This document shows, piece by piece, positions 1 to 64,000 of a DNA stretch of 64,000 bases; the first letter of the stretch is position 1; the number at the start of each line of letters is the position of its first letter. The notes under the pieces were generated by a model that had not been told where the DNA came from, did no database searches, and saw only the letters and a program-made list of their open reading frames with translations. Origin of the DNA: Bacteroidota bacterium (GTDB taxonomy: Bacteria; Bacteroidota; Bacteroidia; Palsa-948); the NCBI GenBank assembly GCA_016213435.1, contig JACRAL010000004.1, positions 1,286 to 65,285 on the forward strand. Reading direction: 5' to 3'. The translations under genes and the position numbers were made by a program.

Positions 1-584
1 GGAGCATTCAAGAATTCCTTTTTGTATTCAAGAACAAAATCAATGGAGGTTTGCAATGCTTTATCTGTATTGCCGGAAAGCACCTGTGACTTGAAATCTG
101 AAAATATCGGCTGCAAAGTCTGCAGCATATCAGGAGTTAATTGAATGGTTTTAGATTCGAACAGAGAATTAAATTTTTCTGTGGATGGATTTGCAATGTA
201 ATCATTCAGTGCATGAATTACCGGTTGAATTTCAAAATAGTGAACCGTGTAATGCAACAGCACAGCACCAATTCCACAAACTAAATAATAGATCAGAAAT
301 CTTTTTGCACCCCAAACATTTTCCAGCACATTGCCAAACATCCACAGCGCGAACATATTGAAAAAAATATGTGCGAAACTTCCGTGCATGAACATATAAG
401 TAATGAGTTGGTATGGCCTGAAATCTTCTGAGAAAAAATAATGTAATCCTAAATAATCGGTGAGATCAATATTCATCTTCATTTCAAACACAACGGTTGC
501 GAGATAAAAAATCCCATTAATGATGAGCAGATTTTTTATTACCGGAGGCAATACATTAAAGCCGGATGGTCTGTATTCTTGCAT
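1..584 (-). CDS. Rhomboid family intramembrane serine protease (partial, runs off the window start)
   Basis: Manual translation from the ATG at 584 gives MQEYRPSGFNVLPPVIKNLLIING...PYQLITYMFMHGSFAHIFFNMFALWMFG..LENVWGAKRF, the rhomboid H-x4-H-x3-N motif. It abuts the mutL stop. Confidence 0.88.
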   Translation of the reverse strand, partial: MQEYRPSGFNVLPPVIKNLLIINGIFYLATVVFEMKMNIDLTDYLGLHYFFSEDFRPYQLITYMFMHGSFAHIFFNMFALWMFGNVLENVWGAKRFLIYYLVCGIGAVLLHYTVHYFEIQPVIHALNDYIANPSTEKFNSLFESKTIQLTPDMLQTLQPIFSDFKSQVLSGNTDKALQTSIDFVLEYKKEFLNA

Positions 585-2492
585 TTATTTTTTTAATTTT
601 TTATCCAACTCATCCAATGAGATGGTGATCAATGTGGGTTTTCCTGAGGGAGAAGCATAGGGCATTTTGCAGGCGAACAATTCATCCACCATGTGGCTCA
701 TTTCTTCGTGGTTGAGCGGATCACCCGATTTGATGGAAAGATTTTTCGCCATGGCTTTTGCCACTATTTCCTTTTTTGCATTCCCTAATTCTGATTTTGA
801 ACCTTGAGAAGATTTGTAATCCTCAATCAGCTTTTCCAAAAGTTCAAAAATATTCTGATCGGAAATATCGGCAGGAATTCCGTGAACAATAAATGTGTTT
901 TTCCCAAATCCATTGATATCGAATCCAAGCGCATGCAATTCTTCGTTAAGTTCTTTGAGGATCACAGAATCACCTGCAGAAAATTCAAGTGTTTGCGGAA
1001 ACAACTGCTGCTGCGAAACACCTTTGTGTTTTTCCACCATCTCAAAATAATTTTCAAAAAGTATTCGCTCGTGTGCCGCCTGCTGATCGATCACGATCAT
1101 TCCTGTTTTAATATGTGCAAGAATATATTTGTTATGCAACTGGTAAGCCGATGTCTTTGTGGTTTGCTCTCCTTCGATTTTGAATTTCTGCTGGTTTTCT
1201 TCTGGTTGTTTTATTTCTACTTCCGGTTGCTTGGTTGTTTGGCGATAGAATTCCAAAGTTTTCTCTACTCTCCGTTTTCCTGATTCTCCGTTTCTTATTT
1301 CTGAATCGGGAAAGGGGGAAACCGGAGAAGCGGAGGTATTTCTCTTTTCGGATTTTCTTTCTTCTTTTTTCTCCTCTTCAAAAAACGGATTATAATTCTT
1401 ATCCACTTTTATTTTCGGTGGATTAAGCAGTATTTCCTCGCGGGATTTATTTTGCGGAATAGCAATGCTTGTCTCCTGCTCAAAGTCGAGCGAAGGTGCG
1501 ATGTTATATTTTCCGAGCGACTGCTTCACCGCAGACCGCATGATGGTATAGACCGAGCGTTCGTCTTCAAATTTAATTTCTGTTTTTGTCGGATGAATAT
1601 TCACATCAATCGTCTTCGGGTCGATCTCCATGTTGATGAAGTAGGATGGGAAAGCATCTTTCGGCAAAAGCTGTTCGTATGCATTTTGAAGCGCGTGATG
1701 CAGATAAGGACTTTTGATGAAACGGTTGTTGACGAAAAAGAACTGTTCGCCTCTTGTCTTCCGTGCGAATTCAGGTTTCCCTATGAATCCTGTAACATTT
1801 ACGATGGTGGTATCTTCGTGAACAGGAACTAAACGCTGATTGTAACTATCGCCAAATATCCCTACCAAGCGCTGGCGAAGCGTGCCTTTTCCCAGATGAA
1901 AAAGTTCGGAATTATTATGGTGAAGCGATAAATCAATTTCAGGATGAGCGATTGCCACGCGCTGAAATTCTTCTATGATATGCCTGAGTTCAACAGCATC
2001 CGATTTGAGAAAATTTCTTCGTGCCGGCACATTAAAAAAAAGATTTTTTATGCTGATGCTGGTTCCTTTCTGGCACTGGCAGGAGCTATGGTTTTTCAGT
2101 TCGCTTCCTTCAATTTCTATCTGTGTACCGAGTTCATCTTCCGCGCGTTTTGTTTTCATTTCTACCTGTGCAACTCCCGCGATGGAAGCCATGGCTTCTC
2201 CGCGAAATCCCATGGTGGTGATTTTGAAAAGGTCATCCGCTTTTTTAATTTTGGAAGTGGCGTGGCGCTCAAAGCACATGCGCGCATCCGTTTCACTCAT
2301 CCCGATTCCGTTGTCAATTATCTGAATGAGTGTTCTGCCGGCATCTTTAAGAATAAGTTTTATATCTGTCCCCTGTGCATCAATGGAATTTTCCAGAAGT
2401 TCTTTCACTGCCGAAGCCGGACGTTGAATAACCTCTCCTGCCGCAATTTGATTTGCAACTGAATCGGGAAGAAGATTAATGATGTCGGGCAT
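585..2492 (-). CDS. mutL: DNA mismatch repair endonuclease MutL
   Basis: NQIAAGEVIQRP, GFRGEA, DVNIHPTK, the C-terminal DQQAAHERILFE endonuclease motif and a PSGKP motif. Confidence 0.97.
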   Translation of the reverse strand: MPDIINLLPDSVANQIAAGEVIQRPASAVKELLENSIDAQGTDIKLILKDAGRTLIQIIDNGIGMSETDARMCFERHATSKIKKADDLFKITTMGFRGEAMASIAGVAQVEMKTKRAEDELGTQIEIEGSELKNHSSCQCQKGTSISIKNLFFNVPARRNFLKSDAVELRHIIEEFQRVAIAHPEIDLSLHHNNSELFHLGKGTLRQRLVGIFGDSYNQRLVPVHEDTTIVNVTGFIGKPEFARKTRGEQFFFVNNRFIKSPYLHHALQNAYEQLLPKDAFPSYFINMEIDPKTIDVNIHPTKTEIKFEDERSVYTIMRSAVKQSLGKYNIAPSLDFEQETSIAIPQNKSREEILLNPPKIKVDKNYNPFFEEEKKEERKSEKRNTSASPVSPFPDSEIRNGESGKRRVEKTLEFYRQTTKQPEVEIKQPEENQQKFKIEGEQTTKTSAYQLHNKYILAHIKTGMIVIDQQAAHERILFENYFEMVEKHKGVSQQQLFPQTLEFSAGDSVILKELNEELHALGFDINGFGKNTFIVHGIPADISDQNIFELLEKLIEDYKSSQGSKSELGNAKKEIVAKAMAKNLSIKSGDPLNHEEMSHMVDELFACKMPYASPSGKPTLITISLDELDKKLKK

Positions 2493-2557
2493 GCAGCAAA
2501 TTACAAGTGTTTAAGTCAAAATCATACAAAAATATAATTATTATCCCTGTATAAAAT

Positions 2558-2600
2558 AAAAATCCCCCAATCCGTCAACTGTCGGACCGAGGGATTTTTT
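2558..2600. terminator. Probable intrinsic terminator hairpin with a nested mini-palindrome in its loop
   Basis: AAAAATCCC (2558-2566) pairs with GGGATTTTT (2591-2599), just downstream of the minus-strand lipoprotein stop. The loop holds TCCGTCAACTGTCGGA. Confidence 0.6.
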
Positions 2601-2618
2601 CTTCCGAGGTGAGACAAA

Positions 2619-3521
2619 TTACTTCATGTGCACGGTATAAACATTGCTGTTGATGGTAACTGTGGCCTCATCATCACACGCTCCGTTATTGGGAGAAGAA
2701 AAATCAACGTGGCGTGTTGGTTTGGTTCCGGGAGTAAAATCAAATGTTCCGGAAGTAAACCAATGACAGCGCGAAGAGGGCATTCCCGAAGTACCTAAAA
2801 TTCCATCTACAAGAGGACTTGTGATATTCATATTAAATGGAGTTCCATTTGCGGATGTACCGCTGGCGGAACCGCTGATGGAAAAAACTCTAGGCATAGA
2901 TAGCAACCCGGTAAGCATTTCGCGTGTGCGATTTGCAGTCCATTTTATTGTTTTGCCGTCTGTTTTGATAATTCTTCCATCCACATTGATGCTCCAGTTC
3001 ATGTGTCCGGCAGCGTTGAGCCCATTGTTCGTGACTGAACGAGTGCCGATAATTTGATTCATCGAATTTTGGTCCGGACCTACAAAATAGGTATTGTCAG
3101 GCATAGTTGTAATGTCAATAGTTGAACCCACATCCCAATAACCAAGACTATGATTACCGGTTGTATAGGAAATAAATATTTTCCCTTTGCGGTAACGCCC
3201 ATCGCGACACAAACAACTTGTGCTGCCAAAATCAACGGTAATTACCCCTGATGAATCTGCCTGTTTAACAATAGTAATTGTAGCGCAAGAAGCCGTGAGA
3301 AGACCGTCAGGTTCAGCCATTTTATAATTGGTTGTATTTCCTTTAGATGCTTCATCAGAAATCTGGTGCATATCATTAAAAGATTGCTCTGCAAGCGAAT
3401 TATCTGAAACACCGCTGGTATCGGTGTCATTTGGTGCTTTCGGTTTACGACATCCTATGAATGACAGAACTGCTGCCATTAACAGTATAGTAGCATTTAA
3501 AATCAATAGCTTGGTTTTCAT
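2619..3521 (-). CDS. Hypothetical lipoprotein (beta-rich, Bacteroidota type)
   Basis: Long ORF. The likely start MKTKLL at 3521 is followed by a hydrophobic stretch and lipobox FIGC. Contains a C.C.DG..RKGKI motif. Confidence 0.75.
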   Translation of the reverse strand: MKTKLLILNATILLMAAVLSFIGCRKPKAPNDTDTSGVSDNSLAEQSFNDMHQISDEASKGNTTNYKMAEPDGLLTASCATITIVKQADSSGVITVDFGSTSCLCRDGRYRKGKIFISYTTGNHSLGYWDVGSTIDITTMPDNTYFVGPDQNSMNQIIGTRSVTNNGLNAAGHMNWSINVDGRIIKTDGKTIKWTANRTREMLTGLLSMPRVFSISGSASGTSANGTPFNMNITSPLVDGILGTSGMPSSRCHWFTSGTFDFTPGTKPTRHVDFSSPNNGACDDEATVTINSNVYTVHMK

Positions 3522-3652
3522 TGTGTTAAGTTTGATTGCTTGTGTGTTGTTATTAATTTTCAAGCGTAAGACGATTGTAAAAGTAAGAAAGTTACAGGGA
3601 TTTCGGAGGTTTTTGATCGGGGGCTATTTAATACTATTCGTATTTTTAGAAA

Positions 3653-4729
3653 ATGAATTTTCTGAGGTTTTTATTATTCCCAGCTGCGCTGTTATACGGC
3701 ATAGGAATCTTTTTTCGAAACCTGCTGTATCAAATCGGTATTTTACCTGCTAAAGGATTTGACACAGGAATAATTGTAATCGGAAATCTATCAGTTGGAG
3801 GCACAGGAAAATCTCCAATGACAGAATATCTTATCCGTTTGTTAAAAGAAAAATTTCCTCTCGCTACGTTGAGCCGCGGATACAAGCGTCATACAACAGG
3901 ATTTCTTTTAGCAGAAAAAGATTCCACATCGTTCCAGATCGGGGATGAACCTCTTCAGTTCAAGAAAAAATTCCCGGATATAATTGTTTCAGTGGATGAA
4001 AATCGAAAGCAGGGAATAAAAAAACTTCTTTTGCAATTTCCTCAACTTAAAATAATTTTGCTGGACGATGCATTCCAGCACCGCAGAGTAAAACCCGGAC
4101 TTTCCATTTTGCTTACCGATTACAGTAAAATATTTTACGATGATTTTCTTCTGCCGGTTGGCTCATTGAGAGAATGGAGCGCGGGGAAAGGAAGAGCAGA
4201 CATCATCATTGTTACAAAATGCCCTGTCAATTTATCTCCGGTAGAAAAAAGGATCATCCTGAAAAATATTTCTCCGGAACCACATCAACATGTTTTTTTC
4301 TCGCATATAAAATACGGAGAACCGATTACTTTATTCCCCTCTCCCTCGGGAGAGGGGTTAGGGATGAGGTCGACTGTTGTGCTGCTCACCGGAATCTCCA
4401 ATCCAAAGCCATTAGAGGATTATCTCAAAGACAAAGTCAGCAATATCATTCCAATGCATTATCCCGATCACCACGAATACACAATTGTTGAAGCAAACAA
4501 AGCAGTTGAAACATTTAACAATATTGCTTCTTCAAATAAAGTAATCATCACTACGGAAAAAGACGCCATGCGTTTAGATAAACCGGGGCTTGTAGAAGTG
4601 CTTCATACCCTTCCTATATATTACATTCCGATCGAAGTTTCTTTTGATGAAAAAGAAAAAACAGAATTTAATCAACTTATAACCGATTATGCCTTTAGAA
4701 CAAATCAAAAGCACAGCGGAGTTCATTAA
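3653..4729 (+). CDS. lpxK: Tetraacyldisaccharide 4'-kinase
   Basis: IGNLSVGGTGKSP, LSRGY, GDEP, LDDAFQH, YPDHH and TTEKD motifs. Confidence 0.96.
   Translation: MNFLRFLLFPAALLYGIGIFFRNLLYQIGILPAKGFDTGIIVIGNLSVGGTGKSPMTEYLIRLLKEKFPLATLSRGYKRHTTGFLLAEKDSTSFQIGDEPLQFKKKFPDIIVSVDENRKQGIKKLLLQFPQLKIILLDDAFQHRRVKPGLSILLTDYSKIFYDDFLLPVGSLREWSAGKGRADIIIVTKCPVNLSPVEKRIILKNISPEPHQHVFFSHIKYGEPITLFPSPSGEGLGMRSTVVLLTGISNPKPLEDYLKDKVSNIIPMHYPDHHEYTIVEANKAVETFNNIASSNKVIITTEKDAMRLDKPGLVEVLHTLPIYYIPIEVSFDEKEKTEFNQLITDYAFRTNQKHSGVH
4335..4369 (+). repeat. G/C hairpin repeat (family A), in frame in lpxK
   Basis: TCCCCTCTCCCTCGGGAGAGGGGTTAGGGATGAGG, translated as PSPSGEGLGMR. Confidence 0.9.
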
Positions 4730-5501
4730 GAAACAAGTTTCTATTTCACCCGAAATCGGAATTATTCTTGGAACAGGACTTGGAGGTTTGGTGAAAGAAA
4801 TAGAGGTGCTTCATACAATTCCATATGAAAAAATTCCGAACATGCCTCTTTCCACAGTAGAAGGACATTCCGGAAAACTGATCTTTGGAATTCTTGGCGG
4901 AAAAAAAGTAGTGGCAATGCAGGGGCGCTTTCATTATTACGAAGGGTATGAAATGCAGCAAGTTATTTTTCCGGTGCGTGTGATGAAATACCTCGGCATC
5001 AAAAAACTTTTTCTCTCTAATGCGAGCGGTGGCGTAAATCCGGATTTTGAAGTCGGAGACTTAATGATCATCACCGATCACATCAACTTAATGCCCAATC
5101 CCCTCATCGGAAAAAATGAACAGGAACTGGGAGAGCGCTTCCCCGACATGAGCGAAGCATACGACAAGGCAATTATAGAAAAAGCAAAACAAATTGCGAA
5201 ACAGCACAACATTAAAATACAGCAGGGAGTGTATGTTGCCTTAACCGGACCTACTCTCGAAACCCCTGCCGAATACAAATACATGCGGATCATTGGAGGG
5301 GACACCGTTGGCATGAGCACTGCGCCTGAAGTAATTGCCGGTCATCATATGGGCATTCCATGCTTTGCCATGAGCATAATCACCGATGTAGGCGTAGAAG
5401 GACGGATTATAAAAGTTTCCCTCGCAGATATTCTGCGTGCTGCTGAAAAAGCCGAGCCGAAGATGACTTTGATAATGAAGGAACTGATAAAGAGTTTGTG
5501 A
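4689..5501 (+). CDS. punA: Purine-nucleoside phosphorylase (trimeric type)
   Basis: IILGTGLG, STVEGHSG, QGRFHYYEG, GPTLETPAE and VGMST motifs. Overlaps the lpxK 3' end. Confidence 0.93.
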   Translation: MPLEQIKSTAEFIKKQVSISPEIGIILGTGLGGLVKEIEVLHTIPYEKIPNMPLSTVEGHSGKLIFGILGGKKVVAMQGRFHYYEGYEMQQVIFPVRVMKYLGIKKLFLSNASGGVNPDFEVGDLMIITDHINLMPNPLIGKNEQELGERFPDMSEAYDKAIIEKAKQIAKQHNIKIQQGVYVALTGPTLETPAEYKYMRIIGGDTVGMSTAPEVIAGHHMGIPCFAMSIITDVGVEGRIIKVSLADILRAAEKAEPKMTLIMKELIKSL

Positions 5502-5600
5502 TTTACTTTAAAAAAAATCAGAAAGTTTTTTTCGTTCGAAATGTTGAAAATGGTTACTTTTCGAAAGAGAGAAAGAAGATTTCATCACCGATTATTTTTG

Positions 5601-5608
5601 TAGGTTTG
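5601..5608 (+). promoter_or_regulatory. Bacteroidota sigma-70 -7 box (TAnnTTTG)
   Basis: TAGGTTTG, 26 nt upstream of the ATG at 5635. Confidence 0.5.
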
Positions 5609-5634
5609 CTTCACATTTCTTATGTATAAAAAAT

Positions 5635-6309
5635 ATGAAAAAGATAACTCTTTCAGTAGTTTTATCGTTTATTGTTTTTGGGTTTAGCAGTGCTCAACAA
5701 AGAGGATTTCATATAGGTGGTATTGGCGGGTATAATGCAATAGGTATCCTTAATCGTCTTTTACCGGAACAAGCATATCATATCACTTGCAGCCCACAAT
5801 ATGGGTTTGCATCTGGCTATAATTTTAATCATTATCTTGGACTACAAGTTGAGCTTGTAAACTCTCATCAAGGACAAAAAGCGGAAAATTCGAGTAACCA
5901 GATAGTTGAAGAAGTAAATTTACATTATCTACAGTTGCCGATACTATTTCAATTCGCAGATGGTGACGAGTTTAGTCAATTTTATTTGACGTTTGGTCCT
6001 CAGTTTGGATTTTTAAAAGATGCCCAGATCACAACGCCTGCTGCAGGAATGATTCAGGCGAAAGATAGATTTGAAAAACATGAAACGGGTATTTTGTTGG
6101 AATTAGGCACTTATTCCGGATTATCGCATGATTATGCGGAAAGCCGATCGCATCATTTGTTATGTTGGAGTGTAGGACTAAGGTTCTATTATGGATTAAC
6201 GGATATAAATACTCCTCAATATAGGATACCTATTCCGGGCAAAAATTATCAAAAAGCTACAAATGTTGCAGCAGGTATAAACATTGGAATACATTGGATA
6301 ATTAGGTAA
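5635..6309 (+). CDS. PorT-like outer-membrane beta-barrel protein
   Basis: Signal peptide plus the LHYLQLPIL..GPQFGFL..RFYYGLTDI pattern typical of OMP_b-brl_2/PorT proteins. Confidence 0.7.
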   Translation: MKKITLSVVLSFIVFGFSSAQQRGFHIGGIGGYNAIGILNRLLPEQAYHITCSPQYGFASGYNFNHYLGLQVELVNSHQGQKAENSSNQIVEEVNLHYLQLPILFQFADGDEFSQFYLTFGPQFGFLKDAQITTPAAGMIQAKDRFEKHETGILLELGTYSGLSHDYAESRSHHLLCWSVGLRFYYGLTDINTPQYRIPIPGKNYQKATNVAAGINIGIHWIIR

Positions 6310-6367
6310 ATTCATGAATTATTTTTATTACTTATTTTTTGTGAACACAAAGATAGAACACCGCACT

Positions 6368-6398
6368 AAACCACTCTGCACTGAAAGTGCAGAGGTTT
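6368..6398. repeat. Intergenic REP-like hairpin
   Basis: AAACCA-CTCTGCACT-GAA-AGTGCAGAG-GTTT, a perfect 9-bp stem with an outer AAAC/GTTT pair. Confidence 0.6.
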
Positions 6399-6520
6399 GA
6401 TAAATCGGGAATAAAATTCTCTCTACATAACTAAAAAAGCAATGTATAGTATTATAAATCAAAAATGTGTATCAACTGAAAGTCTTGCAATGAAACTGCA
6501 TAGTTTCAACTAACGTGTTT

Positions 6521-9500
6521 ATGACAATGAAAAGATTTTTACTTTTTTATTTATTGCCCTTTGTTTACGATCTATTGCCTGTATCTTCTTTTTCACAACG
6601 CAATAATTTCCAAACTTATTCCATAGAACAGGGCCTTCCGCAGACAACTATCTATTGTATTATTCAGGATAACCGCGGGTATCTCTGGCTCGGAACAGAT
6701 GGCGGAGGGCTTTGCCGTTTTGACGGAATCCATTTCAAAACATTTAGTAAAAAAGAAGGTTTTAAGGGAGATAATATTCGCTCCCTGTTACAAGATAGTA
6801 AAGGGAGGATTTGGGCTGGAACCAAAGGCGAAGGCATCATAATTTATGACGGGTTGAAATTTACAACGATCGCAAAAAATAATGGTCTTGCTGGAACTGC
6901 CGTGCTTTGCATGACAGAAGATAAAAATGGAAACATTTGGGCAGGAACAGATGACGGAGGACTAAACAAAATAACTCCTTTGTCCTACTCTGGAGGGGAT
7001 GCAGGGAGAGGGCTTGATTCATTCAAGATTCAAGTAGTGGACGAGCACAAAGGCCTCAGCAGCAATTCTATTTTCGATATTCATATAGATAAAGAGAACC
7101 GCATTTGGCTCGCCACGTTTGGCGGAGTAAATGTTATCACTCCCCTATCTTCAGAGAATAAAACAGATTCCTTACAAATTGATCTGTTAAGAAACGGCCG
7201 AGAAATTCCCAGCGACCAGATAATTTCCCTTGCAGAAAAAAGCGATGGAACATTATGGTTTGGCACATATGATCAGGGTGTGTTTTCCATTGCTCCAAAA
7301 AACAAAGATGCAAGTCCAAACTTTAAGCTGGATATTCTTTCACGAAAAGTTTCCGTCTTCAACTCTTCCAATGGATTCAATGCAAAAGCCATCTGGAAAA
7401 TTTTCAGTACCAGCAGAAACGAATTGTGGTTTGCTTCGGTGGAAGATGGGATCATTCGTTCGTTGCCGGGATTGACGCAAAACAAATTCGAGAAGTATAC
7501 CGACAAAGAGGGATTACCATGCACCCAAATGCTCTGCGTGTTTGAAGACAAGGACAAAAATATCTGGATCGGAACAAACGGAGGCGGACTCTGCAAATTC
7601 ATGGGAGATATTTTTTCTCACTACTCGGAAAAAGACGGATTGCCAAGTAATAATGTGCAGAGAATAGACATGGACTCCCTCGGAAGATTGTGGTTCGGCA
7701 CAAGCGGAGGAGGATTGGTGCAAATGGATACGAAAACAGGCATCCCCGTTTGTAAAAATTATACCACCAAAGACGGGCTTCCCGGCAATAATATTCTTTC
7801 TGTTTCAACCGGGAGAGGTTCGCGTAATCCAAACATTTGGGCAGCAGTTTCAGGAGCCGGACTTGCAAAATACGATGGAAGAAAGTTTTTCTCCTATTCC
7901 GAAACTGAGGGCTTGCTTGATAATAATGTATACAGTATTTATGTAGATAAAAACGGAATAGTATGGGTCGGGAGCAAACAAGGGATCAGCCGCTATGACG
8001 GAAAAAAATTCGTAACGCTTACGATGGAAGATATGAAGATCAGCGATAAAGACGTAAATGCTATTATACAGGATAAGCGCGGAAGTCTGTGGTTCGGAAC
8101 AAGAGGTGGATTAGCGAGATACGCAGGAGATGGTTCCATCACCACTTTTGACGAAGTGGAAGGACTGGATCGTAAAGAGATCATTTGCCTCGCAGAAGAC
8201 CCTTTCGGAAATATCTGGATAGGAACAACGAATGGAGGAGTTTACCGCTTTGATGTTTTCACGGATAATAAAAAGAAGATCAGTTTGATTGCGAACGATA
8301 GTTTGCTGAGTTCGAATTCTGTGCGCGCTATTATTTTTCTGGATGAAAAAACAACAGGCAATACGGGAAAACAAATGGTAGTGGGCACCGACAAAGGAAT
8401 TGATAAAATAACTTTTGATGATAAAGGAAAAATCCTCAAGATCAGGAATTACAATGCCACAGACGGATTCATCGGAGTGGAATGTAACGATAATGCGATG
8501 TATAGAGATATTAATGGAAATATTTGGATAGGAACGGTGAAAGGACTCACACGCTTTAATCCTGCAATGGAAATAAACAATCTGAATTCTCCCGAGGTTC
8601 ACATCACCAACATAAAACTTTTTTTTAAGGACGTGGACTGGAAAACAAAGGGAGTGGATTCTATTCAGCCCTGGTTCAATCTTCCCTATTCCTTGCAGCT
8701 TTCTTATCTTGACAATCGTATCACGTTTGATTATGCTGCTATCTCGCTCTGCAATCCTCAAAAAATAAAATATCGCTACATGTTGGAAGGAGTGGAAGAA
8801 GAGTGGTCGCCTCCTACTTCGCAAACAGAACGGGATTATCCAGGACTTTCTCCCGGCACCTATACTTTTAAAGTAATCAGCGCTGGAGCAAACGAAGTTT
8901 GGAATACCGAGCCGGCTGTTTTTAAATTCACCATCAATCCTCCATGGTATAGAACCACTTATGCCTATGTCACTTATCTGATCTTGCTTGTAGGCGGAAC
9001 TTATTCGTTTGTGAAATACCGAGAACGTGCTCTTCTTCTGGAGAAAAAAATCCTTGAGGATAAAGTGGAAGAACGCACTGCTGAAGTAGTAAAACAAAAA
9101 GAAGAACTGGTGCATCAGAACGAGATCATCGAAGAAAAAAATAAAGACATCACGGACAGTATTAATTACGCGGAAAAAATCCAGCGTGCTATTCTTCCCG
9201 ATCCCGAAAAAATAAAAAAGGCCTTGCCCCAATCGTTCATTCTTTTCCAACCGAGAGATATTGTGAGTGGAGATTTTTTCTGGTACAACGAAGTTAAACT
9301 CCCCTCTCCCGTGACAACCGAGCGAGATGTGAAGGTTGGCAGCGCAGCTCGGGGGGCAGGAGGTGAGGTCATTCTGCTTGCTGCAGCCGACTGCACAGGT
9401 CACGGTGTTCCCGGAGCATTTATGAGCATGATCAGTACCTCCCTGCTGAACGAAGCCGTGAATGAAAAGAAAATTCTTCAACCCAATGAAATCCTGAATG

Positions 9501-10015
9501 AAGTAAGACGCGGTATTATCCACTCGTTAAAGCAAACGGGAGAATCGGGAGGACAAAAGGACGGAATGGATGTTGGAATAATCAGTTTACAGTTTCCTCT
9601 TTCGGGTTTACAGTCGGATAACAACCGTAAACAGGAAACCTTAAATTGCAAACTTGAATATGCAGGCGCGAATAATTCCATGTACATTATCCGAAAATCC
9701 AACAATCCTGTTCTGGAAGAAATTGATCCGGATCCTATGCCTGTTGCGATAAGCGATCGCACATTTGATTTTAAAAATAATGTTATCGAACTTCAAAAAG
9801 GAGATTCCATTTATATTTTTACCGATGGTTATGCCGACCAGTTTGGCGGACCGAAAGGAAAAAAATTTGAGTACGCGCAGTTCAAGAAATTGCTTCTTTC
9901 CATTCAAAATAAAACCATGGACGAACAAAAAGAAATTCTGGACAATACCATGGCAGAGTGGAAAGGCAGCCTTGAACAGATTGATGATATCTTGGTGATT
10001 GGGGTGAGGATATAG
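6521..10015 (+). CDS. Membrane sensor: two-component-regulator beta-propellers + Y_Y_Y + TM + coiled coil + SpoIIE/PP2C phosphatase
   Basis: Repeated D..G.(L/I)W.GT..GL blades, YRYMLEG..Y..L.PG.YTFKV, one TM helix, then DIVSGDF, ADCTGHGVPGA, DGMD, FTDGYADQFGG and QIDD. Start at 6521 or 6527. Confidence 0.92.
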   Translation: MTMKRFLLFYLLPFVYDLLPVSSFSQRNNFQTYSIEQGLPQTTIYCIIQDNRGYLWLGTDGGGLCRFDGIHFKTFSKKEGFKGDNIRSLLQDSKGRIWAGTKGEGIIIYDGLKFTTIAKNNGLAGTAVLCMTEDKNGNIWAGTDDGGLNKITPLSYSGGDAGRGLDSFKIQVVDEHKGLSSNSIFDIHIDKENRIWLATFGGVNVITPLSSENKTDSLQIDLLRNGREIPSDQIISLAEKSDGTLWFGTYDQGVFSIAPKNKDASPNFKLDILSRKVSVFNSSNGFNAKAIWKIFSTSRNELWFASVEDGIIRSLPGLTQNKFEKYTDKEGLPCTQMLCVFEDKDKNIWIGTNGGGLCKFMGDIFSHYSEKDGLPSNNVQRIDMDSLGRLWFGTSGGGLVQMDTKTGIPVCKNYTTKDGLPGNNILSVSTGRGSRNPNIWAAVSGAGLAKYDGRKFFSYSETEGLLDNNVYSIYVDKNGIVWVGSKQGISRYDGKKFVTLTMEDMKISDKDVNAIIQDKRGSLWFGTRGGLARYAGDGSITTFDEVEGLDRKEIICLAEDPFGNIWIGTTNGGVYRFDVFTDNKKKISLIANDSLLSSNSVRAIIFLDEKTTGNTGKQMVVGTDKGIDKITFDDKGKILKIRNYNATDGFIGVECNDNAMYRDINGNIWIGTVKGLTRFNPAMEINNLNSPEVHITNIKLFFKDVDWKTKGVDSIQPWFNLPYSLQLSYLDNRITFDYAAISLCNPQKIKYRYMLEGVEEEWSPPTSQTERDYPGLSPGTYTFKVISAGANEVWNTEPAVFKFTINPPWYRTTYAYVTYLILLVGGTYSFVKYRERALLLEKKILEDKVEERTAEVVKQKEELVHQNEIIEEKNKDITDSINYAEKIQRAILPDPEKIKKALPQSFILFQPRDIVSGDFFWYNEVKLPSPVTTERDVKVGSAARGAGGEVILLAAADCTGHGVPGAFMSMISTSLLNEAVNEKKILQPNEILNEVRRGIIHSLKQTGESGGQKDGMDVGIISLQFPLSGLQSDNNRKQETLNCKLEYAGANNSMYIIRKSNNPVLEEIDPDPMPVAISDRTFDFKNNVIELQKGDSIYIFTDGYADQFGGPKGKKFEYAQFKKLLLSIQNKTMDEQKEILDNTMAEWKGSLEQIDDILVIGVRI
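9299..9368 (+). repeat. Family-A repeat with a nested second element, in frame in the PP2C domain
   Basis: CTCCCCTCTCCC-[..CCGAGCGAGATGTGAAGGTTGGCAGCGCAGCTCG]-GGGGGCAGGAGGTGAGG, translated as LPSPVTTERDVKVGSAARGAGGE. Confidence 0.75.
9584..9654 (+). repeat. Inverted heptamer arrays, in frame in the PP2C domain
   Basis: AGTTTAC AGTTTCC TCTTTCG GGTTTAC ... GTAAACA GGAAACC TTAAATT GCAAACT, translated as SLQFPLSGLQ..RKQETLNCKL. Confidence 0.65.
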
Positions 10016-10068
10016 GACAATGCGTTTGGACTCTACAAGCTCTGTTCAACTGAGTTAATTAACCTGCT

Positions 10069-10683
10069 ATGAAAAAACTATATCAATTATTTTCTTTTTT
10101 TTTTATTGTTTCCGTTTATTACAGTTGTAAAAGTAATTGTGGTTTTGTACGTACTCCTGATGAATATAATAAAAAACGTAGTGAATGGTTAAGATGTATT
10201 GATACATTATATGGACATACTAAAAACACAGAAGTATATAGGGCAGTAAAGACTCAAGTGACAGATTCTTTAAATAAATGGATTTTATTAGGACTTCCCT
10301 ATACACAAGGATTTAAAAACAATCTGTACTATATTGACGAAATCATTTTTTTCAATAAAAAGATGAATCAGTGTATAGTAATGACAGTTATTTTGCCAAG
10401 CAATAAATCAACTAATATAATTTGTCCATTAATAGGAGGAGAAAAAATAGGAAAAAATTGGCATTTCTATCTTGCAGGAGAACCTATCCTCTCATGTTTA
10501 AAAAACGATACAATGAATAATGTTAGTAATGAAGAAATTATTAAGTATACAAGAAACTGTTTAATAGATTTATATCTGAAACCTTGTTGTTGTGAACCTA
10601 ATCAAAAAGAGTTTGATGAATTTATTATTTATGATGGAGTAAGGGAAAGACATAAGTTGTTTTTGCATAATAAAAGTTGGTAA
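10069..10683 (+). CDS. Hypothetical AT-rich lipoprotein-like protein
   Basis: 204-aa ORF with a signal peptide ending YYSC. Cys-rich; no family recognised. Confidence 0.6.
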   Translation: MKKLYQLFSFFFIVSVYYSCKSNCGFVRTPDEYNKKRSEWLRCIDTLYGHTKNTEVYRAVKTQVTDSLNKWILLGLPYTQGFKNNLYYIDEIIFFNKKMNQCIVMTVILPSNKSTNIICPLIGGEKIGKNWHFYLAGEPILSCLKNDTMNNVSNEEIIKYTRNCLIDLYLKPCCCEPNQKEFDEFIIYDGVRERHKLFLHNKSW

Positions 10684-10750
10684 TCATCTATTCTCTTTAC
10701 CCGCGCAGTTGCACTACGTTGACAAGTGAAATATTTTCACTAGCTAAATT

Positions 10751-11971
10751 TCACTTCCCCAGCTTCCCCGCAATAAATCCCGTAGTCCAAGCCGCCTGGA
10801 AATTAAATCCTCCGGTTACTGCATCTATATCCAGCACTTCACCGGCAAAATAAATTCCGGGGCATACTTTGCTTTCCATGGTTTCAAAAGAAACTTCATC
10901 TAAGGAAACTCCACCGCAGGTAACAAACTCTTCCTTGAAAGTTGTTTTTCCTTCGGCTTTGTAAGAATCATTCACCAGCGTATTCAATAATTTGTTCAGG
11001 CTTTTTTTCTTCAACTGGTTCCAGGTGGTTTCAGCGTCAATTCCATTTTTTTCAAGAAAGTAGAGCCATAAGCGGTTCGTAAGCTGGAATGGATTTTTGT
11101 TTCCGACCTGCCGCTTGCCGATAATTTTCAATTCTGTATCCAGCCAATCGCGAACCTGTTGTTCGTTTTTATCTCCCAGCCAGTTGATCCCCACTTCAAA
11201 TTTGTAATTCATCGCGTTCAATTTCCGCGCTCCCCAGGATGAAAGTTTTAACACTGCCGGACCGCTCATTCCCCAATGCGTGATGAGCAATGCGCCTTCA
11301 CTTGAAAGTTTTGTTCCTTTTATTTTTATCGAAACCGGATTTGCCACAACGCCCATCAATTTTCTTATCGGTTCGCCCGACATATTGAATGTGAATAGCG
11401 ATGGAACAGGAGAAACAATGGTATGCCCAAGCTGCTTTAGCCAGTTGAACCCTTCCATTTTCTGACTGCCTCCTGATGCGATGATTATTTCATCGGCAAT
11501 AATTTCTTTTCCGTCAGCAGTAGAGACGCAATATTTTGCGTCTCCGTTTTTCATTTTTGAAATGCTGGAAATTGATACTCCTTTTTGAATTACAACTCCA
11601 AGTTTATCCGCTTCTTTCATTAGGCAATCAATAATGGTTTGAGAATTATCCGAAACAGGGAACATGCGGTTGTCTGCTTCGGATTTTAATTTCACGCCTC
11701 GGCTTTCAAACCACTCAACCGTATCCTTTGTATTGAACTGGAAGAATGCTTTTTTTAATTGCTTGCCGCCACGAGGATAAAATTTTGCAAGCTGCGTATT
11801 TTCAAAACAGGCATGAGTTACGTTGCATCTGCCTCCTCCAGACACTTTTACTTTCGCAAGAAGTTTGTCGGATCTTTCAAGAATGGTTACAGAATATTCC
11901 GGATGATACTGTTTGCAGGACAAGGCGGAAAAAAATCCTGCCGCGCCTCCTCCGATCACAATGACGTTCAT
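10751..11971 (-). CDS. HI0933/BaiN-family NAD(P)/FAD-dependent oxidoreductase
   Basis: IGGGAAG, KVKVSGGGRCNVT, THWGMSGP, VTCGGV and GEVLD..TGGFNFQAA motifs. Confidence 0.93.
   Translation of the reverse strand: MNVIVIGGGAAGFFSALSCKQYHPEYSVTILERSDKLLAKVKVSGGGRCNVTHACFENTQLAKFYPRGGKQLKKAFFQFNTKDTVEWFESRGVKLKSEADNRMFPVSDNSQTIIDCLMKEADKLGVVIQKGVSISSISKMKNGDAKYCVSTADGKEIIADEIIIASGGSQKMEGFNWLKQLGHTIVSPVPSLFTFNMSGEPIRKLMGVVANPVSIKIKGTKLSSEGALLITHWGMSGPAVLKLSSWGARKLNAMNYKFEVGINWLGDKNEQQVRDWLDTELKIIGKRQVGNKNPFQLTNRLWLYFLEKNGIDAETTWNQLKKKSLNKLLNTLVNDSYKAEGKTTFKEEFVTCGGVSLDEVSFETMESKVCPGIYFAGEVLDIDAVTGGFNFQAAWTTGFIAGKLGK
11520..11546 (+). repeat. GTAG-type REP, in frame in the HI0933 gene
   Basis: GTAGAGACGCAATATTTTGCGTCTCCG: a GTAG start plus GAGACGCAA/TTGCGTCTC arms. 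Read on the minus strand as GDAKYCVST. Confidence 0.8.
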
Positions 11972-11979
11972 GTTTGTTT

Positions 11980-14019
11980 CTAAAATAATCCCTCAAGCAA
12001 AGATTCATCCACCAAATTCGGCAAAGTTACTTTCAGATTTTTGCTTCGCTTCATTTCGCGTTCAATGGCGAAAATTGCTTCTTTGTTTCGCGCCCAGCTT
12101 CTGCGTGCGATGCCGTTATTCACATCCCAGAAAAGCATGGACTTTAATCTTCTATCACAATCTTTTGAACCGTCCAGCACCATTCCGAATCCTCCGTTGA
12201 TCACTTCGCCCCAGCCGACACCTCCACCGTTGTGAAGCGAGATCCAGGTTGCTCCGCGAAATCCATCACCGACAAAATTCTGCACTGCCATGTCAGCCGT
12301 GAATTGTGAGCCGTCATAAATATTCGAGGTTTCTCGGAAAGGAGAATCTGTTCCTGAAACATCGTGATGATCTCTTCCTAATACAACAGGAGCAGAAATT
12401 TTTTTCTCCTTGATGGCTTTGTTGAACGCTTCTGCAATTTTTGTTCTTCCTTCCGCATCAGCATATAAAATCCTCGCCTGGGAACCAACCACCAATTTAT
12501 TTTTCTGCGCTTCTTTTATCCAGTGAATATTATCGGCAAGCTGTTGTTTTATTTCTTTCGGAGCTTTTTTGTAAATCTTCTCTAAAACTTTTGCAGCAAT
12601 TTTATCTGTGGTTTCCAAGTCTTTGGGATTTGCAGAAGCGCATACCCATCGGAACGGACCGAAACCAAAATCAAAACACATGGGTCCCATGATGTCCTGG
12701 ACATAGCTCGGATAGCGAAACTGTGTTAGTCGGGATTTAAAATCCCGACCAGCGAAAATATCAGCCCCAGCTCTCCCAGCCTCAAGAAGAAAAGCATTTC
12801 CATAATCGAAGAAATACATTCCTCTTTCAGTAAGTTTATTGATCGCATTTACCTGACGCACTAAACTTTTCTGTACTTCGATTTTAAATTGAACGGGATC
12901 TTCCGTCATCATCTTTTTCGCACTCTCAAAAGAAATTCCTGCGGGATAATATCCTCCGGAATAAGGATTATGAAGTGAAGTTTGGTCGGAACCTAATTCC
13001 ACTTTTATATTTTTCTCCGCAAATTTTTCCCAGAGATCAACAATATTTCCCTGGTAGGCAATTGATACTGCTTCTTTTTTATTTCGTGCAATCTCAATTC
13101 TCTCTATGAGTTTATCAAGATCAGAAAAAACTTCATCTACCCATCCCTGCGAGTGGCGTGTGTGAGTTGCTTTTGGATTTACTTCGGCAATAACAGCAAT
13201 TGCTCCTGCTATAACAGCAGCTTTTGGCTGCGCTCCACTCATTCCGCCAAGACCGGAGGAAATAAAAACCTCACCCCCGACCCCTCTCCCCAAGGAGAGG
13301 GGAGATTTTTTTCTGTGCATTCGGAGTGCATTCAATACTGTGATGGTTGTACCATGCACAATTCCCTGCGGACCGATGTACATGAAAGAACCGGCAGTCA
13401 TTTGTCCATATTGAGTAACTCCCAGTGCGTTAAATTTTTCCCAGTCATCCGGCTTTGAATAATTCGGAATCATCATTCCGTTGGTAACAACAACGCGAGG
13501 CGCATCTTTGTGCGATGGAAACAATCCCATCGGATGGCCGGAATACATAGCGAGCGTTTGCTCATCGCTCATCGTGGCAAGGTATTTCATCGTGAGCAGA
13601 TACTGCGCCCAGTTCTGAAATACTGCACCATTTCCTCCATACGTAATGAGTTCATGTGGATGCTGCGCCACTGCATAATCCAGGTTATTGGACAGCATGT
13701 GCATGATGGCTCCCGCTTGTTTTGATCTGAACGGATACTCGTTGATCGGACGTGCATAAATTTTATAATCCGGACGAAAACGGTACATGTAAATTCTTCC
13801 GTACGTTTTTAATTCATCAGCAAATTCCTTTGCGAGAATCGAATGGAATTTTTTCGGAAAATATCTGAGCGCATTTTTTATCGCTAGTTTTTTTTCTTCG
13901 GCAGATAAAATATCCTTTCGCTTTGGCGCATGATTCAGCGAAGCGTCAAATGGCTTTGGTGCCGGAAGTTTATCCGGGATTCCCTGCAGGATCAGTTTTT
14001 GAAATTCTTTAGTGGTCAT
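11980..14019 (-). CDS. hutU: Urocanate hydratase (long, eukaryote-like form found in Bacteroidota)
   Basis: YGQMTAGS..YIGPQGIVHGT, GLGGMSGAQ, SDQTSLHNP, GRDHHDVSGTDSP and HNGGGVGWG motifs. Confidence 0.97.
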   Translation of the reverse strand: MTTKEFQKLILQGIPDKLPAPKPFDASLNHAPKRKDILSAEEKKLAIKNALRYFPKKFHSILAKEFADELKTYGRIYMYRFRPDYKIYARPINEYPFRSKQAGAIMHMLSNNLDYAVAQHPHELITYGGNGAVFQNWAQYLLTMKYLATMSDEQTLAMYSGHPMGLFPSHKDAPRVVVTNGMMIPNYSKPDDWEKFNALGVTQYGQMTAGSFMYIGPQGIVHGTTITVLNALRMHRKKSPLSLGRGVGGEVFISSGLGGMSGAQPKAAVIAGAIAVIAEVNPKATHTRHSQGWVDEVFSDLDKLIERIEIARNKKEAVSIAYQGNIVDLWEKFAEKNIKVELGSDQTSLHNPYSGGYYPAGISFESAKKMMTEDPVQFKIEVQKSLVRQVNAINKLTERGMYFFDYGNAFLLEAGRAGADIFAGRDFKSRLTQFRYPSYVQDIMGPMCFDFGFGPFRWVCASANPKDLETTDKIAAKVLEKIYKKAPKEIKQQLADNIHWIKEAQKNKLVVGSQARILYADAEGRTKIAEAFNKAIKEKKISAPVVLGRDHHDVSGTDSPFRETSNIYDGSQFTADMAVQNFVGDGFRGATWISLHNGGGVGWGEVINGGFGMVLDGSKDCDRRLKSMLFWDVNNGIARRSWARNKEAIFAIEREMKRSKNLKVTLPNLVDESLLEGLF
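12729..12749. repeat. Palindrome with perfect 10-bp arms, in frame in hutU
   Basis: GTCGGGATTT-A-AAATCCCGAC, translated as GRDFKSRL. Confidence 0.75.
13269..13304 (-). repeat. Family-A repeat, in frame in hutU
   Basis: CCTCACCCCCGACCCCTCTCCCCAAGGAGAGGGGAG, translated as SPLSLGRGVGGEV. Confidence 0.9.
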
Positions 14020-14036
14020 CGTTTGAAATAGATTTT

Positions 14037-14044
14037 CAAAGTTA
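14037..14044 (-). promoter_or_regulatory. -7 box upstream of hutU
   Basis: TAACTTTG on the minus strand, ~17 nt before the ATG. Confidence 0.55.
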
Positions 14045-14050
14045 ATAGGA

Positions 14051-15499
14051 TTATTTCTTTTTAAGAGTATAAATTTTCACGGTGCCTTTTTGTATTATCA
14101 AACTATCCAGAAAAGATTTTATTTCTTTTTTCTCATCCACTTCTCTTGAATCGCAGTATAGATATTCAGCTCCTTTATCAATCATCGTTTTTATTTTTAT
14201 GGAATCAAGGTCGTTATTTTCAAACGCCCATCCCCTTTTATTGACGTAGTAAAGAAAGATATTTTTTGATTCATCATTTCCTACAATGCATAAGGCCGTA
14301 TCAGGAACAGCATTTCGCAGTTCATTTTTATAAACAAGCAAATCTGAATTAAAACCCGGATCCTGAATATCCCATCTGGTATCTGCGCGTACATAGGCAG
14401 TCACAGGTAAAATGAGCAAAAGGAAAAAACCAAAACGAACCAGCAATTTTTTTTGACTGTTCAGCAAATGAAAACATCCATAAGAAACAGTTATAAAGAT
14501 CAGAGGAAGAAAAGGAAATAAATAATAATCGTGGATCTTGGCGATGATGTGCATTTCATATAGAAAATACAGAAGCAGGACGACAGCAAATGCTAAAAAT
14601 ATTTTGAACCGGATATTTTTATAAACTTCTTTTTTATAGATGTAGTAAAATCCGTATAAAAAGAAAAATACCGAACCATAGTTAATCAGCAACTCGGGCA
14701 GAGTTGAAATTAAATTAAATTGAAGTATATCTAAAATTCTTATCATGGATAAATTATGCTCATCAAATATTCCGTACACTACCGGACTCCAGTGAGGAGC
14801 GATGGCTTTCGCATACCAAATAAAGGGAGGAATCAGCAGTAAGAATAGGAACAGAAAGCGTAAATAATATTTGCGATTGCTTTTTGTTTCAAGGAAAAAA
14901 TATATAACAGGGACAGAGAGGAATAAAATGAACGGCAATTTTGCTAAAATACCCAACGACAACAAACAGCCCGAAATAAATAATTGTAAAAATATTTTTT
15001 GTGAGATCCATTGAAAGAAAAATGCCAATCCCCAGATGGAACAACATAGCGCAAAGTTATCCGGCAAGGGATTCATCGTGTAATAATAAAAAACGGGAGA
15101 AAAAGTAAATGTCCATGCGCCAATAAGTCCAATAACACTGTTGTGAAAAATATTTTTTAGAAGAAAATATATCCCAATCATGGAAAAAATTCCAATGATG
15201 AAAGAAAGGATACGGCTGATGATCAAATGATCGCCAAATAATTTGTAGAAACAGGCAAACAACCATTGCATGACCGGAAATTCTAATCGTTGAATCCCAC
15301 TCCCATTGCCTCTGTCATTCGTTTTTGGATGAAGAATATTGAAATCTTCTTTGTAAAAACTTTCAATGTTATTCTGTGTTTGAGTTTGCCTCCATACATG
15401 ATAGCCAACCAGATCAACCGTAAAGACATGAAAGTGCATTAAAAAACTTAGCAGGATTGTTCCTGTCAAGATAAAAAATTGCGCTCTTTTATTTATCAC
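14051..15499 (-). CDS. GT-C fold (ArnT/PMT-like) membrane glycosyltransferase
   Basis: Multi-TM protein with H.WRQ, LEFP..QW, R..S, PD..AL, L.KLP and HDYY motifs. Paralogue of 25671-27260. Confidence 0.78.
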   Translation of the reverse strand: MINKRAQFFILTGTILLSFLMHFHVFTVDLVGYHVWRQTQTQNNIESFYKEDFNILHPKTNDRGNGSGIQRLEFPVMQWLFACFYKLFGDHLIISRILSFIIGIFSMIGIYFLLKNIFHNSVIGLIGAWTFTFSPVFYYYTMNPLPDNFALCCSIWGLAFFFQWISQKIFLQLFISGCLLSLGILAKLPFILFLSVPVIYFFLETKSNRKYYLRFLFLFLLLIPPFIWYAKAIAPHWSPVVYGIFDEHNLSMIRILDILQFNLISTLPELLINYGSVFFFLYGFYYIYKKEVYKNIRFKIFLAFAVVLLLYFLYEMHIIAKIHDYYLFPFLPLIFITVSYGCFHLLNSQKKLLVRFGFFLLLILPVTAYVRADTRWDIQDPGFNSDLLVYKNELRNAVPDTALCIVGNDESKNIFLYYVNKRGWAFENNDLDSIKIKTMIDKGAEYLYCDSREVDEKKEIKSFLDSLIIQKGTVKIYTLKKK

Positions 15500-15505
15500 A
15501 AAAAT

Positions 15506-15709
<204 letters not shown>

Positions 15710-15721
15710 CTAATTTTAAGA

Positions 15722-16789
15722 ATGAAAATTCCGCTACAGAAAATTTCAGATCCTGCAATTTCATCCTCAGGAGTAAATTTATTTGTTCTCAGATTGGATT
15801 TGACTCACCCACACATCAGCGGAAATAAATGGTACAAACTGAAATATAATCTTGAAGAAATAAAAAAGCAAAAGATAAAAACCGTTCTCACGTTTGGCGG
15901 TGCCTATTCCAATCACATTGCAGCAACGGCTGCGGCAGGAAAAAAATTCAAGTTTAAAACGATAGGAATAATTAGAGGGAATGAGTTAACCTCAGCACTG
16001 ATCCCTCTCCGACCTCGCCCCCAGCCCCTCTCCCAAAGGAGAGGGGAGAAACAGCCGGTAAACCACACTTTGCAATTTGCAAAAGAATGCGGAATGAAAT
16101 TGCATTTTGTTTCGCGTGCAGAATACAGAAAGAAACATACTCCTGAATTCCTCAGCACATTAACTCAGCAGTTTGGCAAAGTCTTTATTATTCCCGAAGG
16201 CGGCTCGAACGAGTTTGGCGTGAAAGGATGCACAGAAATTGTGAATGAAATAAATTCAAGCCCCTCTCTTATCTCCCCAAAGGGGAGAAGATTGAGCATG
16301 CAACCTGAGCTGCGCTCGCAACCTTCGGCTGTCCTTCGGGAAGGAAGGGATGGGCTCCCCTTTGATTTTATCTGCAGTGCCTGCGGAACCGGTGCAACGC
16401 TTGCAGGAATCATTCTTTCGCTCAAAAAAAATCAGCAGGCAATCGGATTTTCGGTTCTTCATGCTTCAGGTTATATAGAATCAGAGGTGAAGAAGTGGCT
16501 TGCTCGCTTTAAGAGTAATTCGTTTTCAAACTTTCACATTAATGAAGATTATGATTTCGGAAAATATGCAAAGCATACGCCTGAACTTTTAGAATTTATA
16601 AATTGTTTTGAAAAGCAAAACAACATTCCACTCGATCAGGTTTACACAGGCAAAATGATGTTCGGAATTTATGATCTCATAAAGAAAAATTATTTCCCAA
16701 AGGGAAGCACCGTCATAGCGGTTCATACTGGCGGTTTGCAAGGGAAACTAAACCCCTCTCCGGCTCTCCCATCCAGGGAGAGAGATTAA
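15722..16789 (+). CDS. ACC deaminase/D-cysteine desulfhydrase family PLP enzyme
   Basis: SGNKWYKLKYN, TFGGAYSNH, IPEGG, CGTGATLAG, LDQVYTGK and HTGGLQG motifs. Carries three in-frame repeat insertions. Confidence 0.92.
   Translation: MKIPLQKISDPAISSSGVNLFVLRLDLTHPHISGNKWYKLKYNLEEIKKQKIKTVLTFGGAYSNHIAATAAAGKKFKFKTIGIIRGNELTSALIPLRPRPQPLSQRRGEKQPVNHTLQFAKECGMKLHFVSRAEYRKKHTPEFLSTLTQQFGKVFIIPEGGSNEFGVKGCTEIVNEINSSPSLISPKGRRLSMQPELRSQPSAVLREGRDGLPFDFICSACGTGATLAGIILSLKKNQQAIGFSVLHASGYIESEVKKWLARFKSNSFSNFHINEDYDFGKYAKHTPELLEFINCFEKQNNIPLDQVYTGKMMFGIYDLIKKNYFPKGSTVIAVHTGGLQGKLNPSPALPSRERD
15989..16048 (-). repeat. Family-A repeat (partial plus full copy), in frame
   Basis: ACCTCAGCACTGATCCCTCTCC then G-ACCTCGCCCCCAGCCCCTCTCCCAAAGGAGAGGGGAG, translated as TSALIPLRPRPQPLSQRRGE. 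Confidence 0.85.
16258..16356. repeat. Family-A-related inverted doublet with a nested element, in frame
   Basis: AAGCCCCTCTCTTATCTCCCCAAAGGGGAGA...CCTTCGGGAAGGAAGGGATGGGCT, translated as SPSLISPKGRR..VLREGRDG. Confidence 0.8.
16752..16784 (-). repeat. Family-A-related repeat forming the protein C-terminus
   Basis: ACCCCTCTCCGGCTCTCCCATCCAGGGAGAGAG, translated as NPSPALPSRERD*. Confidence 0.75.
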
Positions 16790-16873
16790 CAGCCTCTTGT
16801 TTATAATGAAATTTTTCTTTGTTGTTTTTCTTCCCTGCTTAGAGTTATTTTTATACTTCGGAAATATTTTCAA

Positions 16874-17806
16874 ATGAAGAAATCATTTTTTCTCCCTTAT
16901 GCCTTTTACCTTATGCCTTATGCCTTGTTGTCTCAGCCTTCCGAATACAAAATGACCCGCCAGGAATATGTAGAAAAGTACAAGGACATCGCCATCAAAG
17001 AAATGCTGGAGAACGGAATTCCGGCCAGCATCACGCTCGCACAGGGATTGCTTGAATCCGATAACGGCAACAGCGGACTTGCCATGTATGCCAACAATCA
17101 TTTCGGAATAAAATGTCACGAAGACTGGAAAGGCGAAACCTACATTCAGGACGATGATAAAAGAGACGAGTGTTTCCGGAAATACAGAGCCGCAGAAGAA
17201 TCTTTTGACGACCATTCCAATTTTCTGAAATCAAAAGGGCGTTATGCTTTTTTATTTGAACTCCGGAAAACCGATTACAAAGGATGGGCGGAAGGATTGC
17301 AGGAAGCCGGATATGCAACGAACCGTAGCTATTCGGAACGGCTTATTAAATTAATTGATGACAACAAACTGTACCAGTACGACCGCATGCAGGTGATGGC
17401 AGTAGACAAACACGAAACAAAAAAATCAGCACCGCAGATCATTAAGCCAACGCTTTTAACTTATGCCGCGAAAAAAATATTTCTGAATAATGAAATTAAA
17501 TATATGGTGGTGCAGGATGGAGATACCTATTATAAAATTGCCCAGCAGCTCGACATGCGCCTGTGGCAGTTGCACAATTACAACGAAACCGGAAGGCAAA
17601 CCTGCCTGCAGGTGGGTGATATTGTTTATCTGCAACCCAAGCGCAGGCATTCGCAGAAAGAAGAATTTCACACCGTGCGTTGGGGCGAGACCATGTATTA
17701 CATCTCGCAGTTATACGGAATTAAAATGCGCCACCTCTACAGACTGAACCACATGGCAGACGGACAAGAGCCGAATGCAGGACAGAAGATTGTGTTGAGG
17801 AAGTAA
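16874..17806 (+). CDS. GH73 glucosaminidase-domain peptidoglycan hydrolase with two LysM domains
   Basis: IPASITLAQGLLES, NNHFGIKC, GYAT and two LysM-like repeats (VQDGDT.YKIA, VRWGET.YYIS). Confidence 0.92.
   Translation: MKKSFFLPYAFYLMPYALLSQPSEYKMTRQEYVEKYKDIAIKEMLENGIPASITLAQGLLESDNGNSGLAMYANNHFGIKCHEDWKGETYIQDDDKRDECFRKYRAAEESFDDHSNFLKSKGRYAFLFELRKTDYKGWAEGLQEAGYATNRSYSERLIKLIDDNKLYQYDRMQVMAVDKHETKKSAPQIIKPTLLTYAAKKIFLNNEIKYMVVQDGDTYYKIAQQLDMRLWQLHNYNETGRQTCLQVGDIVYLQPKRRHSQKEEFHTVRWGETMYYISQLYGIKMRHLYRLNHMADGQEPNAGQKIVLRK
16895..16929 (+). repeat. Heptamer tandem array (CCTTATG-like, five units) in the signal peptide
   Basis: CCTTATG CCTTTTA CCTTATG CCTTATG CCTTGTT. Confidence 0.8.
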
Positions 17807-17823
17807 AAAAAATCCTAACGCCA

Positions 17824-18303
17824 CTATTTTTTCAGAAATACCAATTGTCCCAAATGATTGGATAAATGACTTGTGCGGCTTAGTATTGTATTCAGTTTAT
17901 TCCGGTGCGGTTCTTTTGCAAAATCTTCGGCAGAAACCGAAGTGTGTTTTTGAAACCATGCATCCGATTGCATCTTGCTGAAATGATCCGCCAAGGTTGA
18001 ATTTATGTTTTTCCAAAACTGCCTCAACTCTTTTACCGATGGCATTGCTGCTTTGGCATTATCCGGATTTTTTAGAAAAGGTTCATTTAGCTGAGGATAT
18101 AACTGTTCGCCTAAGCCAAGCAATGGCAACATACGGTCGTGAACGGCTACGAGATGCCCTACTAAATAAATTCCCCTGTTCCTGCCGGGAGCCACTTCAG
18201 TCATTAATTGTTCATCGCTGAGTTTCTCTAAAAGATCATCTCCATTTTTTATTTGTGAATTCCAGGCGTCCAGCGCCATCTTTACCATTATCTGATTTGT
18301 CAT
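17824..18303 (-). CDS. DinB-family protein
   Basis: YLVGHL..H and RTSHLSNHLGQL His motifs of the DinB/YfiT fold. Confidence 0.8.
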   Translation of the reverse strand: MTNQIMVKMALDAWNSQIKNGDDLLEKLSDEQLMTEVAPGRNRGIYLVGHLVAVHDRMLPLLGLGEQLYPQLNEPFLKNPDNAKAAMPSVKELRQFWKNINSTLADHFSKMQSDAWFQKHTSVSAEDFAKEPHRNKLNTILSRTSHLSNHLGQLVFLKK

Positions 18304-18392
18304 TTGGGGGTTTGTTTAGAAGTTAAAATATTTTTTACGAAGCTACTAAATTCAAGAACTCTTTTAGTTTTGATTGTGTTGAAGAATTAAAA

Positions 18393-18533
18393 TTCCCCTT
18401 TTGAAGGGGGACGTACACGAAGTGGCGGGGGGATGTTTTTGGGCGTACTCTTCACTTCGTTTCGGTCGGGCTGTTACGGGGTACGCTTCGCTCCCGTGCT
18501 GCGCACCAAGCCCTTCACATCCCTCACGCAAAT
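18393..18533. repeat. GC-rich structured intergenic element (REP-like hairpin plus a multi-stem unit)
   Basis: TTCCCCTTTTGAAGGGGG..GGCGGGGGGATGTT followed by GGGCGT..GGTCGGGCTGTTACGGGGTACGCTTCGCTCCCGTG..CCCTCACGCA, in an AT-rich context. Confidence 0.65.
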
Positions 18534-18567
18534 ACAAATTCGCACCTGCTGGGTTGTTAATAGCATT

Positions 18568-18849
18568 TTACAACAAGTAGTCATTTTGCATTTTGTCGTC
18601 TATTTTTTGTTTTCTATTATATACTTTTAAGAATGCCATAACCGTTACAAAGGGTATTAACCAAATCATTTTACATCCGAATCTGTCTGCAACCATAGAG
18701 AATGTTCCACAGTCCCAAGCGGCAAATATAATTGTAACTAAGAATAAAATAGTAATAAGTTTTATCTGTCCTTTAAATCTGTTTTTGAAAAAAATCATCA
18801 TCAATGAAAGCAAACTCAAAACGATTACGACAGAGAAAATGGGATTCAA
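18568..18849 (-). pseudogene. Probable C-terminal fragment of a polytopic membrane protein
   Basis: 93 aa with two to three TM helices and a CGTFS..ADRFGCKMIWLIP motif resembling the end of long GT-C-like proteins. No N-terminal part is present. Confidence 0.45.
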
Positions 18850-18938
18850 AATGCCTTATTGATTTAATGCGTAAAACCTGACGGGCTCCTCATCCTATCG
18901 GATAGATTTTCTACCTTTATCACTTCTTTATTAAAACC

Positions 18939-21281
18939 ATGAACGCACATAACCAAGAAGATAAAAAAGAAAATGGATTTTTATCGCGAGAAAGTCGGGA
19001 ACAGAAACTTCCAGCAAAGAAAGTAAAGAAATATTTACTCATTTTTTGGACGTTGGTGTTTGCTCCGTTCCTGCTGATTTTTCTTGTCGTGTACATGGTT
19101 TCGATGGGATGGTTCGGAGAACTTCCCAATGTGGCCGAATTGCAAAATCCTAAACTTAACCTTGCTACAGAAATTATTTCCTCTGATGGAAAAATTCTTG
19201 GAAAATATTATACGGAGAACCGTGTGAACGTAAAATACAAGGAACTTAGCCCTTTTCTTGTAAACGGATTGATTGCTACAGAAGATGCACGCTTTTACGA
19301 TCACTCAGGGGTTGATCTCAGAGGATTGTTCCGTGTTCTTTTCAGGACGGTGATTGGCGGAGACCAAAGTGGTGGCGGTGGAAGTACACTTTCCCAGCAA
19401 TTGGCAAAAATGCTTTTCCCTCGTGAAAAAAATCAATCCAAGATCCGTTTAGCGATGCGCAAAATAAAAGAGTGGATCATTGCCGCGCGGCTGGAGCAAC
19501 AATATACCAAAGACGAGATTCTTACCATGTATTTAAACAAGTTTGATTTTGTCAATCTTGCCGTGGGAATAAAATCTGCTTCCAAAATTTATTTCAACAC
19601 CACTCCCGATTCTCTCAAGACAGAACAAGCCGCCATGCTGGTGGGTATGTGCAAAAATCCTTCGCTGTTTAATCCGCATCTTCAGAGAAGAATTGATACA
19701 ACGCTGCATCGCAGAAATGTGGTGATGAACCAGATGATGAAGTATGGATTTTTATCGCAAAAAAATTATGATTCGCTGAAGACACTTCCGCTCGGAATAA
19801 ATTTTCAGCAGGAAGACCACAATCTCGGGCTGGCTCCCTACCTGCGCGAATACCTGCGCGATGATTTTATGAAAAAGTGGTGCGATGAAAATCCTAAACC
19901 CGATGGAACAAAATATAATATATACCGTGATGGATTAAAAATTTATACCACCATTGATTCCCGCTTGCAGCGCTATGCCGAGCAGGCAATGGAGCGGCAC
20001 ATGAAAGAAATTCAGAAAGATTTTTCAAAAGAATGCAAGCAGAAGAAAAATGCTCCGTTCGACTGGAATGTAACCAAGGAAGAAATTAATTCCATCATGA
20101 CCTCTTCCATACACCGCTCTGACAGATACCGTATGTTGAAAATGCAGGGAATGAGCGAAGCGGATATCAAAAAGAATTTCAGCACGCCTGTACCGATGAC
20201 CGTATTTTCCTGGAACGGAGAATTTGATACCATTATGTCCCCGATGGATTCTATCCGTTATTACAAGCAATACCTGCAGACAGGATTTATGAGCATGGAT
20301 CCGCACACCGGTTTTATAAAATCCTGGGTAGGAGGCATCAATTACAAGCATTTCAAGTATGATCATGTAAATAGAAGAGCAACGCGGCAGGTAGGTTCAA
20401 CCTTTAAGCCGTTTGTGTATGCACTTGCAATTATGGAAGGATGGTCGCCCTGCCAGAAAATTCCGAATGTTCCCGTTACTTTTGAACTTCCCAATCAACC
20501 CCCTTGGACTCCGCAGAATTCTTCGGAAGAAGAGTACAACGGAAAAATGGTAACGATGAAATTTGCACTCGCGCTTTCCATCAACTGGGTGACAGCATAT
20601 ATCATGAAGCAGTTTGGACCTGAACCTGTTGTACAACTGGCAAGACGTTTGGGAATTACCGCACCGCTTGAGCCCGTACCATCGCTTTGTCTCGGCTCTG
20701 CAGATATTTCCGTATTTGAAATGACAGGGGCTATGAGTACCTTCGCTAATAAAGGGACACGCATTGAACCTATATTCGTTACACGCATCGAAGATAAAAA
20801 TGGACGTGTACTTGCGGAGTTCTCTCCAAAGTCAGAAGAAGTGATGGACGAAGAAAAAGCATATGTGTCACTCTCGCTGATGCAAGGAGTGGTGCAGAAC
20901 GGAACAGGACAGCGTCTTCATTCTAGGTATAAATTAATGCAGCCCATGGCGGGAAAAACCGGTACGACACAAAATCACTCTGACGGCTGGTACATGGGCA
21001 TCACACCCGATCTGGTATCCGGAATTTGGGTAGGAGGAGAAGACCGCAGCATTCACTTTTCAGGATTGAAAGAAGGACAGGGTGCGGTAATGGCACTTCC
21101 GATATTCGCTTACTATATGCAGAAAGTGTATGCAGATAAAAAATTAAATTTTTATCAGGGAGATTTTGAAAAACCAACAAAGAAAATTTCTGTGGAGATG
21201 GACTGCGATAAATACAACAAAGAAATGGAATCAGGGAAAGGCGGAGAAAGTGACAAAGGATATGATGACGAAAAGTTCTAA
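18939..21281 (+). CDS. mrcA: Penicillin-binding protein 1A (transglycosylase + transpeptidase)
   Basis: ATEDARF, GGSTLSQQLAK, RKIKE, STFK (SxxK), SIN (SxN) and KTGT motifs. Confidence 0.94.
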   Translation: MNAHNQEDKKENGFLSRESREQKLPAKKVKKYLLIFWTLVFAPFLLIFLVVYMVSMGWFGELPNVAELQNPKLNLATEIISSDGKILGKYYTENRVNVKYKELSPFLVNGLIATEDARFYDHSGVDLRGLFRVLFRTVIGGDQSGGGGSTLSQQLAKMLFPREKNQSKIRLAMRKIKEWIIAARLEQQYTKDEILTMYLNKFDFVNLAVGIKSASKIYFNTTPDSLKTEQAAMLVGMCKNPSLFNPHLQRRIDTTLHRRNVVMNQMMKYGFLSQKNYDSLKTLPLGINFQQEDHNLGLAPYLREYLRDDFMKKWCDENPKPDGTKYNIYRDGLKIYTTIDSRLQRYAEQAMERHMKEIQKDFSKECKQKKNAPFDWNVTKEEINSIMTSSIHRSDRYRMLKMQGMSEADIKKNFSTPVPMTVFSWNGEFDTIMSPMDSIRYYKQYLQTGFMSMDPHTGFIKSWVGGINYKHFKYDHVNRRATRQVGSTFKPFVYALAIMEGWSPCQKIPNVPVTFELPNQPPWTPQNSSEEEYNGKMVTMKFALALSINWVTAYIMKQFGPEPVVQLARRLGITAPLEPVPSLCLGSADISVFEMTGAMSTFANKGTRIEPIFVTRIEDKNGRVLAEFSPKSEEVMDEEKAYVSLSLMQGVVQNGTGQRLHSRYKLMQPMAGKTGTTQNHSDGWYMGITPDLVSGIWVGGEDRSIHFSGLKEGQGAVMALPIFAYYMQKVYADKKLNFYQGDFEKPTKKISVEMDCDKYNKEMESGKGGESDKGYDDEKF

Positions 21282-21294
21282 AGAAGAATTATTT

Positions 21295-21378
21295 AATTTG
21301 AGAATTTGAAGATTTGAAAAGGGGAAATAAAATATGTAATTTCATTTGAAAATTTTCAAATTACCACATCTTCAAATT
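21295..21378. repeat. Inverted octamer arrays (intergenic)
   Basis: AATTTGAG AATTTGAA GATTTGAA ... TTTTCAAA TTACCACA TCTTCAAA TT. Confidence 0.6.
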
Positions 21379-21387
21379 TGATTTTAT

Positions 21388-22095
21388 ATGAATAAAACAG
21401 TTAAAAACGCTGAAGAAGCTGTTCGGGATGTAAAAGATGGAATGACCATCGCACTCGGAGGGTTTGGCTTATGCGGAATTCCTGAGAACTGTATTAACGC
21501 GCTTGTAAAAAAAAATGTGCGAGAACTTACTTGCATTTCAAATAATGCGGGTGTTGACGATTTCGGATTGGGATTGCTTTTGCAGGGAAAGCAGATCAAA
21601 AAAATGATTTCTTCTTATGTGGGAGAAAATGCAGAGTTCGAGCGGCAAATGCTTAGCGGAGAATTAGAAGTGGATCTGATTCCGCAGGGAACGCTCGCCA
21701 CTCGTTTAATGGCTACAGGATATGGAATGCCTGTCATTTATACTCCTGCAGGCGTAGGAACGGAAGTGGCTGAAGGAAAAGAAGTGAGAAGATTTAAATT
21801 TAACGGAGTGGAGAAAGACTATTTGATGGAATACGCCTTTGAACCTGATTTCGCTATTGTGAAAGCATGGAAGGGAGATACGCAGGGCAATCTTGTTTTT
21901 CGATTAACAACAAGGAATTTTAGTCCGCTGGTTGCCATGTCCGGAAAAATTACAGTGGCGGAAGTGGAGCATCTGGTTCAACCGGGAGAATTGGACCCGG
22001 ATCATATCCATGTTCCCGGGATTTATGTTCATCGCATCTTTCAGGGAGAAAAATATATTAAGAGAATTGAGCAGCGTACGGTGAGAGAAAAATAG
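21388..22095 (+). CDS. scoA: 3-oxoacid CoA-transferase subunit A
   Basis: [23 protein letters not shown] and HVPGIYV motifs. Confidence 0.95.
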
Positions 22096-22156
22096 TGATG
22101 GAAGTTGCGTTTAAAAAGAAGTGAGCACTCAGAATAGAGATAAAACAATAATCATC

Positions 22157-22231
22157 CGTCATTGCAAGGGAGAAACGACCGAAGCAATCTGCCTTTAAAA
22201 ATGAGATTGCTTCGCTACGCTCGCAATGACG
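22157..22231. repeat. Family-B palindromic doublet, copy 1 (between scoA and scoB)
   Basis: CGTCATTGCAAGGGAGAAACGACCGAAGCAATCT..GAGATTGCTTCGCTACGCTCGCAATGACG. Confidence 0.92.
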
Positions 22232-22244
22232 AAACATAAAAATT

Positions 22245-22904
22245 ATGTTAGATAAAGAAGGAATTGCAAAACGCATTGCGAAAGAAATTAAGGATGGCTA
22301 CTACGTAAATCTTGGAATCGGGATTCCCACTCTGTGCGCCAATTATGTTCCGAAAGGAATGGATATTGTGCTTCAATCGGAAAACGGAATTCTGGGAATG
22401 GGTCCTTTTCCCTATGAAGGAGAGGAAGATTCTGATCTTATCAATGCGGGAAAGCAAACTGTAACACTTTTAAATGGTGCATCTATTTTTGATTCCGCCA
22501 TGAGTTTTGGGATGATCCGCGCACAAAAAGTAGATCTTACAATTCTCGGAGCGATGGAAGTAAGCGAGAACGGTGATATTGCCAACTGGAAAATTCCCGG
22601 CAAGATGGTAAAAGGAATGGGAGGTGCGATGGATCTGGTTGCTTCTGCAAAAAATATTATTGTGGCGATGCAGCAAGTGAATAAGGCGGGAGAATCCAAA
22701 CTGCTTCCTAAGTGCACACTTCCGATTACCGGAGTGCGCTGCATCAAAAAAATAGTAACCGAACTTGGAGTGTACGATGTTCTTCCGGAGGGAGGATTCA
22801 AATTATTGGAACGAGCTCCCGGAATTTCTGTTGAGCATATCCGAAAATCTACTGCCGGAAAATTAATTGTGGAAGGAGATGTGCCGGAGATGATTCTTGA
22901 TTAA
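22245..22904 (+). CDS. scoB: 3-oxoacid CoA-transferase subunit B
   Basis: NLGIGIPT, SENG (active-site Glu) and GMGGAMDL motifs. Confidence 0.95.
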   Translation: MLDKEGIAKRIAKEIKDGYYVNLGIGIPTLCANYVPKGMDIVLQSENGILGMGPFPYEGEEDSDLINAGKQTVTLLNGASIFDSAMSFGMIRAQKVDLTILGAMEVSENGDIANWKIPGKMVKGMGGAMDLVASAKNIIVAMQQVNKAGESKLLPKCTLPITGVRCIKKIVTELGVYDVLPEGGFKLLERAPGISVEHIRKSTAGKLIVEGDVPEMILD

Positions 22905-22940
22905 ACTGTCATTAGAATGATGAGCAGTAGTAAATAATAA

Positions 22941-23030
22941 TTCGTCATTGCGAGGGAGTTAATGACCGAAGCAATCCTATAATTCGGAGTCATAATTGAG
23001 AGATTGCTTCGCTTTGCTCGCAATGACGAA
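22941..23030. repeat. Family-B palindromic doublet, copy 2
   Basis: TTCGTCATTGCGAG...GAAGCAATC..GATTGCTTCG..CTCGCAATGACGAA, with a perfect 14-bp terminal inverted repeat. Confidence 0.93.
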
Positions 23031-23048
23031 GAGATAATATAACCGGAA

Positions 23049-23084
23049 TCGTCATTGCGAGGGAGTCAGCGACCAAAGCAATCT
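23049..23084 (+). repeat. Family-B left arm directly before the GIY-YIG start codon
   Basis: TCGTCATTGCGAGGGAGTCAGCGACCAAAGCAATCT, ending 5 nt before the ATG at 23090. Confidence 0.92.
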
Positions 23085-23089
23085 TATAA

Positions 23090-23389
23090 ATGAAACGGGT
23101 AGGATTCGCATATATAATGACAAATAAAAATAATACTACGCTTTATACGGGAGTAACATCGGATTTAAGAATTCGCACATATAAGCATAAGAATAATTTT
23201 TTCCCGGATTCATTCTCTGCAAGATATAATTTGCATAAACTTGTATACTACGAAGGATTTCATCATATTGAAGAGGCAATAGCAAGGGAAAAACAAATAA
23301 AAGCAGGGTCACGAAAGAAAAAGGAAGCATTGATAAATTCGATTAATCCTGAATGGAAGGATTTATATGATGAAGTTTTAGAATGGTGA
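23090..23389 (+). CDS. Stand-alone small GIY-YIG nuclease family protein
   Basis: AYIMTN...LYTGVTSDL..R...HK...FSARY...KLVYYE...AIAREKQIK..SR..K..LI...NP.W.DL. The Tyr/Arg/His/Glu catalytic residues appear intact. Confidence 0.93.
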   Translation: MKRVGFAYIMTNKNNTTLYTGVTSDLRIRTYKHKNNFFPDSFSARYNLHKLVYYEGFHHIEEAIAREKQIKAGSRKKKEALINSINPEWKDLYDEVLEW

Positions 23390-23404
23390 AGTTATTGTCG
23401 GAGA

Positions 23405-23490
23405 CGTGATTGCGAGGGAGTCTTCGACAGAAGTAATCTTTTTATGAGATTGCTTCGTCCCGATCCGAGCATCGGTTCTCGCAATGACGA
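23405..23490. repeat. Family-B palindromic doublet after GIY-YIG, with a mini-hairpin nested in its right arm
   Basis: CGTGATTGCGAGGGAGTCTTCGACAGAAGTAATCT..GAGATTGCTTCG[TCCCGATCCGAGCATCGGTT]CTCGCAATGACGA. Confidence 0.9.
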
Positions 23491-23496
23491 ATAACT

Positions 23497-24204
23497 ATGA
23501 AAACACTATCAATAATAATCCCCGCATACAACGAAGAGAAAACAATACATCTCATTCTTGACAAAGTGCTTGCTGTAAAACTGATGGGAGAGATGCAGAA
23601 AGAAATTGTCATTGTGAATGATTGCTCAAAGGATGCTACAAAAGAAGCCATTGAAAAATATATTGATTCTCATCCCGAACAGAAGTTTATCTTTTTCTCT
23701 CAACCGGTTAATAAAGGAAAGGGCGCAGCCATTCACAAAGGAATTGAAATTGCTTCCGGAGATTTTATTGTCATACAGGATGCTGATCTGGAATACAATC
23801 CGGAAGAGTATAACATTCTTCTTAAACCAATCCTTGATGGCTTTGCCGATGTGGTGTATGGTTCCCGTTTCATGGGAGGAAATCCGCACCGCATTTTATT
23901 TTACTGGCACTCATTGGGAAATAAATTTCTTACGGCACTGTCCAATATGTTCACCAACCTGAACCTCACGGATATGGAAACCTGCTACAAACTTTTCCGC
24001 GCGGACATTATCAAAAATATTTCTTTGAAAGAAAAACGTTTTGGTTTTGAGCCGGAAGTAACGGCAAAAATTGCACGTATTCCGAACACACGGATTTACG
24101 AAGTGGGAATTTCCTATTACGGAAGAACTTACGCTGAAGGGAAAAAAATAAACTGGCAGGATGGGGTAAGAGGACTATGGTGCATATTGAAATATAATTT
24201 TTAG
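23497..24204 (+). CDS. GT2 glycosyltransferase (polyprenol-phosphate/DPM1-like)
   Basis: [38 protein letters not shown] and FGFEPE motifs. Confidence 0.92.
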
Positions 24205-24207
24205 TTT

Positions 24208-25632
24208 ATGAACAAAAAGGTAATAATTATAGGAGCAGGACCTGCAGGGCTCAGTTGTGCCTATAAACTTGCTGAAGCAGGATGTCAGGTTGAAGTTTTT
24301 GAAGCCAGTCCGCATGTTGGCGGTCTTGCGAGAAGTTTTGATCTATGGGGACAGCGTGTCGATTGCGGACCTCACCGTTTTTTTTCACAAGATAAAATTG
24401 TTAATGACTTTTTTAAAGAAGTGGTTGGCAATGATTACACGATGATCGACCGACTCACCCGAATTTATTACAACAACAAATATTTCTTTTATCCGCTTAA
24501 ACCTTTAAATGCATTTGCTAATCTCGGACCATTCACCGTGCTGCAGGTGCTTGTGAGTTATTTTTTTCAGCGACTTACTCCAATAAAAGACCCAAAAACC
24601 TTTGAGGAGTGGATAGTTAATCGTTTTGGAAAAAAACTTTTTGGAATATTTTTTAAGAACTATACGGAAAAACTCTGGGGAATTCCTTGTTCAAAGATCG
24701 ATGCTGACTGGGCGGCACAACGGATTAAAAAACTTTCGTTATGGGAAGCCGTAAAAAATGCCTTTTTCGGAGATAAGGGGAAGAAACATAAAACTCTGGT
24801 TGACCAGTTCGCTTATCCTAAAGGAGGAACGGGCATGATCTATGAGAAGATGAAAAATTTTGTGAAATCAAAAGGAGGAAAAGTTCACCAGAATGCTGCC
24901 GTGAAAAAAATTCTTAAAAATGAAAACGGTAATGTAAACGGAATTGAATTATCAAACGGAGAAAAGGTCTTTTCAGAATTTGTTGTTTCAACCATGCCGC
25001 TGACATTGATGGTGAAAGGACTTGATAATGTGCCGAAAGAAGTGATTGCAGCTTGTGATAAGTTATATTATCGTAATACCATCCTTGTTTATCTTGAAAT
25101 TGACAGTACAACTCTTTTTCCTGATAACTGGATATATGTTCATGATCCAAAAGTGCAGCACGGGCGTATCACTAATTTCCGCAATTGGGGCATTTCGCTT
25201 TATGGTGATAAAAAAACAACCATTCTTTGTTTGGAATATTGGTGCTTTGAAAAGGATGAAGTCTGGACAATTGACGATAAGCATCTTTCGGAACTTGCAA
25301 AAACAGAAGTGAAGAAAATAAAACTTGTTCCGCAGGATGCAGTTATTCTTAATTCATTTGTCATGCGTCTTTCGAGATGTTATCCGGTATATGAAATCGG
25401 TTATGAAAAACATCTTGAAATAATACAGGAATATGTGAACAGCATTCCGAATATATTAGCCATTGGAAGATACGGTGCATTCAAGTATAACAATCAGGAT
25501 CACTCCATTTTAATGGGACTTCTTGCTGCACGCGAAATCATTACGGGTAAAAAGCAAAATCTCTGGGATATAAATACCGATACCGAGTACCAGGAAACTC
25601 AGGAAGTTTTGGAAACGGGATTGGATAGATAA
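24208..25632 (+). CDS. FAD-dependent oxidoreductase (HemY/UDP-galactopyranose-mutase-like superfamily)
   Basis: IIGAGPAG, GG..RS, DCGPHRF, YTEKLWG, YPKGG.G and GRYG.FKYNNQDH motifs. Confidence 0.85.
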   Translation: MNKKVIIIGAGPAGLSCAYKLAEAGCQVEVFEASPHVGGLARSFDLWGQRVDCGPHRFFSQDKIVNDFFKEVVGNDYTMIDRLTRIYYNNKYFFYPLKPLNAFANLGPFTVLQVLVSYFFQRLTPIKDPKTFEEWIVNRFGKKLFGIFFKNYTEKLWGIPCSKIDADWAAQRIKKLSLWEAVKNAFFGDKGKKHKTLVDQFAYPKGGTGMIYEKMKNFVKSKGGKVHQNAAVKKILKNENGNVNGIELSNGEKVFSEFVVSTMPLTLMVKGLDNVPKEVIAACDKLYYRNTILVYLEIDSTTLFPDNWIYVHDPKVQHGRITNFRNWGISLYGDKKTTILCLEYWCFEKDEVWTIDDKHLSELAKTEVKKIKLVPQDAVILNSFVMRLSRCYPVYEIGYEKHLEIIQEYVNSIPNILAIGRYGAFKYNNQDHSILMGLLAAREIITGKKQNLWDINTDTEYQETQEVLETGLDR

Positions 25633-25670
25633 TTATAAAAAGTACAAACTCGGATTAATACGTTTATTCA

Positions 25671-27260
25671 ATGAAACAAAGATTCTTTAAGAATATAAGT
25701 AAATACGACATCATTTTTATTGTATTGTTTATTCTGATTTGTTTTTTTTACCAATTTCATAATATTATTGGCCTCAGGCCTGAAAGCATTCATCAGTGGA
25801 GACAGACAATATGCACCTCTATAGAATTGAATTATTATCTGCACGGGATGAATTTTTTTCGTCCGGAAGTTCACCACTTGTTCAGTGATGGCGGAACATC
25901 AGGCCAGTCCTTGGCAGAATTTCCTATTCTTTATTACATAAATGCAGTGTTGTGGAAAATATTTGGCGTGAGTGAAGCCATCCCAAGAATTGTAAATATT
26001 ATAATTTATTTTTTCGGTTTATTTTTTTTATTTAGATTTCTTTCAAGGGTCTTGTCGCCTGTATGGTCTCTGCTTATATGTATACTATGCTTCACCTCTC
26101 CAGTTTTTGTTTTTTATGGATTTGGGTATTTGGTTGACATTCCGGCTTTCTCCATCTGTCTTATCAGTATTTATTTTTTCTTCAATTATTATGAATTAGG
26201 AAAACGAAAAGACCTTTATTTATTTTTATTTTTTTCCCTTTTAGCTATTTTGCTGAAAATAACGGTCAGTATTTTTTTTCTTTCTATACTGGGGATTTTT
26301 ATTTTTCAAAAGTTTAAAATTATTGAATTGAGAGAGAAGGGTTTAAAAAATCCGTTGCGTGATATTTTCCTTTTTTTATCCGTATTGCTCATTGTAGCAG
26401 GATGGTATGCTTATGCGAGGTATTTCGATACCATTCATGGAGGATGGTATACCATTAATGATATTTTTCCTATATGGGATTTAGATAGGGCAGGTATCAG
26501 AGAGGTATTAAAAAAGTTTTTCGAAATACAATTTTATCAATTTTTTATCCCGTTAACAACTTTTCTATTGATTTTTTTATTCATTGGAATTATCTTGTTG
26601 TACAAAAAAACCGATAAAATATATTTTATTTTTTCAATGATGCTTGCGTTCGGATCTTTAGTGTATGCAGTAATGTGGTTTAAGGTATGGAATGTGCATG
26701 ATTATTATCTCTTTTTATTTTTATTGCCGGCCTTGTTTGTCATCATCACTTTTCTGGATTACCTAAAGAAACACCAATCCGAAATATTCTATTCAAAAAA
26801 GATTCAAATAATAGCTGCTTTGTTTGTCTTATTGAATGTATGGTATTGCAGAAATAACATTCGCATGAGGTATGGTATAAAAACAACGGAAATTCCTTTC
26901 ATGGCAACAAAAGCAGAAATAGAATTATGGAGCTGGTTCAGTTGGGATTACAGCAATACGCTTAAACCTCTCGAAACAATTGAAACCTATAATCGTTCAC
27001 TGGGAATTTCCCCAGATGATCCTGTAATTTCCATCCCTGATAAAAGCATATGTATTACATTATATTTAATGAATCAAAAAGGATGGACTGAGTTTGGCAA
27101 TCATTTTTATGAGAAAGATGATATTTCAGAAAAAATAAAAATAGGAGCGAAATACCTCATTCTTAACGATTCCACTCATGTTCACAATCCTTTCATAAAT
27201 CCTTATACAAAACATAAAATAGGACAGTATAAAAACATTTTTATTTATAGTTTAAGGTAA
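25671..27260 (+). CDS. GT-C fold membrane glycosyltransferase
   Basis: Multi-TM protein with HQWRQ, AEFP.LYY, L.KI and HDYY motifs. Paralogue of 14051-15499. Confidence 0.75.
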   Translation: MKQRFFKNISKYDIIFIVLFILICFFYQFHNIIGLRPESIHQWRQTICTSIELNYYLHGMNFFRPEVHHLFSDGGTSGQSLAEFPILYYINAVLWKIFGVSEAIPRIVNIIIYFFGLFFLFRFLSRVLSPVWSLLICILCFTSPVFVFYGFGYLVDIPAFSICLISIYFFFNYYELGKRKDLYLFLFFSLLAILLKITVSIFFLSILGIFIFQKFKIIELREKGLKNPLRDIFLFLSVLLIVAGWYAYARYFDTIHGGWYTINDIFPIWDLDRAGIREVLKKFFEIQFYQFFIPLTTFLLIFLFIGIILLYKKTDKIYFIFSMMLAFGSLVYAVMWFKVWNVHDYYLFLFLLPALFVIITFLDYLKKHQSEIFYSKKIQIIAALFVLLNVWYCRNNIRMRYGIKTTEIPFMATKAEIELWSWFSWDYSNTLKPLETIETYNRSLGISPDDPVISIPDKSICITLYLMNQKGWTEFGNHFYEKDDISEKIKIGAKYLILNDSTHVHNPFINPYTKHKIGQYKNIFIYSLR

Positions 27261-27261
27261 C

Positions 27262-29115
27262 ATGAAAAATAAAAATTCATTTTTTATTTTTTTTCTTATC
27301 TCGCTTTCCATTGTATTTTTAAATTTCAGAGAGCCGTCCAATAACCTGATAGTCTGGGATCAGTTTGGCTATTATTTATACTTGCCGCTAACTTTTATCT
27401 ATCATGATTTGGGAATAAAAGATTTCTCAGTGGTTGATATGCTGATGCATAAATACCAGCCCATTACTGTTTTTTACCAAGGAATTCAATTAGACAATGG
27501 CGGCTGGGTGTTGCGTTACACCATGGGATTAGCTATTCTTGATAGTCCTGCTTTTTTTACGGGACATTTATTTGCCTATTTGCTGAACTACCCCATGGAC
27601 GGATTTTCTCTTCCTTATCAATATGCCTTACTCTGTTGGAGCATTGTTATTTTGCTGACAGGACTGTATTATCTTCGTCTTATACTTCTGCATTTTTTCT
27701 CTGACAAACTTGCTGCATTTATTTTATTGATATTATGTTTTGGCACAAATTTTCTGATTATGTCAACACATGAAGGGATTCTCCTTGTAAATTCTTACTT
27801 ATTTACTTTGTTTGCAATTATGCTTTGGCACACCATTAAGTGGCATGAGAAACATTACTTGTCCTCAGCCATCATTCTTGGAATTACGCTTGGATTAGCT
27901 GCGTTGACCAGACCAACAGAAATTATGTATGCAATCATTCCTTTTTGCTGGGGTATAAAAGCACCCAAAGAGATAAGTCAGAAAATAAAAATCTTTCTCA
28001 ATGAATACCGTTTTCATGCAATCATCATGTTCGGACTTATGATCTGCATCGGTTCATTTCAACTTTTTTATTGGAAAAAAGTAACCGGAAATTTCTTTTA
28101 TGATAGTTATGGAGCTAATGCCGGGGAGGGTTTTGATTTCCAAACGCCCTATACACTGCAATTTCTTTTCAGTTATCGCAAAGGGTGGTTGGTATATACT
28201 CCACTCATGTTGTTTTCAATTATAGGGTTTATTTTTTTGTACAGAAACAAACGCGAAATCTTTTGGGCAAGTCTGATCTTTTTTAGTGTGTTTTTGTATG
28301 TGGTTTCGTCCTGGACGTATTGGTGGTATGCCTCTTGTTTCAGCCAGCGGACAATGATGCAGGTCTATCCTTTGCTTGCTGTTTCGCTGGGTTTTTTTAT
28401 CCAATGGATTTGGAGAAATAAATTTATAGTTAAAGCTGTAACAGTTACGCTGATATTTTTATTTATTGCACTTAATATATTGCAGAGCTGGCAATATAAA
28501 AAAGGAATTATTTCCGGAGAGAGAATGACCAAAAAATACTATTGGTCTGTTTTCTTGAAAACAACTTTGCCGAAAGGGGCTGATGAATTATTGCTTGTAG
28601 AGCGCAATCCGGATTCAATTCCGATTTTGAAAGAAGACAATATACATAGGAAACAAAATGTTTTTAGCAAGAACTTTACAAATGAAGAGAAAGCGGTTAA
28701 GCAGATTGCGCTTCACGATACAACAATAAATTTTCCCGACAAGGTTTATATAATAGATTCAACGGCTGAATTTTTTAATGTCTATGATATTCCTTATTTC
28801 GAATTGACAGATAAATATTATGCATGGCTGCAGGTAAAGACAAAAGTAATGGCATTATCGCCCGAAAAAAAAATGGATGCTTTTATTGTAATTACATTTT
28901 TACATAAAGATAAATCATACCGATATATGGCCTATCCCATTAAAAATGATTCCTCGCTCGCTTATAAATGGAGCGAAGTAAACGTGAGTTATTTAACTCC
29001 TGAGATAAGATCAAAAACCGACAGGGTGCAAATATATATTTGGAACAGAGGGAAGAGCAGTTTTGCAATAGATACGATCAATATTGAGAAGTTTGAACCC
29101 ATTGAGAACCCATGA
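27262..29115 (+). CDS. GT-C-like membrane protein with a C-terminal soluble (CBM-like) domain
   Basis: WDQFGYYLYLP, YTMG, DGFS.PYQ, RP, FSYRKGW.VYTP and WWY..CFSQR motifs; C-terminal ..YIWN.GK..F.ID. Confidence 0.75.
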   Translation: MKNKNSFFIFFLISLSIVFLNFREPSNNLIVWDQFGYYLYLPLTFIYHDLGIKDFSVVDMLMHKYQPITVFYQGIQLDNGGWVLRYTMGLAILDSPAFFTGHLFAYLLNYPMDGFSLPYQYALLCWSIVILLTGLYYLRLILLHFFSDKLAAFILLILCFGTNFLIMSTHEGILLVNSYLFTLFAIMLWHTIKWHEKHYLSSAIILGITLGLAALTRPTEIMYAIIPFCWGIKAPKEISQKIKIFLNEYRFHAIIMFGLMICIGSFQLFYWKKVTGNFFYDSYGANAGEGFDFQTPYTLQFLFSYRKGWLVYTPLMLFSIIGFIFLYRNKREIFWASLIFFSVFLYVVSSWTYWWYASCFSQRTMMQVYPLLAVSLGFFIQWIWRNKFIVKAVTVTLIFLFIALNILQSWQYKKGIISGERMTKKYYWSVFLKTTLPKGADELLLVERNPDSIPILKEDNIHRKQNVFSKNFTNEEKAVKQIALHDTTINFPDKVYIIDSTAEFFNVYDIPYFELTDKYYAWLQVKTKVMALSPEKKMDAFIVITFLHKDKSYRYMAYPIKNDSSLAYKWSEVNVSYLTPEIRSKTDRVQIYIWNRGKSSFAIDTINIEKFEPIENP

Positions 29116-29135
29116 TCAGTAGAATGACATAGAGA

Positions 29136-30998
29136 TCATTCCTTTCCCCGAATAATTTCGAATCTCAGATTATCTATAAAAATTTCTTTTTGAGTATTGT
29201 TATTCCAAACGTATGTCTCAAAAATATCTCTCCAGTCCCGTATCGTATCTAAAGGAAGAGTAACTGCGATGGTGCTCCACTTTCTGGGATCGGGATACAC
29301 AGAGTTCATATTGATTGCACGGAAAAAATAAACCCCGGTATCGCTTTTCAGTAAGATTACAAGCATGTGGGTTTCATTGGCAGAAATGTTTTCGGGTAAG
29401 AAAAACTGTACAGACGCAATCGCCTCTCTGGCATTGCCGCGTAAGATATCCGAAGCCTGCATGGAAATGGCAGGTGAAAATGCTTTCTGATCCTTTAATA
29501 CATAAGAGTGTTTGCTGCCTCTTGCTGCTATTGTAGAATAATAAATGCTGTCATTGTTATAGGGAACATTTTCGAAATCGTATTCTTGCGTGATATCATA
29601 AATATTTTTTTTGTCTTCATAAAATTCACTCAGGCCATTTTTAGCTCTTTCAGTATTGGGGATTTGCAAACTATTCCACCATTCACCGGGTACTTCGGTT
29701 TTTAAAAAACTAATCCAATACGACTTTTTAGTCATGCTGTCAAAATGCAGTCCTACGTGTTCAAATTGAAATTCCTGAAAAATATTTAGTGCAATAAGAA
29801 GAAAAGAAATTATGATAATGGGTATTTTAAAAAGAAGTTTTTTTCTCAGAAAAAAATCATAGAAAGCAGCCATTGGAATTGCCAGCGCGCCATATAATTC
29901 AACATAAGCCCTCAATCCAAATCCCCCAAACCACCAGCACCACCAGCTATGGATTATATAAACCATGAAAGCAAAGAACAGCAGAATAGATAATTTCATG
30001 TCCTTTACTTTTTCTTTCATAAAGAAAAATCCGGCCAGTGCAAAAATCATAATCGGAGTATAAAGCAGCCAACCGTTACGGTAACCAAACCATCCTTGTA
30101 TAATATGAGGGTTTTCGAAGAAAAAACTTTCTCCGGTATATGAAAAGTAGAACCAGTTTCCGGTGATGTATTTCCAGTAAATCAATTGCGGAATTCCGGG
30201 AAGCAAGAAAAAAATAATTACAATTAAAAGTTGCCATTTATTAATTAAAAGGAATTGAAGTTTTTCTCTGTATAATTTCAAGTTCCTTATTCCATATAAT
30301 AATGGAATCAAAATACAGATAATCATTGTCGGTTTCATCAAGGTAAGCAACCCACCGGTGAGACCTAAAAGAATAGACATTTTAAAATCTGGTTTTTGAT
30401 GCCATGTGTCAATTGCGAATAGATAAACACACAACACAGCAAAAAGATACGCATGCGCCATCAGCGCTCCTCCAGTTGAATAATATAAAAGATTAGTGCC
30501 GAAAAAAACTGAAAGAATGGTTAAAGCAATAACTGCATCTGAAAAATAGAGGAGTAAAAGTTTACGCAAAAAAATAAATCCAAGGATCACGTAAAATAAA
30601 GTTCCGATTTGCAGAAATAACTGATAGGGGAAAGAATATCCATCCTGAGGTTCGCCCGAAATGCCTGCGTAAATATGCCCAAGAAAAAAGAAGGGAGCAT
30701 ACAAATAACTTACGCCCATGGTGGTTTTAATCACTCTGCCTCCGTTGGGAGCATGTTCGGGCCAATATTTAAAAGCAAAAAATCCGGGATCCTTATCTGG
30801 AAAATGTAAAGTAATATCATGATAAATGAATACTGCAGGCAAATAGCCATAAAAAGAAACAACATCCCATACAATAGGATTTTTTTTAGCCCTGTCATAA
30901 TTGTAAAAAGAAAAAACCCAATAAAAAACAATAAGTAAAAGACAAATTTTACTTAGAATATTCTTTTGAAATGTTTTTAAAAACAAGAAACGTTGCAT
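29136..30998 (-). CDS. GT-C-like membrane protein with a C-terminal soluble domain
   Basis: WDVVSFYGYLP, TMG, DGYS.PYQ, GYRNGW.LYTP and WWFGGFGLR motifs; C-terminal YVWN...IFIDN. Paralogue of 27262 and 34521. Confidence 0.75.
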   Translation of the reverse strand: MQRFLFLKTFQKNILSKICLLLIVFYWVFSFYNYDRAKKNPIVWDVVSFYGYLPAVFIYHDITLHFPDKDPGFFAFKYWPEHAPNGGRVIKTTMGVSYLYAPFFFLGHIYAGISGEPQDGYSFPYQLFLQIGTLFYVILGFIFLRKLLLLYFSDAVIALTILSVFFGTNLLYYSTGGALMAHAYLFAVLCVYLFAIDTWHQKPDFKMSILLGLTGGLLTLMKPTMIICILIPLLYGIRNLKLYREKLQFLLINKWQLLIVIIFFLLPGIPQLIYWKYITGNWFYFSYTGESFFFENPHIIQGWFGYRNGWLLYTPIMIFALAGFFFMKEKVKDMKLSILLFFAFMVYIIHSWWCWWFGGFGLRAYVELYGALAIPMAAFYDFFLRKKLLFKIPIIIISFLLIALNIFQEFQFEHVGLHFDSMTKKSYWISFLKTEVPGEWWNSLQIPNTERAKNGLSEFYEDKKNIYDITQEYDFENVPYNNDSIYYSTIAARGSKHSYVLKDQKAFSPAISMQASDILRGNAREAIASVQFFLPENISANETHMLVILLKSDTGVYFFRAINMNSVYPDPRKWSTIAVTLPLDTIRDWRDIFETYVWNNNTQKEIFIDNLRFEIIRGKE

Positions 30999-31044
30999 AT
31001 GGATCTTGAAAAGGTTTATTTGGTTTAAGTTTTTCTTTTAGAAT

Positions 31045-33012
31045 TTATTTCAATCCTAAATATTTCAATTGTAAATCGTCTACATAAAAATTTCTTCTGC
31101 CTTTATTCCAAAAGTAAAAATTAAGTATAAAGTCTTCGTTTAATTCGTTAGGAAATAAAATGCGTTTTATTTCACAGGCATTCCATGTATTGTCATTCAT
31201 TTTCCCATTGATCTTTTCTCCATGCCAGAAAATGGTTTTGTTGCCGTTCTTTATTTCAATTACAGGGATTATCTCTTTTGTGGAATCACTAGAAAAGAAT
31301 TTAAAATTAATTTGAATCATCCTCAAAGATGAAAAGTTTTTGATTTCATTTATTTTTTTTGAAAACATAGGCCCGAATTCTTTTTCTGTTGTATATTTTA
31401 AGGACATTTCACCTGAAACACATTTTTCATTTGTTAACAAAGATGTGTCAACCGGCTTATTAGAATCAAAATTAAAAGTTTCCGAATCTATTTCTCGGAG
31501 ATTATCAATCGGACCAAAATCTGTTATCAATTCAGGAGCGATTGAATCATGCGTGGAAGTATCGTGATTTTTATTTTTCATAAAAATCCAGGATTCAAAT
31601 GCGGGAAAATCAAGATAATATTTATAATATTTCAACGGAATAAAGTTTGTATCCTTTTTCAATAAATCGAGCGGTAAATTTCCTTCTTGTGGTGCGTAAT
31701 GTGAATCCCACACTATCAGCGTGCTGTCAGGCAGCAAGTTAAGAGAGTCTTTATCTAATGACCAAAGCAGTGTCGATTTTTTATTGTCGAATGGATCAAT
31801 ATCTGAAACAACAGCAAGAAATGGATGCAAGTAACAGACTCTGTTAACCTTTGAAAATGTTTTGTTGATCCATCCACCGGCTTCTTTTATCACAACTTGT
31901 TCTGAATTCAAATGAAAAGGATAATATGATTGTTGAAAAGGAGTTTGAATTATAAACCACAATATTATTGCAACAGACATTATCTTCAGATAGCGATAGT
32001 GTTTAAATAGGAAAAAGAAAATTAAGTTAATGCCCATTAAGGAAATTAATGAAGCGGAGGGAATAAGTGTTGTCATATATCGCAACATTCCGAGATTCGT
32101 AAAAATATCAGGCATCCAGTAAAGCAATGAATGCAGCAAAAGGCAATCGAAAAAACTGCCAAAAATTAAAAATAATATTTCGGGAAGAAAATCAGTTTTT
32201 GATTTCTTAGATAGAAAAGAAAATATGAAATAAATGCTGGTACAAATTCCAAGTATTAACAAAGCGGAATAAACAGTTCCCCAGATTTCATCATAATGTT
32301 TTACAAAATGCAAAAACTCTCCTTTTTGGCCTTCATACCCTACTTCGGTGATAGAATAATTTTGAGTGATCACCCAAAATAAATCATGGTAATAAAAATA
32401 TCCGATTACAGAATAAGAAATGAAAGCAAAAAATAAAAAAGGGATAGAAAAAAATTGTTTTCTTATAAGTAAAACAAGTGCAATTAAAGGGAGAACTACG
32501 TATGCTTCGGGTCTGACAAATGGAATGAAGGAAGCAGCAATTGCTCCCCAAAGGAATTTATTTTGAAAAATAAGCCATACTGAAAACATGAAAAGGAAAC
32601 CGAAAAATATTTCCGTAAGGCCGGAATTGATTAATGCAAAATAAATAGGAGAGAAAAATATATATGCCGGAATTGACCAAGCAAAATCAAGATTTATTTT
32701 CTGAGCAATCTTATAGCAAAAAAAAGATGTGCCGGCTGCACACAGCGCTTGAAATACAATTGCTCCGTTCATTCCGAATTGCATAAAAGGCGAACTCACC
32801 AATGTAAAGAATGGCTTTCCCCACATATCTAAAAAAAGCCGCGGATGTTTCCATGAATAATGCGCAATAAGATAATGCTGAATGCCATCGCCTGTATCAA
32901 AAGTGGCGTTAGCGGAAATGTTTATGCAAACAACAGTAATAAAAGAAATGAAAAGAAGCGAATAGAAAAATATTCTTTCAGTTTTATAATTCAATGAAGG
33001 AACTGTATTCAC
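31045..33012 (-). CDS. GT-C-like membrane protein with a C-terminal soluble domain
   Basis: D.GD...HY..A, WGKP, SGLTE, VRPEA and G.LRY motifs; C-terminal YFWNKG...FYVDD. Confidence 0.72.
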   Translation of the reverse strand: MNTVPSLNYKTERIFFYSLLFISFITVVCINISANATFDTGDGIQHYLIAHYSWKHPRLFLDMWGKPFFTLVSSPFMQFGMNGAIVFQALCAAGTSFFCYKIAQKINLDFAWSIPAYIFFSPIYFALINSGLTEIFFGFLFMFSVWLIFQNKFLWGAIAASFIPFVRPEAYVVLPLIALVLLIRKQFFSIPFLFFAFISYSVIGYFYYHDLFWVITQNYSITEVGYEGQKGEFLHFVKHYDEIWGTVYSALLILGICTSIYFIFSFLSKKSKTDFLPEILFLIFGSFFDCLLLHSLLYWMPDIFTNLGMLRYMTTLIPSASLISLMGINLIFFFLFKHYRYLKIMSVAIILWFIIQTPFQQSYYPFHLNSEQVVIKEAGGWINKTFSKVNRVCYLHPFLAVVSDIDPFDNKKSTLLWSLDKDSLNLLPDSTLIVWDSHYAPQEGNLPLDLLKKDTNFIPLKYYKYYLDFPAFESWIFMKNKNHDTSTHDSIAPELITDFGPIDNLREIDSETFNFDSNKPVDTSLLTNEKCVSGEMSLKYTTEKEFGPMFSKKINEIKNFSSLRMIQINFKFFSSDSTKEIIPVIEIKNGNKTIFWHGEKINGKMNDNTWNACEIKRILFPNELNEDFILNFYFWNKGRRNFYVDDLQLKYLGLK

Positions 33013-33117
33013 TTGATCGTATAAGTATTAATTTTTTAAATGCTATTTATGAAACTATAATGCAAGCCGAATCCAAACAATTCTTTTGTCTTGACATCAC
33101 TATTAAAATCTAAGAAG

Positions 33118-33171
33118 TCCGTATTTAAGGATGGTTTTAAGAATTCTTAATCCATCTGAATTTCTTAATTT
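33118..33171 (-). repeat. 54-bp direct repeat of the GT2 3' end (partner at 33549-33602)
   Basis: 53/54 identity by manual alignment. It continues to an alternative C-terminus GLLRF* at about 33103. Confidence 0.9.
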
Positions 33172-33252
33172 TAGTAAATCTATATCCTAAATTATGAAAC
33201 TTTCGTTATGAGCAAATAAAAATATATTAGACTTCTTCGGGAAATAGGGGTT

Positions 33253-33471
33253 TTGAAAAATCAAACAGATGGTTATCAGCAAGATAGTTTGAATTTCCGA
33301 AAATGTCTATTCTTCTTTCTCAGCGGATGGATTTCAGCCCTCTCTACTACAGAGGCGACTACCACTATTTCTGGATTGGAAAGCGGAAAGCGTTACTGGT
33401 TTCGCCACCGTTCCATTCTGCCTGGAAGCCCTGCTCCTTATGATGGTCCAATAGACCTCATTGTGCAGTAG
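33253..33471 (+). pseudogene. Fragment encoding the C-terminus of a fibronectin-III-like domain
   Basis: TTTISGLESGKRYWFRHRSI...YDGPIDLIVQ* (FN3 L..G..Y.FR motif). No plausible N-terminus; lies between the 54-bp repeats. Confidence 0.55.
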
Positions 33472-33497
33472 TGTGTTGTTTGCCAGAAGGTAAACAG

Positions 33498-33530
33498 AAA
33501 GGCGGGAGTGGTTTACCCGCCTTTTATTTT
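33498..33530. terminator. Bidirectional intrinsic terminator
   Basis: AAAGGCGGG-loop-CCCGCCTTTTATTTT between convergent ORFs. Confidence 0.7.
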
Positions 33531-34244
33531 TTAGTTCATCTTCAATAATCCGTATTTCAGGATGGTTTTAAGAATTCTTAATCCATCTGAATTTCTTAAT
33601 TTCTTGCCTTCGCCTTCGTTTCTTGGGAAATATCTTACCGGTACTTCGGCTATCCAGGTTTTTCGCAGGCGTCCGCATTTGATAATCAGTTCTGCTTCAA
33701 ACCCGAAACGGGATTCTTTCAGGTTTAATTTTTCAAACAGATCTTTTCGGAATAATTTATATCCGCAAGCCATGTCTGTAAGATGCACATTAATGAAAAG
33801 AGATGTTAGCAGCGTAAATAATTTATTTGCAAAATATCTTCTGAAAGCCGTCTGTGGCCGTAACACGCCCGGTAAATACCGGGACCCATTTATAAAAGGA
33901 ACTTTCAATTCGTACATAGCGTTCAGCATCGAGGGAATATCTGCAGGCGAGAGTTCCATATCTGCATCCTGTATGAGAATAATATCACCCGCAGCTTGTT
34001 TAATGCCGGTCTTTACTGCAAATCCCTTTCCATTGTTTGAGGACTGGCGCAACAATTGTATGTTGGATTTCTCTTTACAATATTCCTGTACCAAGGAATA
34101 CGACCGATCGGTTGATTGATCGTCAACAATAATGATTTCTGTTTTTTCTATAAATGCAGGAAATTTTACCAACAGTAATTCATCAAGCAACGCGCAAATA
34201 AAAGTTTCTTCGTTATACAGAGGGATGATGATGCTTAGATACAT
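33531..34244 (-). CDS. GT2 glycosyltransferase (polyprenol-phosphate/DPM1-like)
   Basis: IIPLYNEE, DDQSTD, GKG, QDADMEL, GSRY, DMACGYK and FGFEAE motifs. Confidence 0.92.
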   Translation of the reverse strand: MYLSIIIPLYNEETFICALLDELLLVKFPAFIEKTEIIIVDDQSTDRSYSLVQEYCKEKSNIQLLRQSSNNGKGFAVKTGIKQAAGDIILIQDADMELSPADIPSMLNAMYELKVPFINGSRYLPGVLRPQTAFRRYFANKLFTLLTSLFINVHLTDMACGYKLFRKDLFEKLNLKESRFGFEAELIIKCGRLRKTWIAEVPVRYFPRNEGEGKKLRNSDGLRILKTILKYGLLKMN

Positions 34245-34325
34245 AGCAAAAATATTCGGCAGATTATTGGGAACAGCATACGAAGGTAAAAAATTAGTCG
34301 CTGTTTAGTTTTCCTAAATTCTTCT

Positions 34326-34492
34326 GAGTGTACGACACTCTTTTTCGAGTGCAGATGCTTGTATTAACTCTCCCCCTTGAAAAGGGGGAGTCCGGCAGGA
34401 GAGGGGGATTGAGTTTAACCACCCCTAACCCCTCCTTTGAAAGGAGGGGAGCTAACAGCCAAATATCCAAGCCAATTAAAATGTCGTGCACT
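34326..34492. mobile_element. MITE-like 167-bp element carrying two G/C hairpins
   Basis: Imperfect terminal inverted repeats AGTGTACGACA (34327-37) and TGTCGTGCACT (34482-92). Flanking 9-bp direct repeats AATTCTTCT at 34317-25 and 34493-501. Hairpins at 34370-34410 and 34417-34451. Confidence 0.65.
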
Positions 34493-34520
34493 AATTCTTC
34501 TCTAAAGAGGTTTGTCAACA

Positions 34521-36380
34521 TTAAAAAATGGATGGATCAAATTTTGGCTCAAATACTTCCACTTGTAAGTCATCAACGAAAATTTTTCCTTTGCCGTTAT
34601 TCCAAATATACACACTCAAAGGATCATTTTTACTTCGGACTGCCATAGGCGTGAGGTAGTCAAAAGTTATCCGGTTCCATTTGTTTATTTCAAGATTTAA
34701 TTGATCGGTTCCGGTTCCTTTGTACTTATATGATTTTCCCTGATGGGTGAAAGTGGTTACAATACAAGCAGGATATTTTTTTGTATCCGAAACAGGATAG
34801 ACCCAAACGCTCACTCTTATCCATGCATGGTATTTATCTGTTATTTCAGAATATTTTTTCTCAATAGCAGGACCAAATTCTGTAATGCTGTCGAAAACGT
34901 AAGAACTTTTGCCGGAATGAAAAATTTCTGTGTTTAATTTTTCTTTAGGCATTCCTTCGCTTTCTTCAAATCCGAGTTCCCATGTATGTGTTTTTGTGTA
35001 ATCAGATTCATTCGTAAAATTTTCAATGCCGTTTGTTGGCCAATCCATATAAAGCAATTTTTCGTTATTGGGCGAGGCAGTGGTTTTCCCGAAAGTTGCC
35101 AGCCAGTATTTCCCGCTTGCCCTTGATGAAACTAAAATACCGTTTGCTGTTTGCCAGGATTGAAATAAATTCAGTGCAACAAGAAATAAAACAATACCAA
35201 ACATGGAATATTTTAAAATGTTTCTTTTTGTGTTTATCTCCACAAAGAGATAGCCCATTGGAACAGAGAGTAAAATATAGGATGCAATGATCCCACGTTG
35301 ACTGAAACAGTTTCCGTACCACCATACCGTCCAACTGGATACGATCCATAGGTTTATGAAAGTATATGCTATGACAGGCATAAAAATCTTTTTATTTCTT
35401 TTATATAAAAAGAATAGTCCGGCAAAAGCAAAAAGGATAACAGGAGTGTAGATGAACCATCCGTTGCGGAAACTGAAAAGAAAATTAAATGTGTGCGGAG
35501 GAAACAAGTCCATTCCTTCGCCAGGGTTATAATAACTGTCGTACCAGAAACTTCCCGAATAGATTTTCCAGTAGCTTAGTTGAATAAAGCAGATCGCAAT
35601 AAATATGCATGCAAAAAAAGTAACATGCATTCCTTTTTCTTTTAGCAACTGTAATTTTTCTTTTAATGTTTGTTTGTCATAAACGCCCCACAAAGCTGGA
35701 ATGAGAAGGGAAATTATTTCCGGTGGGCGGACGATTGTTGCTAATCCGCATGAGATCGCAAGCATGATAGCATGTTTCATTTTATGTGTTTCATGCCATT
35801 TTATGGTGAACCATAAAATAAATGTATAAAGCGTGAACAGAAAATTATGCGTCATGGCGCCTTGCCCATGAATAGAAGAATGAAGCGTATAATTTGTTCC
35901 GAGAACAATGATTACAAGCAGCAGGGATGTGATTTTATCTTCGAAGAAATTTAATAAGACTTTTCGCAGCATGATTATCCCGATGAAAGAATAGATCATA
36001 CATCCGCTCCATATGGCGTATTGATAAGGTTCCGAAAACCCATCTGCAGGAAATCCTGTTATTAAGGCAATCAGATATCCGATAAAAAAGAAAGGAGCAT
36101 AAAGTATGGATAGTCCTATTCCGTAACGCATGATGAAATTACCTGTTGGCGCCATGTTTGCCTGGTAAAAGGTGCCCGTGTTGTGGTATTTGGCAATGAT
36201 ACTGTCCACTACTGAAAAATCTTTTAGCCCCAGATCATGATAGATGAATGTCATCGGCAGGTACAAATAATATCCGAACACATCCCAGCTTAGAATGTTG
36301 ATTGGAAAATGAGTCAGCCCGATGAATAAGAGAGCTGCACAGAGCAGGAAGATGATTATTCTGGATGAAAAAGGAAGCAT
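34521..36380 (-). CDS. GT-C-like membrane protein with a C-terminal soluble domain
   Basis: WDVFGYYLYLP, DGFS.PYQ, VRP, FSFRNGW.IYTP and WWY.NCFSQR motifs; C-terminal YIWN.GK..IFVDD. Confidence 0.75.
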   Translation of the reverse strand: MLPFSSRIIIFLLCAALLFIGLTHFPINILSWDVFGYYLYLPMTFIYHDLGLKDFSVVDSIIAKYHNTGTFYQANMAPTGNFIMRYGIGLSILYAPFFFIGYLIALITGFPADGFSEPYQYAIWSGCMIYSFIGIIMLRKVLLNFFEDKITSLLLVIIVLGTNYTLHSSIHGQGAMTHNFLFTLYTFILWFTIKWHETHKMKHAIMLAISCGLATIVRPPEIISLLIPALWGVYDKQTLKEKLQLLKEKGMHVTFFACIFIAICFIQLSYWKIYSGSFWYDSYYNPGEGMDLFPPHTFNFLFSFRNGWFIYTPVILFAFAGLFFLYKRNKKIFMPVIAYTFINLWIVSSWTVWWYGNCFSQRGIIASYILLSVPMGYLFVEINTKRNILKYSMFGIVLFLVALNLFQSWQTANGILVSSRASGKYWLATFGKTTASPNNEKLLYMDWPTNGIENFTNESDYTKTHTWELGFEESEGMPKEKLNTEIFHSGKSSYVFDSITEFGPAIEKKYSEITDKYHAWIRVSVWVYPVSDTKKYPACIVTTFTHQGKSYKYKGTGTDQLNLEINKWNRITFDYLTPMAVRSKNDPLSVYIWNNGKGKIFVDDLQVEVFEPKFDPSIF

Positions 36381-36418
36381 TTTTTTATGGCATTAACTTG
36401 AATAGGTATTTTTTCTGT

Positions 36419-37942
36419 TTATAGTGGAATATTCCCATGCTTCTTCTTCGGCAGTTTATCCACCTTGTTTTCCAGCATTTTGAAAGCAGAAATTAATTTC
36501 GCACGCGTGTCCGAAGGTTGTATCACTTCATCTACATATCCTCTCTCAGCAGCTCGGTAGGGATTTGCAAAATGCTCAATGTATTCCTCTTCTTTCTTCT
36601 TGAGGTCTTTTTCGCCTTTAAAAATAATTTCTACTGCACCTTTGGCTCCCATCACCGCAATTTCAGCGCTGGGCCAGGCATAATTCATATCTGCACCAAT
36701 ATGCTTGGAATTCATCACATCATAAGCACCGCCATACGCTTTGCGTGTGATCACTGTAACTCTCGGCACAGTTGCTTCGCAGAAAGCATATAAAAGTTTT
36801 GCTCCGTTGGAAATGATGGCATTCCATTCCTGATCGGTGCCGGGTAAAAATCCCGGAACATCTTCAAAAACCAAAAGTGGAATGTTGAACGAATCACAGA
36901 AACGTACAAAACGTGCTGCTTTTTGGGAAGAGTGGATATCTAAAACTCCTGCAAGGAAAGCCGGCTGGTTTGCCACAATGCCGATGCTTTTTTCTGCCAA
37001 ACGTGCGAAGCCAACCACGATATTTTCCGCAAAGTTTTTGTGCACTTCAAAAAAAGAACTTGCATCCACTGTTCCATTGATCACATCGCGCATGTCGTAG
37101 GGCTGGTTGGGATTTTCGGGAATAATGGAATTGAGTTCTAGACGTACTTCATCCCCAGCCCGGGGAGCATAAGGAATTGCCGGAACTTCGTCTTCGCAAT
37201 TCTGGGGTATATAACTCAATAATTTTTTGATGTAATTGATACATTCGATTTCATTCGCACAGGAAAAATGTGTTACTCCCGATTTTGTGGAATGCGTGGA
37301 TGCACCTCCTAATTCTTCAGAAGTAACTTCTTCGTGTGTAACTGTTTTTACTACGTTTGGCCCGGTGACAAACATATAAGAAGTGTTTTCCACCATCAAA
37401 ATAAAATCGGTAATTGCAGGAGAATAAACCGCTCCGCCTGCGCAAGGTCCCATCACGGCAGATATCTGCGGAATAACTCCGGAGGCACGTGTATTACGAT
37501 AAAAAATATCGGCATATCCTCCGAGCGAAACAACTCCTTCCTGAATACGTGCACCGCCACTGTCATTCAATCCAATTATAGGCGCACCATTATTCATTGC
37601 CAGGTCCATCACTCTGCATATTTTTTCTGCATGTACCTCGGAAAGCGAACCCCCAAACACTGTAAAATCTTGTGCGAAAACATACACCAATCTTCCGTGT
37701 ACCGTTCCGTATCCTGTGACTACGCCATCACCAAGGTATTTTTCTTTCTCCAAACCAAATTCTACCGAACGGTGCGTAACAAACATTCCTATCTCTTCAA
37801 AACTTCCTTCGTCCAGCAGAAAATGAATGCGTTCGCGCGCAGTAAGTTTTCCTTTCTTGTGCTGGCTTTCAATTCTTTTTTCGCCACCGCCAAGATGGGC
37901 TTCTTTAATTTTTTCTTCGAGTTCTTTGAGTTTCTTTTTCAC
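36419..37942 (-). CDS. pccB: Acyl-CoA (propionyl-CoA) carboxylase beta subunit
   Basis: [46 protein letters not shown] and KKHGNIPL motifs. Confidence 0.95.
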
Positions 37943-38053
37943 AGGAGAAGTATTAAACAGGAAACAAACCTACAAAAATAATCGGTGGATAACTCAACCT
38001 TCTCAGATCAGTCGCCACTCCCGAGATATTCTGTTATCTTCGCGCTCCTTTTT

Positions 38054-39997
38054 ATGGTATCAATAAACGAAATATCAGTTCACTTTGGCGGTCGCACACT
38101 GTTTGAGGAAATATCTTTCCTGATAAACAAGCAGGATCGCATTGGTCTTGCCGGAAGAAATGGTGCAGGAAAATCTACCTTACTGAAAATTATAGCAGGA
38201 GAGCAAACTCCTGATAGCGGTGAAGTAACTAAGCCAAACACCTGCACCATCGGCTATCTGCCTCAGGATATGACGCATCAACCGGGCAAAACGGTTTTTG
38301 ATGAAACGGCTTCAGCATTTACAGAAGTGCAGGCACTGGAGAAAAAGATCGCACAGGTGAACGAGCAGATCGCCACTCGCACTGACTATGAGTCGGATGA
38401 GTACATGCAGCTGATTCACGACATGCACGATTATGGCGAGCGCATGAATCACCTCGGAGGTTATTCTCTCCACGCAGATATTGAATCTACTTTATTAGGA
38501 CTTGGTTTTGAACGCAGCGATTTCACCCGTAACACCGAAGATTTCAGCGGTGGATGGCGCATGCGCATTGAACTTGCAAAACTTCTTTTACGAAAACCTG
38601 ATCTGCTTTTACTCGATGAGCCAACGAATCACCTCGATATTGAATCCATTCAGTGGCTGGAAGATTTTTTGAAAAATTATTTTGGAGCGGTGTTAATGGT
38701 TTCACACGATAAAGCGTTTCTGGATAATATCACTACGCGCACCATTGAAATTACAATGGGAAGAATTTACGATTACAAATCAAATTATTCCAAATATCTG
38801 CTGCTGAGAAAAGAAAGAAAAGAATCTCAGATAGCAGCCGCAAAAAATCAGCAAAAGTATATTGACAAAACAAAAGTGCTCATCAATAAGTTTCGCGCGA
38901 AGAAGGACAAAGCGGCCTTTGCTCAGTCACTGATAAAAAAATTAGATAAACTGGAAGTGGTGGAAGTAGATGAAGAAGATACCAGCAGTTTGAAATTTAA
39001 ATTTCCTCCGGCTCCGCGCTCCAGCCGGTTGGTGGTGATAGCAGAAGATGCAAAAAAACAATATGGAGATAATCTGATCTTCTCTCATGTGAATTTCAGA
39101 ATTGACCGGGGCGATCGTGTTGCGTTTGTAGGAAGGAACGGAGAGGGAAAATCCACGATGAGTAGAATAATTGTCGGAGAAGAAAAATGTGAAGGTGTGC
39201 TCAGAGTGGGCGAATCAGTGGATGTTGGCTACTACGCACAGAACCAGGCAGAGATATTAAATGGGAAACTAACTGTTCTTGAAACGATTGACGAAGTGGC
39301 AAAAGGCGACAGCCGGAAAAATGTGCGCGCCATCCTCGGTTCTTTTCTTTTCAGCGGAGATGATGTTTTTAAACAAGTACAAGTATTGAGCGGTGGAGAA
39401 AAAGGACGATTGGCAATGTGTAAGTTGTTGCTTCAGCCACACAGCTTGCTCGTCCTCGATGAACCTACGAACCACCTTGACATGCGCTCGAAAGACGTGT
39501 TGAAAACTGCGTTGCAGCAATATGACGGAACACTTATTCTTGTTTCGCATGATAGGGATTTCCTGCAAGGGTTGACCAACCGCGTTTTTGAATTCAGACA
39601 TGGAAATGTGAAACAACATGCGGGAGATATAAATGAATATCTAAGGGACCGCAAAGTAGGATCGTTCAGGCAAATTGAAACGGAAGTACCAAGCCTCAAG
39701 TCACAAGTCACAAGCGAGCAGCCAGCAACCAGTAGCCAGGAGCAAGTGGCCAGAGAAGAAAATAAACAGAAAGAAAAAGACCTCAAGCACTTCCAACACC
39801 AAATTGCGAGAACTGAAAAACAGATTGAGAAATTCGAGTCAGAGATAAAAGCAATTGACGAAAAACTATCCAACCCCGAACTATACCAACAAACGGTCAG
39901 CGACAAAGATTTTTTCTCCAACTATGAAAAGCTAAAAAAGCAACTGGAAGAAGAAATGAAAAAGTGGGAAGAACTTCAGAGTAAATTGCCTGTTTAA
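38054..39997 (+). CDS. ABC-F family ATP-binding protein
   Basis: Two ABC domains (GRNGAGKST/FSGGW/LDEPTNHLD and GRNGEGKST/LSGGE/LDEPTNHLD), no TM segments, C-terminal coiled coil. ATG at 38054 preferred. Confidence 0.94.
   Translation: MVSINEISVHFGGRTLFEEISFLINKQDRIGLAGRNGAGKSTLLKIIAGEQTPDSGEVTKPNTCTIGYLPQDMTHQPGKTVFDETASAFTEVQALEKKIAQVNEQIATRTDYESDEYMQLIHDMHDYGERMNHLGGYSLHADIESTLLGLGFERSDFTRNTEDFSGGWRMRIELAKLLLRKPDLLLLDEPTNHLDIESIQWLEDFLKNYFGAVLMVSHDKAFLDNITTRTIEITMGRIYDYKSNYSKYLLLRKERKESQIAAAKNQQKYIDKTKVLINKFRAKKDKAAFAQSLIKKLDKLEVVEVDEEDTSSLKFKFPPAPRSSRLVVIAEDAKKQYGDNLIFSHVNFRIDRGDRVAFVGRNGEGKSTMSRIIVGEEKCEGVLRVGESVDVGYYAQNQAEILNGKLTVLETIDEVAKGDSRKNVRAILGSFLFSGDDVFKQVQVLSGGEKGRLAMCKLLLQPHSLLVLDEPTNHLDMRSKDVLKTALQQYDGTLILVSHDRDFLQGLTNRVFEFRHGNVKQHAGDINEYLRDRKVGSFRQIETEVPSLKSQVTSEQPATSSQEQVAREENKQKEKDLKHFQHQIARTEKQIEKFESEIKAIDEKLSNPELYQQTVSDKDFFSNYEKLKKQLEEEMKKWEELQSKLPV
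39684..39753 (+). repeat. Heptamer tandem arrays, in frame in the ABC-F linker
   Basis: AAGTACC AAGCCTC AAGTCAC AAGTCAC AAGCGAG CAGCCAG CAACCAG TAGCCAG GAGCAAG TGGCCAG. Confidence 0.7.
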
Positions 39998-41163
39998 ACT
40001 AATTTCTGGTACGACTGCCACCAACGGTCCGGAATCTCTTCGCGTGTTGCCGCTTCGTAATCTTTGTATGAGCAGGGGACAAGGCAGTGCCGTTCGAACT
40101 TTAATTTTTTCTGTGCAGGATAGGGAACCTCCATCCACCAGCGGTCGGAGCGTTTCGATTTATAAAACACAATTTCATTTTTGTGATCTTTGATGGAAAC
40201 GCGGTATTTCAAATAGTCCGATTTTTTTCTAAATGGAAAATCCTGAAAGCGCTTGTAATAGCCTTCTATGAAATACCAAATCATTTGCGCCACAAGATGC
40301 GCAGTTTGTCCGCGCTTGTCTTTTTTTGGATTTATCTCAAAAAATCCGATGGCAGCAAGCTTGTCGCTGAGACCGGCATAGCGTGTGATCTGGCAAGCTT
40401 CTTCCCCATAAAATCCATTTGGTGAAGCATTTCCGTTTCCGGGTGCATCGCTCATGCGTATGGAGGAAATATCAAAGGAGAGAAGGTCGGCACTGCGCAC
40501 AATGGGTTCCACTTCTTCCATTTCGCTGCGCACGTTTCCTAAACGGTACGCATCAAAATAAAGTTTATGAAAAAGGTCAATTTCTTTTTGAGGGACAAAA
40601 TAGGTCTGATAACCGATATTGCTGTAATTGAAAAGTATGTTCGGCTGGTGAAGAATTATTTTCCCGAGATAGGCGGAAGAATTAAATTCAGAATCCGGAC
40701 CGCCAATATCAAATTTTGCGTCCACATCCACCAGATTGATGGTTGGTTCAATTTTATCAAATGCTTTGTACATCGGAAAAGTGAGGTCCTGTCCTCCTCC
40801 AATCACGATGGGAATAATTTTATTTTTTATCAGCTCGTGACAAACGGAGGTGAGCGCAAAACAAGAATCCTTTACTGTATGTCCTTGCCTGATATTGCCT
40901 AGGTCAGCAATTTTTGGTTTATAACTTCCTTTGAAAAGATTGTACAAATACGGACGAACTGCATCTGCTGCTCCACCGCATCCTTCATTGTTTACTGCGC
41001 GCCTTTCTTCTTCCACTCCGATTATAGCAAGATGAACTCCTTTCAATTCCGGAAATGGTTTTCCAAGAACAAACTTCCGGATAGAGGTGCCCAGTGTGTT
41101 TTCAGGATACTCGTTGGTTCCATCTATATCAATAGGAACAAAAAATTGTGCGATGTCTTCCAC
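39994..41163 (-). CDS. Arginase/formimidoylglutamase family protein
   Basis: ADLGNI, GGGQDL, D.DAKFD, SFDI..I and SPNGF.GEE motifs; Bacteroidota C-terminal SDRWW..PC extension. Confidence 0.85.
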   Translation of the reverse strand: MEDIAQFFVPIDIDGTNEYPENTLGTSIRKFVLGKPFPELKGVHLAIIGVEEERRAVNNEGCGGAADAVRPYLYNLFKGSYKPKIADLGNIRQGHTVKDSCFALTSVCHELIKNKIIPIVIGGGQDLTFPMYKAFDKIEPTINLVDVDAKFDIGGPDSEFNSSAYLGKIILHQPNILFNYSNIGYQTYFVPQKEIDLFHKLYFDAYRLGNVRSEMEEVEPIVRSADLLSFDISSIRMSDAPGNGNASPNGFYGEEACQITRYAGLSDKLAAIGFFEINPKKDKRGQTAHLVAQMIWYFIEGYYKRFQDFPFRKKSDYLKYRVSIKDHKNEIVFYKSKRSDRWWMEVPYPAQKKLKFERHCLVPCSYKDYEAATREEIPDRWWQSYQKLV

Positions 41164-41370
41164 AGGAAAAGTTTAAAGTTTGAAATCTAAAATTGAATAC
41201 AAAAATAAGTTGCTCTTAGTTTCAAAAGAAGCGAAGCAATCACAGTTATCAACAGAGTTTTGAAAAGTCGATCCCCTCAGAAAAAACCCATTTCAGAAAA
41301 TCAATTGTAAATCACTATTTTATTGTTAAATATATTCTATTATTGCCATAATGTAATTTATTCGTCAGAC

Positions 41371-41649
41371 ATGGGGAAAAAGTTAAACTGCTGGGAGTTC
41401 AAAAAATGGGGTCGCATGCTCAGTGGAAATAAAGTTCGTGAATTGGGATTGTGCCCTGTAATAACGGCTGTAGAATTCAATGGAAAAAACGGTGGCAAGA
41501 ACGGAGGAAGAATTTGCTGGCAGGTTGCAGGAACCTTTTGCGGAGGAATAGTACAAGGAACTTACGCAGAAAAACAAAGCTCCTGTCTGAAGTGTGATTT
41601 TGCCATGAAAGTATTTGATGAAGAAGGGAGAAAACTGAAATTTTTGTAA
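41371..41649 (+). CDS. Small Cys-rich 'two-CW' type protein
   Basis: NCWEFKK.GR..G.CP...NGGR.CW.VAGT.CGG.VQGT...K...C..CDF. ATG at 41371. Confidence 0.75.
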   Translation: MGKKLNCWEFKKWGRMLSGNKVRELGLCPVITAVEFNGKNGGKNGGRICWQVAGTFCGGIVQGTYAEKQSSCLKCDFAMKVFDEEGRKLKFL

Positions 41650-41656
41650 CAAACAA

Positions 41657-44269
41657 TTATTTTTTCTTGCCTGCAAATTTTCTCTTCGCTTTTACAATTT
41701 TCAATTTTGAAGTTTTGAAACTATCTACCGGCTTCTTGTTGCTCAGTGATCGCTTCGGACTTGTGACTTCTGGCTTCTTACTTTTAACTTTTGACTTGCC
41801 TTCTTTCTTTGCCTTTTTAAATCCTGCAATTACTAAGCATTCCTCCAATTCAAGTTCTACCGGCTCTTTTCCTGCAGGAATTCTAAAAAACTTTTTACCT
41901 GCTTGAATGGAAGGTTTTTTCCATCTGTCGTACACCACTTTTACGCGTCTGTCTTCCTGCCAAGATTTAATATGTTTGGCAGCATCTTTTTCCATCTTCA
42001 CTTTTATAAGTGGAATTGCTTCGTTTATAGTAATGAGAAACGGATCGTATTGCTTTGGAAGAGGCGCATTGGTATTTTCGTATTTCAAATAATTGCCAAA
42101 CATTCCTTTTGCAGCAACAATATCTTTTCCTTCATATTGGCCGATTACCCTTGGCAAGCGAGGTCCTTTCATGAATTCTATTATCCGCTCCAAACTTACA
42201 GTGTATGGGTCTTCGGTTTTCGGAAGTGAAGTATAAGCGTTCTTATGTTTTATGTAAGGGCCAAATCTTCCGATGCTGATAATGAGATCATCGCCCTCGT
42301 ATTGTCCAAGATTGCGCGGAAGTTTGAAAAGATCAAGCGCTTCTTCCAGTGTGATGGTATCGATGCGTTGTCCGGGACGGAGCGAAGCATATTTTTGTTT
42401 TTCTTTATCGTCCTGAAGACCAATCTGCGCCATCGGACCAAATCGCCCTACGCGTACCAGCACATCTCTTCCCGTCTTGGAATCCTTTCCTAGAATACGT
42501 TCGCCCGATGCTCTTTCGGAATCTTCAGTGGTGGATTCTACAGTTTTATGAAAAGGAACGTAAAATTCCTTCAGCATGTCTTTCCACGACATTTTTCCTT
42601 CGGCAATTTCATCAAACTCTTTTTCTACATGTGCGGTAAAATTATAATCCATGATCTGGGGAAAATATTTTTCCAGAAAATCATTTACCACAATGCCGAT
42701 GTCTGTAGGATATAACTTCCCTTTTTCTGCTCCGGTAATTTCAGTTTTAACCTCAGATTTTATTTCAGAACCTTTAAGCAGAAGCACGTTGTATTTTCTT
42801 TCTTTTCCTTCTCGAATTTCCTTGTCAACATATAATCGCTTGATGATGGTGGAAATGGTTGGCGCATACGTAGAAGGTCTTCCAATCCCAAGCGACTCCA
42901 GTTTTTTTACTAAGCTTGCTTCGGTGAAACGGGCTGGAGGAAGTGTAAAACGTTGTGTCGCAGAAATTTCCTGCATGTCTATTTCTTGTCCAATTGTTAC
43001 AGCAGGAAGAATTCCTTCTGTATCCTCTTCTTCCTCATCGGTTCCTTCCATATATACTTTCAGAAATCCGTCAAATAAAATAATTTCTCCAAGTGCAAGA
43101 AAGGCATCGTTAGTTTTGTTCTGAGAAATAGTAATAACAGTTTTTTCAAGTTCTGCATCTGCCATTTGCGATGCAACGGTTCTTTTCCAGATGAGTTCGT
43201 ATAATTTTCGTTCGCGGTCATCTTCTGCTTCGATCGTTCGGTTATTTAAAAAGGTAGGACGAATTGCTTCGTGTGCTTCCTGTGCGTTGGCAGATTTTGT
43301 AGTGTACTGTCTTTTCTTCCAGTATCCGTCACCGAACATTCTTTGAATTTCATTTTTTGCAGCATTAAGTGCAAATCCTGAAAGATTTACCGAATCGGTA
43401 CGCATGTAAGTTATCTTTCCCGCTTCGTATAAACTTTGAGCAACACGCATGGTGTTGGTAACGGAAAAACCAAGTTTGCGGCTTGCTTCCTGCTGCAAGG
43501 TTGAAGTTGTGAACGGAGCTGCAGGAGTTCTTCTGGATGGTTTTTTCTCTATATTTTTTATAGAAAAATTTGCGCCATTCAATTTATTCAACAGATCATT
43601 TGCTTCTTGTTCCGATTTTAATTTTGAGGAAAGATCTGCCTTCAGAGTAGTTAACTTTCCCTGAGTATCTTTTACAGTAAAGATTCCGGATACCTTATAA
43701 TAGGATGTGATTTCAAAAGCATTTATCTCTCTTTCTCGCTCCACCAACAATCGGACAGAAACAGACTGAACTCTTCCTGCAGATAAAGAAGGCTTTACTT
43801 TTTTCCAGAGAATAGGAGAAAGTTCATATCCTACAAGGCGATCCAACACCCTGCGTGCCTGTTGGGCATCTACTAAATGCCTGTCAATGCTGCGCGGATT
43901 GGCAAACGCTTCCTGTATAGCCGTTTTTGTAATCTCGTGATAAACAATGCGTCTGATTTTTTTCTCATTCAGATCAAGCGCCTCCAGCAAATGCCAGGCA
44001 ATGGCTTCTCCTTCACGGTCCTCGTCCGTTGCGAGCCATACTATTTCAGAATCTTTTGCAAGTTTCTTCAACTCGCTTACAACTTGTTTTTTTTCCGGAG
44101 ATATAATGTAAACCGGCTCGAAACCTTTTTTAACGTCCACGCCCATTTCTTTCTTGGGAAGATCGCGGATATGACCTATGCTCGATTTTACGATATATTC
44201 ATCGCCCAGGAACTTCCCAATGGTTTTTGCTTTGGCCGGAGACTCAACGATTACGAGATTTTTTGCCAT
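41657..44269 (-). CDS. topA: DNA topoisomerase I
   Basis: VESPAKA, D.DREGE, SAGRVQ, ITYMRTD, QEAHEAIRP and GIGRPSTY motifs; C-terminal GRFGP repeats. Confidence 0.97.
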   Translation of the reverse strand: MAKNLVIVESPAKAKTIGKFLGDEYIVKSSIGHIRDLPKKEMGVDVKKGFEPVYIISPEKKQVVSELKKLAKDSEIVWLATDEDREGEAIAWHLLEALDLNEKKIRRIVYHEITKTAIQEAFANPRSIDRHLVDAQQARRVLDRLVGYELSPILWKKVKPSLSAGRVQSVSVRLLVEREREINAFEITSYYKVSGIFTVKDTQGKLTTLKADLSSKLKSEQEANDLLNKLNGANFSIKNIEKKPSRRTPAAPFTTSTLQQEASRKLGFSVTNTMRVAQSLYEAGKITYMRTDSVNLSGFALNAAKNEIQRMFGDGYWKKRQYTTKSANAQEAHEAIRPTFLNNRTIEAEDDRERKLYELIWKRTVASQMADAELEKTVITISQNKTNDAFLALGEIILFDGFLKVYMEGTDEEEEDTEGILPAVTIGQEIDMQEISATQRFTLPPARFTEASLVKKLESLGIGRPSTYAPTISTIIKRLYVDKEIREGKERKYNVLLLKGSEIKSEVKTEITGAEKGKLYPTDIGIVVNDFLEKYFPQIMDYNFTAHVEKEFDEIAEGKMSWKDMLKEFYVPFHKTVESTTEDSERASGERILGKDSKTGRDVLVRVGRFGPMAQIGLQDDKEKQKYASLRPGQRIDTITLEEALDLFKLPRNLGQYEGDDLIISIGRFGPYIKHKNAYTSLPKTEDPYTVSLERIIEFMKGPRLPRVIGQYEGKDIVAAKGMFGNYLKYENTNAPLPKQYDPFLITINEAIPLIKVKMEKDAAKHIKSWQEDRRVKVVYDRWKKPSIQAGKKFFRIPAGKEPVELELEECLVIAGFKKAKKEGKSKVKSKKPEVTSPKRSLSNKKPVDSFKTSKLKIVKAKRKFAGKKK

Positions 44270-44448
44270 AAATTTTCAAAAATCAAATTACAATAAACAA
44301 TTCCCATTTCAAATTATGAGATGCACAAAAACAAAATTTGGTTGCAAAGGAAAACATTTTTTTTGTACGAAAAATATTTTTAATTTTTTCAGAACCAATT
44401 TCTGCTATGAAAAACGGTAGAAAAAATAATTTTTAAAAGTGTCAGAAA

Positions 44449-45915
44449 TTATTTTCTGATCAGTTTTGCAACACTTTCTACATGCGCTGTATGCGGAAAC
44501 ATATCTACGGGTTGCACTTTTTCCACAAAGTACTGCTCGCTCATCAAAGCGATGTCCCGCGCCTGCGTGGCAGGATTGCAACTCACATAAATTATTTTTT
44601 CAGGAGATATCTCGAGTATTTTTTTCACCACATCTTCGTGCATGCCTGCGCGCGGAGGATCTGTGATAATTACATCCGGCTTGCCGTGTGCAGAAATAAA
44701 CTCGTTATTCAGAACATCCTTAATATCTCCGGCAAAAAATTCTGTGTTGGAAATATTATTTATCTCTGAATTTATTTTTGCATCCTCAATAGCTGCGTTG
44801 ATGTATTCAATACCGATCACTTTTTTAGCTTTCCCTGCTACGAAATTTGCAATAGTGCCCGTTCCCGTGTACAGATCATAAACAACTTCATTTCCCTTCA
44901 ATCCCGCAAAATCACGGGTTACCTTATATAACTCAAGCGCCTGAGCTGAATTGGTCTGAAAAAAAGATTTTGGACTGATGCGAAATTTTAGTTCTTCCAT
45001 TTCTTCATGTATGCAGTCTTCTCCGCTAAACGGTTTTACTTCCTGATCAAAGATGCTGTCGTTCTTTTTCGAATTAATAAGGTATTGCAAAGAAGTTATC
45101 TGTGTAAATTTTCCTGAAAGATGTTTTAGTAATTTTTCTCTTTCAGATTTATCTTCGTAAAAAAACACCATCACCACCATCCATTCACCGGTGGAGGTAC
45201 TACGAATAATCAGGTTGCGGAGAAATCCATTTTGTTTCCGGATGTCAAAAAAAGTCAGATTGTTTTCGATGGCATATTTTCTTACTTCAAGACGAATGCT
45301 GTTGGAAGGCTCTTCCTGCAAATGACATTCTGCAATATCAAGCACCTTGTCAAAAAGCTTTGGAATGTGAAATCCGAGAGCATAAGCAGCGCTGCCCAGA
45401 TTTTCCCCGATGTTGAGCGTTTGAAAATCTTCTTTCGTCAGCCACTTTTTATTTGAAAATGTAAATTCCAGTTTATTGCGGTAGTGAAAAATAGTTTTTG
45501 ATGGAATGATAGGGAGGAACTGGCTCCCCTCTCCTGTGGGAGAGGGGTTGGGGGTGAGGCGACCAATTCTTGTTAATGCATCCACCACATATTTCTGCTT
45601 GAAAAATAATTGTGCATCGTATTTCATGTTCTGCCATTTGCATCCTCCGCAAATTCCAAAATGCCGGCAGACCGGTTCGGTTCTTTTTTCAGAAAGCTTT
45701 TGGTATTGAATTACTTTCCCTTCCCGATAATTTCTTTTCTTTTGTGTGATCTGAATAGTCACCACATCGCCCGGAATTGCAAGATCGATAAAACATACAA
45801 TACTATTTTTCCCAGAAGATGCATCCGCACCCTGGTGAGGAATACGACCAATGCCTTTTCCTTCCGTGCTTATGTCGGTGATCTCAATGTTTTCAAATGT
45901 CTGAATCGCTTTCAT
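44449..45915 (-). CDS. rlmD: 23S rRNA m5U1939 methyltransferase
   Basis: TRAM domain, C.HFG.CGGC, YRNK, SFFQTN, DLYTGTG, DPPRAG, YVSCNP and DMFPHT.HVE motifs. Confidence 0.95.
   Translation of the reverse strand: MKAIQTFENIEITDISTEGKGIGRIPHQGADASSGKNSIVCFIDLAIPGDVVTIQITQKKRNYREGKVIQYQKLSEKRTEPVCRHFGICGGCKWQNMKYDAQLFFKQKYVVDALTRIGRLTPNPSPTGEGSQFLPIIPSKTIFHYRNKLEFTFSNKKWLTKEDFQTLNIGENLGSAAYALGFHIPKLFDKVLDIAECHLQEEPSNSIRLEVRKYAIENNLTFFDIRKQNGFLRNLIIRSTSTGEWMVVMVFFYEDKSEREKLLKHLSGKFTQITSLQYLINSKKNDSIFDQEVKPFSGEDCIHEEMEELKFRISPKSFFQTNSAQALELYKVTRDFAGLKGNEVVYDLYTGTGTIANFVAGKAKKVIGIEYINAAIEDAKINSEINNISNTEFFAGDIKDVLNNEFISAHGKPDVIITDPPRAGMHEDVVKKILEISPEKIIYVSCNPATQARDIALMSEQYFVEKVQPVDMFPHTAHVESVAKLIRK
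45524..45559 (+). repeat. Family-A repeat, in frame (antisense orientation) in rlmD
   Basis: CTCCCCTCTCCTGTGGGAGAGGGGTTGGGGGTGAGG, translated as LTPNPSPTGEGS. Confidence 0.92.
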
Positions 45916-45920
45916 CGCGG

Positions 45921-45928
45921 CAAAGTTA
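45921..45928 (-). promoter_or_regulatory. -7 box upstream of rlmD
   Basis: TAACTTTG on the minus strand, 5 nt before the ATG. Confidence 0.5.
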
Positions 45929-45984
45929 GCAGGATAAATTGCGTACCTTTATATTCTTAATTTCGGAGCCAAATAAAATATAAA

Positions 45985-46485
45985 ATGGAAATGTTAGGTT
46001 TATTAATATTTGGTCCTGTTTTTTTAGGAATTATTCTACTTATTGTTGGGTTTCTTTTTAAGAATAGATGGATAGTAATTCGTTATTTATTATGGATTCC
46101 AGCTCTCTTGTTATTTTGCTTTTCATTTTGGATAAACTATAATCACAATTCCAAATTAAAAAAATATGAAAAAGAACTGACGGGAGTCTTTAAAATAAAT
46201 TTAGAACGCTCAAATCTTAGAGGGTATTCTCCGGAAAAATATAATACCTTAACATTAGTTGTTCGAGATGATAATACCTTTGAGGTCTCTCCTGCTGTTC
46301 CATTTATTAAAGTAGATAAGGGAAATTGGTCATTTAAGGATTTTGAATTATCCTCAGCTGTATTAGAAGGAGATAATGACGAAGAGTACGTTAATGCTAC
46401 TGGAGATTATTGGCAATTTAATTTACCTAGCCCTCGTGGAAATGAGAATCAAGTTGAACGGATTGTATTTAATAGAATGAAATAA
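45985..46485 (+). CDS. Hypothetical AT-rich membrane-anchored protein
   Basis: 166-aa ORF with two N-terminal TM helices; no family recognised. Confidence 0.65.
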   Translation: MEMLGLLIFGPVFLGIILLIVGFLFKNRWIVIRYLLWIPALLLFCFSFWINYNHNSKLKKYEKELTGVFKINLERSNLRGYSPEKYNTLTLVVRDDNTFEVSPAVPFIKVDKGNWSFKDFELSSAVLEGDNDEEYVNATGDYWQFNLPSPRGNENQVERIVFNRMK

Positions 46486-46508
46486 ATTTTATTTAGTTGA
46501 TAAAAATA

Positions 46509-47738
46509 ATGACCGACAAATCAGTTTCTCAAAAGGCAATGGAGTTGGAAAACCGTTATGGCGCTCACAACTACCATCCCATTCCCGTTGTACTCGACAG
46601 AGGCGAAGGAGTTTTTGTCTGGGATGTGGAAGGGAAAAAATATTTTGATTTTCTTTCTGCTTATTCTGCGGTGAATCAGGGGCACTGCCATCCGAAAATA
46701 ATTCAGGCGCTTACGGATCAGGCGAAAAAATTAACGCTTACCTCGCGTGCGTTTTACAATTCTTCGCTTGGCGAATACGAAAAATTTATCACGCAGTATT
46801 TTGGCTATGATAAAGTATTGCCGATGAACACCGGTGCGGAAGGAGTTGAAACCGCTTTGAAACTCTGCCGCAAATGGGCATATGAGAAAAAAGGCATTGC
46901 TGAAAACCAAGCAAAAATAATTGTCTGCGAAGGAAACTTTCACGGAAGAACCATCTCCATCATTTCCGCTTCCACCGATCCCGATTCAAAAAATAATTTT
47001 GGTCCTTATACTCCCGGATTCATTACCATTCCTTATAATGATACGGATGCGCTTGCAAATGCACTCAAGGATAGAAATGTTGCCGGATTTTTAGTGGAGC
47101 CGGTACAAGGCGAACGCGGAGTGATGATCCCTGATGAAGGATACCTGGCAAAATGTTTTGACCTCTGCAAAAAAGCAAATGTGCTTTTTATTGCGGATGA
47201 AATTCAAACAGGGCTTGGAAGAACAGGAAAACGCCTTTGCTGCGATCATGAAAATGTACATCCTGATATTTTAATTTTAGGCAAAGCGCTTTCCGGAGGA
47301 ACAATGCCTGTTGCTGCCATACTTGCCAATGACGAGATCATGCTTTGCATCAAGCCGGGTGAGCATGGGTCAACCTACGGAGGAAATTCTCTTGCCTGCA
47401 AAGTGGCAATGGCTTCGATACATGCTTTGGAAGAAGAAAAAATGTACGACAATTCTTTGCATCTTGGGAAGATTCTTTTGACTGAACTGAGAAAACTTCA
47501 ATCTGAGAAACCGGATGTTGTTGCAAACGTTAGAGGAAAAGGACTTTTTGTCGCCATCATCATCAAGGAAAGAAAAAATAAAACTGCCTGGGAACTTTGC
47601 CTTGCATTGAAAGAAAATGGATTGCTTGCAAAACCAACTCACGGGGATATCATCCGTCTCGCTCCTCCGCTTATCATGACGGAATCTCAACTAATGGAAT
47701 GTGTTTCTATTCTGAGAAAAACTATTTTGGAGTTTTAA
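46509..47738 (+). CDS. rocD: Ornithine--oxo-acid aminotransferase
   Basis: [38 protein letters not shown] and HGSTYGGN motifs. Confidence 0.95.
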
Positions 47739-48414
47739 TTTTATCACATACAAACACCCAATTCTCCGTACTTCTGGCAAAAAGCCTTATCCATTCGGTA
47801 TGTCCTATCAGATTATTCATCTGCTTGTATAAGTGCGCACCCTTATCTCTGGTTTTTTCATCCCGGGCAATAAAATTGTAAAATAAAATTCCCTCAGGCG
47901 ATAAAACTTTACTCAGAGCGGATAAAAAATTCTCATCCTGAAATTTTTCAGGAATGATGGGGTCAACAAAAATATCCACGACAACTAAATCAAAAGGAGT
48001 AAGAGATGAGTTCTGAACAAAATCATACGCATCGGTGGAATGAAGCGAAAGTTTTTTGTATTTATCAAGAGAAAAATATTTTTTTGCCAGCTCAATTACC
48101 ATTTCATCTTTTTCTACTCCGGTGATCTCGATATCTTTTCCGTATTCACCTTGCAATATGCTCGCCACACTTCCGCCTCCAAAACCGAGTATCAGCACAT
48201 TTTTTATTTTTCTGTCTTTTATCCTGAATTGGCTGAACGCTTTTTGAAAAACCCTGTGCAGTCCGCCAAAAGAATAATTTACACGAGCAGTATCCAGCAC
48301 ATATTTCCCATTCGTATAAAGAATCTCGAGTTTTCCGCTCACTTCACTTTTCCTTTCTTCAATCGGGTAGGTGACCAAAAAACTGCTGAGAAACCGTATA
48401 ACTGATTTTATCAC
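47722..48414 (-). CDS. SAM-dependent methyltransferase (spermidine-synthase-like)
   Basis: [18 protein letters not shown] and FDLVVVD motifs. Confidence 0.8.
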
Positions 48415-49349
48415 GCAGAAATCGGATTTTGTAAAGACTCTTTGTCTCTCTTTGCCTTGTGAATGCTTGCATTCAGATCAAAACCCAAAAGCACAACGAG
48501 CGAATTAAAATAGATCCACAGCAAAACTACGATCAAGGTTCCGATGGATCCGTATAATTTATTGTAAGTGCCAAAATGATTTACATAGAAGGCAAATCCT
48601 ACCGACATCATGAGGGATAAAACCGTGGCAAGCATGGAGCCGGCAGAAGCAAATTTCCATCCTGATTTGCGCGAGGGGCCAAGGTAAAATGTAAATGAAA
48701 TAAGAAAATAAAAAAGTGCGAATACAATGATCCATCTTCCTCCCAATATCAGGTAATAGGCGATTTCATCCTGCTTAAAAATTTTCCGTAAGGCGATCTC
48801 GCTGATAATAATGAGCGCAATGGCAGTCATCATCAGCAATGTGGCAATGACAACAAGAAAAATAGAAACCAACCGCTGCTGAAACCCGGTACGAGTTTCA
48901 ATGTCGTGGTAGGTGTTATTAAACGCAGTGATTAACGCGTTAAATCCGTTCGTGGAAAAATATAAAGCGGAAAAAAATCCTATGGACAATAATCCGCCAC
49001 GCTGATTCGTCACAATATCTAAGATGGTATCTTTTGTGGCCTCGTATGCATTGTGCGGCATGAAACTCTGAAGCAAGTTAAGAAGTTGATCCTGAAAATG
49101 CGCTATAGGAATGTAGGGGATGAGTGTGAAAACAAAAATGATGGAAGGGAAGATAGCAAGAAAAAAACTAAATGAAACGGCAGAGGCGCGCATGGCAAGT
49201 GTGCCTTGCATTATTCCTTTCCAGAAAAAACCGGCTACATTATAGAGCGGAAGTTTTTCAAAACCGGGCAAGATGATTTTTTTTGAATACTTAATAATAA
49301 AAGAAATAATGGTTGATCCGAGTATGAATTGAATCATTCTAAGCCACAT
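48411..49349 (-). CDS. YihY/virulence factor BrkB family membrane protein
   Basis: RASAVSF.FFLAIFP and YNKLYGSIG..I..LLW.Y motifs. Confidence 0.9.
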   Translation of the reverse strand: MWLRMIQFILGSTIISFIIKYSKKIILPGFEKLPLYNVAGFFWKGIMQGTLAMRASAVSFSFFLAIFPSIIFVFTLIPYIPIAHFQDQLLNLLQSFMPHNAYEATKDTILDIVTNQRGGLLSIGFFSALYFSTNGFNALITAFNNTYHDIETRTGFQQRLVSIFLVVIATLLMMTAIALIIISEIALRKIFKQDEIAYYLILGGRWIIVFALFYFLISFTFYLGPSRKSGWKFASAGSMLATVLSLMMSVGFAFYVNHFGTYNKLYGSIGTLIVVLLWIYFNSLVVLLGFDLNASIHKAKRDKESLQNPISA

Positions 49350-49357
49350 GAAAAAAT

Positions 49358-50356
49358 TTATTTACGGGTTGCATCTTCTACCCATTGTTTTCCCCAATTC
49401 TCTATTTCCTCTTTATTCCATAGTTCCGGGTAGAAAATTCTTTTTTGAAAACGCGGAGGCAGATATTTCTGCCAGTTGGTTCCGCCTGTTGCAGCAATTT
49501 GTTTTTCATTTTTCTGAAGGTAGCGTGCAGCGGAACGATAATGTACAAGCGGCCAGTTCACATTCACGTTGATGTCCAATTGGCGAAGTGCGTTTATCAA
49601 TTCTAAATCCTGTTGTTCAGTTGCCGAGAGCGATTTGTATTTTGCCCAGATATTTTTTTCTTTGTACTCTTTTGCAAGCTGAATGAATTGTTTGGAATAT
49701 TTTTTTTCAAATTGTTTGAGTGTAAGCGTCTTTTTTCCGGTGGCAAGTTCGGTTGCGCCCTGCTTCCAGTAAATGTGTTCGTACATTTCTTCAATGGATG
49801 CATTCTTGCCTTGAAACTTTGCTCGTACATTTTTATCTACCAACTGGATGAAATCTGTTGAGCTGATCTCCACCATCCGGTATTGGGCGCTCTGGAAACC
49901 GCTTGCAGGGAGAAGCGCCATTCTGTATAGTAGAAATTGCTGCTGTTCCATTCCAACTCCCATGATATCGAAAGATTTTGTGAGTGCTTCGAAATAACGG
50001 TTGATTCGTCCAATACGCTCCGTAAAAAATTTCACATCGATCTTTTCATTCCATCCTTGATCTTCTCCATTGGCCATCACCTTTTTTCCGTTATGAGCGA
50101 TTTGTTCCAATTCGTGAAGAGAAAGTTTAAAATATAATTCTGTTATCTGGTGGTAGATAATAAAGATCAACTCATCGGGAAAATCTGTTTTAGGATTTTG
50201 CAAGGTGAGAAGTTTATCAACGTGCGTGTAATCCCAATAGGTGAGATAATTGGAGAGGAGTAAACCATCTAAATAATTTTCAAGCGATTGTCCCATCGCC
50301 TGATACTTATTATCTAATTTTTTCAGGCGTTCTGTGATCTCTGAGGTGAATTCCAT
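49358..50356 (-). CDS. kynA: Tryptophan 2,3-dioxygenase family protein
   Basis: YWDY...LL.LQ, DE.IFI.YHQ.TEL.FK, L.PASGFQS.QYR and ATGGT motifs. Confidence 0.85.
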   Translation of the reverse strand: MEFTSEITERLKKLDNKYQAMGQSLENYLDGLLLSNYLTYWDYTHVDKLLTLQNPKTDFPDELIFIIYHQITELYFKLSLHELEQIAHNGKKVMANGEDQGWNEKIDVKFFTERIGRINRYFEALTKSFDIMGVGMEQQQFLLYRMALLPASGFQSAQYRMVEISSTDFIQLVDKNVRAKFQGKNASIEEMYEHIYWKQGATELATGKKTLTLKQFEKKYSKQFIQLAKEYKEKNIWAKYKSLSATEQQDLELINALRQLDINVNVNWPLVHYRSAARYLQKNEKQIAATGGTNWQKYLPPRFQKRIFYPELWNKEEIENWGKQWVEDATRK

Positions 50357-50410
50357 ATTAAAAACAATAATTATTTGAAAACGAAAATACGAATAACGAT
50401 TAACTAATAA

Positions 50411-51253
50411 CTACTTTTTCTCTTCCAGTGCAAGAGGATGAATAAGCCCTGCATATTCGGTAAGATCCATTTTGATAGAACCGACAAGCACTTTTGCTTC
50501 GGCACGGATGGGAATCCGGTTTCTGTCATCAGAGATCCATGCGTTCATGTCTTCTTCTTTTTTGAAAACTCTTCCCTTCTGAACCACCGGATGGAATCTT
50601 ATGCAGCGAATTTTTCCTATGTCAGAATTGATCGTTTCTTTCCCCATAAATTTTATTTTCAGTGACCATGCCGTGTCGTCCACAAAACAAGGGAACTCAA
50701 AAATATCTCCTTCTTTTGCATTGGAGAAATCAATTGTGCGTGCATAGTAAAAAGCAGAAGTCATATCCTGAACATTATCGGGCACATCGAATTTTTTTCC
50801 ATTCATATCCATCGTGTTCTTGTAGTGATTGAATATCTGGTTCTGTTCTATCTTATAACCTCCTTCGCTCACGCGCCTGATGAAAAGCCATGGGATTATT
50901 GCCTCTTCGTCAATGTAGGATTCATACCTGTCACGCACTTTGAAAAACCAGTCGAAGGAACTATTTGTATTTCCTATCCCAACAACGTGCAGGGTATTTC
51001 TTCCTCCGATCTGCCTGTTCTCATCTATCACACTCATGGTTACTTCACCTGCATTGATGAAACCGTAATGCATGCGGTAGGTAAGTTTTTCTCCGCGCCT
51101 GAAAGCTTCGTTTTTTTGTGTGCGCAAGGGACCATCTTGCCTCAGCCCCGACTCATTTCCAAAGGATGAGGGTGATTTACTTTCCTGAAAAACAAAAGCA
51201 GTAATAATGGTAAAAATGACAGAAGAAAAAAATATGATTATAAAATTTTTCAT
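50411..51253 (-). CDS. DUF3108-like secreted protein
   Basis: GE.L.Y..HYG, FKVRDRYES, QD..SAFY and W..DD.N.IP motifs. ATG at 51253 gives a signal peptide. Confidence 0.8.
   Translation of the reverse strand: MKNFIIIFFSSVIFTIITAFVFQESKSPSSFGNESGLRQDGPLRTQKNEAFRRGEKLTYRMHYGFINAGEVTMSVIDENRQIGGRNTLHVVGIGNTNSSFDWFFKVRDRYESYIDEEAIIPWLFIRRVSEGGYKIEQNQIFNHYKNTMDMNGKKFDVPDNVQDMTSAFYYARTIDFSNAKEGDIFEFPCFVDDTAWSLKIKFMGKETINSDIGKIRCIRFHPVVQKGRVFKKEEDMNAWISDDRNRIPIRAEAKVLVGSIKMDLTEYAGLIHPLALEEKK
51140..51176 (-). repeat. Degenerate family-A repeat, in frame
   Basis: CCTCAGCCCCGACTCATTTCCAAAGGATGAGGGTGAT, translated as SPSSFGNESGLR. Another degenerate copy is intergenic at 51285-51316. Confidence 0.55.
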
Positions 51254-51323
51254 ACCGATTATCTCTGAGCAAAGCACGTGCCAACTTTCCCTTTCCTTTT
51301 CCCGAAGAGAAAGGGGTATGTGG

Positions 51324-54302
51324 CTACATCACAATATTTACTATCCTTTTTGGTACAACGATCACTTTCTTGGGTTGTTTTCCTTCTAAGAATTTTTTTG
51401 ATTGCTCATTGGCAAGCACTTCCTTTTCAATTTCTGCCGGAGTTAAACTGAGCGACAGTTCCAAATTGAAACGCATTTTTCCGTTGAAGGAAATAGGATA
51501 AGAATAAGAATCATCCGCCATCAGTGCTTCGTTGTATTGAGGGAAAGTTGCGAAGGTGATACTTTTCTCATTTCCTAATTTATACCATAATTCTTCTGCA
51601 ATGTGTGGAGCGAATGAAGAAAGTAAAATCACGAGCGGCTCAAGAATCGCACGCTTGTTGCATTTTAATTCTGTGAGCTCGTTTGTGCAGATCATGAAAG
51701 CGCTCACCGAAGTGTTGAAGGAATAATTATCAATATCCTGTTGGATCTTTTTGATGGTCTTGTGAAGGATTTTGAGTTCGGGTTTTGTAGGTTCGTCCTC
51801 AGAAACAAAAAAAGCCCCACCTAAATCCTCCCCGTTAGAGAGGACTTTCAGTTCGTTCTCCCTCCCTTTGGGAGGGTTGGGGTGGGCTAATCTCCAGAAC
51901 TTATTCAGAAAACCAAAAACCCCGCTGATGCCGTTTGTATTCCATGGTTTGCTTTGCTCCAGCGGACCGAGGAACATTTCGTACAAACGCAAGGTGTCAG
52001 CGCCAAAATTTGTGCAGATGTCATCGGGAGTGACGACATTGTATTTTGACTTGGACATTTTTTCGACTTCTCTTTTTACGAGAAAAGGCGGTCTGGTTTT
52101 TTCTGGTGTTAATACTCCATTGTCATTATAATAACCCCCTTTAAAATAATAACCTTCTTTAAGAATAAAAACCGAATCAGAATATTCGTTACCAAACTGT
52201 GATTCTATAAATAAATCAATATTTAATTTTTCTTCATCAACAAATTCAATAGGGCTATTTCTTTCGAAAACAGAAAAGGGTTCTATTCCGGTTGGAACTT
52301 TATAAGGATATACGTCTGCACTACTTATAAATCTTTGAACGTCATTAAATGTTATTTGTCTTGGGTAATCACTGTTATTTAAACTTGGTCCCATCCAATT
52401 ATTTGACATAGAAACACCACTACTATTTATTCCTCCAATAAATATTTTTGCACTCATTCCTTGAATCATCCCCTGATTGATCAGCTTCTTTGCAGGTTCA
52501 ATTACAGGGATCAAACCGAGGTCAAATAAAAATTTTGTCCAGAAGCGCATGTAAAGCAAATGTCCGGTGGCGTGCTCGGCACCGCCAATGTAGAGGTCAA
52601 CATCTTTCCAGTAATTCAGCGCATCCTTTCCGGCAAATTCATTTTTGTTCTGCGGATCCATGTAGCGCAAATAATACCAGCTGCTTCCTGCCCAACCCGG
52701 CATCGTAGTTTTCTCGTACTCATATTTTCCCTGATGTTTCCAGTTCTTCGCGCGCGCCAAAGGCGGTTCACCGTCTTCGGTAGGTAAATATTTATCTACT
52801 TCAGGAAGCACCAGTGGAAGTTCGTTCTCTTCCATCACGTGGGGAATTCCATCCTTATAATAAACGGGAATTGGCTCGCCCCAGTAACGCTGTCTGCCGA
52901 AAATTGCATCGCGCAAACGGAATTGTGTTCTTCCAAAACCTAATCCTCTTTTTTCAATTTCCTGTATCGCACGTTTGATGGAATCTTTTACATCAAGCCC
53001 ATTTAAAAAATCTGAATTGATACATTTTCCTTCTTTCGCGTCCCACGCTTCTCTTTGAATATCCCATCCTTCGGGAGCGGAAACAACTTGTTTGATTTCC
53101 AGATCAAAATGTTTTGCAAAAGCATGGTCGCGTGAATCGTGAGCTGGCACAGCCATCACTGCGCCCGTTCCATAACCAGCTAGTACATAATCTCCAAGCC
53201 AAATTGGAATCCTATTTTTTGTAAATGGATGAATACAAAACGCTCCAGTGTCAACTCCGGTAACATTTTTGACATCCGCCATGCGATCTCTTTCAGAACG
53301 GATTTTTACTTTTTCAATATAGGCATCAACTTCATTCTTCTTTTCCGAAGAACATATTTTTGTTGCTAATGGATGCTCAGGAGCAAGGACAAGAAAGGTT
53401 GCGCCAAAGATTGTATCCGGACGTGTTGAGAAAACTGGAATATAAGATTGCTTTTCATTGTCAACATTGAAAGTAAGAGAAGCACCTTCTGATTTTCCAA
53501 TCCAGTTGCGTTGCGCTTCTTTAATTGATTCGCTCCAGTCAATATTATCGAGATTGTTTAACAATCTGTTTGCATAAGCGGTAATGCGCAAACTCCATTG
53601 CGGCATGAGTTTTCTTTCTACCGGATACCCACCGCGCTCAGAAACACCGTCTTTCACTTCTTCATTCGCCAGAACGGTTCCAAGCTGCGGACACCAGTTT
53701 ACCCAAGCTTCGCTTAAATAAGCTAAGCGATATTCCATCAGCACATCACTTTTCTCTTTCTCATTCAACTCATCCCATTTCTTTTCCAACTTTCCAACTT
53801 TGCCACTTTCTAACTTTTGAACTAAAGTATTTATTGATTCCGCTTTATCCGTTTCATGATTGTACCATGAATTAAAAAGTTTTATAAAAATCCACTGCGT
53901 CCATTTGTAATAGTTAGGATCGGAAGTGCGCACTTCCCGTTCCCAGTCGAATGAGAAACCAATTTTATCCATCTGCTCGCGGTAGCGGGCAATATTATCT
54001 TTAGTGGTTTTTTCAGGATGCTGTCCGGTTTGAATGGCGTATTGTTCTGCAGGAAGTCCAAAGGAATCATATCCCATCGGATGCAAAACGTTAAACCCTT
54101 TCAGCCTTTTGTAACGTGAAACAATATCGGAAGCAATGTATCCCAGCGGATGCCCAACGTGCAAGCCGGCACCGGAAGGATATGGAAACATATCGAGCGC
54201 GTAATATTTCGGCTTGACAGATTTATTTTCAGCACGAAAAGTTTTGTTGTCTGCCCAGTGCTTTTGCCACTTTTTTTCTATTTCTCCGAATGGATATGCC
54301 AT
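51324..54302 (-). CDS. leuS: Leucine--tRNA ligase
   Basis: MFPYPSG.GLHVGH (HIGH), TRPDT, GTGAVMAVPAHD, RQRYWG and KMSKS motifs. Confidence 0.98.
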   Translation of the reverse strand: MAYPFGEIEKKWQKHWADNKTFRAENKSVKPKYYALDMFPYPSGAGLHVGHPLGYIASDIVSRYKRLKGFNVLHPMGYDSFGLPAEQYAIQTGQHPEKTTKDNIARYREQMDKIGFSFDWEREVRTSDPNYYKWTQWIFIKLFNSWYNHETDKAESINTLVQKLESGKVGKLEKKWDELNEKEKSDVLMEYRLAYLSEAWVNWCPQLGTVLANEEVKDGVSERGGYPVERKLMPQWSLRITAYANRLLNNLDNIDWSESIKEAQRNWIGKSEGASLTFNVDNEKQSYIPVFSTRPDTIFGATFLVLAPEHPLATKICSSEKKNEVDAYIEKVKIRSERDRMADVKNVTGVDTGAFCIHPFTKNRIPIWLGDYVLAGYGTGAVMAVPAHDSRDHAFAKHFDLEIKQVVSAPEGWDIQREAWDAKEGKCINSDFLNGLDVKDSIKRAIQEIEKRGLGFGRTQFRLRDAIFGRQRYWGEPIPVYYKDGIPHVMEENELPLVLPEVDKYLPTEDGEPPLARAKNWKHQGKYEYEKTTMPGWAGSSWYYLRYMDPQNKNEFAGKDALNYWKDVDLYIGGAEHATGHLLYMRFWTKFLFDLGLIPVIEPAKKLINQGMIQGMSAKIFIGGINSSGVSMSNNWMGPSLNNSDYPRQITFNDVQRFISSADVYPYKVPTGIEPFSVFERNSPIEFVDEEKLNIDLFIESQFGNEYSDSVFILKEGYYFKGGYYNDNGVLTPEKTRPPFLVKREVEKMSKSKYNVVTPDDICTNFGADTLRLYEMFLGPLEQSKPWNTNGISGVFGFLNKFWRLAHPNPPKGRENELKVLSNGEDLGGAFFVSEDEPTKPELKILHKTIKKIQQDIDNYSFNTSVSAFMICTNELTELKCNKRAILEPLVILLSSFAPHIAEELWYKLGNEKSITFATFPQYNEALMADDSYSYPISFNGKMRFNLELSLSLTPAEIEKEVLANEQSKKFLEGKQPKKVIVVPKRIVNIVM
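51813..51888. repeat. Family-A-related inverted doublet, in frame in leuS
   Basis: AGCCCCACCTAAATCCTCCCCGTTAGAGAGGAC..CTCCCTCCCTTTGGGAGGGTTGGGGTGGGCT, translated as AHPNPPKGRENELKVLSNGEDLGGA. Confidence 0.88.
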
Positions 54303-54384
54303 AGGGCACGAAGTTAAAGAAATACTTAATTGTTATTCGTTAAACCTAAAATGCAATTAACATCGCTGTTCTGATAACTCCAAG

Positions 54385-54412
54385 CTTTAAACTTTAAACT
54401 TTAAACTTTAAA
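54385..54412 (+). repeat. (CTTTAAA)4 heptamer array in the ftsX promoter
   Basis: Four perfect copies just upstream of the -7 box TACATTTG (54417-54424). Confidence 0.85.
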
Positions 54413-54428
54413 CTTTTACATTTGCTTT

Positions 54429-55295
54429 ATGCCTGAAGAAAAAAGAAGAAAGATTCAATCATCCTCCATCACAACTGTAATAAGCGTTTCGCTTGTGTTA
54501 TTCCTTCTCGGTTTACTTGGCGTTCTTTTCATCAGTGCGAAAAAGATTTCGAATCACCTGAAAGAGAATATTGGATTTCATATATATCTTAAAGACAATG
54601 CAAAGGAGGACGAGGTTGACCGACTACATAGTTTTTTAAATGCAAGCAGTTATGTAAAGTCCTGCGCTTATTTATCTAAAGATTCTGCCGCTGCGATTTA
54701 CAAAAAGGATGTGGGAGAAGATTTCGTTCAGTTCATCGGGTATAATCCTCTTCCTTCTTCCATGGAAGTACAGTTGAAGGCCGACTATGCAAACTCCGAC
54801 AGCATTGCATGGATACAAAAACAAATCCTTGATTTCAGCAGTGTGAAAGAATTTGATTACCAGGAATCGCTCGTGAACATGGTGAATAAAAATATAAACC
54901 GTATTGCATTCGTGCTTTTGATTTTCATCGGGCTTCTGATGCTCATCGCTCTTGGACTCATCAACAACACCATACGGCTGGCGATCTACTCCAGGCGTTA
55001 CATCATTAAAACCATGCAATTGGTCGGAGCTACTGGAGGTTTTATCCGCAAACCGTTTTTGCTGAACGGCATTAAATACGGCATCATTGCCGGTATCATT
55101 GCGAACCTGATACTGGGCGGAATTCTTTATGCTGCCCTGAAAAAAATTCCTGACCTTGAACAGATTACAGACGTCAGCATGATGATATATCTTTTCGGAA
55201 TTGTTTTTGTTTTCGGTATTTTGATATCGGGTGTTTCTACTTTTTTTGCTGTAAGAAGGTATTTACGATTGAGTTCAGAAGAATTATATTATTAG
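54429..55295 (+). CDS. ftsX: Cell division permease FtsX
   Basis: Four-TM layout, NPLP, LINNTIRL.IY.RR..I.TMQLVGAT..FI..PF. Confidence 0.93.
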   Translation: MPEEKRRKIQSSSITTVISVSLVLFLLGLLGVLFISAKKISNHLKENIGFHIYLKDNAKEDEVDRLHSFLNASSYVKSCAYLSKDSAAAIYKKDVGEDFVQFIGYNPLPSSMEVQLKADYANSDSIAWIQKQILDFSSVKEFDYQESLVNMVNKNINRIAFVLLIFIGLLMLIALGLINNTIRLAIYSRRYIIKTMQLVGATGGFIRKPFLLNGIKYGIIAGIIANLILGGILYAALKKIPDLEQITDVSMMIYLFGIVFVFGILISGVSTFFAVRRYLRLSSEELYY

Positions 55296-55387
55296 CCTCG
55301 TTTAGGCCTTCTTCTTGAGGAGAGAAAGGAAAAACATCTATTTAATTTTGATTCGTATATTCGTGCCTCATTCGTAATTTGCAGAAT

Positions 55388-55675
55388 ATGTCAAAAGAAA
55401 ATTTAAAACCAACCGCATCTTCTTCAAAGATGTTCCCTGCTCATCAGGGAGAAAAAGCGACATTTGCTTTCGGAAAAGATAATTACAGAATGCTGCTCAT
55501 CGGGATTGTAATTGTCGCAATCGGAATGATATGCATGATTAGCAGTGCCTCCGATGATCCGAAAAAAATGTCGGAAACTATTTTTGATTTTCAACGATTA
55601 ACGCTCGCGCCCATTCTCATCATTGCAGGATATGTAGTCGTGCTGTTTGCCATTCTGAAAAATCCTAAAGAGTAA
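55388..55675 (+). CDS. DUF3098-like membrane protein
   Basis: F.F.K.NY...IG...G..M and R.TLAP..I..GY motifs; ftsX-uppP context. Confidence 0.82.
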   Translation: MSKENLKPTASSSKMFPAHQGEKATFAFGKDNYRMLLIGIVIVAIGMICMISSASDDPKKMSETIFDFQRLTLAPILIIAGYVVVLFAILKNPKE

Positions 55676-55775
55676 TCAATTAGTTAATGAGTCTCCCGAT
55701 AATTATCAGGATTGAAGATTTGAAAATAAATTTTCAGAATTGATTTTCAAAATCGACTAATTTTCAAATTAGAAA

Positions 55776-56582
55776 ATGACATACCTCCAGGCAATCATCC
55801 TCGCCATCATTGAAGGGATCACGGAATTTCTTCCTATATCAAGCACGGCTCATATGAAATTTGCCAATCCATTTCTCGGGCTTGGCGATTCTCCTTTCAC
55901 AAATATGTTCGAAGTGGTAATACAACTTGCGGCCATTCTTTCCGTAGTGGTTATTTATTGGAAAAAGTTTTTGGATATTAAACATTACAGTTTTTATATC
56001 AAACTGATCATTGCAGTTATGCCTGCATTGGTAATCGGAGGTTTGTTCAAAAAATACATTGATATCGCTTTATCCAATCTGCTTTTCATTTCCTGTGTGA
56101 TGATCGGTGGCGGTATAATTTTATTGTTCATTGATAAATTTTTCAAGCATCCTTCCATTCATGAAGAAGAAAAAATATCAAATAAAAGTGCTTTCATCAT
56201 AGGTTGCTTCCAGGTTTTATCCATAATTTTCCCCGGGTTAAGCCGCAGCGCTGCTACCATTCTTGGAGGAATGAGCCAAAAACTTACTCGAAGCATTGCT
56301 GCAGAATTTTCTTTTTTTCTTGCAGTACCCACCATGTTTGCCGCATCTGTGAAAAGTTTTTATGACGTATACAAGCACAATCCGGAAGTATTGGTAAAAG
56401 AAAACTTTTCACTTCTTGGTGTTGGAGCCGTTGTTTCATTTATTGTGGCGCTGCTCTCGGTCAAATTTTTCATTTATTACCTTCAACGAAATGATTTCAG
56501 GTTATTTGGTTATTATAGAATTGCACTTGGCGTTTTGTTTCTTCTTGTAAGTTTGTCTCTTGGAATTAAAATCATACAATAA
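55776..56582 (+). CDS. uppP: Undecaprenyl-diphosphate phosphatase
   Basis: EGITEFLPISSTAH, IQL.AI, PGLSRS and AAEFSFFLA motifs. Confidence 0.95.
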   Translation: MTYLQAIILAIIEGITEFLPISSTAHMKFANPFLGLGDSPFTNMFEVVIQLAAILSVVVIYWKKFLDIKHYSFYIKLIIAVMPALVIGGLFKKYIDIALSNLLFISCVMIGGGIILLFIDKFFKHPSIHEEEKISNKSAFIIGCFQVLSIIFPGLSRSAATILGGMSQKLTRSIAAEFSFFLAVPTMFAASVKSFYDVYKHNPEVLVKENFSLLGVGAVVSFIVALLSVKFFIYYLQRNDFRLFGYYRIALGVLFLLVSLSLGIKIIQ

Positions 56583-57443
56583 ATGAAAATAACTCAAGAC
56601 GATTTCTTCAACGGACAGATCATCCTCGTCAACAAGCCAAAAACCTGGACTTCATTTGATGTGGTGAACAAAATGCGGAGTGATGTCCGCCATGCATACC
56701 AGATTCCATTCGTCAAGATCGGACATGCAGGAACGCTGGATCCGCTTGCAACAGGACTGCTTATTATTTGCATTGGTCGCCAAACAAAAAATATTGAACA
56801 ATACCAGGGATTGGAAAAAGAATACACCGGCACCATAATGCTGGGCGCTACCACGCCTTCATACGACATGGAAACTCAGGTGAACGAACGCTATTCGATC
56901 GCACATATTACTCCCGAACTTATTACGGAAGCTGCAAAAAAATTTGTAGGCGCAATCTGGCAGTATCCTCCTGATTTTTCTGCAAAACGTGTTCAGGGCG
57001 ATCGCGCATACAACATTGCCCGTAACGGAGGACAGCCCGATATTAAACCCGTGCTGGTGCACATCAGCAAGTTCGAAATTGTTAGTGTCCTGCTGCCGAT
57101 GATCGAATTCAGAGTAGTGTGTGCAAAAGGAACATACATTCGTTCTCTTGCGCATGATCTGGGAAGACAATTAGGATGCGGTGCCTTGCTTGCTTCTCTC
57201 AACCGCACGCGTATAGGACAGTACAAACTCAAAGATGCCAAAGAAATAAAAAACTGGATGGAAGCTGTTCAGCCCAGCGTTCCTAAAAAAAGAATTCCTC
57301 CTAAAACTGCAGCAAAGAAAGCGGATGCAAGACAAAAAGAGCGCAATAAGAGTTCCGTCCCTAATAAAGCTGCTCTAAAGAAGACAATTGCGAAGAAGAA
57401 ATCACCTGTAAAGAAGAAAAATAAGGGAAAGAAGAAGAAGTGA
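56583..57443 (+). CDS. truB: tRNA pseudouridine(55) synthase with a Lys-rich C-terminal tail
   Basis: KP..WTSFD, GHAGTLDPLATG and KGTYIRSL..D motifs. Confidence 0.95.
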   Translation: MKITQDDFFNGQIILVNKPKTWTSFDVVNKMRSDVRHAYQIPFVKIGHAGTLDPLATGLLIICIGRQTKNIEQYQGLEKEYTGTIMLGATTPSYDMETQVNERYSIAHITPELITEAAKKFVGAIWQYPPDFSAKRVQGDRAYNIARNGGQPDIKPVLVHISKFEIVSVLLPMIEFRVVCAKGTYIRSLAHDLGRQLGCGALLASLNRTRIGQYKLKDAKEIKNWMEAVQPSVPKKRIPPKTAAKKADARQKERNKSSVPNKAALKKTIAKKKSPVKKKNKGKKKK

Positions 57444-57509
57444 AAAAAATTACTCTTTCCTGCTTGTGCAAAAATCTTCTTAAGTTTGTTGGATAATTCA
57501 TTCCCCCAT

Positions 57510-58616
57510 ATGAAATACAAAATATTATTATCTCTGTTCATTTTCTTTTCATTTGCCGTCAATTGTTTTTCCCAGACAAAAGATTCTATTGCATCTAACA
57601 AAGATTCAGCAAAGATCGAGATCAGCGGATATGTGGATGCGTATTATGGATATTACACCGATTCAGCAGGTGCCGGCAATTATCAAAAGTTTCCCTCTAT
57701 TTCTCCTCGCAGCAACCAGTTTGGATTGAATGTTGCAATGATCACTGCAAAATATTCTGCCGATAAAGTACGAGGAATTGTTGCGGTTCATTACGGAGAT
57801 ATTCCGCACAGCACCTGGTCAGCTAATTATAATTTTATTCAAGAGGCAAATGTCGGCATTCGTCTTCAAAAAACCCTTTGGCTCGATGCGGGGTTTTTCA
57901 GAACCCACCTTGGAACGGAAGCGCTTTTCCCGAAAGAGAATTATACCAGCTCTGTTTCAGTACCTACTTTTTTTGAGCCCTATTATGAGGCAGGTGCCAG
58001 GCTGAACTATATCCCTAATGAGAAACTTTCCTTTTTTATTTATGCGCTGAACGGCTATAACATATATGAAGATAATAACCGTACAAAATCTACGGGTCTT
58101 TTGGTTACTTATATTTTTAGTGAACGGTTAAATATCGGTTATAGCGGTTACTATGGAGATGATACCCCGGAGAATGATTCGCTGAAACATTTTCGGCAGA
58201 TGCATAATGTGTTCCTGAATTTTAAAAGGAAGAAATTTAAGTTCACAATGGGCGGGGATTACTGCATGCAGCAAAATTCTGATACCAGCGGAAAGAAAAG
58301 CGTTTTCATGTTCAGTGGTTTAGCAATGTTGAAATATCAATTAATGAAAAAATTCGGGGTATATAATAGAGAAGAAATATTCAATGACCCTCAAGGCATC
58401 ATGTCAGGAACTTTTGTTGATAAGACAGGCAAACGCAGCGGTTACAAAATATGGGGAGTTACATTGGGAATAGAATACAAACCAACCGACAATTCATACA
58501 TCCGGCTGGAAGGGAGAGAATTAATCGCAGATAAGGATCAGGAGATATTTCACTGGAACAACTTCATTACAAATGCCCGGACGGAACTGATGATAAACAT
58601 GGGCGTTTCATTTTAA
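57510..58616 (+). CDS. Putative outer-membrane beta-barrel porin upstream of amt
   Basis: Signal peptide, ISGYVDAYY, IQEA, DAG.F.TH.G.E, NGY and a terminal Phe. -7 box TAAGTTTG at 57481. Confidence 0.8.
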   Translation: MKYKILLSLFIFFSFAVNCFSQTKDSIASNKDSAKIEISGYVDAYYGYYTDSAGAGNYQKFPSISPRSNQFGLNVAMITAKYSADKVRGIVAVHYGDIPHSTWSANYNFIQEANVGIRLQKTLWLDAGFFRTHLGTEALFPKENYTSSVSVPTFFEPYYEAGARLNYIPNEKLSFFIYALNGYNIYEDNNRTKSTGLLVTYIFSERLNIGYSGYYGDDTPENDSLKHFRQMHNVFLNFKRKKFKFTMGGDYCMQQNSDTSGKKSVFMFSGLAMLKYQLMKKFGVYNREEIFNDPQGIMSGTFVDKTGKRSGYKIWGVTLGIEYKPTDNSYIRLEGRELIADKDQEIFHWNNFITNARTELMINMGVSF

Positions 58617-58646
58617 TTCAATACTACGAACCTAAAACCACAAACC

Positions 58647-59873
58647 ATGAGTTTTGACACAGGCACCACCGGTTTCATGCTTCTCGCAACATCGCTAGTG
58701 ATGTTGATGACACCCGGACTTGCATTCTTCTACGGAGGACTTGCAGGAAAGAGAAATATTCTCGGGATCATGATACAAAGTTTTGTTTCGATGGGAATCA
58801 CCACTGTGATGTGGTATATATGCGGGTACTCGCTCTGCTTCAGCGGAGACGCGCTCGGAGGTCTGATCGGAAATTTTGACAAATCATTCATGCACGATGT
58901 GAATCTTAACTCGGCTTTTTCAGGAAATAAAAATATTCCTGAATTTGTTTTCATAGCTTACCAAATGATGTTCGCCATCATCACCCCTGCATTAATCACC
59001 GGAGCATTTGTAAATCGTGTAACGTTCAAATCGTACCTGATATTTCTTGTGCTGTGGCAGCTGCTCGTGTACTATCCTTTCGCGCACATGGTGTGGGGAG
59101 GCGGGTTGCTTGCGCAATGGGGAGTTCTTGATTTCGCAGGCGGAATTGTGGTTCATGCCACAGCTGGGTTTGCTGCGCTTGCATCGGTTATTTATGTAGG
59201 GAAACGCAGGGACAAAGCCTCGCTTCCGAATAGTGTTCCGCTCATCGCGATCGGCACAGGTTTGCTTTGGTTCGGTTGGTATGGCTTCAATGCGGGAAGC
59301 GCGCTGGATGTAAATGCAATTACCGGACAGGCATTTTTAAATACTGATGTTGCTGCTTCATTTGCTGCTATTACTTGGCTGGTCATTGAATGGTCGTTGG
59401 TAAAGAAGCCAAAGTTTGTGGGATTGCTCACGGGTGCTGTGGCTGGACTTGCCACCATCACTCCTGCCGCAGGTTTTGTTTCACTCAACGCAGCAGTAGT
59501 GATTGGCATTGCATCCGGAGGAGTTTGCTACCTCGCAGTTCATCTGAAAAATAAAATGGGATGGGATGATGCGCTGGATGTATGGGGAGTTCATGGCATT
59601 GGCGGATGCCTAGGAACTATTTTGCTCGGAGTATTCGCAACAAAATTTGTGAATGCAGCAGGAACTGATGGTTTGCTGCACGGTGGAACCACTTTCTTCA
59701 TCCACCAGACGATCGCTGTGGTTGGCGCATGTATTTATGCATTTGTTTTTACATATGCTATGCTGGCACTGATAAACATGATCACAAAAGTAAAAGTAAG
59801 CGAAACGGCCGAAGACCAGGGCTTAGATGAATCCGAACATGGCGAGAAAGCTTACGATGAAGGAGTGCTCTGA
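58647..59873 (+). CDS. amtB: Ammonium transporter
   Basis: MTPGLAFFYGG, QMMFA.IT, DFAGG.VVH, WFGWYGFNAGS and DDALDV..VHG motifs. Confidence 0.96.
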   Translation: MSFDTGTTGFMLLATSLVMLMTPGLAFFYGGLAGKRNILGIMIQSFVSMGITTVMWYICGYSLCFSGDALGGLIGNFDKSFMHDVNLNSAFSGNKNIPEFVFIAYQMMFAIITPALITGAFVNRVTFKSYLIFLVLWQLLVYYPFAHMVWGGGLLAQWGVLDFAGGIVVHATAGFAALASVIYVGKRRDKASLPNSVPLIAIGTGLLWFGWYGFNAGSALDVNAITGQAFLNTDVAASFAAITWLVIEWSLVKKPKFVGLLTGAVAGLATITPAAGFVSLNAAVVIGIASGGVCYLAVHLKNKMGWDDALDVWGVHGIGGCLGTILLGVFATKFVNAAGTDGLLHGGTTFFIHQTIAVVGACIYAFVFTYAMLALINMITKVKVSETAEDQGLDESEHGEKAYDEGVL

Positions 59874-59900
59874 CAAAAATCAGGATAATAAATATTTATG

Positions 59901-59926
59901 GTCAGGAGAAATCCTGACTTTTTTTT
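59901..59926 (+). terminator. Intrinsic terminator after amt
   Basis: GTCAGGA-GAAA-TCCTGAC followed by a T8 run. Confidence 0.75.
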
Positions 59927-59951
59927 CAGTCGAAATTCAGATAAAAAATGA

Positions 59952-61544
59952 TCACAACAATTTCAGCGATTTCAGAATTACTTTATCATCTTCATTTAGG
60001 ATGGGATAGAAGCCTTCGTTGCCCCATATCTGGCGGGCGATGCTTGCTTTGAGAAAAATTTTAATGACCTTTTTCGAAACCTCGGCTTCGCGTAAATTTG
60101 TTTTTACGCCAAGCTTTTCAGCATATGCCCTAAATTCATTAAATATTTTTTCATCAATCATGAAAGTGGATTGAAACTTCTTCATGTTCATTGCAGAAAG
60201 AGATTTTCTGTTCTTATCTGCATAATCAAAACTGAATTGATTAAGAGCGCCTTTCACAAAAATATCCGATAAGTAGGGCGTTCTTCCTGCCGTATCCAGC
60301 GGAATGAAAACATCCGGAGTGATTCCGCCTCCGCCATAAACAATCTTTCCTTTTTGGGTAGTGTATTTCAACGAATCATTCTCATGAATACTGTCGGCAT
60401 GCATTAGTTCTCCTTGCTTGTAACGGTTGTATTCTTCGTTGTAATAATCTTCAATGTCTTTCCCGTAGGGTTTCTGAATACATCTTCCTGTCGGGGTATA
60501 ATAGCGTGCAACCGTCAGCCGGATGGCTGAACTATCAGAGAACATAGTTTCTCGTTGCACCAATCCTTTTCCAAACGAGCGTCTGCCCACAATAGTTCCC
60601 CGGTCGTTATCCTGAATTGCACCAGAGACAATTTCACTTGCGGAAGCGGAGTTTTCATCGATCAGCACAATGAGTCTTGTATCGGTGAGAATTCCTTTGT
60701 CTGTTGCTTTAATGGTTTCTTTTGCATGAGATTTTCCTTTGGTGTAAACAATTATTTGTCCTTTTTCCAGAAACTCATCGCATATTTTTATTGCGGTGGA
60801 AAGCAGTCCGCCACCATTTCCACGCAAATCTAGAATAAGATTTTTCATTCCTTCCGCACGAAGCTTAGATGCTTTTTCTAAAAATTCTTCATGCGTAGTT
60901 TCCGCAAATCGGCTTACTTTAATGTATCCGGTATTTTTATTTAGCATATATCCGGCATCCACACTGTAAATAGGTATCATGCCGCGCGTGATGGTATAAT
61001 CAATAAGTTTTTGTGAATGGCCTCGCATAATACTAACCTTAACTTTTGTTCCGCCTTTTCCACGGAGTTTTCCAAGAACATCTTTGTTTTTAATTTTTAC
61101 TCCGGCTGCTTCCTTTCCTTCAATTTTCACAATTTTATCTCCTGCTTGGATGCCCAACTCCTCGGAAGGACCTCCCGCAATTGCCGAGATTACCCGGATC
61201 GTGTCTTCGATAATGTTAAACTCGATGCCAATGCCTTCAAAATTTCCTTCCATCGGTTCGCGCATTTCCTGCACATCTTTCGCTGTCATATAAACCGAAT
61301 GCGGATCAAGGTTCTGAAGCAGATCGGAAATTGCTTTTTCCACCAACACATCTTTTTTCACCGTGTCCACATATTCTTCTTCAATGAAATTAAGAACGCT
61401 GTTCAGTTTGTCGGAAGGTTTCTTTTCCGGTTGCATAAATCGGATAACGGGCGAGGAGAAATTTAATTTGGAGCCAATGAAGATTCCTGTCGCAAGTAGC
61501 AATGCAAAGATCAACGGGAGAATAATTTTGAAACGGGGACTCAT
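59952..61544 (-). CDS. S41 family C-terminal processing peptidase
   Basis: LDPHS, PDZ GIGI, DLRGNGGG, SASASEI, FGKGLVQ and YYTP.GR motifs. Confidence 0.93.
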   Translation of the reverse strand: MSPRFKIILPLIFALLLATGIFIGSKLNFSSPVIRFMQPEKKPSDKLNSVLNFIEEEYVDTVKKDVLVEKAISDLLQNLDPHSVYMTAKDVQEMREPMEGNFEGIGIEFNIIEDTIRVISAIAGGPSEELGIQAGDKIVKIEGKEAAGVKIKNKDVLGKLRGKGGTKVKVSIMRGHSQKLIDYTITRGMIPIYSVDAGYMLNKNTGYIKVSRFAETTHEEFLEKASKLRAEGMKNLILDLRGNGGGLLSTAIKICDEFLEKGQIIVYTKGKSHAKETIKATDKGILTDTRLIVLIDENSASASEIVSGAIQDNDRGTIVGRRSFGKGLVQRETMFSDSSAIRLTVARYYTPTGRCIQKPYGKDIEDYYNEEYNRYKQGELMHADSIHENDSLKYTTQKGKIVYGGGGITPDVFIPLDTAGRTPYLSDIFVKGALNQFSFDYADKNRKSLSAMNMKKFQSTFMIDEKIFNEFRAYAEKLGVKTNLREAEVSKKVIKIFLKASIARQIWGNEGFYPILNEDDKVILKSLKLL

Positions 61545-61996
61545 AATCTATTATACTTCACTACTTCTATTCCAAACTTTTTTAGAAAATCCACTCCTTC
61601 GTCAGTTGGCAATCCTTTATATTCTGCATAACTATTCAGGTAAATAACCTTTTTAATTCCTGATGCATAAATGATTCTCGCACATGGCAAACAGGGAGCG
61701 AGGGTAACATAGATGATGCAATTTTCAAGCGGAACATTATTTTTTGATGCGTAGATGATTGCATTTTGTTCGGCATGAAGAGCCAAAGAACAGCTTCCTT
61801 TATTATCGCGCGAACAGCCTGTCTGAGGCCATTCCTCATCACAATTATGTGTGCCTGCGGGCGGTCCGTTGTATCCGAGCGACACAATACGGGTATCTTT
61901 TGTAAGCACCGCACCCACTTTTATTTTAACGCAATGAGAGCGCTCGGCAAGATTCTTTGCCAAATCCATATAGATATCGTCAAAACTAGGACGCAT
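61541..61996 (-). CDS. dCMP deaminase family protein
   Basis: GYNG, HAEQNA and PC..C zinc motifs. Confidence 0.9.
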   Translation of the reverse strand: MRPSFDDIYMDLAKNLAERSHCVKIKVGAVLTKDTRIVSLGYNGPPAGTHNCDEEWPQTGCSRDNKGSCSLALHAEQNAIIYASKNNVPLENCIIYVTLAPCLPCARIIYASGIKKVIYLNSYAEYKGLPTDEGVDFLKKFGIEVVKYNRL

Positions 61997-62122
61997 ATTT
62001 CAAATTAAGGAATAAGATTTTTTATCTACTAAATTACCAATCTGTATTACTAATAGCAGCCATAGTGTATTTTGGGTTTCATTAGTACATGAGTATTCAT
62101 TCGTAAATTATTAGTAGATGAG

Positions 62123-63079
62123 TTAGAATACTTTGCTGGCTATCTTTCTCACTGACTCCGAACTTCCCATAGTGTAAAAATGCAGTACCGGTACGCCAAA
62201 CTTGATAAGTTCTTTTGCCTGCTTGATACACCATTCTATTCCCACTTCTTTTGCTTCGTTATCGTTCTTGCATTTATCCACTGCATCCATCAGATCCTGC
62301 GGGATGTCAAGGTAAAATGTTTTCGGCAATATGGCTGCCTGCGATTTTGTGGTGAGCACTTTCAATCCGGGAATGATCGGTATATTGATGTCTATCTCAC
62401 GGCATTTCTTCACGAAGTCAAAATATTTTTGATTGTCATAGAACATCTGTGTCACCACGTACTGAGCTCCTGCATCCACTTTCATTTTCAGATAGCGGAG
62501 GTCAGAAGTCATATTGGGTGCTTCAAAATGTTTTTCAGGATAACCCGCCACGCCAATGCAAAAATCGGTAGGTGTTACTTCCACCATCTCGTCTTCATAT
62601 AAGTACGTTCCTTTGTTCATGTTCACCACCTGTTTTACCAGATCCAATGCATAGGCGTTTCCTCCCGGTTCGGGAATAAAGGAGCGTTCATTCTTCACCG
62701 CGTCACCGCGCAGCACAAGCACGTTGTCAATACCAAGGAATTGCAGGTCGATGAGGGCACTTTCGGTTTCTTCTTTTGTAAATCCACCGCAGATAATATG
62801 AGGAACAGTGTCGATCTTGTATCGGTTCATGATCGCAGCGCAGATGCCTACCGTACCCGGACGTTTTCGGGTAGAAACTTTTTCCAGAAACCCACCTTCG
62901 CGTTTTCTATAAAAAAACTCTTCCCGATGATAGGTAACATCCACAAATGATGGCTTGAAATCCTGCAGCGGGTCAATGATGTTGTAAATGGACTGTATGC
63001 TTTTCCCTTTAAGAGGAGGAAGTATCTCGATAGAAAAGAGTGTGGACTTGGATTTCTTTATGTGGTCAATAACCTTCAT
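62123..63079 (-). CDS. metF: 5,10-methylenetetrahydrofolate reductase
   Basis: S.EILPP, DVT, LRGD, AGYPEKH, TQMF and HFYT motifs. -7 box TAACTTTG at 63099-63106. Confidence 0.95.
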   Translation of the reverse strand: MKVIDHIKKSKSTLFSIEILPPLKGKSIQSIYNIIDPLQDFKPSFVDVTYHREEFFYRKREGGFLEKVSTRKRPGTVGICAAIMNRYKIDTVPHIICGGFTKEETESALIDLQFLGIDNVLVLRGDAVKNERSFIPEPGGNAYALDLVKQVVNMNKGTYLYEDEMVEVTPTDFCIGVAGYPEKHFEAPNMTSDLRYLKMKVDAGAQYVVTQMFYDNQKYFDFVKKCREIDINIPIIPGLKVLTTKSQAAILPKTFYLDIPQDLMDAVDKCKNDNEAKEVGIEWCIKQAKELIKFGVPVLHFYTMGSSESVRKIASKVF

Positions 63080-63142
63080 TACTTGTAAATAAAGAGGGCA
63101 AAGTTAATGATTTACGCCAATCGGGAATTTATAGAAATATTT

Positions 63143-63721
63143 CTACCACTTATTTTTCGCTCTAAGCGTAGTAATGTGAGCACAATGGTGATTGCCGTGC
63201 CAAGAATAAAGAGAAAGCAAAAATTTAATAGACATATCTCGCTTAGTCTCAGGATGAAAAATTGTTTTGTTAAGATCATCGGCAGATAATTTTTTCAGGA
63301 TATAAACCCAACGTGTATGGAGCGAATCCAAGAGAGAAAGAGAAATTTCCACTGGAAGATATTTGTAATCATCCATTTCTGCCCATAATTTTTCTGCATA
63401 GGGTTTAATGACAGGGTTATTTTCTGTAACCGCAAGTTTGACGCGGATGTAGCCATGCATGTGGCTGTCGGCAACATGATGAACCACTTGTCGAACCGAC
63501 CAGCCACCATCGCGGTAAGATGTGTTGAGTTGCACATCATTTAATCCCTTCACTGCATCTCTCAACTTTGCAGGCAATCTTTCTATTTCCGAGATCCATT
63601 CCCTGATTCCCTTTTCATCGGCATCGGCATCGGCATCGGCATCGGCATCGGCATCGGCATCGGCATTAAAATTAAATTTTCCAATCGGATAGCGGAGTTG
63701 ATCTAATGCAATGAGTTCCAT
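63143..63721 (-). CDS. yfiT: YfiT-family bacillithiol transferase/metal-dependent hydrolase
   Basis: LRYPIG, YR.GGW..RQVVHH.ADSH, LH.RW and YSWHG.HH.AHI motifs. Start at 63721 or 63736. Confidence 0.88.
   Translation of the reverse strand: MELIALDQLRYPIGKFNFNADADADADADADADADEKGIREWISEIERLPAKLRDAVKGLNDVQLNTSYRDGGWSVRQVVHHVADSHMHGYIRVKLAVTENNPVIKPYAEKLWAEMDDYKYLPVEISLSLLDSLHTRWVYILKKLSADDLNKTIFHPETKRDMSIKFLLSLYSWHGNHHCAHITTLRAKNKW
63617..63664 (-). repeat. Perfect (GCCGAT)8 hexamer repeat encoding (AD)8
   Basis: Eight perfect ATCGGC copies on the + strand. Confidence 0.95.
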
Positions 63722-63947
63722 AAAATTAAATTTCAAAATGAATATATGATTTTTGATTAATTAAAAATAGTATAGACCAATAGTAAAGAATTGTAAAGTT
63801 AATTATTTACTCAAGTGCAAGTTTCAGAAATAGATTGTAATCGACTATAAAAATAGAAAAGAGAAATCATATTGTCATTTACCATTATATTATTTTTGTG
63901 TTTCTGTACGAAAGAAAACAATAAGAACAAAGAAGAAATATTTACAG

Positions 63948-64000
63948 ATGACAGATAATGCACTCTTATATAATATAGGCATCACCCTTCTTCCGGGGGT
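63948..64000 (+). CDS. Possible N-terminus of DNA-processing protein DprA (partial)
   Basis: MTDNALLYNIGITLLPG resembles Bacteroidota DprA starts. Only 17 codons are visible. Confidence 0.45.
   Translation, partial: MTDNALLYNIGITLLPG

Follow-up and report, generated by a model that had tools for sequence, protein, structure and literature searches.

The window, the whole 64-kb stretch of DNA analyzed here, belongs to a groundwater Bacteroidota MAG (39% G + C, assembly 97% complete, labelled G000 in our genus comparison). Its gene names were backed by Pfam. Sequence reading, a repeat search and a triplex-motif finder (stem of at least 7; nine matches, eight within ORFs) gave nine clear copies of a G/C-rich repeat, eight of them inside ORFs, and two to three degenerate ones. 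These had been listed in the original prediction, together with sites at 6975, 51285 and 55296 that were matched by no finder used. The repeats, called triplex motifs (TMs) below, were found at the following positions:

4335..4369, + strand: main-family TM in frame in lpxK (Pfam LpxK), residues 228–239, FPSPSGEGLGMR
9299..9368, + strand: 70-nt TM variant within the SpoIIE domain of a Reg_prop/Y_Y_Y sensor, in frame
13269..13304, − strand: main-family TM in frame in hutU, SPLSLGRGVGGE, immediately ahead of the SGLGGMSGAQ motif
15989..16048, − strand: tandem in frame in the gene of a PLP-dependent enzyme (“desulfhydrase”), a truncated TM from 15989 and a full main-family TM at 16012–16048, LIPLRPRPQPLSQRRGE
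16256..16357, + strand: composite insertion in the PLP-enzyme gene, 99 nt net (33 residues), a 35-nt hairpin with a TM-like unit on each side, with a TM at 16263–16288 (−)
16754..16782, − strand: TM as a C-terminal extension of the PLP-enzyme gene, NPSPALPSRERD, then stop
34370..34448: intergenic pair, a hairpin at 34370–34406 and a TM of another subfamily at 34418–34448 (−)
45524..45559, + strand: main-family TM antisense to rlmD (gene on −), reading LTPNPSPTGEG
51139..51176, − strand: DUF3108 gene, degenerate main-family copy without net insertion, in its non-conserved N-terminal linker
51816–51844 (−) and 51860–51886 (+): leuS, two in-frame TMs from other subfamilies, reading HPNPPKGRE...NGEDLGGA

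The sequence GGAGAGGGG occurred 11 times in the window against 0.11 expected (0/100 shuffles reached 11), and the tail GGGGGTGAGG, with at most one mismatch, 6 times against 1.12 expected. The main-family unit is 36 nt (12 codons) long and G/C-rich, with a stop in just one of its six frames. One consensus emerged from 51 oriented seeds. The family had been taken for a G/C hairpin, and a hairpin it is, but not a plain one. A 9-nt C-rich arm, a 3–4-nt loop and a complementary G-rich arm are followed, after 2–3 nt, by a G-rich tail that is the mirror image of the second arm, with T opposite A. Such a tail (at most one mismatch) followed 183 of the 406 asymmetric perfect G-rich hairpins in the genome, 150 times perfectly, compared with 65 direct-copy tails (15 perfect) and a single hit in the upstream control. 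Where either tail fitted, the mirror was the better match in 155 cases, the direct copy was better in 6, and 26 were ties. A generic triplex finder gave 348 matches in the genome and 0 in a Markov-shuffled genome. For the rlmD copy, the DNA hairpin had a predicted energy of −10.8 kcal/mol (z −3.05).

The element is the published BoxC/PIT/TM (triplex motif) intrastrand-triplex family (Holder et al. 2015, NAR 43:10126, PMC4666352), an identity missed in the original prediction. The elements of that paper and ours share the three-part architecture described above, 34–37 nt long with T opposite A in the mirror tail, and have nearly identical sequences (CCCTCTCCCTGTGGGAGAGGGCCGGGGTGAGGGC in E. coli, CCCCTCTCCTGTGGGAGAGGGGTTGGGGGTGAGG here). 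In the same source, the copies are likewise dispersed in both orientations, with some inverted pairs, differ wildly in number between close relatives, and have neither a target-site duplication (TSD) nor a transposase nearby. Because the arms are in a different register, the search pattern of Holder et al. matched 0 copies in G000. Their hosts, as far as given there, were a proteobacterium or a cyanobacterium, unlike the MAG studied here. The E. coli TMs are described as always intergenic, with no mobility genes near them and no triplex in vivo, whereas 75% of our copies lay in frame inside genes and TMs here bracket nuclease cassettes (see below). The element is not specific to Bacteroidota: the exact 34-nt pattern was found in many phyla, and a dozen had a near-identical 36-nt sequence.

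Genome-wide, the main family had 142 copies, of which 107 were in frame deep inside coding ORFs and 35 were not interior (for comparison, 2168 of 3000 random positions were interior). The copies shared sharp boundaries (ttCT at one and Y at the other), and 43 matched a strict 32–34-nt pattern. No TSD was found at the copies, and no trace of nuclease coding remnants beside the 142. Tails on both sides were present in only 9 of 60 perfect hairpins, most copies being single ends and not end pairs. The interior copies were distributed over both orientations and five frames (30, 31, 30, 9 and 4, with 3 unclear), in agreement with the use of both orientations and several frames noted originally. The frame in which the TGA is a stop was avoided, as also noted then: of the 108 copies with this TGA intact, no more than 3 use it. 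This avoidance, together with the frame kept by all inserts, shows selection on translation through the element.

The comparison originally drawn with Rickettsia RPEs, as a dispersed DNA element translated in frame, was sound. RPEs, reportedly described by Ogata and colleagues in 2000 as “selfish DNA in protein-coding genes”, are also dispersed palindromic repeats, translated in frame in loops of many housekeeping genes and tolerated there. They are about 100–150 bp long and not known outside Rickettsia, unlike the 36-nt unit found here across phyla. To our knowledge, they have no triplex-type mirror tail and no known linked nuclease.

The repeats appear to add loops of ~12 residues to many housekeeping proteins. 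In LpxK the insert fell in a loop that was variable in all 17 aligned orthologues. It was a low-confidence coil in the AF2 model, between strands 213–221 and 241–246 (mean pLDDT 64 at residues 231–240, against 86 and 92 alongside). The lpxK copy was spanned with 0 differences by a contig of another assembler, built from the same sample and hence not independent. In the solved urocanase 6uek there was a 6-residue gap at the site of the hutU insert.

The peptides had been expected to be gaps in relatives, and were indeed absent in some congeners for hutU, rlmD, leuS, the sensor and the desulfhydrase. They were not clean additions, however: variable loops were overwritten and other species carried other variants. 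The hutU insert was common to G005, nearly base for base, and absent from G001, G002 and G007, with another TM variant in G008. At 15989..16048 the PLP-enzyme gene lacked the repeats in G002 and G005 and carried other TM variants in G004 and G007; its C-terminal end had another variant in G005, and the remaining congeners ended earlier. The rlmD site was empty in G002 and G007, with diverged same-orientation copies in G003 and G005 and an opposite-orientation TM in G004. The leuS TMs were absent in G002 and G008, and a different TM occupied the same site in G005. In place of the 99-nt composite, all 6 congeners compared had a single Ile codon between conserved flanks, and contigs of a relative (run X2) joined 16255 to 16361 with ATTCCG between. 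Its 35-nt hairpin was related to that of the sensor insert, which consists of a C-stem, a 35-nt inner hairpin and G-tails and has 5 such copies genome-wide. Since one codon can carry different TM subfamilies, even in opposite orientations, in different species, re-use or overwriting of the site fits better than one clean insertion. The element had also been called active or recent. A patchy copy number (0 to 60 within the genus) supports this indirectly, but several inserts are common to species, such as that of hutU in G000 and G005, and are therefore old.

The window held no mobiliser, as stated originally. Of the two candidates named then, RAYT was not supported, none of the 5 Y1-transposase genes of G000 having the motif within 800 nt, while an association was seen for DUF559/Vsr-like nucleases. 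VSR, DUF559, DUF2726 and 3r3p form one clade in Steczkiewicz et al. 2012 (PMC3424549). In this genus, inverted TMs bracketed cassettes of ~440–490 nt encoding DUF559 (Vsr-like PD-(D/E)XK), which were read through in frame within recJ, mutS, tsaD, recG, acs and other genes (host proteins: iPGM, RecJ, RluA, SpoIIE sensor, TsaD, Acs, MCM-MeaB, MutS, RecG). A TM lay within 330 nt of 11 of the 12 embedded DUF559 domains, where the background density was one TM per 9 kb. Among the free-standing DUF559 genes, the relaxed finder gave a TM for only 3 of 12. The layout was fixed in many unrelated host genes, with the C-form ~155 nt upstream and the G-form ~170–180 nt downstream of the nuclease motif. 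TM-like terminal inverted repeats of at least 16 nt were found at 9/22 DUF559 loci and at 14/300 controls. In G015, G018, G020 and G050, embedded DUF559 domains had main-family hairpins 38–57 nt away, and a Prevotella MAG (L050) had a main-family TM, a 128-aa DUF559 ORF and an inverted main-family TM. Among public proteins of at least 280 aa, 291 carried the cassette, mostly LeuRS, Acs, RecJ and TGT. In E. coli K-12, BoxC copy no. 9 lay ~170 nt downstream of ycjD (DUF559), past a partial duplicate of the ycjD 3′ end.

G000 itself had four DUF559 genes. Two were embedded in frame in recJ and mutS, with inverted TMs bracketing them, and two were free-standing with short TM-like repeats on either side. 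We found no G000 cassette bearing the main-family repeat. Its four genes bear other subfamilies, leaving the 142 copies without a cognate nuclease in this 97%-complete assembly. The recJ and mutS sites were empty in other congeners. In G006 only the two cassette ends were left in mutS, with ~100 nt of other sequence between, and G008 recJ kept a 3′ remnant with a degenerate TM; cassettes decay in place, leaving their ends. The sensor codon was empty in G002 and G007, carried a solo TM in G004, and held a full DUF559 cassette in G005 (489 vs 51 nt).

Across 61 genomes, repeat and DUF559 co-occurred (20/1/16/24, odds ratio 30, Fisher p 2e-5), also with the genus left out (12/1/16/23, odds ratio 17, p 0.0013), both tests being overstated because kin are not independent. 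All 10 genomes with at least five hairpins had DUF559. DUF559 was still present in 16/40 genomes without the main hairpin, and G007 and G008 had 6–8 DUF559 genes yet only 1–4 main hairpins, the search pattern covering one subfamily only.

We lean slightly towards considering TM-type repeats and DUF559 cassettes one system, in which the nuclease spreads the repeats and in-frame copies survive. We infer that DUF559 may move the repeats. Solo repeats would be non-autonomous ends, or derivatives, of the cassettes, and both would be mobilised when the nuclease cuts the DNA at, or close to, a target site or a folded repeat. Repair would then copy the element in, in a homing-like manner without splicing or TSD, and only in-frame, stop-free insertions in tolerant loops would survive. 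New here are TMs in frame inside genes and bracketing DUF559 cassettes in this genus, the BoxC/TM motif itself being already known; we found no paper describing in-gene TMs bracketing DUF559 cassettes.

Host replication and repair alone (structure-induced polymerase stalling, template switching, gene conversion) could also have spread the TMs, with DUF559 a passenger landing in or near the motifs or retained there. Holder et al. (PMC4666352) tie TMs to local instability and report no mobility gene, and the mostly solo ends without TSD, the changing variants and orientations at one codon, as for an unstable, repeatedly rewritten spot, the absence of main-family-flanked DUF559 from G000 and the DUF559 genes of 16/40 hairpin-free genomes agree with it. 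We nevertheless regard this as rather unlikely, given the fixed C-form and G-form distances around the nuclease motif in many unrelated hosts, TM-ended cassettes recurring in different phyla, and DUF559 in every hairpin-rich genome; the near-identity of a 36-nt sequence across a dozen phyla is also hard to obtain that way.

That solo repeats never moved alone, each being an end left behind when a DUF559 cassette, inserted once, lost its interior, is improbable. The remnants in G006 mutS and G008 recJ show such decay, and the sensor site has a solo TM in G000 and G004 where G005 has a cassette. Yet the 142 sharp-bounded copies have no nuclease trace beside them, 43 fit the strict pattern, at the sensor site the solo copies and the ends of the G005 cassette differ in subfamily, and the 99-nt insert found only in G000 has no nuclease remnant.

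Excision before the protein functions, intron-like at the RNA or intein-like at the protein level, is very improbable. Stop-frame avoidance is strong and all inserts keep the frame, and no intein (Hint) or other splicing domain was found in the 12 host proteins with embedded cassettes. We know of no self-splicing capacity for a 36-nt unit. It is scarcely credible that the peptides are conserved functional Pro/Gly-rich linkers selected as protein, and not DNA insertions: they do look like flexible, Pro/Gly/Ser-rich loops, but five different frames and both strands serve to read one nucleotide consensus, 35/142 copies are not interior (intergenic ones included), and orthologues lack the peptides, the comparison proposed originally as a refutation favouring insertion.

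A system of repeats and nuclease has partial parallels. Taylor et al. 2011 (PMC3239194) describe Vsr-fold (EDxHD) homing endonucleases such as I-Bth0305I. There, too, a small Vsr-like nuclease gene lies within a conserved gene, recA in their case and recJ, mutS, leuS and others in ours, and relatives have the site empty. According to that source, these enzymes occur in introns or inteins or free-standing, with NUMOD DNA-binding regions. The DUF559 cassettes differ in having no intron or intein, in being simply translated within the host protein and in their TM inverted-repeat ends. Like MITEs and REP/RAYT, the TMs are short, structured, non-coding repeats outnumbering a possible protein-coding partner, and inverted copies lie on either side of DUF559, an arrangement also seen with REPs and RAYT genes. 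They differ in lacking a TSD and in being mostly single ends instead of TIR pairs, and the consensus has no GTAG/CGTC tag. The prevalence of single-end copies is not predicted by a simple MITE model.

The G/C-rich hairpin reported from the window stood far above chance, GGAGAGGGG occurring 11 times against 0.11 expected. By site reading, a repeat search and a finder for triplex motifs (TMs: C-rich arm, loop, G-rich arm and a mirror G-rich tail) with stems ≥7, we recognized nine clear copies, eight of them within ORFs. The Pfam matches of the host ORFs were LpxK, a Reg_prop/Y_Y_Y/SpoIIE sensor, urocanase, a PLP-dependent enzyme (earlier called a desulfhydrase), an RlmD-like methyltransferase, DUF3108 and LeuRS. 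The original prediction of in-frame gene copies was therefore largely borne out, except that the DUF3108 copy was degenerate and sat in a non-conserved linker, and that sites 6975, 51285 and 55296 gave no match with any finder used. The sensor copy (9299–9368) was a 70-nt variant, with five such variants in the window's own genome (G000).

The G000 assembly (3.70 Mb in 216 contigs, 39% G + C) contained 60 perfect CCCCTCTCC-N(2-6)-GGAGAGGGG hairpins. From 51 oriented seeds we built a profile that recovered 142 non-overlapping copies of the main family (E ≤ 1e-3). The seeds gave the consensus unit ttCT-CCCCTCTCC-N4-GGAGAGGGG-N2/3-GGGGTGAGG-Y, with a unit length of 36 nt and a core of 34 nt in 87 of the 132 delimited copies. 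A C-rich arm of ~9 nt and its complementary G-rich arm were present, as in BoxC/PIT/TM repeats, with a DNA fold of −10.8 kcal/mol (z −3.05); ViennaRNA predicted the hairpin alone. The tail, 2–3 nt downstream of the G-rich arm, fitted a mirror of this arm better than a direct copy in 155 cases, worse in 6 and equally in 26 (asymmetric stems only, as direct and mirror forms of G-rich arms otherwise overlap), and the upstream control gave 1/406. Where the arm has an A, the facing tail base was A in 374, T in 258, G in 34 and C in 2 cases. Subfamilies with different arms kept the mirror rule, and a generic TM finder retrieved 348 motifs in G000 versus none in a shuffled genome. Replication-strand bias on these MAG contigs was weak: the G-rich strand coincided with the G-skewed one 132 times out of 235 (p 0.07).

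Most main-family copies (107 of 142) lay in frame deep inside coding ORFs by a codon-usage test on both flanks, gene calls being ORF and codon-usage proxies and not annotation. Eight others were near a 5′ end, three near a 3′ end, and 24 elsewhere. Random positions scored in the same way gave a similar share (2168/3000), so genes show no depletion of the element. The in-frame copies were read as LPSPxGEGxGVR (30), SPLSxGRGxGGE (31), LTPNPSPxGEG (30), TSPPTPLPxERG (9) or PHPQPLS (4), with three unclear. The stop frame has been purged: among 108 copies retaining the TGA of the tail, the coding frame entered it in at most three. One DNA consensus read in five frames places the conservation at the DNA level, and the missing stop frame implies that translation runs through the element.

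We compared the insertion sites with eight other genomes of the genus (G001–G008) and one further relative (G009), all different species with 65–92% protein identity, at which distance junctions are not definable to the base. The hutU copy was nearly base-for-base the same in G005 and absent in G001, G002 and G007, and different inserts occupied its site in G004, G008 and G009. The rlmD site was empty in G002 and G007, held diverged copies in G003 and G005, and in G004 carried the motif at the same position in reverse orientation. In the PLP enzyme, the first site was empty in G002 and G005; at the second, a 99-nt insertion unique to G000 took the place of a single Ile codon, with conserved sequence on either side; the copy at the C-terminus had a counterpart of the same kind in G005. 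The leuS site was empty in G002 and G008. The lpxK site was a variable loop across all 17 aligned orthologues, with other repeat-like peptides in three congeners. In an AF2 model of LpxK, the sole structure modelled (pLDDT 87.8, pTM 0.87, 22-sequence alignment), residues 228–239 were predicted as coil between strands 213–221 and 241–246, with a local pLDDT of 64; the alignment with the PDB spanned residues 3–190, short of this insert. The same peptide with conserved residues and divergent codons in relatives, a pattern that would speak against insertion, was looked for in the orthologues and not seen. The copies are thus in-frame DNA insertions, as had been proposed, and not simple additions of peptide: variable loops were overwritten, and the same codon was re-used by different variants.

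Among the runs listed, the window's DNA was present only in the probable source groundwater run and in one weak relative, and no RNA run contained it. In the groundwater metagenome run X2, contigs of a relative joined across window positions 16256–16360 and 9284–9385. Mapping of groundwater contigs at 80% likeness gave mostly pile-ups of other organisms on repeats, with no same-strain presence/absence signal. At 4336–4369 and 16013–16048, contigs of many organisms from X2 and a second groundwater run (X1) reached a summed depth of 400–700, versus ~15 in the flanks. The repeat is therefore abundant across that community, and it is a frequent break point of assemblies.

G000 had four matches to DUF559 (PF04480), a Vsr-like nuclease domain. 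Two were free-standing, between short motif-like inverted repeats. The other two were continuous in frame with recJ and mutS, each flanked by a motif in the C-rich form on its upstream side and one in the G-rich form on its downstream side:

G000, contig C174, 34943–35254: recJ-embedded DUF559, the entire Vsr-like nuclease domain being in the reading frame of the host; outside the window.
G000, contig C167, 9511–9831: mutS-embedded DUF559, likewise with the entire Vsr-like nuclease domain in the host's reading frame; outside the window.

Two repair genes of G000, mutS for mismatch repair and recJ for a repair exonuclease, are thereby hybrids with a Vsr-like nuclease domain.

Across the genus, many DUF559 matches sat in open frames of 380–1300 residues. 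A DUF559 sequence signature, which misses 8 of 30 loci (left out of the embedded and terminal-repeat counts), placed 12 copies inside host proteins: iPGM, RecJ (three genomes), a RluA-type synthase, a TPR-SpoIIE sensor, TsaD, acetyl-CoA synthetase (two), a MeaB-mutase fusion, MutS and RecG. These embedded domains split the Pfam domains of their hosts and scored 104–120 bits against a cut-off of 20.6. A motif was found within 330 nt of 11 of the 12, whereas the genome background was one motif per 9 kb. Of 22 DUF559 loci, 9 were bracketed by TM-like terminal inverted repeats (16–42 nt), compared to 14 of 300 controls.

Such cassettes (DUF559 segments between TMs) had occupied and empty alleles. 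A cassette stood at the recJ site in G000, G002 and G004; G005, G006 and G007 had none there, and G008 retained a short 3′ remnant. The mutS site was occupied in G000 and G004 and empty elsewhere, except in G006, where the two cassette ends stood alone, so that cassettes decay to their ends. At the sensor site of the window (9299–9368), one and the same codon had no insert in G002 and G007, a motif on its own in G004, a full 438-nt cassette in G005 and, in G000, the 70-nt variant. Within the window, this site is the most telling evidence that the repeats may be linked to the cassette.

Steczkiewicz et al. (2012, PMC3424549) assigned VSR and DUF559 to one clade with the homing endonuclease I-Bth0305I, whose Vsr-fold homing family was described by Taylor et al. 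(2011, PMC3239194). The cassettes resemble such Vsr-fold (EDxHD) homing endonucleases in their domain and in the occupied and empty alleles at recJ, mutS and the sensor. Homing endonuclease genes ride in a self-splicing intron or intein, or stand free between genes; the embedded copies here differ in sharing one open frame with the host, and no intein domain was found among the Pfam matches of the 12 host proteins.

The association extended beyond the genus. A Prevotella MAG locus consisted of a main-family motif, a 128-aa DUF559 ORF and an inverted main-family motif, a Bacteroidota MAG carried a cassette in frame in leuS, and in four other families main-family hairpins lay 38–57 nt from embedded DUF559 domains. 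Hairpin and DUF559 co-occurred over 61 genomes (20/1/16/24, odds ratio 30) and also without the genus (12/1/16/23, odds ratio 17), kinship inflating both tests. In E. coli K-12 (NC_000913.3, 1351204–1351760), ycjD (DUF559) has a degenerate hairpin at its 3′ end. Downstream, the last ~50 nt of the gene are partly duplicated, and beyond this duplicate comes BoxC copy no. 9 in the table of Holder et al. Against public proteins, the recJ-embedded cassette matched 291 longer proteins (E ≤ 1e-10); the best 120 of these were mostly LeuRS (Bacteroidia, CPR), acetyl-CoA synthetase, RecJ, TGT and others. Annotation is affected, as the host proteins carry composite labels such as “leucyl-tRNA synthetase/very-short-patch-repair endonuclease”. 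Among predicted inversion targets, genes with flanking inverted repeats, Milman et al. (2023, PMC9881135) report a 14-fold enrichment of “DUF559 domain-containing protein”, and Tkaczuk et al. (2007, PMC1829167) a fusion of DUF559 to a SPOUT methyltransferase. We found no description of in-frame triplex motifs or of a BoxC-DUF559 link in the open-access literature.

BoxC/PIT/TM repeats, known since the 1990s and present in hundreds of genomes, have, to our knowledge, no accepted origin, mobiliser or function. The G000 element has the same architecture and nearly the same sequence. In the account of Holder et al. (2015, PMC4666352), BoxC, PIT and TM_ECO are one repeat, in which a C-rich arm and a loop precede two G-rich arms joined by a 3-nt loop; it can form a purine-motif intrastrand triplex, which was demonstrated in vitro for a single strand and not in vivo. 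For proteobacteria, the same source counts 3610 copies over 262 genomes; it also reports that cyanobacteria have many G/C-rich motifs, and describes no transposase nearby and very different copy numbers between close strains (PMC4666352). Copy number also varied between close relatives here, the nine genomes of the genus having 60, 0, 1, 47, 56, 14, 19, 4 and 1 hairpins; four other families of the class had 12–23 each, and a reversed-pattern control gave none in all 61 genomes. The published TM_ECO pattern, CCCTCNCCC-N3-6-GGGNGAGGG-N3-GGGNGAGGG, had no match in G000 because the register differs: the arms there are CCCCTCTCC / GGAGAGGGG / GGGGTGAGG, shifted and of the same kind of sequence. For this reason we file the element not under TM_ECO sensu stricto but in the wider class of G/C-rich class II triplex motifs, to which it belongs as far as its predicted structure indicates.

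The 23 BoxC copies of E. coli K-12 are “always located intergenically” (PMC4666352), whereas in G000 in-frame genic residence predominates, on a large scale and in essential genes; the genes that host the 107 copies include lpxK, leuS, hutU and rlmD. The exact 34-nt pattern was present, among the matches listed, in Prevotella, Hymenobacter, Xanthomonas, Planctomycetota, Chloroflexota, Cyanobacteria, Methylomirabilota, Fibrobacter, a Peribacteria MAG and others. In other phyla, 7 of 34 low-GC matches lay in an ORF spanning at least 60 aa on both sides (80 of at least 131 loci), so in-frame residence is not general.

Rickettsia palindromic elements (RPEs) are ~100–150 bp long and form Rickettsia-specific sequence families. 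The element works like them, being inserted in frame in conserved genes and absent from orthologues, and is not a member: its 36-nt unit is set apart by the known RPE length, not by sequence alignment. It differs from MITEs as well, since only 9 of the 60 hairpins had tails on both sides and the G000 copies had no target-site duplication, their flanking direct repeats equalling a shuffled-partner control.

How the repeat spreads can be proposed in outline. The DUF559 nuclease would cut target or folded-repeat DNA, and repair may then copy in the whole cassette or one end. Four observations stand against so simple a mechanism: G000 itself has no cassette of the main family, single ends make up most of the copies, one codon is re-used by different subfamilies, even in opposite orientations, and the finder used detected a motif at no more than 3 of the 12 free-standing DUF559 genes. 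A serious rival is a host-driven, enzyme-free spread with DUF559 as a passenger, which we consider rather unlikely. A Y1/RAYT transposase was rejected as mobiliser, as none of the five PF01797 matches in G000 had a motif within 800 nt and, unlike REPs, the repeats do not flank Y1 (RAYT) genes.

Spread with the DUF559 cassette is the reading we prefer, and on the genomic evidence we rate its full form about as probable as its negation. The orphan BoxC/PIT/triplex repeats would then be the ends and solo derivatives of an undescribed pan-bacterial mobile element, a DUF559 cassette with triplex-forming terminal repeats. It would colonise essential genes by straight translation, with no intron, intein or target duplication, and would have seeded more than 100 extra protein loops in some lineages, as here. 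Unlike in the published E. coli picture, the repeats here are also the ends of a nuclease cassette, read through in frame in genes of repair and translation such as recJ, mutS, tsaD and leuS. This gives a long-orphan repeat family a concrete and testable candidate enzyme, suggests how selfish DNA could be maintained in essential genes with no need of splicing, and points to a steady supply of new protein surface loops.

Other repeats were also present in the window. Three intergenic copies of a different 41-nt repeat lay at 22942–23444; its core, CATTGCGAGG, occurred 31 times genome-wide on both strands. A 54-nt direct repeat (33118–33171 and 33549–33602; 98% identical, 431 nt apart) overlapped the 3′ end of ORF 33531–34244, and a tandem array of the hexamer CATCGG (63616–63675) lay within ORF 63143–63736. 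A 44-nt inverted match (82%) linked 5569–5612 with 37961–38004, 32 kb apart, in intergenic or gene-start regions. The SpoIIE phosphatase module of the sensor (9062–10012) had 30–52 matches per congener in the five congeners searched, indicating a very large paralogous sensor family.

What the first reader, a model, noticed from the sequence alone, without database searches (positions are those of the whole stretch)
22157..23490. GIY-YIG mini-nuclease embedded in its own palindromic repeat family: candidate RAYT/REPIN-like system with a non-HUH enzyme
Seen: seven arms of one repeat family lie within 1.35 kb, and I saw no full copy elsewhere in the 64 kb. The arms are GTCATTGCGAGGGAG..GACCGAAGCAATCT and GAGATTGCTTCG..CTCGCAATGAC. 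The layout is an L-R doublet between scoA and scoB, an L-R doublet, a lone L arm ending 5 nt before the ATG of a 99-aa GIY-YIG gene, then an L-R doublet 16 nt after its stop. Each arm is a hairpin (ATTGC..GCAAT) and L and R are mutually inverted. Established: this is the architecture of REP/REPIN clusters around RAYT (TnpA-REP) genes, and from memory the sequence resembles Rickettsia palindromic elements. Inference: the nuclease may recognise or mobilise these repeats, making gene plus repeats a minimal selfish unit inserted between scoB and the GT2 operon. No transposase is present in the window.
Basis: partly seen in the sequence, partly recalled or inferred. Interest (0 to 1): 0.82.

Follow-up and report, generated by a model that had tools for sequence, protein, structure and literature searches.

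The report
Ssn nuclease gene with hairpin repeats
A tiny DNA-cutting enzyme gene sits among copies of the DNA hairpin repeat that it most likely recognises; this pairing was first published in 2025, so it is a new example of a known system, not a new kind.

Summary
Seven arms of one repeat family lie at 22157-23489 around a 99-aa GIY-YIG gene (23090-23389). No other copy with at most 1 mismatch occurs in the 64 kb.

The family is genome-wide: 82 arms in the 3.7-Mb genome against 2 in a reversed control. All 23 two-arm clusters are inverted doublets.

The pairing was published as the Ssn/SRM system (Chenal et al. 2025, PMC11893778). There a 94-aa GIY-YIG enzyme cuts single-stranded DNA beside its own CGTC-tagged hairpin. 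That paper also draws the RAYT/REP analogy.

The window's protein is 42% identical to the NTS-flanked Neisseria gonorrhoeae gene (tblastn E 1e-14).

Of 80 homologues at 58-79% identity, 61 have the same ATTGC hairpin within 200 bp, a 38-fold enrichment over the outer flanks.

Specific to this case:
- The published SRM search pattern matches 0 of the 7 arms.
- Three doublets are precisely absent from a congener.
- The gene is absent between scoB and GT2 in another congener.

Whether the nuclease spreads the repeats is not shown. This scan reported the same system before on other DNA. Verdict: new member of a known kind, modest interest.

The parts
22157..22189 (+). Arm L1 (CGTC tag, ATTGC/GCAAT basal stem), left half of the doublet between scoA and scoB
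22205..22231 (-). Arm R1, short type (GAGCGTAGCGAA interior), right half of the doublet; tag faces outward
   Evidence: the doublet 22155-22235 folds at -19.7 kcal/mol, z -5.4
22943..22976 (+). Arm L2, left half of the second doublet, after the scoB stop
23002..23028 (-). Arm R2, right half of the second doublet; 14-nt perfect inverted repeat with L2
   Evidence: pair I5; the doublet folds at -25.2 kcal/mol, z -7.1
23050..23083 (+). Arm L3, solo arm just before the nuclease ATG (6 nt lie between its last base and the ATG)
23090..23389 (+). ssn-like gene: 99-aa single-domain GIY-YIG nuclease
   Evidence: PF01541 E 6.9e-13. AF2 model pLDDT 94.2, best PDB matches UPF0213, Slx1 and UvrC N-terminal domain. 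42% identity to the NTS-flanked N. gonorrhoeae frame. Y8, Y19, G21, R29, H33, E67 and N86 conserved.
23405..23438 (+). Arm L4, degenerate copy (GTG tag, GTAAT in place of GCAAT)
   Evidence: (73% identity to L2)
23448..23489 (-). Arm R3 with an internal hairpin. Its outer 13 nt are a perfect inverted repeat of the start of L3. It ends 7 nt before the GT2 ATG (23497).
   Evidence: (pairs I3, I4)

Best explanation
The 99-aa protein is a member of the Ssn family of small single-domain GIY-YIG nucleases. The repeats are its cognate Ssn-related hairpin motifs, in a divergent form common in Bacteroidota.

Form of the repeat: a CGTC tag, a 5-bp ATTGC/GCAAT basal stem, a purine-rich GAG/GAA internal loop, and a variable distal hairpin.

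By analogy with the tested Neisseria and Wolbachia enzymes, the protein would bind the tagged hairpin in single-stranded DNA. It would cut that strand a few bases 5' of the tag, and would not cut duplex DNA or RNA.

Gene plus flanking arms form an IS-like unit inserted between scoB and the GT2 gene. The gene-less inverted doublets scattered through the genome are its REPIN/MITE-like relatives.

What is shown here:
- homology to the NTS-flanked Neisseria gene;
- association of this gene clade with this repeat across species;
- compensatory changes in the basal stem;
- presence/absence of the gene and of doublets at orthologous sites.

What is inferred: the biochemical activity, its specificity, and any role in spreading the repeats.
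For: Protein:
- GIY-YIG domain and confident GIY-YIG fold.
- Catalytic-type residues conserved in 17 homologues.
- tblastn E 1e-14 and pairwise 42% identity over 91 residues (E 4e-24) to the open frame in N. gonorrhoeae. In the 1.67-kb locus around that frame the published SRM pattern finds 7 canonical NTS copies, and one begins right after its stop.

Repeat family in this genome:
- 82 arms against 2 in the reversed-genome control.
- 47 of 82 lie outside long open frames, which cover 87% of the genome.
- All 23 two-arm clusters are '+-', with tags outward. The only three-arm cluster adjoins the gene.

Association across species:
- 61 of 80 homologues from other species (58-79% identity) have an ATTGC hairpin within 200 bp, and 40 of 80 on both sides.
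- Density is 159 hairpins in 31.8 kb near the gene against 23 in 172.6 kb beyond 300 bp.
- The ATTGC type is the dominant flanking hairpin in 60 of 86 homologues at 55% identity or more, and in 0 of 20 below that. More distant homologues carry other stems of the same design.
- On the protein tree the label changes 20 times against 34.7 in shuffles (minimum 27 of 500).

Covariation, using anchors outside the stem:
- 178 of 295 matches are perfectly complementary, against 0 of 31 in the control.
- 27 of the 95 matches with a non-ATTGC stem are doubly compensated.

Across 41 related genomes:
- 6 of the 7 with a homologue at 56% identity or more have at least 8 arms.
- 24 of the 34 without have none.

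Insertion evidence:
- G008 has scoB-ssn-GT2. G003 has scoB-GT2 without the gene.
- 3 of 7 doublets examined are precisely absent in G002. The breaks lie 0-10 nt from the CGTC tags and there is no target duplication.

Published biochemistry for homologues: PMC11893778, sections read.
Against: - The published degenerate SRM pattern matches 0 of 7 arms. It finds 6 sites in the genome against 9 in the reversed control. By the paper's own repeat criterion this locus would count as SRM-less.
- Single arms are weak hairpins by nearest-neighbour energies.
- cd10448 membership could not be checked because no CDD tool was available.
- The homology anchor is the N. gonorrhoeae frame, not the assayed N. 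meningitidis protein. That frame has no listed ATG, GTG or TTG start upstream of codon 20 in this record.
- G008 (100% complete) keeps the orthologous gene (78% identity) but has only about 2 arms, both with a GTA tag.
- G003 (78% complete) has 49 arms and no homologue above 40% identity.
- 19 of 80 homologues have no perfect ATTGC hairpin within 200 bp.
- The orientation of the nearest arm is mixed: 28 + and 21 - upstream, 31 - and 21 + downstream.
- No activity was measured here.
Confidence: 0.8

Rival explanations
1. Active selfish system. The single-copy nuclease mobilises the gene-less doublets in trans, as RAYT is thought to do for REPINs. The family would then be currently expanding through nuclease-initiated copying. 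This goes beyond the best explanation, which leaves the role open.
For: - The doublets are a discrete unit: 23 of 23 have tags outward.
- 3 of 7 doublets examined are precisely absent in a congener, with breaks at the tags.
- The scoA-scoB spacer holds a doublet in G000 and one in the opposite arm order in G005. It holds none in G007 (45 nt) or G012 (5 nt).
- There is one gene and 82 arms.
- G009 has 5 gene matches and 256 arms, many in near-identical doublets.
Against: - GIY-YIG enzymes hydrolyse DNA and form no covalent intermediate, so they cannot paste DNA unaided (general knowledge of the superfamily).
- No target-site duplication was seen at 3 empty sites.
- G008 has the gene and almost no arms. 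G003 has 49 arms and no close gene.
- Copies within G000 differ widely in their interiors, which argues against a recent burst.
- Absence in a congener can equally be a precise deletion between the inverted ends.
Confidence: 0.3
2. The repeats are host elements acting as RNA or DNA signals (terminators, mRNA stabilisers, protein-binding sites). The GIY-YIG gene is a free-standing homing-type gene that merely prefers them as landing sites, with no enzyme-substrate relation.
For: - The arms sit at gene ends and between operon genes.
- The doublets would form strong hairpins in a transcript.
- Repeats occur in genomes where no close gene was found (G003, G004, G005).
Against: - The repeat type follows the protein clade across 106 homologues.
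- Four assayed homologues cut ssDNA next to their own flanking repeat and do not act on RNA (PMC11893778).
- No Rfam family matches at E up to 1.
- The 99-aa protein has no separate DNA-binding domain of the kind homing endonucleases use.
Confidence: 0.08
3. A RAYT-like Y1 (HUH) transposase elsewhere in the genome moves these repeats, and the GIY-YIG gene is a bystander.
For: The genome has 5 matches to PF01797 (Y1_Tnp).
Against: - None of the 5 has an arm within 900 bp. The nearest are at 945 and 1054 bp. The GIY-YIG gene has one within 20 nt and 8 tag-like matches (up to 2 mismatches) within 1.5 kb, seven of them the arms.
- The arms carry a CGTC tag, not the GTAG tag of RAYT-associated REPs (PMC3733652).
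- That paper found no Y1 gene flanked by CGTC repeats in any species it examined.
Confidence: 0.03

Closest known systems
Ssn nucleases with NTS/SRM hairpin repeats (SsnA of Neisseria meningitidis; Chenal et al. 2025, Nat Commun 16:2388, PMC11893778)
   Same: - Single-domain GIY-YIG protein of about 95 aa.
- The gene is bracketed by copies of a dispersed, oriented hairpin repeat that begins CGTCATT and ends AATC.
- One gene and tens to hundreds of repeats.
- 42% identity to the NTS-flanked Neisseria gene.
   Different: - The repeat has a 5-bp ATTGC/GCAAT basal stem, a GAG/GAA internal loop and a variable distal hairpin. The NTS has a continuous 9-bp ATTCCCGCG stem.
- The published SRM search pattern matches 0 of 7 arms.
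- The arms mostly occur as inverted doublets of two arm types.
- The main text of the paper never mentions Bacteroidota. Its supplementary tables could not be read.
- Activity is untested here.
REP/REPIN elements with RAYT (TnpA-REP) genes, 'REPtrons' (PMC3116915, PMC2817692; seen in a search listing only)
   Same: - Single-copy gene flanked by its own short palindromic repeats.
- Genome-wide intergenic copies.
- Inverted doublets as the apparent unit.
   Different: - The enzyme is a hydrolytic GIY-YIG nuclease, not an HUH/Y1 transposase.
- The tag is CGTC, not GTAG.
- The genome's own Y1 genes are not flanked by these arms.
CGTC-tagged palindromic repeats, including Rickettsia RPEs (Di Nocera et al. 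2013, PMC3733652; abstract and passages read)
   Same: - Short stem-loops with an unpaired CGTC at one end.
- Found in Bacteroidetes among 5 phyla.
- Mostly extragenic.
- Reported to 'lack a dedicated transposase'.
   Different: - That paper looked only at transposase genes and did not report the GIY-YIG link.
- The Ssn paper does not cite it (0 occurrences of 'Nocera' or 'CGTC-tagged').
- That the two literatures describe one superfamily is my synthesis.
UPF0213 proteins (BH0048, PDB 1zg2; EF2693, 1ywl)
   Same: - Small stand-alone GIY-YIG fold.
- Best structural match: Foldseek E 2.2e-4, TM 0.55.
   Different: - Only distant in sequence (E 1.5e-3).
- A second group of Bacteroidota homologues is much closer to UPF0213 (E 7.5e-15) and carries a different repeat.
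Slx1 structure-specific endonuclease (PDB 4xlg, 6seh, 7cq3)
   Same: GIY-YIG core that acts on branched or hairpin DNA; structural matches at ranks 2-12.
   Different: Slx1 has a RING domain and an Slx4 partner. Sequence identity is 14-19%.

Membership tests
Ssn family (cd10448 GIY-YIG) with SRM repeats | Single-domain GIY-YIG protein of about 90-100 residues | tested here: met
   99 aa; PF01541 covers residues 6-78. One compact domain in the AF2 model, pLDDT 94.2. GIY-YIG structures are the top matches.
Ssn family (cd10448 GIY-YIG) with SRM repeats | Conserved GIY and YIG tyrosines, Arg and metal-binding Glu. The paper's mutants of the tyrosines and of a cofactor site lost cutting. | tested here: met
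   Y19, G21, R29, H33 and E67 are invariant, and Y8, R66 and N86 nearly invariant, in 17 homologues. The assignment of catalytic roles is recalled from the GIY-YIG literature.
Ssn family (cd10448 GIY-YIG) with SRM repeats | Homology to Neisseria SsnA (the paper's working criterion is tblastn E < 1e-10) | tested here: met
   tblastn E 1e-14, 41.8% identity, against the frame in N. gonorrhoeae NZ_CP119142 in a 7.3-Gb database. Pairwise E 4e-24. NTS copies flank that frame. Caveat: the search ran in the reverse direction, and against the gonococcal orthologue rather than the assayed meningococcal protein.
Ssn family (cd10448 GIY-YIG) with SRM repeats | Assignment to CDD model cd10448 (GIY-YIG_unchar_3) | not testable with these tools
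   No CDD library was on hand. NCBIfam gave only a sub-threshold hit (TIGR01453, 15.7 bits against a cut-off of 56).
Ssn family (cd10448 GIY-YIG) with SRM repeats | Gene flanked on both sides by oriented hairpin repeats of 20-50 nt that are dispersed in the genome | tested here: met
   Arms lie 6 nt upstream and 15 nt downstream of the gene. The genome has 82 arms against 2 in the control. 40 of 80 homologues are flanked on both sides.
Ssn family (cd10448 GIY-YIG) with SRM repeats | Repeats fit the published degenerate SRM search pattern | tested here: not met
   0 of 7 arms match. The genome has 6 hits against 9 in the reversed control. The same regular expression finds 7 NTS copies in the 1.67-kb gonococcal locus. 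The pattern is a search device, not the definition of the family, so I still file this under Ssn.
Ssn family (cd10448 GIY-YIG) with SRM repeats | Site-specific cutting of single-stranded DNA 5' of the hairpin; no action on duplex DNA or RNA | not testable with these tools
   Needs purified protein and oligonucleotide substrates.
RAYT/REP (REPtron) | HUH/Y1 tyrosine transposase encoded between the repeats | tested here: not met
   The gene is GIY-YIG. The 5 Y1_Tnp matches in the genome have no arm within 900 bp.
RAYT/REP (REPtron) | GTAG tag at one end of the repeat | tested here: not met
   The arms start with CGTC.
RAYT/REP (REPtron) | Inverted doublets (REPINs) as the dispersed unit, with a single-copy gene | tested here: met
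   23 of 23 two-arm clusters are inverted with tags outward. There is one close gene copy. This is a likeness in behaviour, not membership.
CGTC-tagged REPs (Di Nocera 2013) | Short stem-loop with an unpaired CGTC at one end, in many mostly extragenic copies | tested here: met
   CGTC precedes the stem in all but the degenerate L4 arm (CGTG tag), and in most of the 23 doublets printed. 47 of 82 arms lie outside long open frames, 25 fully inside and 10 partly inside.
GIY-YIG homing endonucleases (I-TevI type) | Nuclease domain joined to a separate DNA-binding domain; gene inside an intron or free-standing in a phage | tested here: not met
   99 aa with one domain. TIGR01453 scores 15.7 bits against a cut-off of 56. 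The gene lies in a chromosomal intergenic position.

The most novel reading that the evidence does not exclude
The ATTGC doublets are non-autonomous mobile elements. They would be copied after a single-strand cut by the one Ssn nuclease in the genome, with host replication or repair doing the joining.

This would be a hydrolytic-nuclease counterpart of RAYT/REPIN. It would also supply the 'missing enzyme' for the whole CGTC-tagged repeat superfamily (Rickettsia RPE, Neisseria dRS3/NTS, and these Bacteroidota repeats), which Di Nocera et al. left without a dedicated enzyme in 2013.
Probability: 0.25. Interest if true: 0.7.

Novelty: new member of a known kind. Interest (0 to 1): 0.3.

Why it matters
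The locus adds a well-documented Bacteroidota case to the Ssn/hairpin-repeat system.

Three practical points follow:
1. The published SRM search pattern misses this whole repeat type. Published figures for how many Ssn genes have cognate repeats may therefore be underestimates.
2. The repeat has a short conserved base and internal loop with a free distal part. This suggests which nucleotides the enzyme reads, which is useful if Ssn enzymes are developed as ssDNA tools.
3. Clean presence/absence of doublets and of the gene between congeners gives material to test whether these nucleases spread their repeats. The 2025 paper left that question open.

These repeats also break metagenome assemblies at the arms and create false C-terminal tails on predicted proteins.

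Tried and rejected
- Rfam scan of 21000-24500 at E up to 1: no family.
- NCBIfam: only a sub-threshold group I intron endonuclease hit.
- PDB by sequence: only UPF0213 at E 1.5e-3, and no solved Ssn structure in the 2026 copy.
- Sequencing runs: one holder, probably the source sample, kept as contigs. No RNA holder was listed.
- Laying that run:
  - Contigs end at the arms.
  - Summed word depth is 4,464 to 70,896 in four arm bins against about 15 elsewhere. That depth sums contigs of other organisms.
  - The four joints have short sides (20-29 nt) and fit other copies of the repeat. I take no evidence for excision from it.
- Multi-state stem labels on the protein tree: 25 changes against 28-29 in the first 10 of 200 shuffles (the only ones printed), uninformative because most non-ATTGC labels are singletons. 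The binary label was used instead.
- An ATTCC-type pattern with a CGTC tag in G000, G006, G009 and G012: 1-4 hits each, too few to test a second cognate pair within one genome.
- Empty-site search:
  - Five regions holding 7 doublets were searched in 5 congeners.
  - Only 3 doublets gave contiguous flanks in G002.
  - The other 4 were unresolved: flanks on different contigs, unrelated spacers of 188 nt and 1.7 kb, or inside one long match that I did not dissect.
  - Three further regions (L130, L134, L135) were fetched but not searched.
- Literature:
  - 'GIY-YIG' with REP, RAYT and palindromic, with REPIN, and with repeat, intergenic, hairpin and COG2827 gave nothing on this pairing.
  - 'SsnA' with GIY-YIG and ssDNA from 2024 on gave only the Chenal paper.
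  - The repeat core as text gave only primer-like hits in the 15 papers listed of 452.
- The first alignment handed to the search for related loci was too diverse. A narrower one worked.
- Chance or assembly artefact was rejected and on the recurrence in 61 of 80 other species.
Full report
**1. Observation**

- L1 22157-22189 (+) and R1 22205-22231 (-) lie between scoA (21388-22095) and scoB (22245-22904).
- L2 22943-22976 (+), R2 23002-23028 (-) and L3 23050-23083 (+) lie after scoB.
- The 99-aa GIY-YIG gene is at 23090-23389.
- L4 23405-23438 (+, degenerate) and R3 23448-23489 (-) follow it. R3 ends 7 nt before the ATG of the GT2 gene.

The 12-mer GTCATTGCGAGG with up to 2 mismatches occurs 10 times against 3.48 expected (0 of 100 shuffles reach 10). 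All 7 hits with at most 1 mismatch are the arms. Pfam confirms GIY-YIG (E 6.9e-13), two CoA-transferase subunits and a GT2.

**2. The family is genome-wide and built as doublets**

The window lies in a 3.70-Mb, 216-contig genome.
- A stem-agnostic scan (GTC, 5 nt, then the reverse complement within 50 nt) finds ATTGC 82 times against 2 in the reversed genome.
- A stricter two-box pattern gives 52.
- The 82 arms form 57 clusters: 33 singles, 23 pairs and one triple.
- All 23 pairs are '+-', with the CGTC tags pointing outward. The triple is the one just upstream of the gene.
- Including the degenerate L4, the gene locus has the densest group of arms in the genome.
- 47 of 82 arms lie outside long open frames, which cover 87% of the genome.
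- The printed doublets share GTCATTGCGAG..GAAGCAATCTC ends and differ freely inside. Some interiors are perfect small hairpins.

**3. Structure**

As single-stranded DNA the individual arms fold weakly: -2.3 to -7.2 kcal/mol, with z from +0.37 to -1.04. The doublets fold as one long hairpin at -25.2 (z -7.1) and -19.7 kcal/mol (z -5.4). 'Each arm is a hairpin' is therefore not supported by energy alone.

Covariation does support it. I used anchors that do not include the stem (CGTC-N5-GA...GAA-N5-Y) on 111 loci.
- 178 of 295 matches are perfectly complementary, against 0 of 31 in the reversed control.
- 27 of the 95 matches whose left stem is not ATTGC are doubly compensated: ATCGC/GCGAT 11, ATTAC/GTAAT 5, ACTGC/GCAGT 3, ATCCC/GGGAT 3, and others.

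Pairing between the two arms of a doublet would not require the two halves of one arm to match each other. Intra-arm pairing therefore appears to be selected.

**4. What it is**

I read its Results part 1, the family section, the Discussion and the SRM Methods. The paper reports:
- SsnA of N. meningitidis is a 94-aa single-domain GIY-YIG protein (CDD cd10448).
- It binds the NTS hairpin CGTCATTCCCGCGMAVGCGGGAATCYRG in single-stranded DNA and cuts just upstream. It does not act on duplex DNA, RNA or the complementary strand.
- Homologues from three other species cut near their own repeats.
- 71% of homologues have an 'SRM' nearby and 42% on both sides.
- The NTS-ssnA-NTS layout is 'identical to' an insertion sequence, and the paper draws the RAYT/REP/BIME parallel.

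**5. Membership**

Sequence:
- tblastn of the window's protein against PLSDB hit two 2.17-Mb N. gonorrhoeae records at 41.8% identity, E 1e-14.
- In the 1.67-kb locus around the hit the published SRM pattern finds 7 canonical NTS copies, and one begins right after the stop of the frame.
- The pairwise comparison gives 42% identity over 91 residues, E 4e-24.
- In that record the frame has no listed start upstream of codon 20. I used it only as a homology anchor.
- A homologue from the same genus as the window (L010, genome G006) is 63% identical to the gonococcal frame and carries NTS-like flanks.

Structure and residues:
- The AF2 model (pLDDT 94.2) is one GIY-YIG domain. Its best PDB matches are UPF0213, Slx1, HIGLE and the UvrC N-terminal domain.
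- Y19, G21, R29, H33 and E67 are invariant, and Y8 and N86 nearly so, in 17 homologues.

Limits:
- cd10448 itself could not be tested.
- The published degenerate SRM pattern finds 0 of the 7 arms. It finds 6 sites in the genome against 9 in the control, while finding 7 in the gonococcal locus.
- The repeat is therefore a divergent SRM. It shares the CGTCATT start and the AATC end, but has a 5-bp stem, a GAG/GAA internal loop and a variable insert.

**6. Association across species**

- Among 41 related genomes, 21 have a homologue and 16 have the ATTGC pattern.
- Of the 7 genomes with a homologue at 56% identity or more, 6 have at least 8 arms: G009 256, G012 90, G000 39, G029 38, G020 20, G007 8.
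- Of the other 34 genomes, 24 have no arm and 10 have 1-40.
The best 80 (58-79% identity, nearly all Bacteroidota) were kept.
- 61 of these 80 have a perfect ATTGC hairpin within 200 bp, and 40 of 80 on both sides.
- Density is 159 hairpins in 31.8 kb near the gene against 23 in 172.6 kb beyond 300 bp, about 38-fold.
- Over 106 homologues, ATTGC is the dominant flanking hairpin in 60 of 86 at 55% identity or more, and in 0 of 20 below that.
- On the protein tree the label changes 20 times against 34.7 in shuffles (minimum 27 of 500). Relatives share labels, so this overstates independence.
- More distant homologues carry other stems of the same design: ATTCC, ATTTC, ATGCT and others.

**7. Insertion and loss**

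At the gene:
- G008 has scoA-scoB-ssn-GT2, as here.
- G003 has scoB, 159 nt, then GT2, with no such gene.

In the scoA-scoB spacer:
- 45 nt with no arm in G007.
- 5 nt in G012.
- A doublet in G000.
- A doublet with the two arm types in the opposite order in G005.
- A PF05635 gene cassette in G002 and on a second G003 contig.

For doublets elsewhere in the genome:
- I searched 5 regions holding 7 doublets in 5 congeners.
- For 3 of 7 the flanks are contiguous in G002: C80:16438, C94:21501 and C165:9159.
- The alignments show the doublet as a clean 90-100-nt block absent from G002.
- The breaks lie 0-10 nt from the CGTC tags, and there is no target duplication.
- The other 4 were unresolved.

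This shows gain or loss of discrete units. It does not show direction or agent.

**8. Evidence against a simple 'gene drives repeats' picture**

- G008 (100% complete) keeps the orthologous gene at 78% identity, but has only about 2 real arms, both with a GTA tag.
- G003 (78% complete) has 49 arms and no homologue above 40% identity.
- 19 of 80 homologues lack a perfect ATTGC hairpin nearby.
- The orientation of the nearest arm is mixed.
- GIY-YIG enzymes only hydrolyse DNA, so any copying must rely on host functions (general knowledge of the superfamily).

**9. Rivals**

- RAYT: 5 Y1_Tnp matches exist in the genome, but none has an arm within 900 bp, and the tag is CGTC rather than GTAG.
- RNA element: no Rfam match, and the assayed Ssn enzymes ignore RNA.
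- Chance: excluded.

**10. Literature**

- Di Nocera et al. 2013 (PMC3733652; abstract and passages) defined CGTC-tagged repeats. They found them in Bacteroidetes and four other phyla, included Rickettsia RPEs, and found no dedicated transposase.
- The Ssn paper's text contains neither 'Nocera', 'CGTC-tagged', 'RPE' nor 'Bacteroid'.
- That SRMs and CGTC-REPs are one superfamily is my synthesis.
- No other paper on Ssn was found, and none prints this repeat core as a bacterial repeat among the 15 listed of 452.
- Supplementary tables of the Ssn paper were closed. They may already cover Bacteroidota homologues.

**11. Verdict**

It is a new member of a system published in 2025, and this scan has met that system repeatedly on other DNA.

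Specific to this case:
- a repeat type that the published search pattern misses;
- the strict doublet architecture;
- clean orthologous presence/absence.

Whether the nuclease spreads its repeats remains open.

Noticed in passing
G000 contig C29:12464-16135 (outside the window): A 1223-aa open frame that looks like a type I restriction R subunit (my reading of the translation; no family search was run). It holds an in-frame insertion of a different small GIY-YIG domain (tblastn E 0.007 to the window's protein). The insertion is bracketed by CCTGTCTGCG..GCACAGGCAG hairpins that are translated as part of the frame.
   Followed up: partly
window 21295-21378; L032:1062-1463 (G002); L041 (G003:C1): The scoA-scoB spacer of two congeners holds a PF05635 (23S rRNA-intervening sequence protein) gene (E 1.5e-20) between TTTGAAAATTTGAAGATT-like inverted repeats. 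The window has an ORF-less 26-nt inverted repeat of the same kind upstream of scoA (pair I1). This may be a second small cassette family.
   Followed up: partly
L014, L017, L018, L027, L029 (genomes G013, G036, G003, G008, G029): A second group of small GIY-YIG homologues is much closer to UPF0213 (L017 against PDB 1zg2, E 7.5e-15) than to the window's protein. It is flanked by a different tagged repeat (GTC..GAGCTTGTCGAA..), in tandem arrays of 4-5 units in L014. The repeat association may reach beyond the clade that the Ssn paper defined.
   Followed up: partly
L037 (G008:C20) and G008:C35:28373-28406: The orthologous ssn gene of G008 has arms with a GTA tag in place of GTC. That 100%-complete genome has only about 2 such arms.
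   Followed up: partly
L129:1865-1939 and 3181-3266 (G000:C107): Two other dispersed repeats of about 75-85 nt have many copies in the congeners. In G002 only 13 nt separate the flanks of the block at 3182-3266 (coordinates; no alignment made).
   Followed up: no
L018, L014, L024, L029: Several homologues' open frames run on into the downstream repeat. This gives C-terminal tails such as ..LRQAQGD.. that are translated repeat, a likely source of spurious tails in protein databases.
   Followed up: no
PLSDB records NZ_CP119142.1 and NZ_CP119140.1: Two N. gonorrhoeae records of 2.17 Mb are filed as plasmids. Their size is that of a chromosome.
   Followed up: no
window 22108-22309 and 22916-23117: In the groundwater metagenome that holds this DNA, summed contig depth over the arm bins is 4,464 to 70,896 against about 15 for the rest. 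Contigs end at the arms. The repeat seems to be shared by very many contigs of that community.
   Followed up: partly
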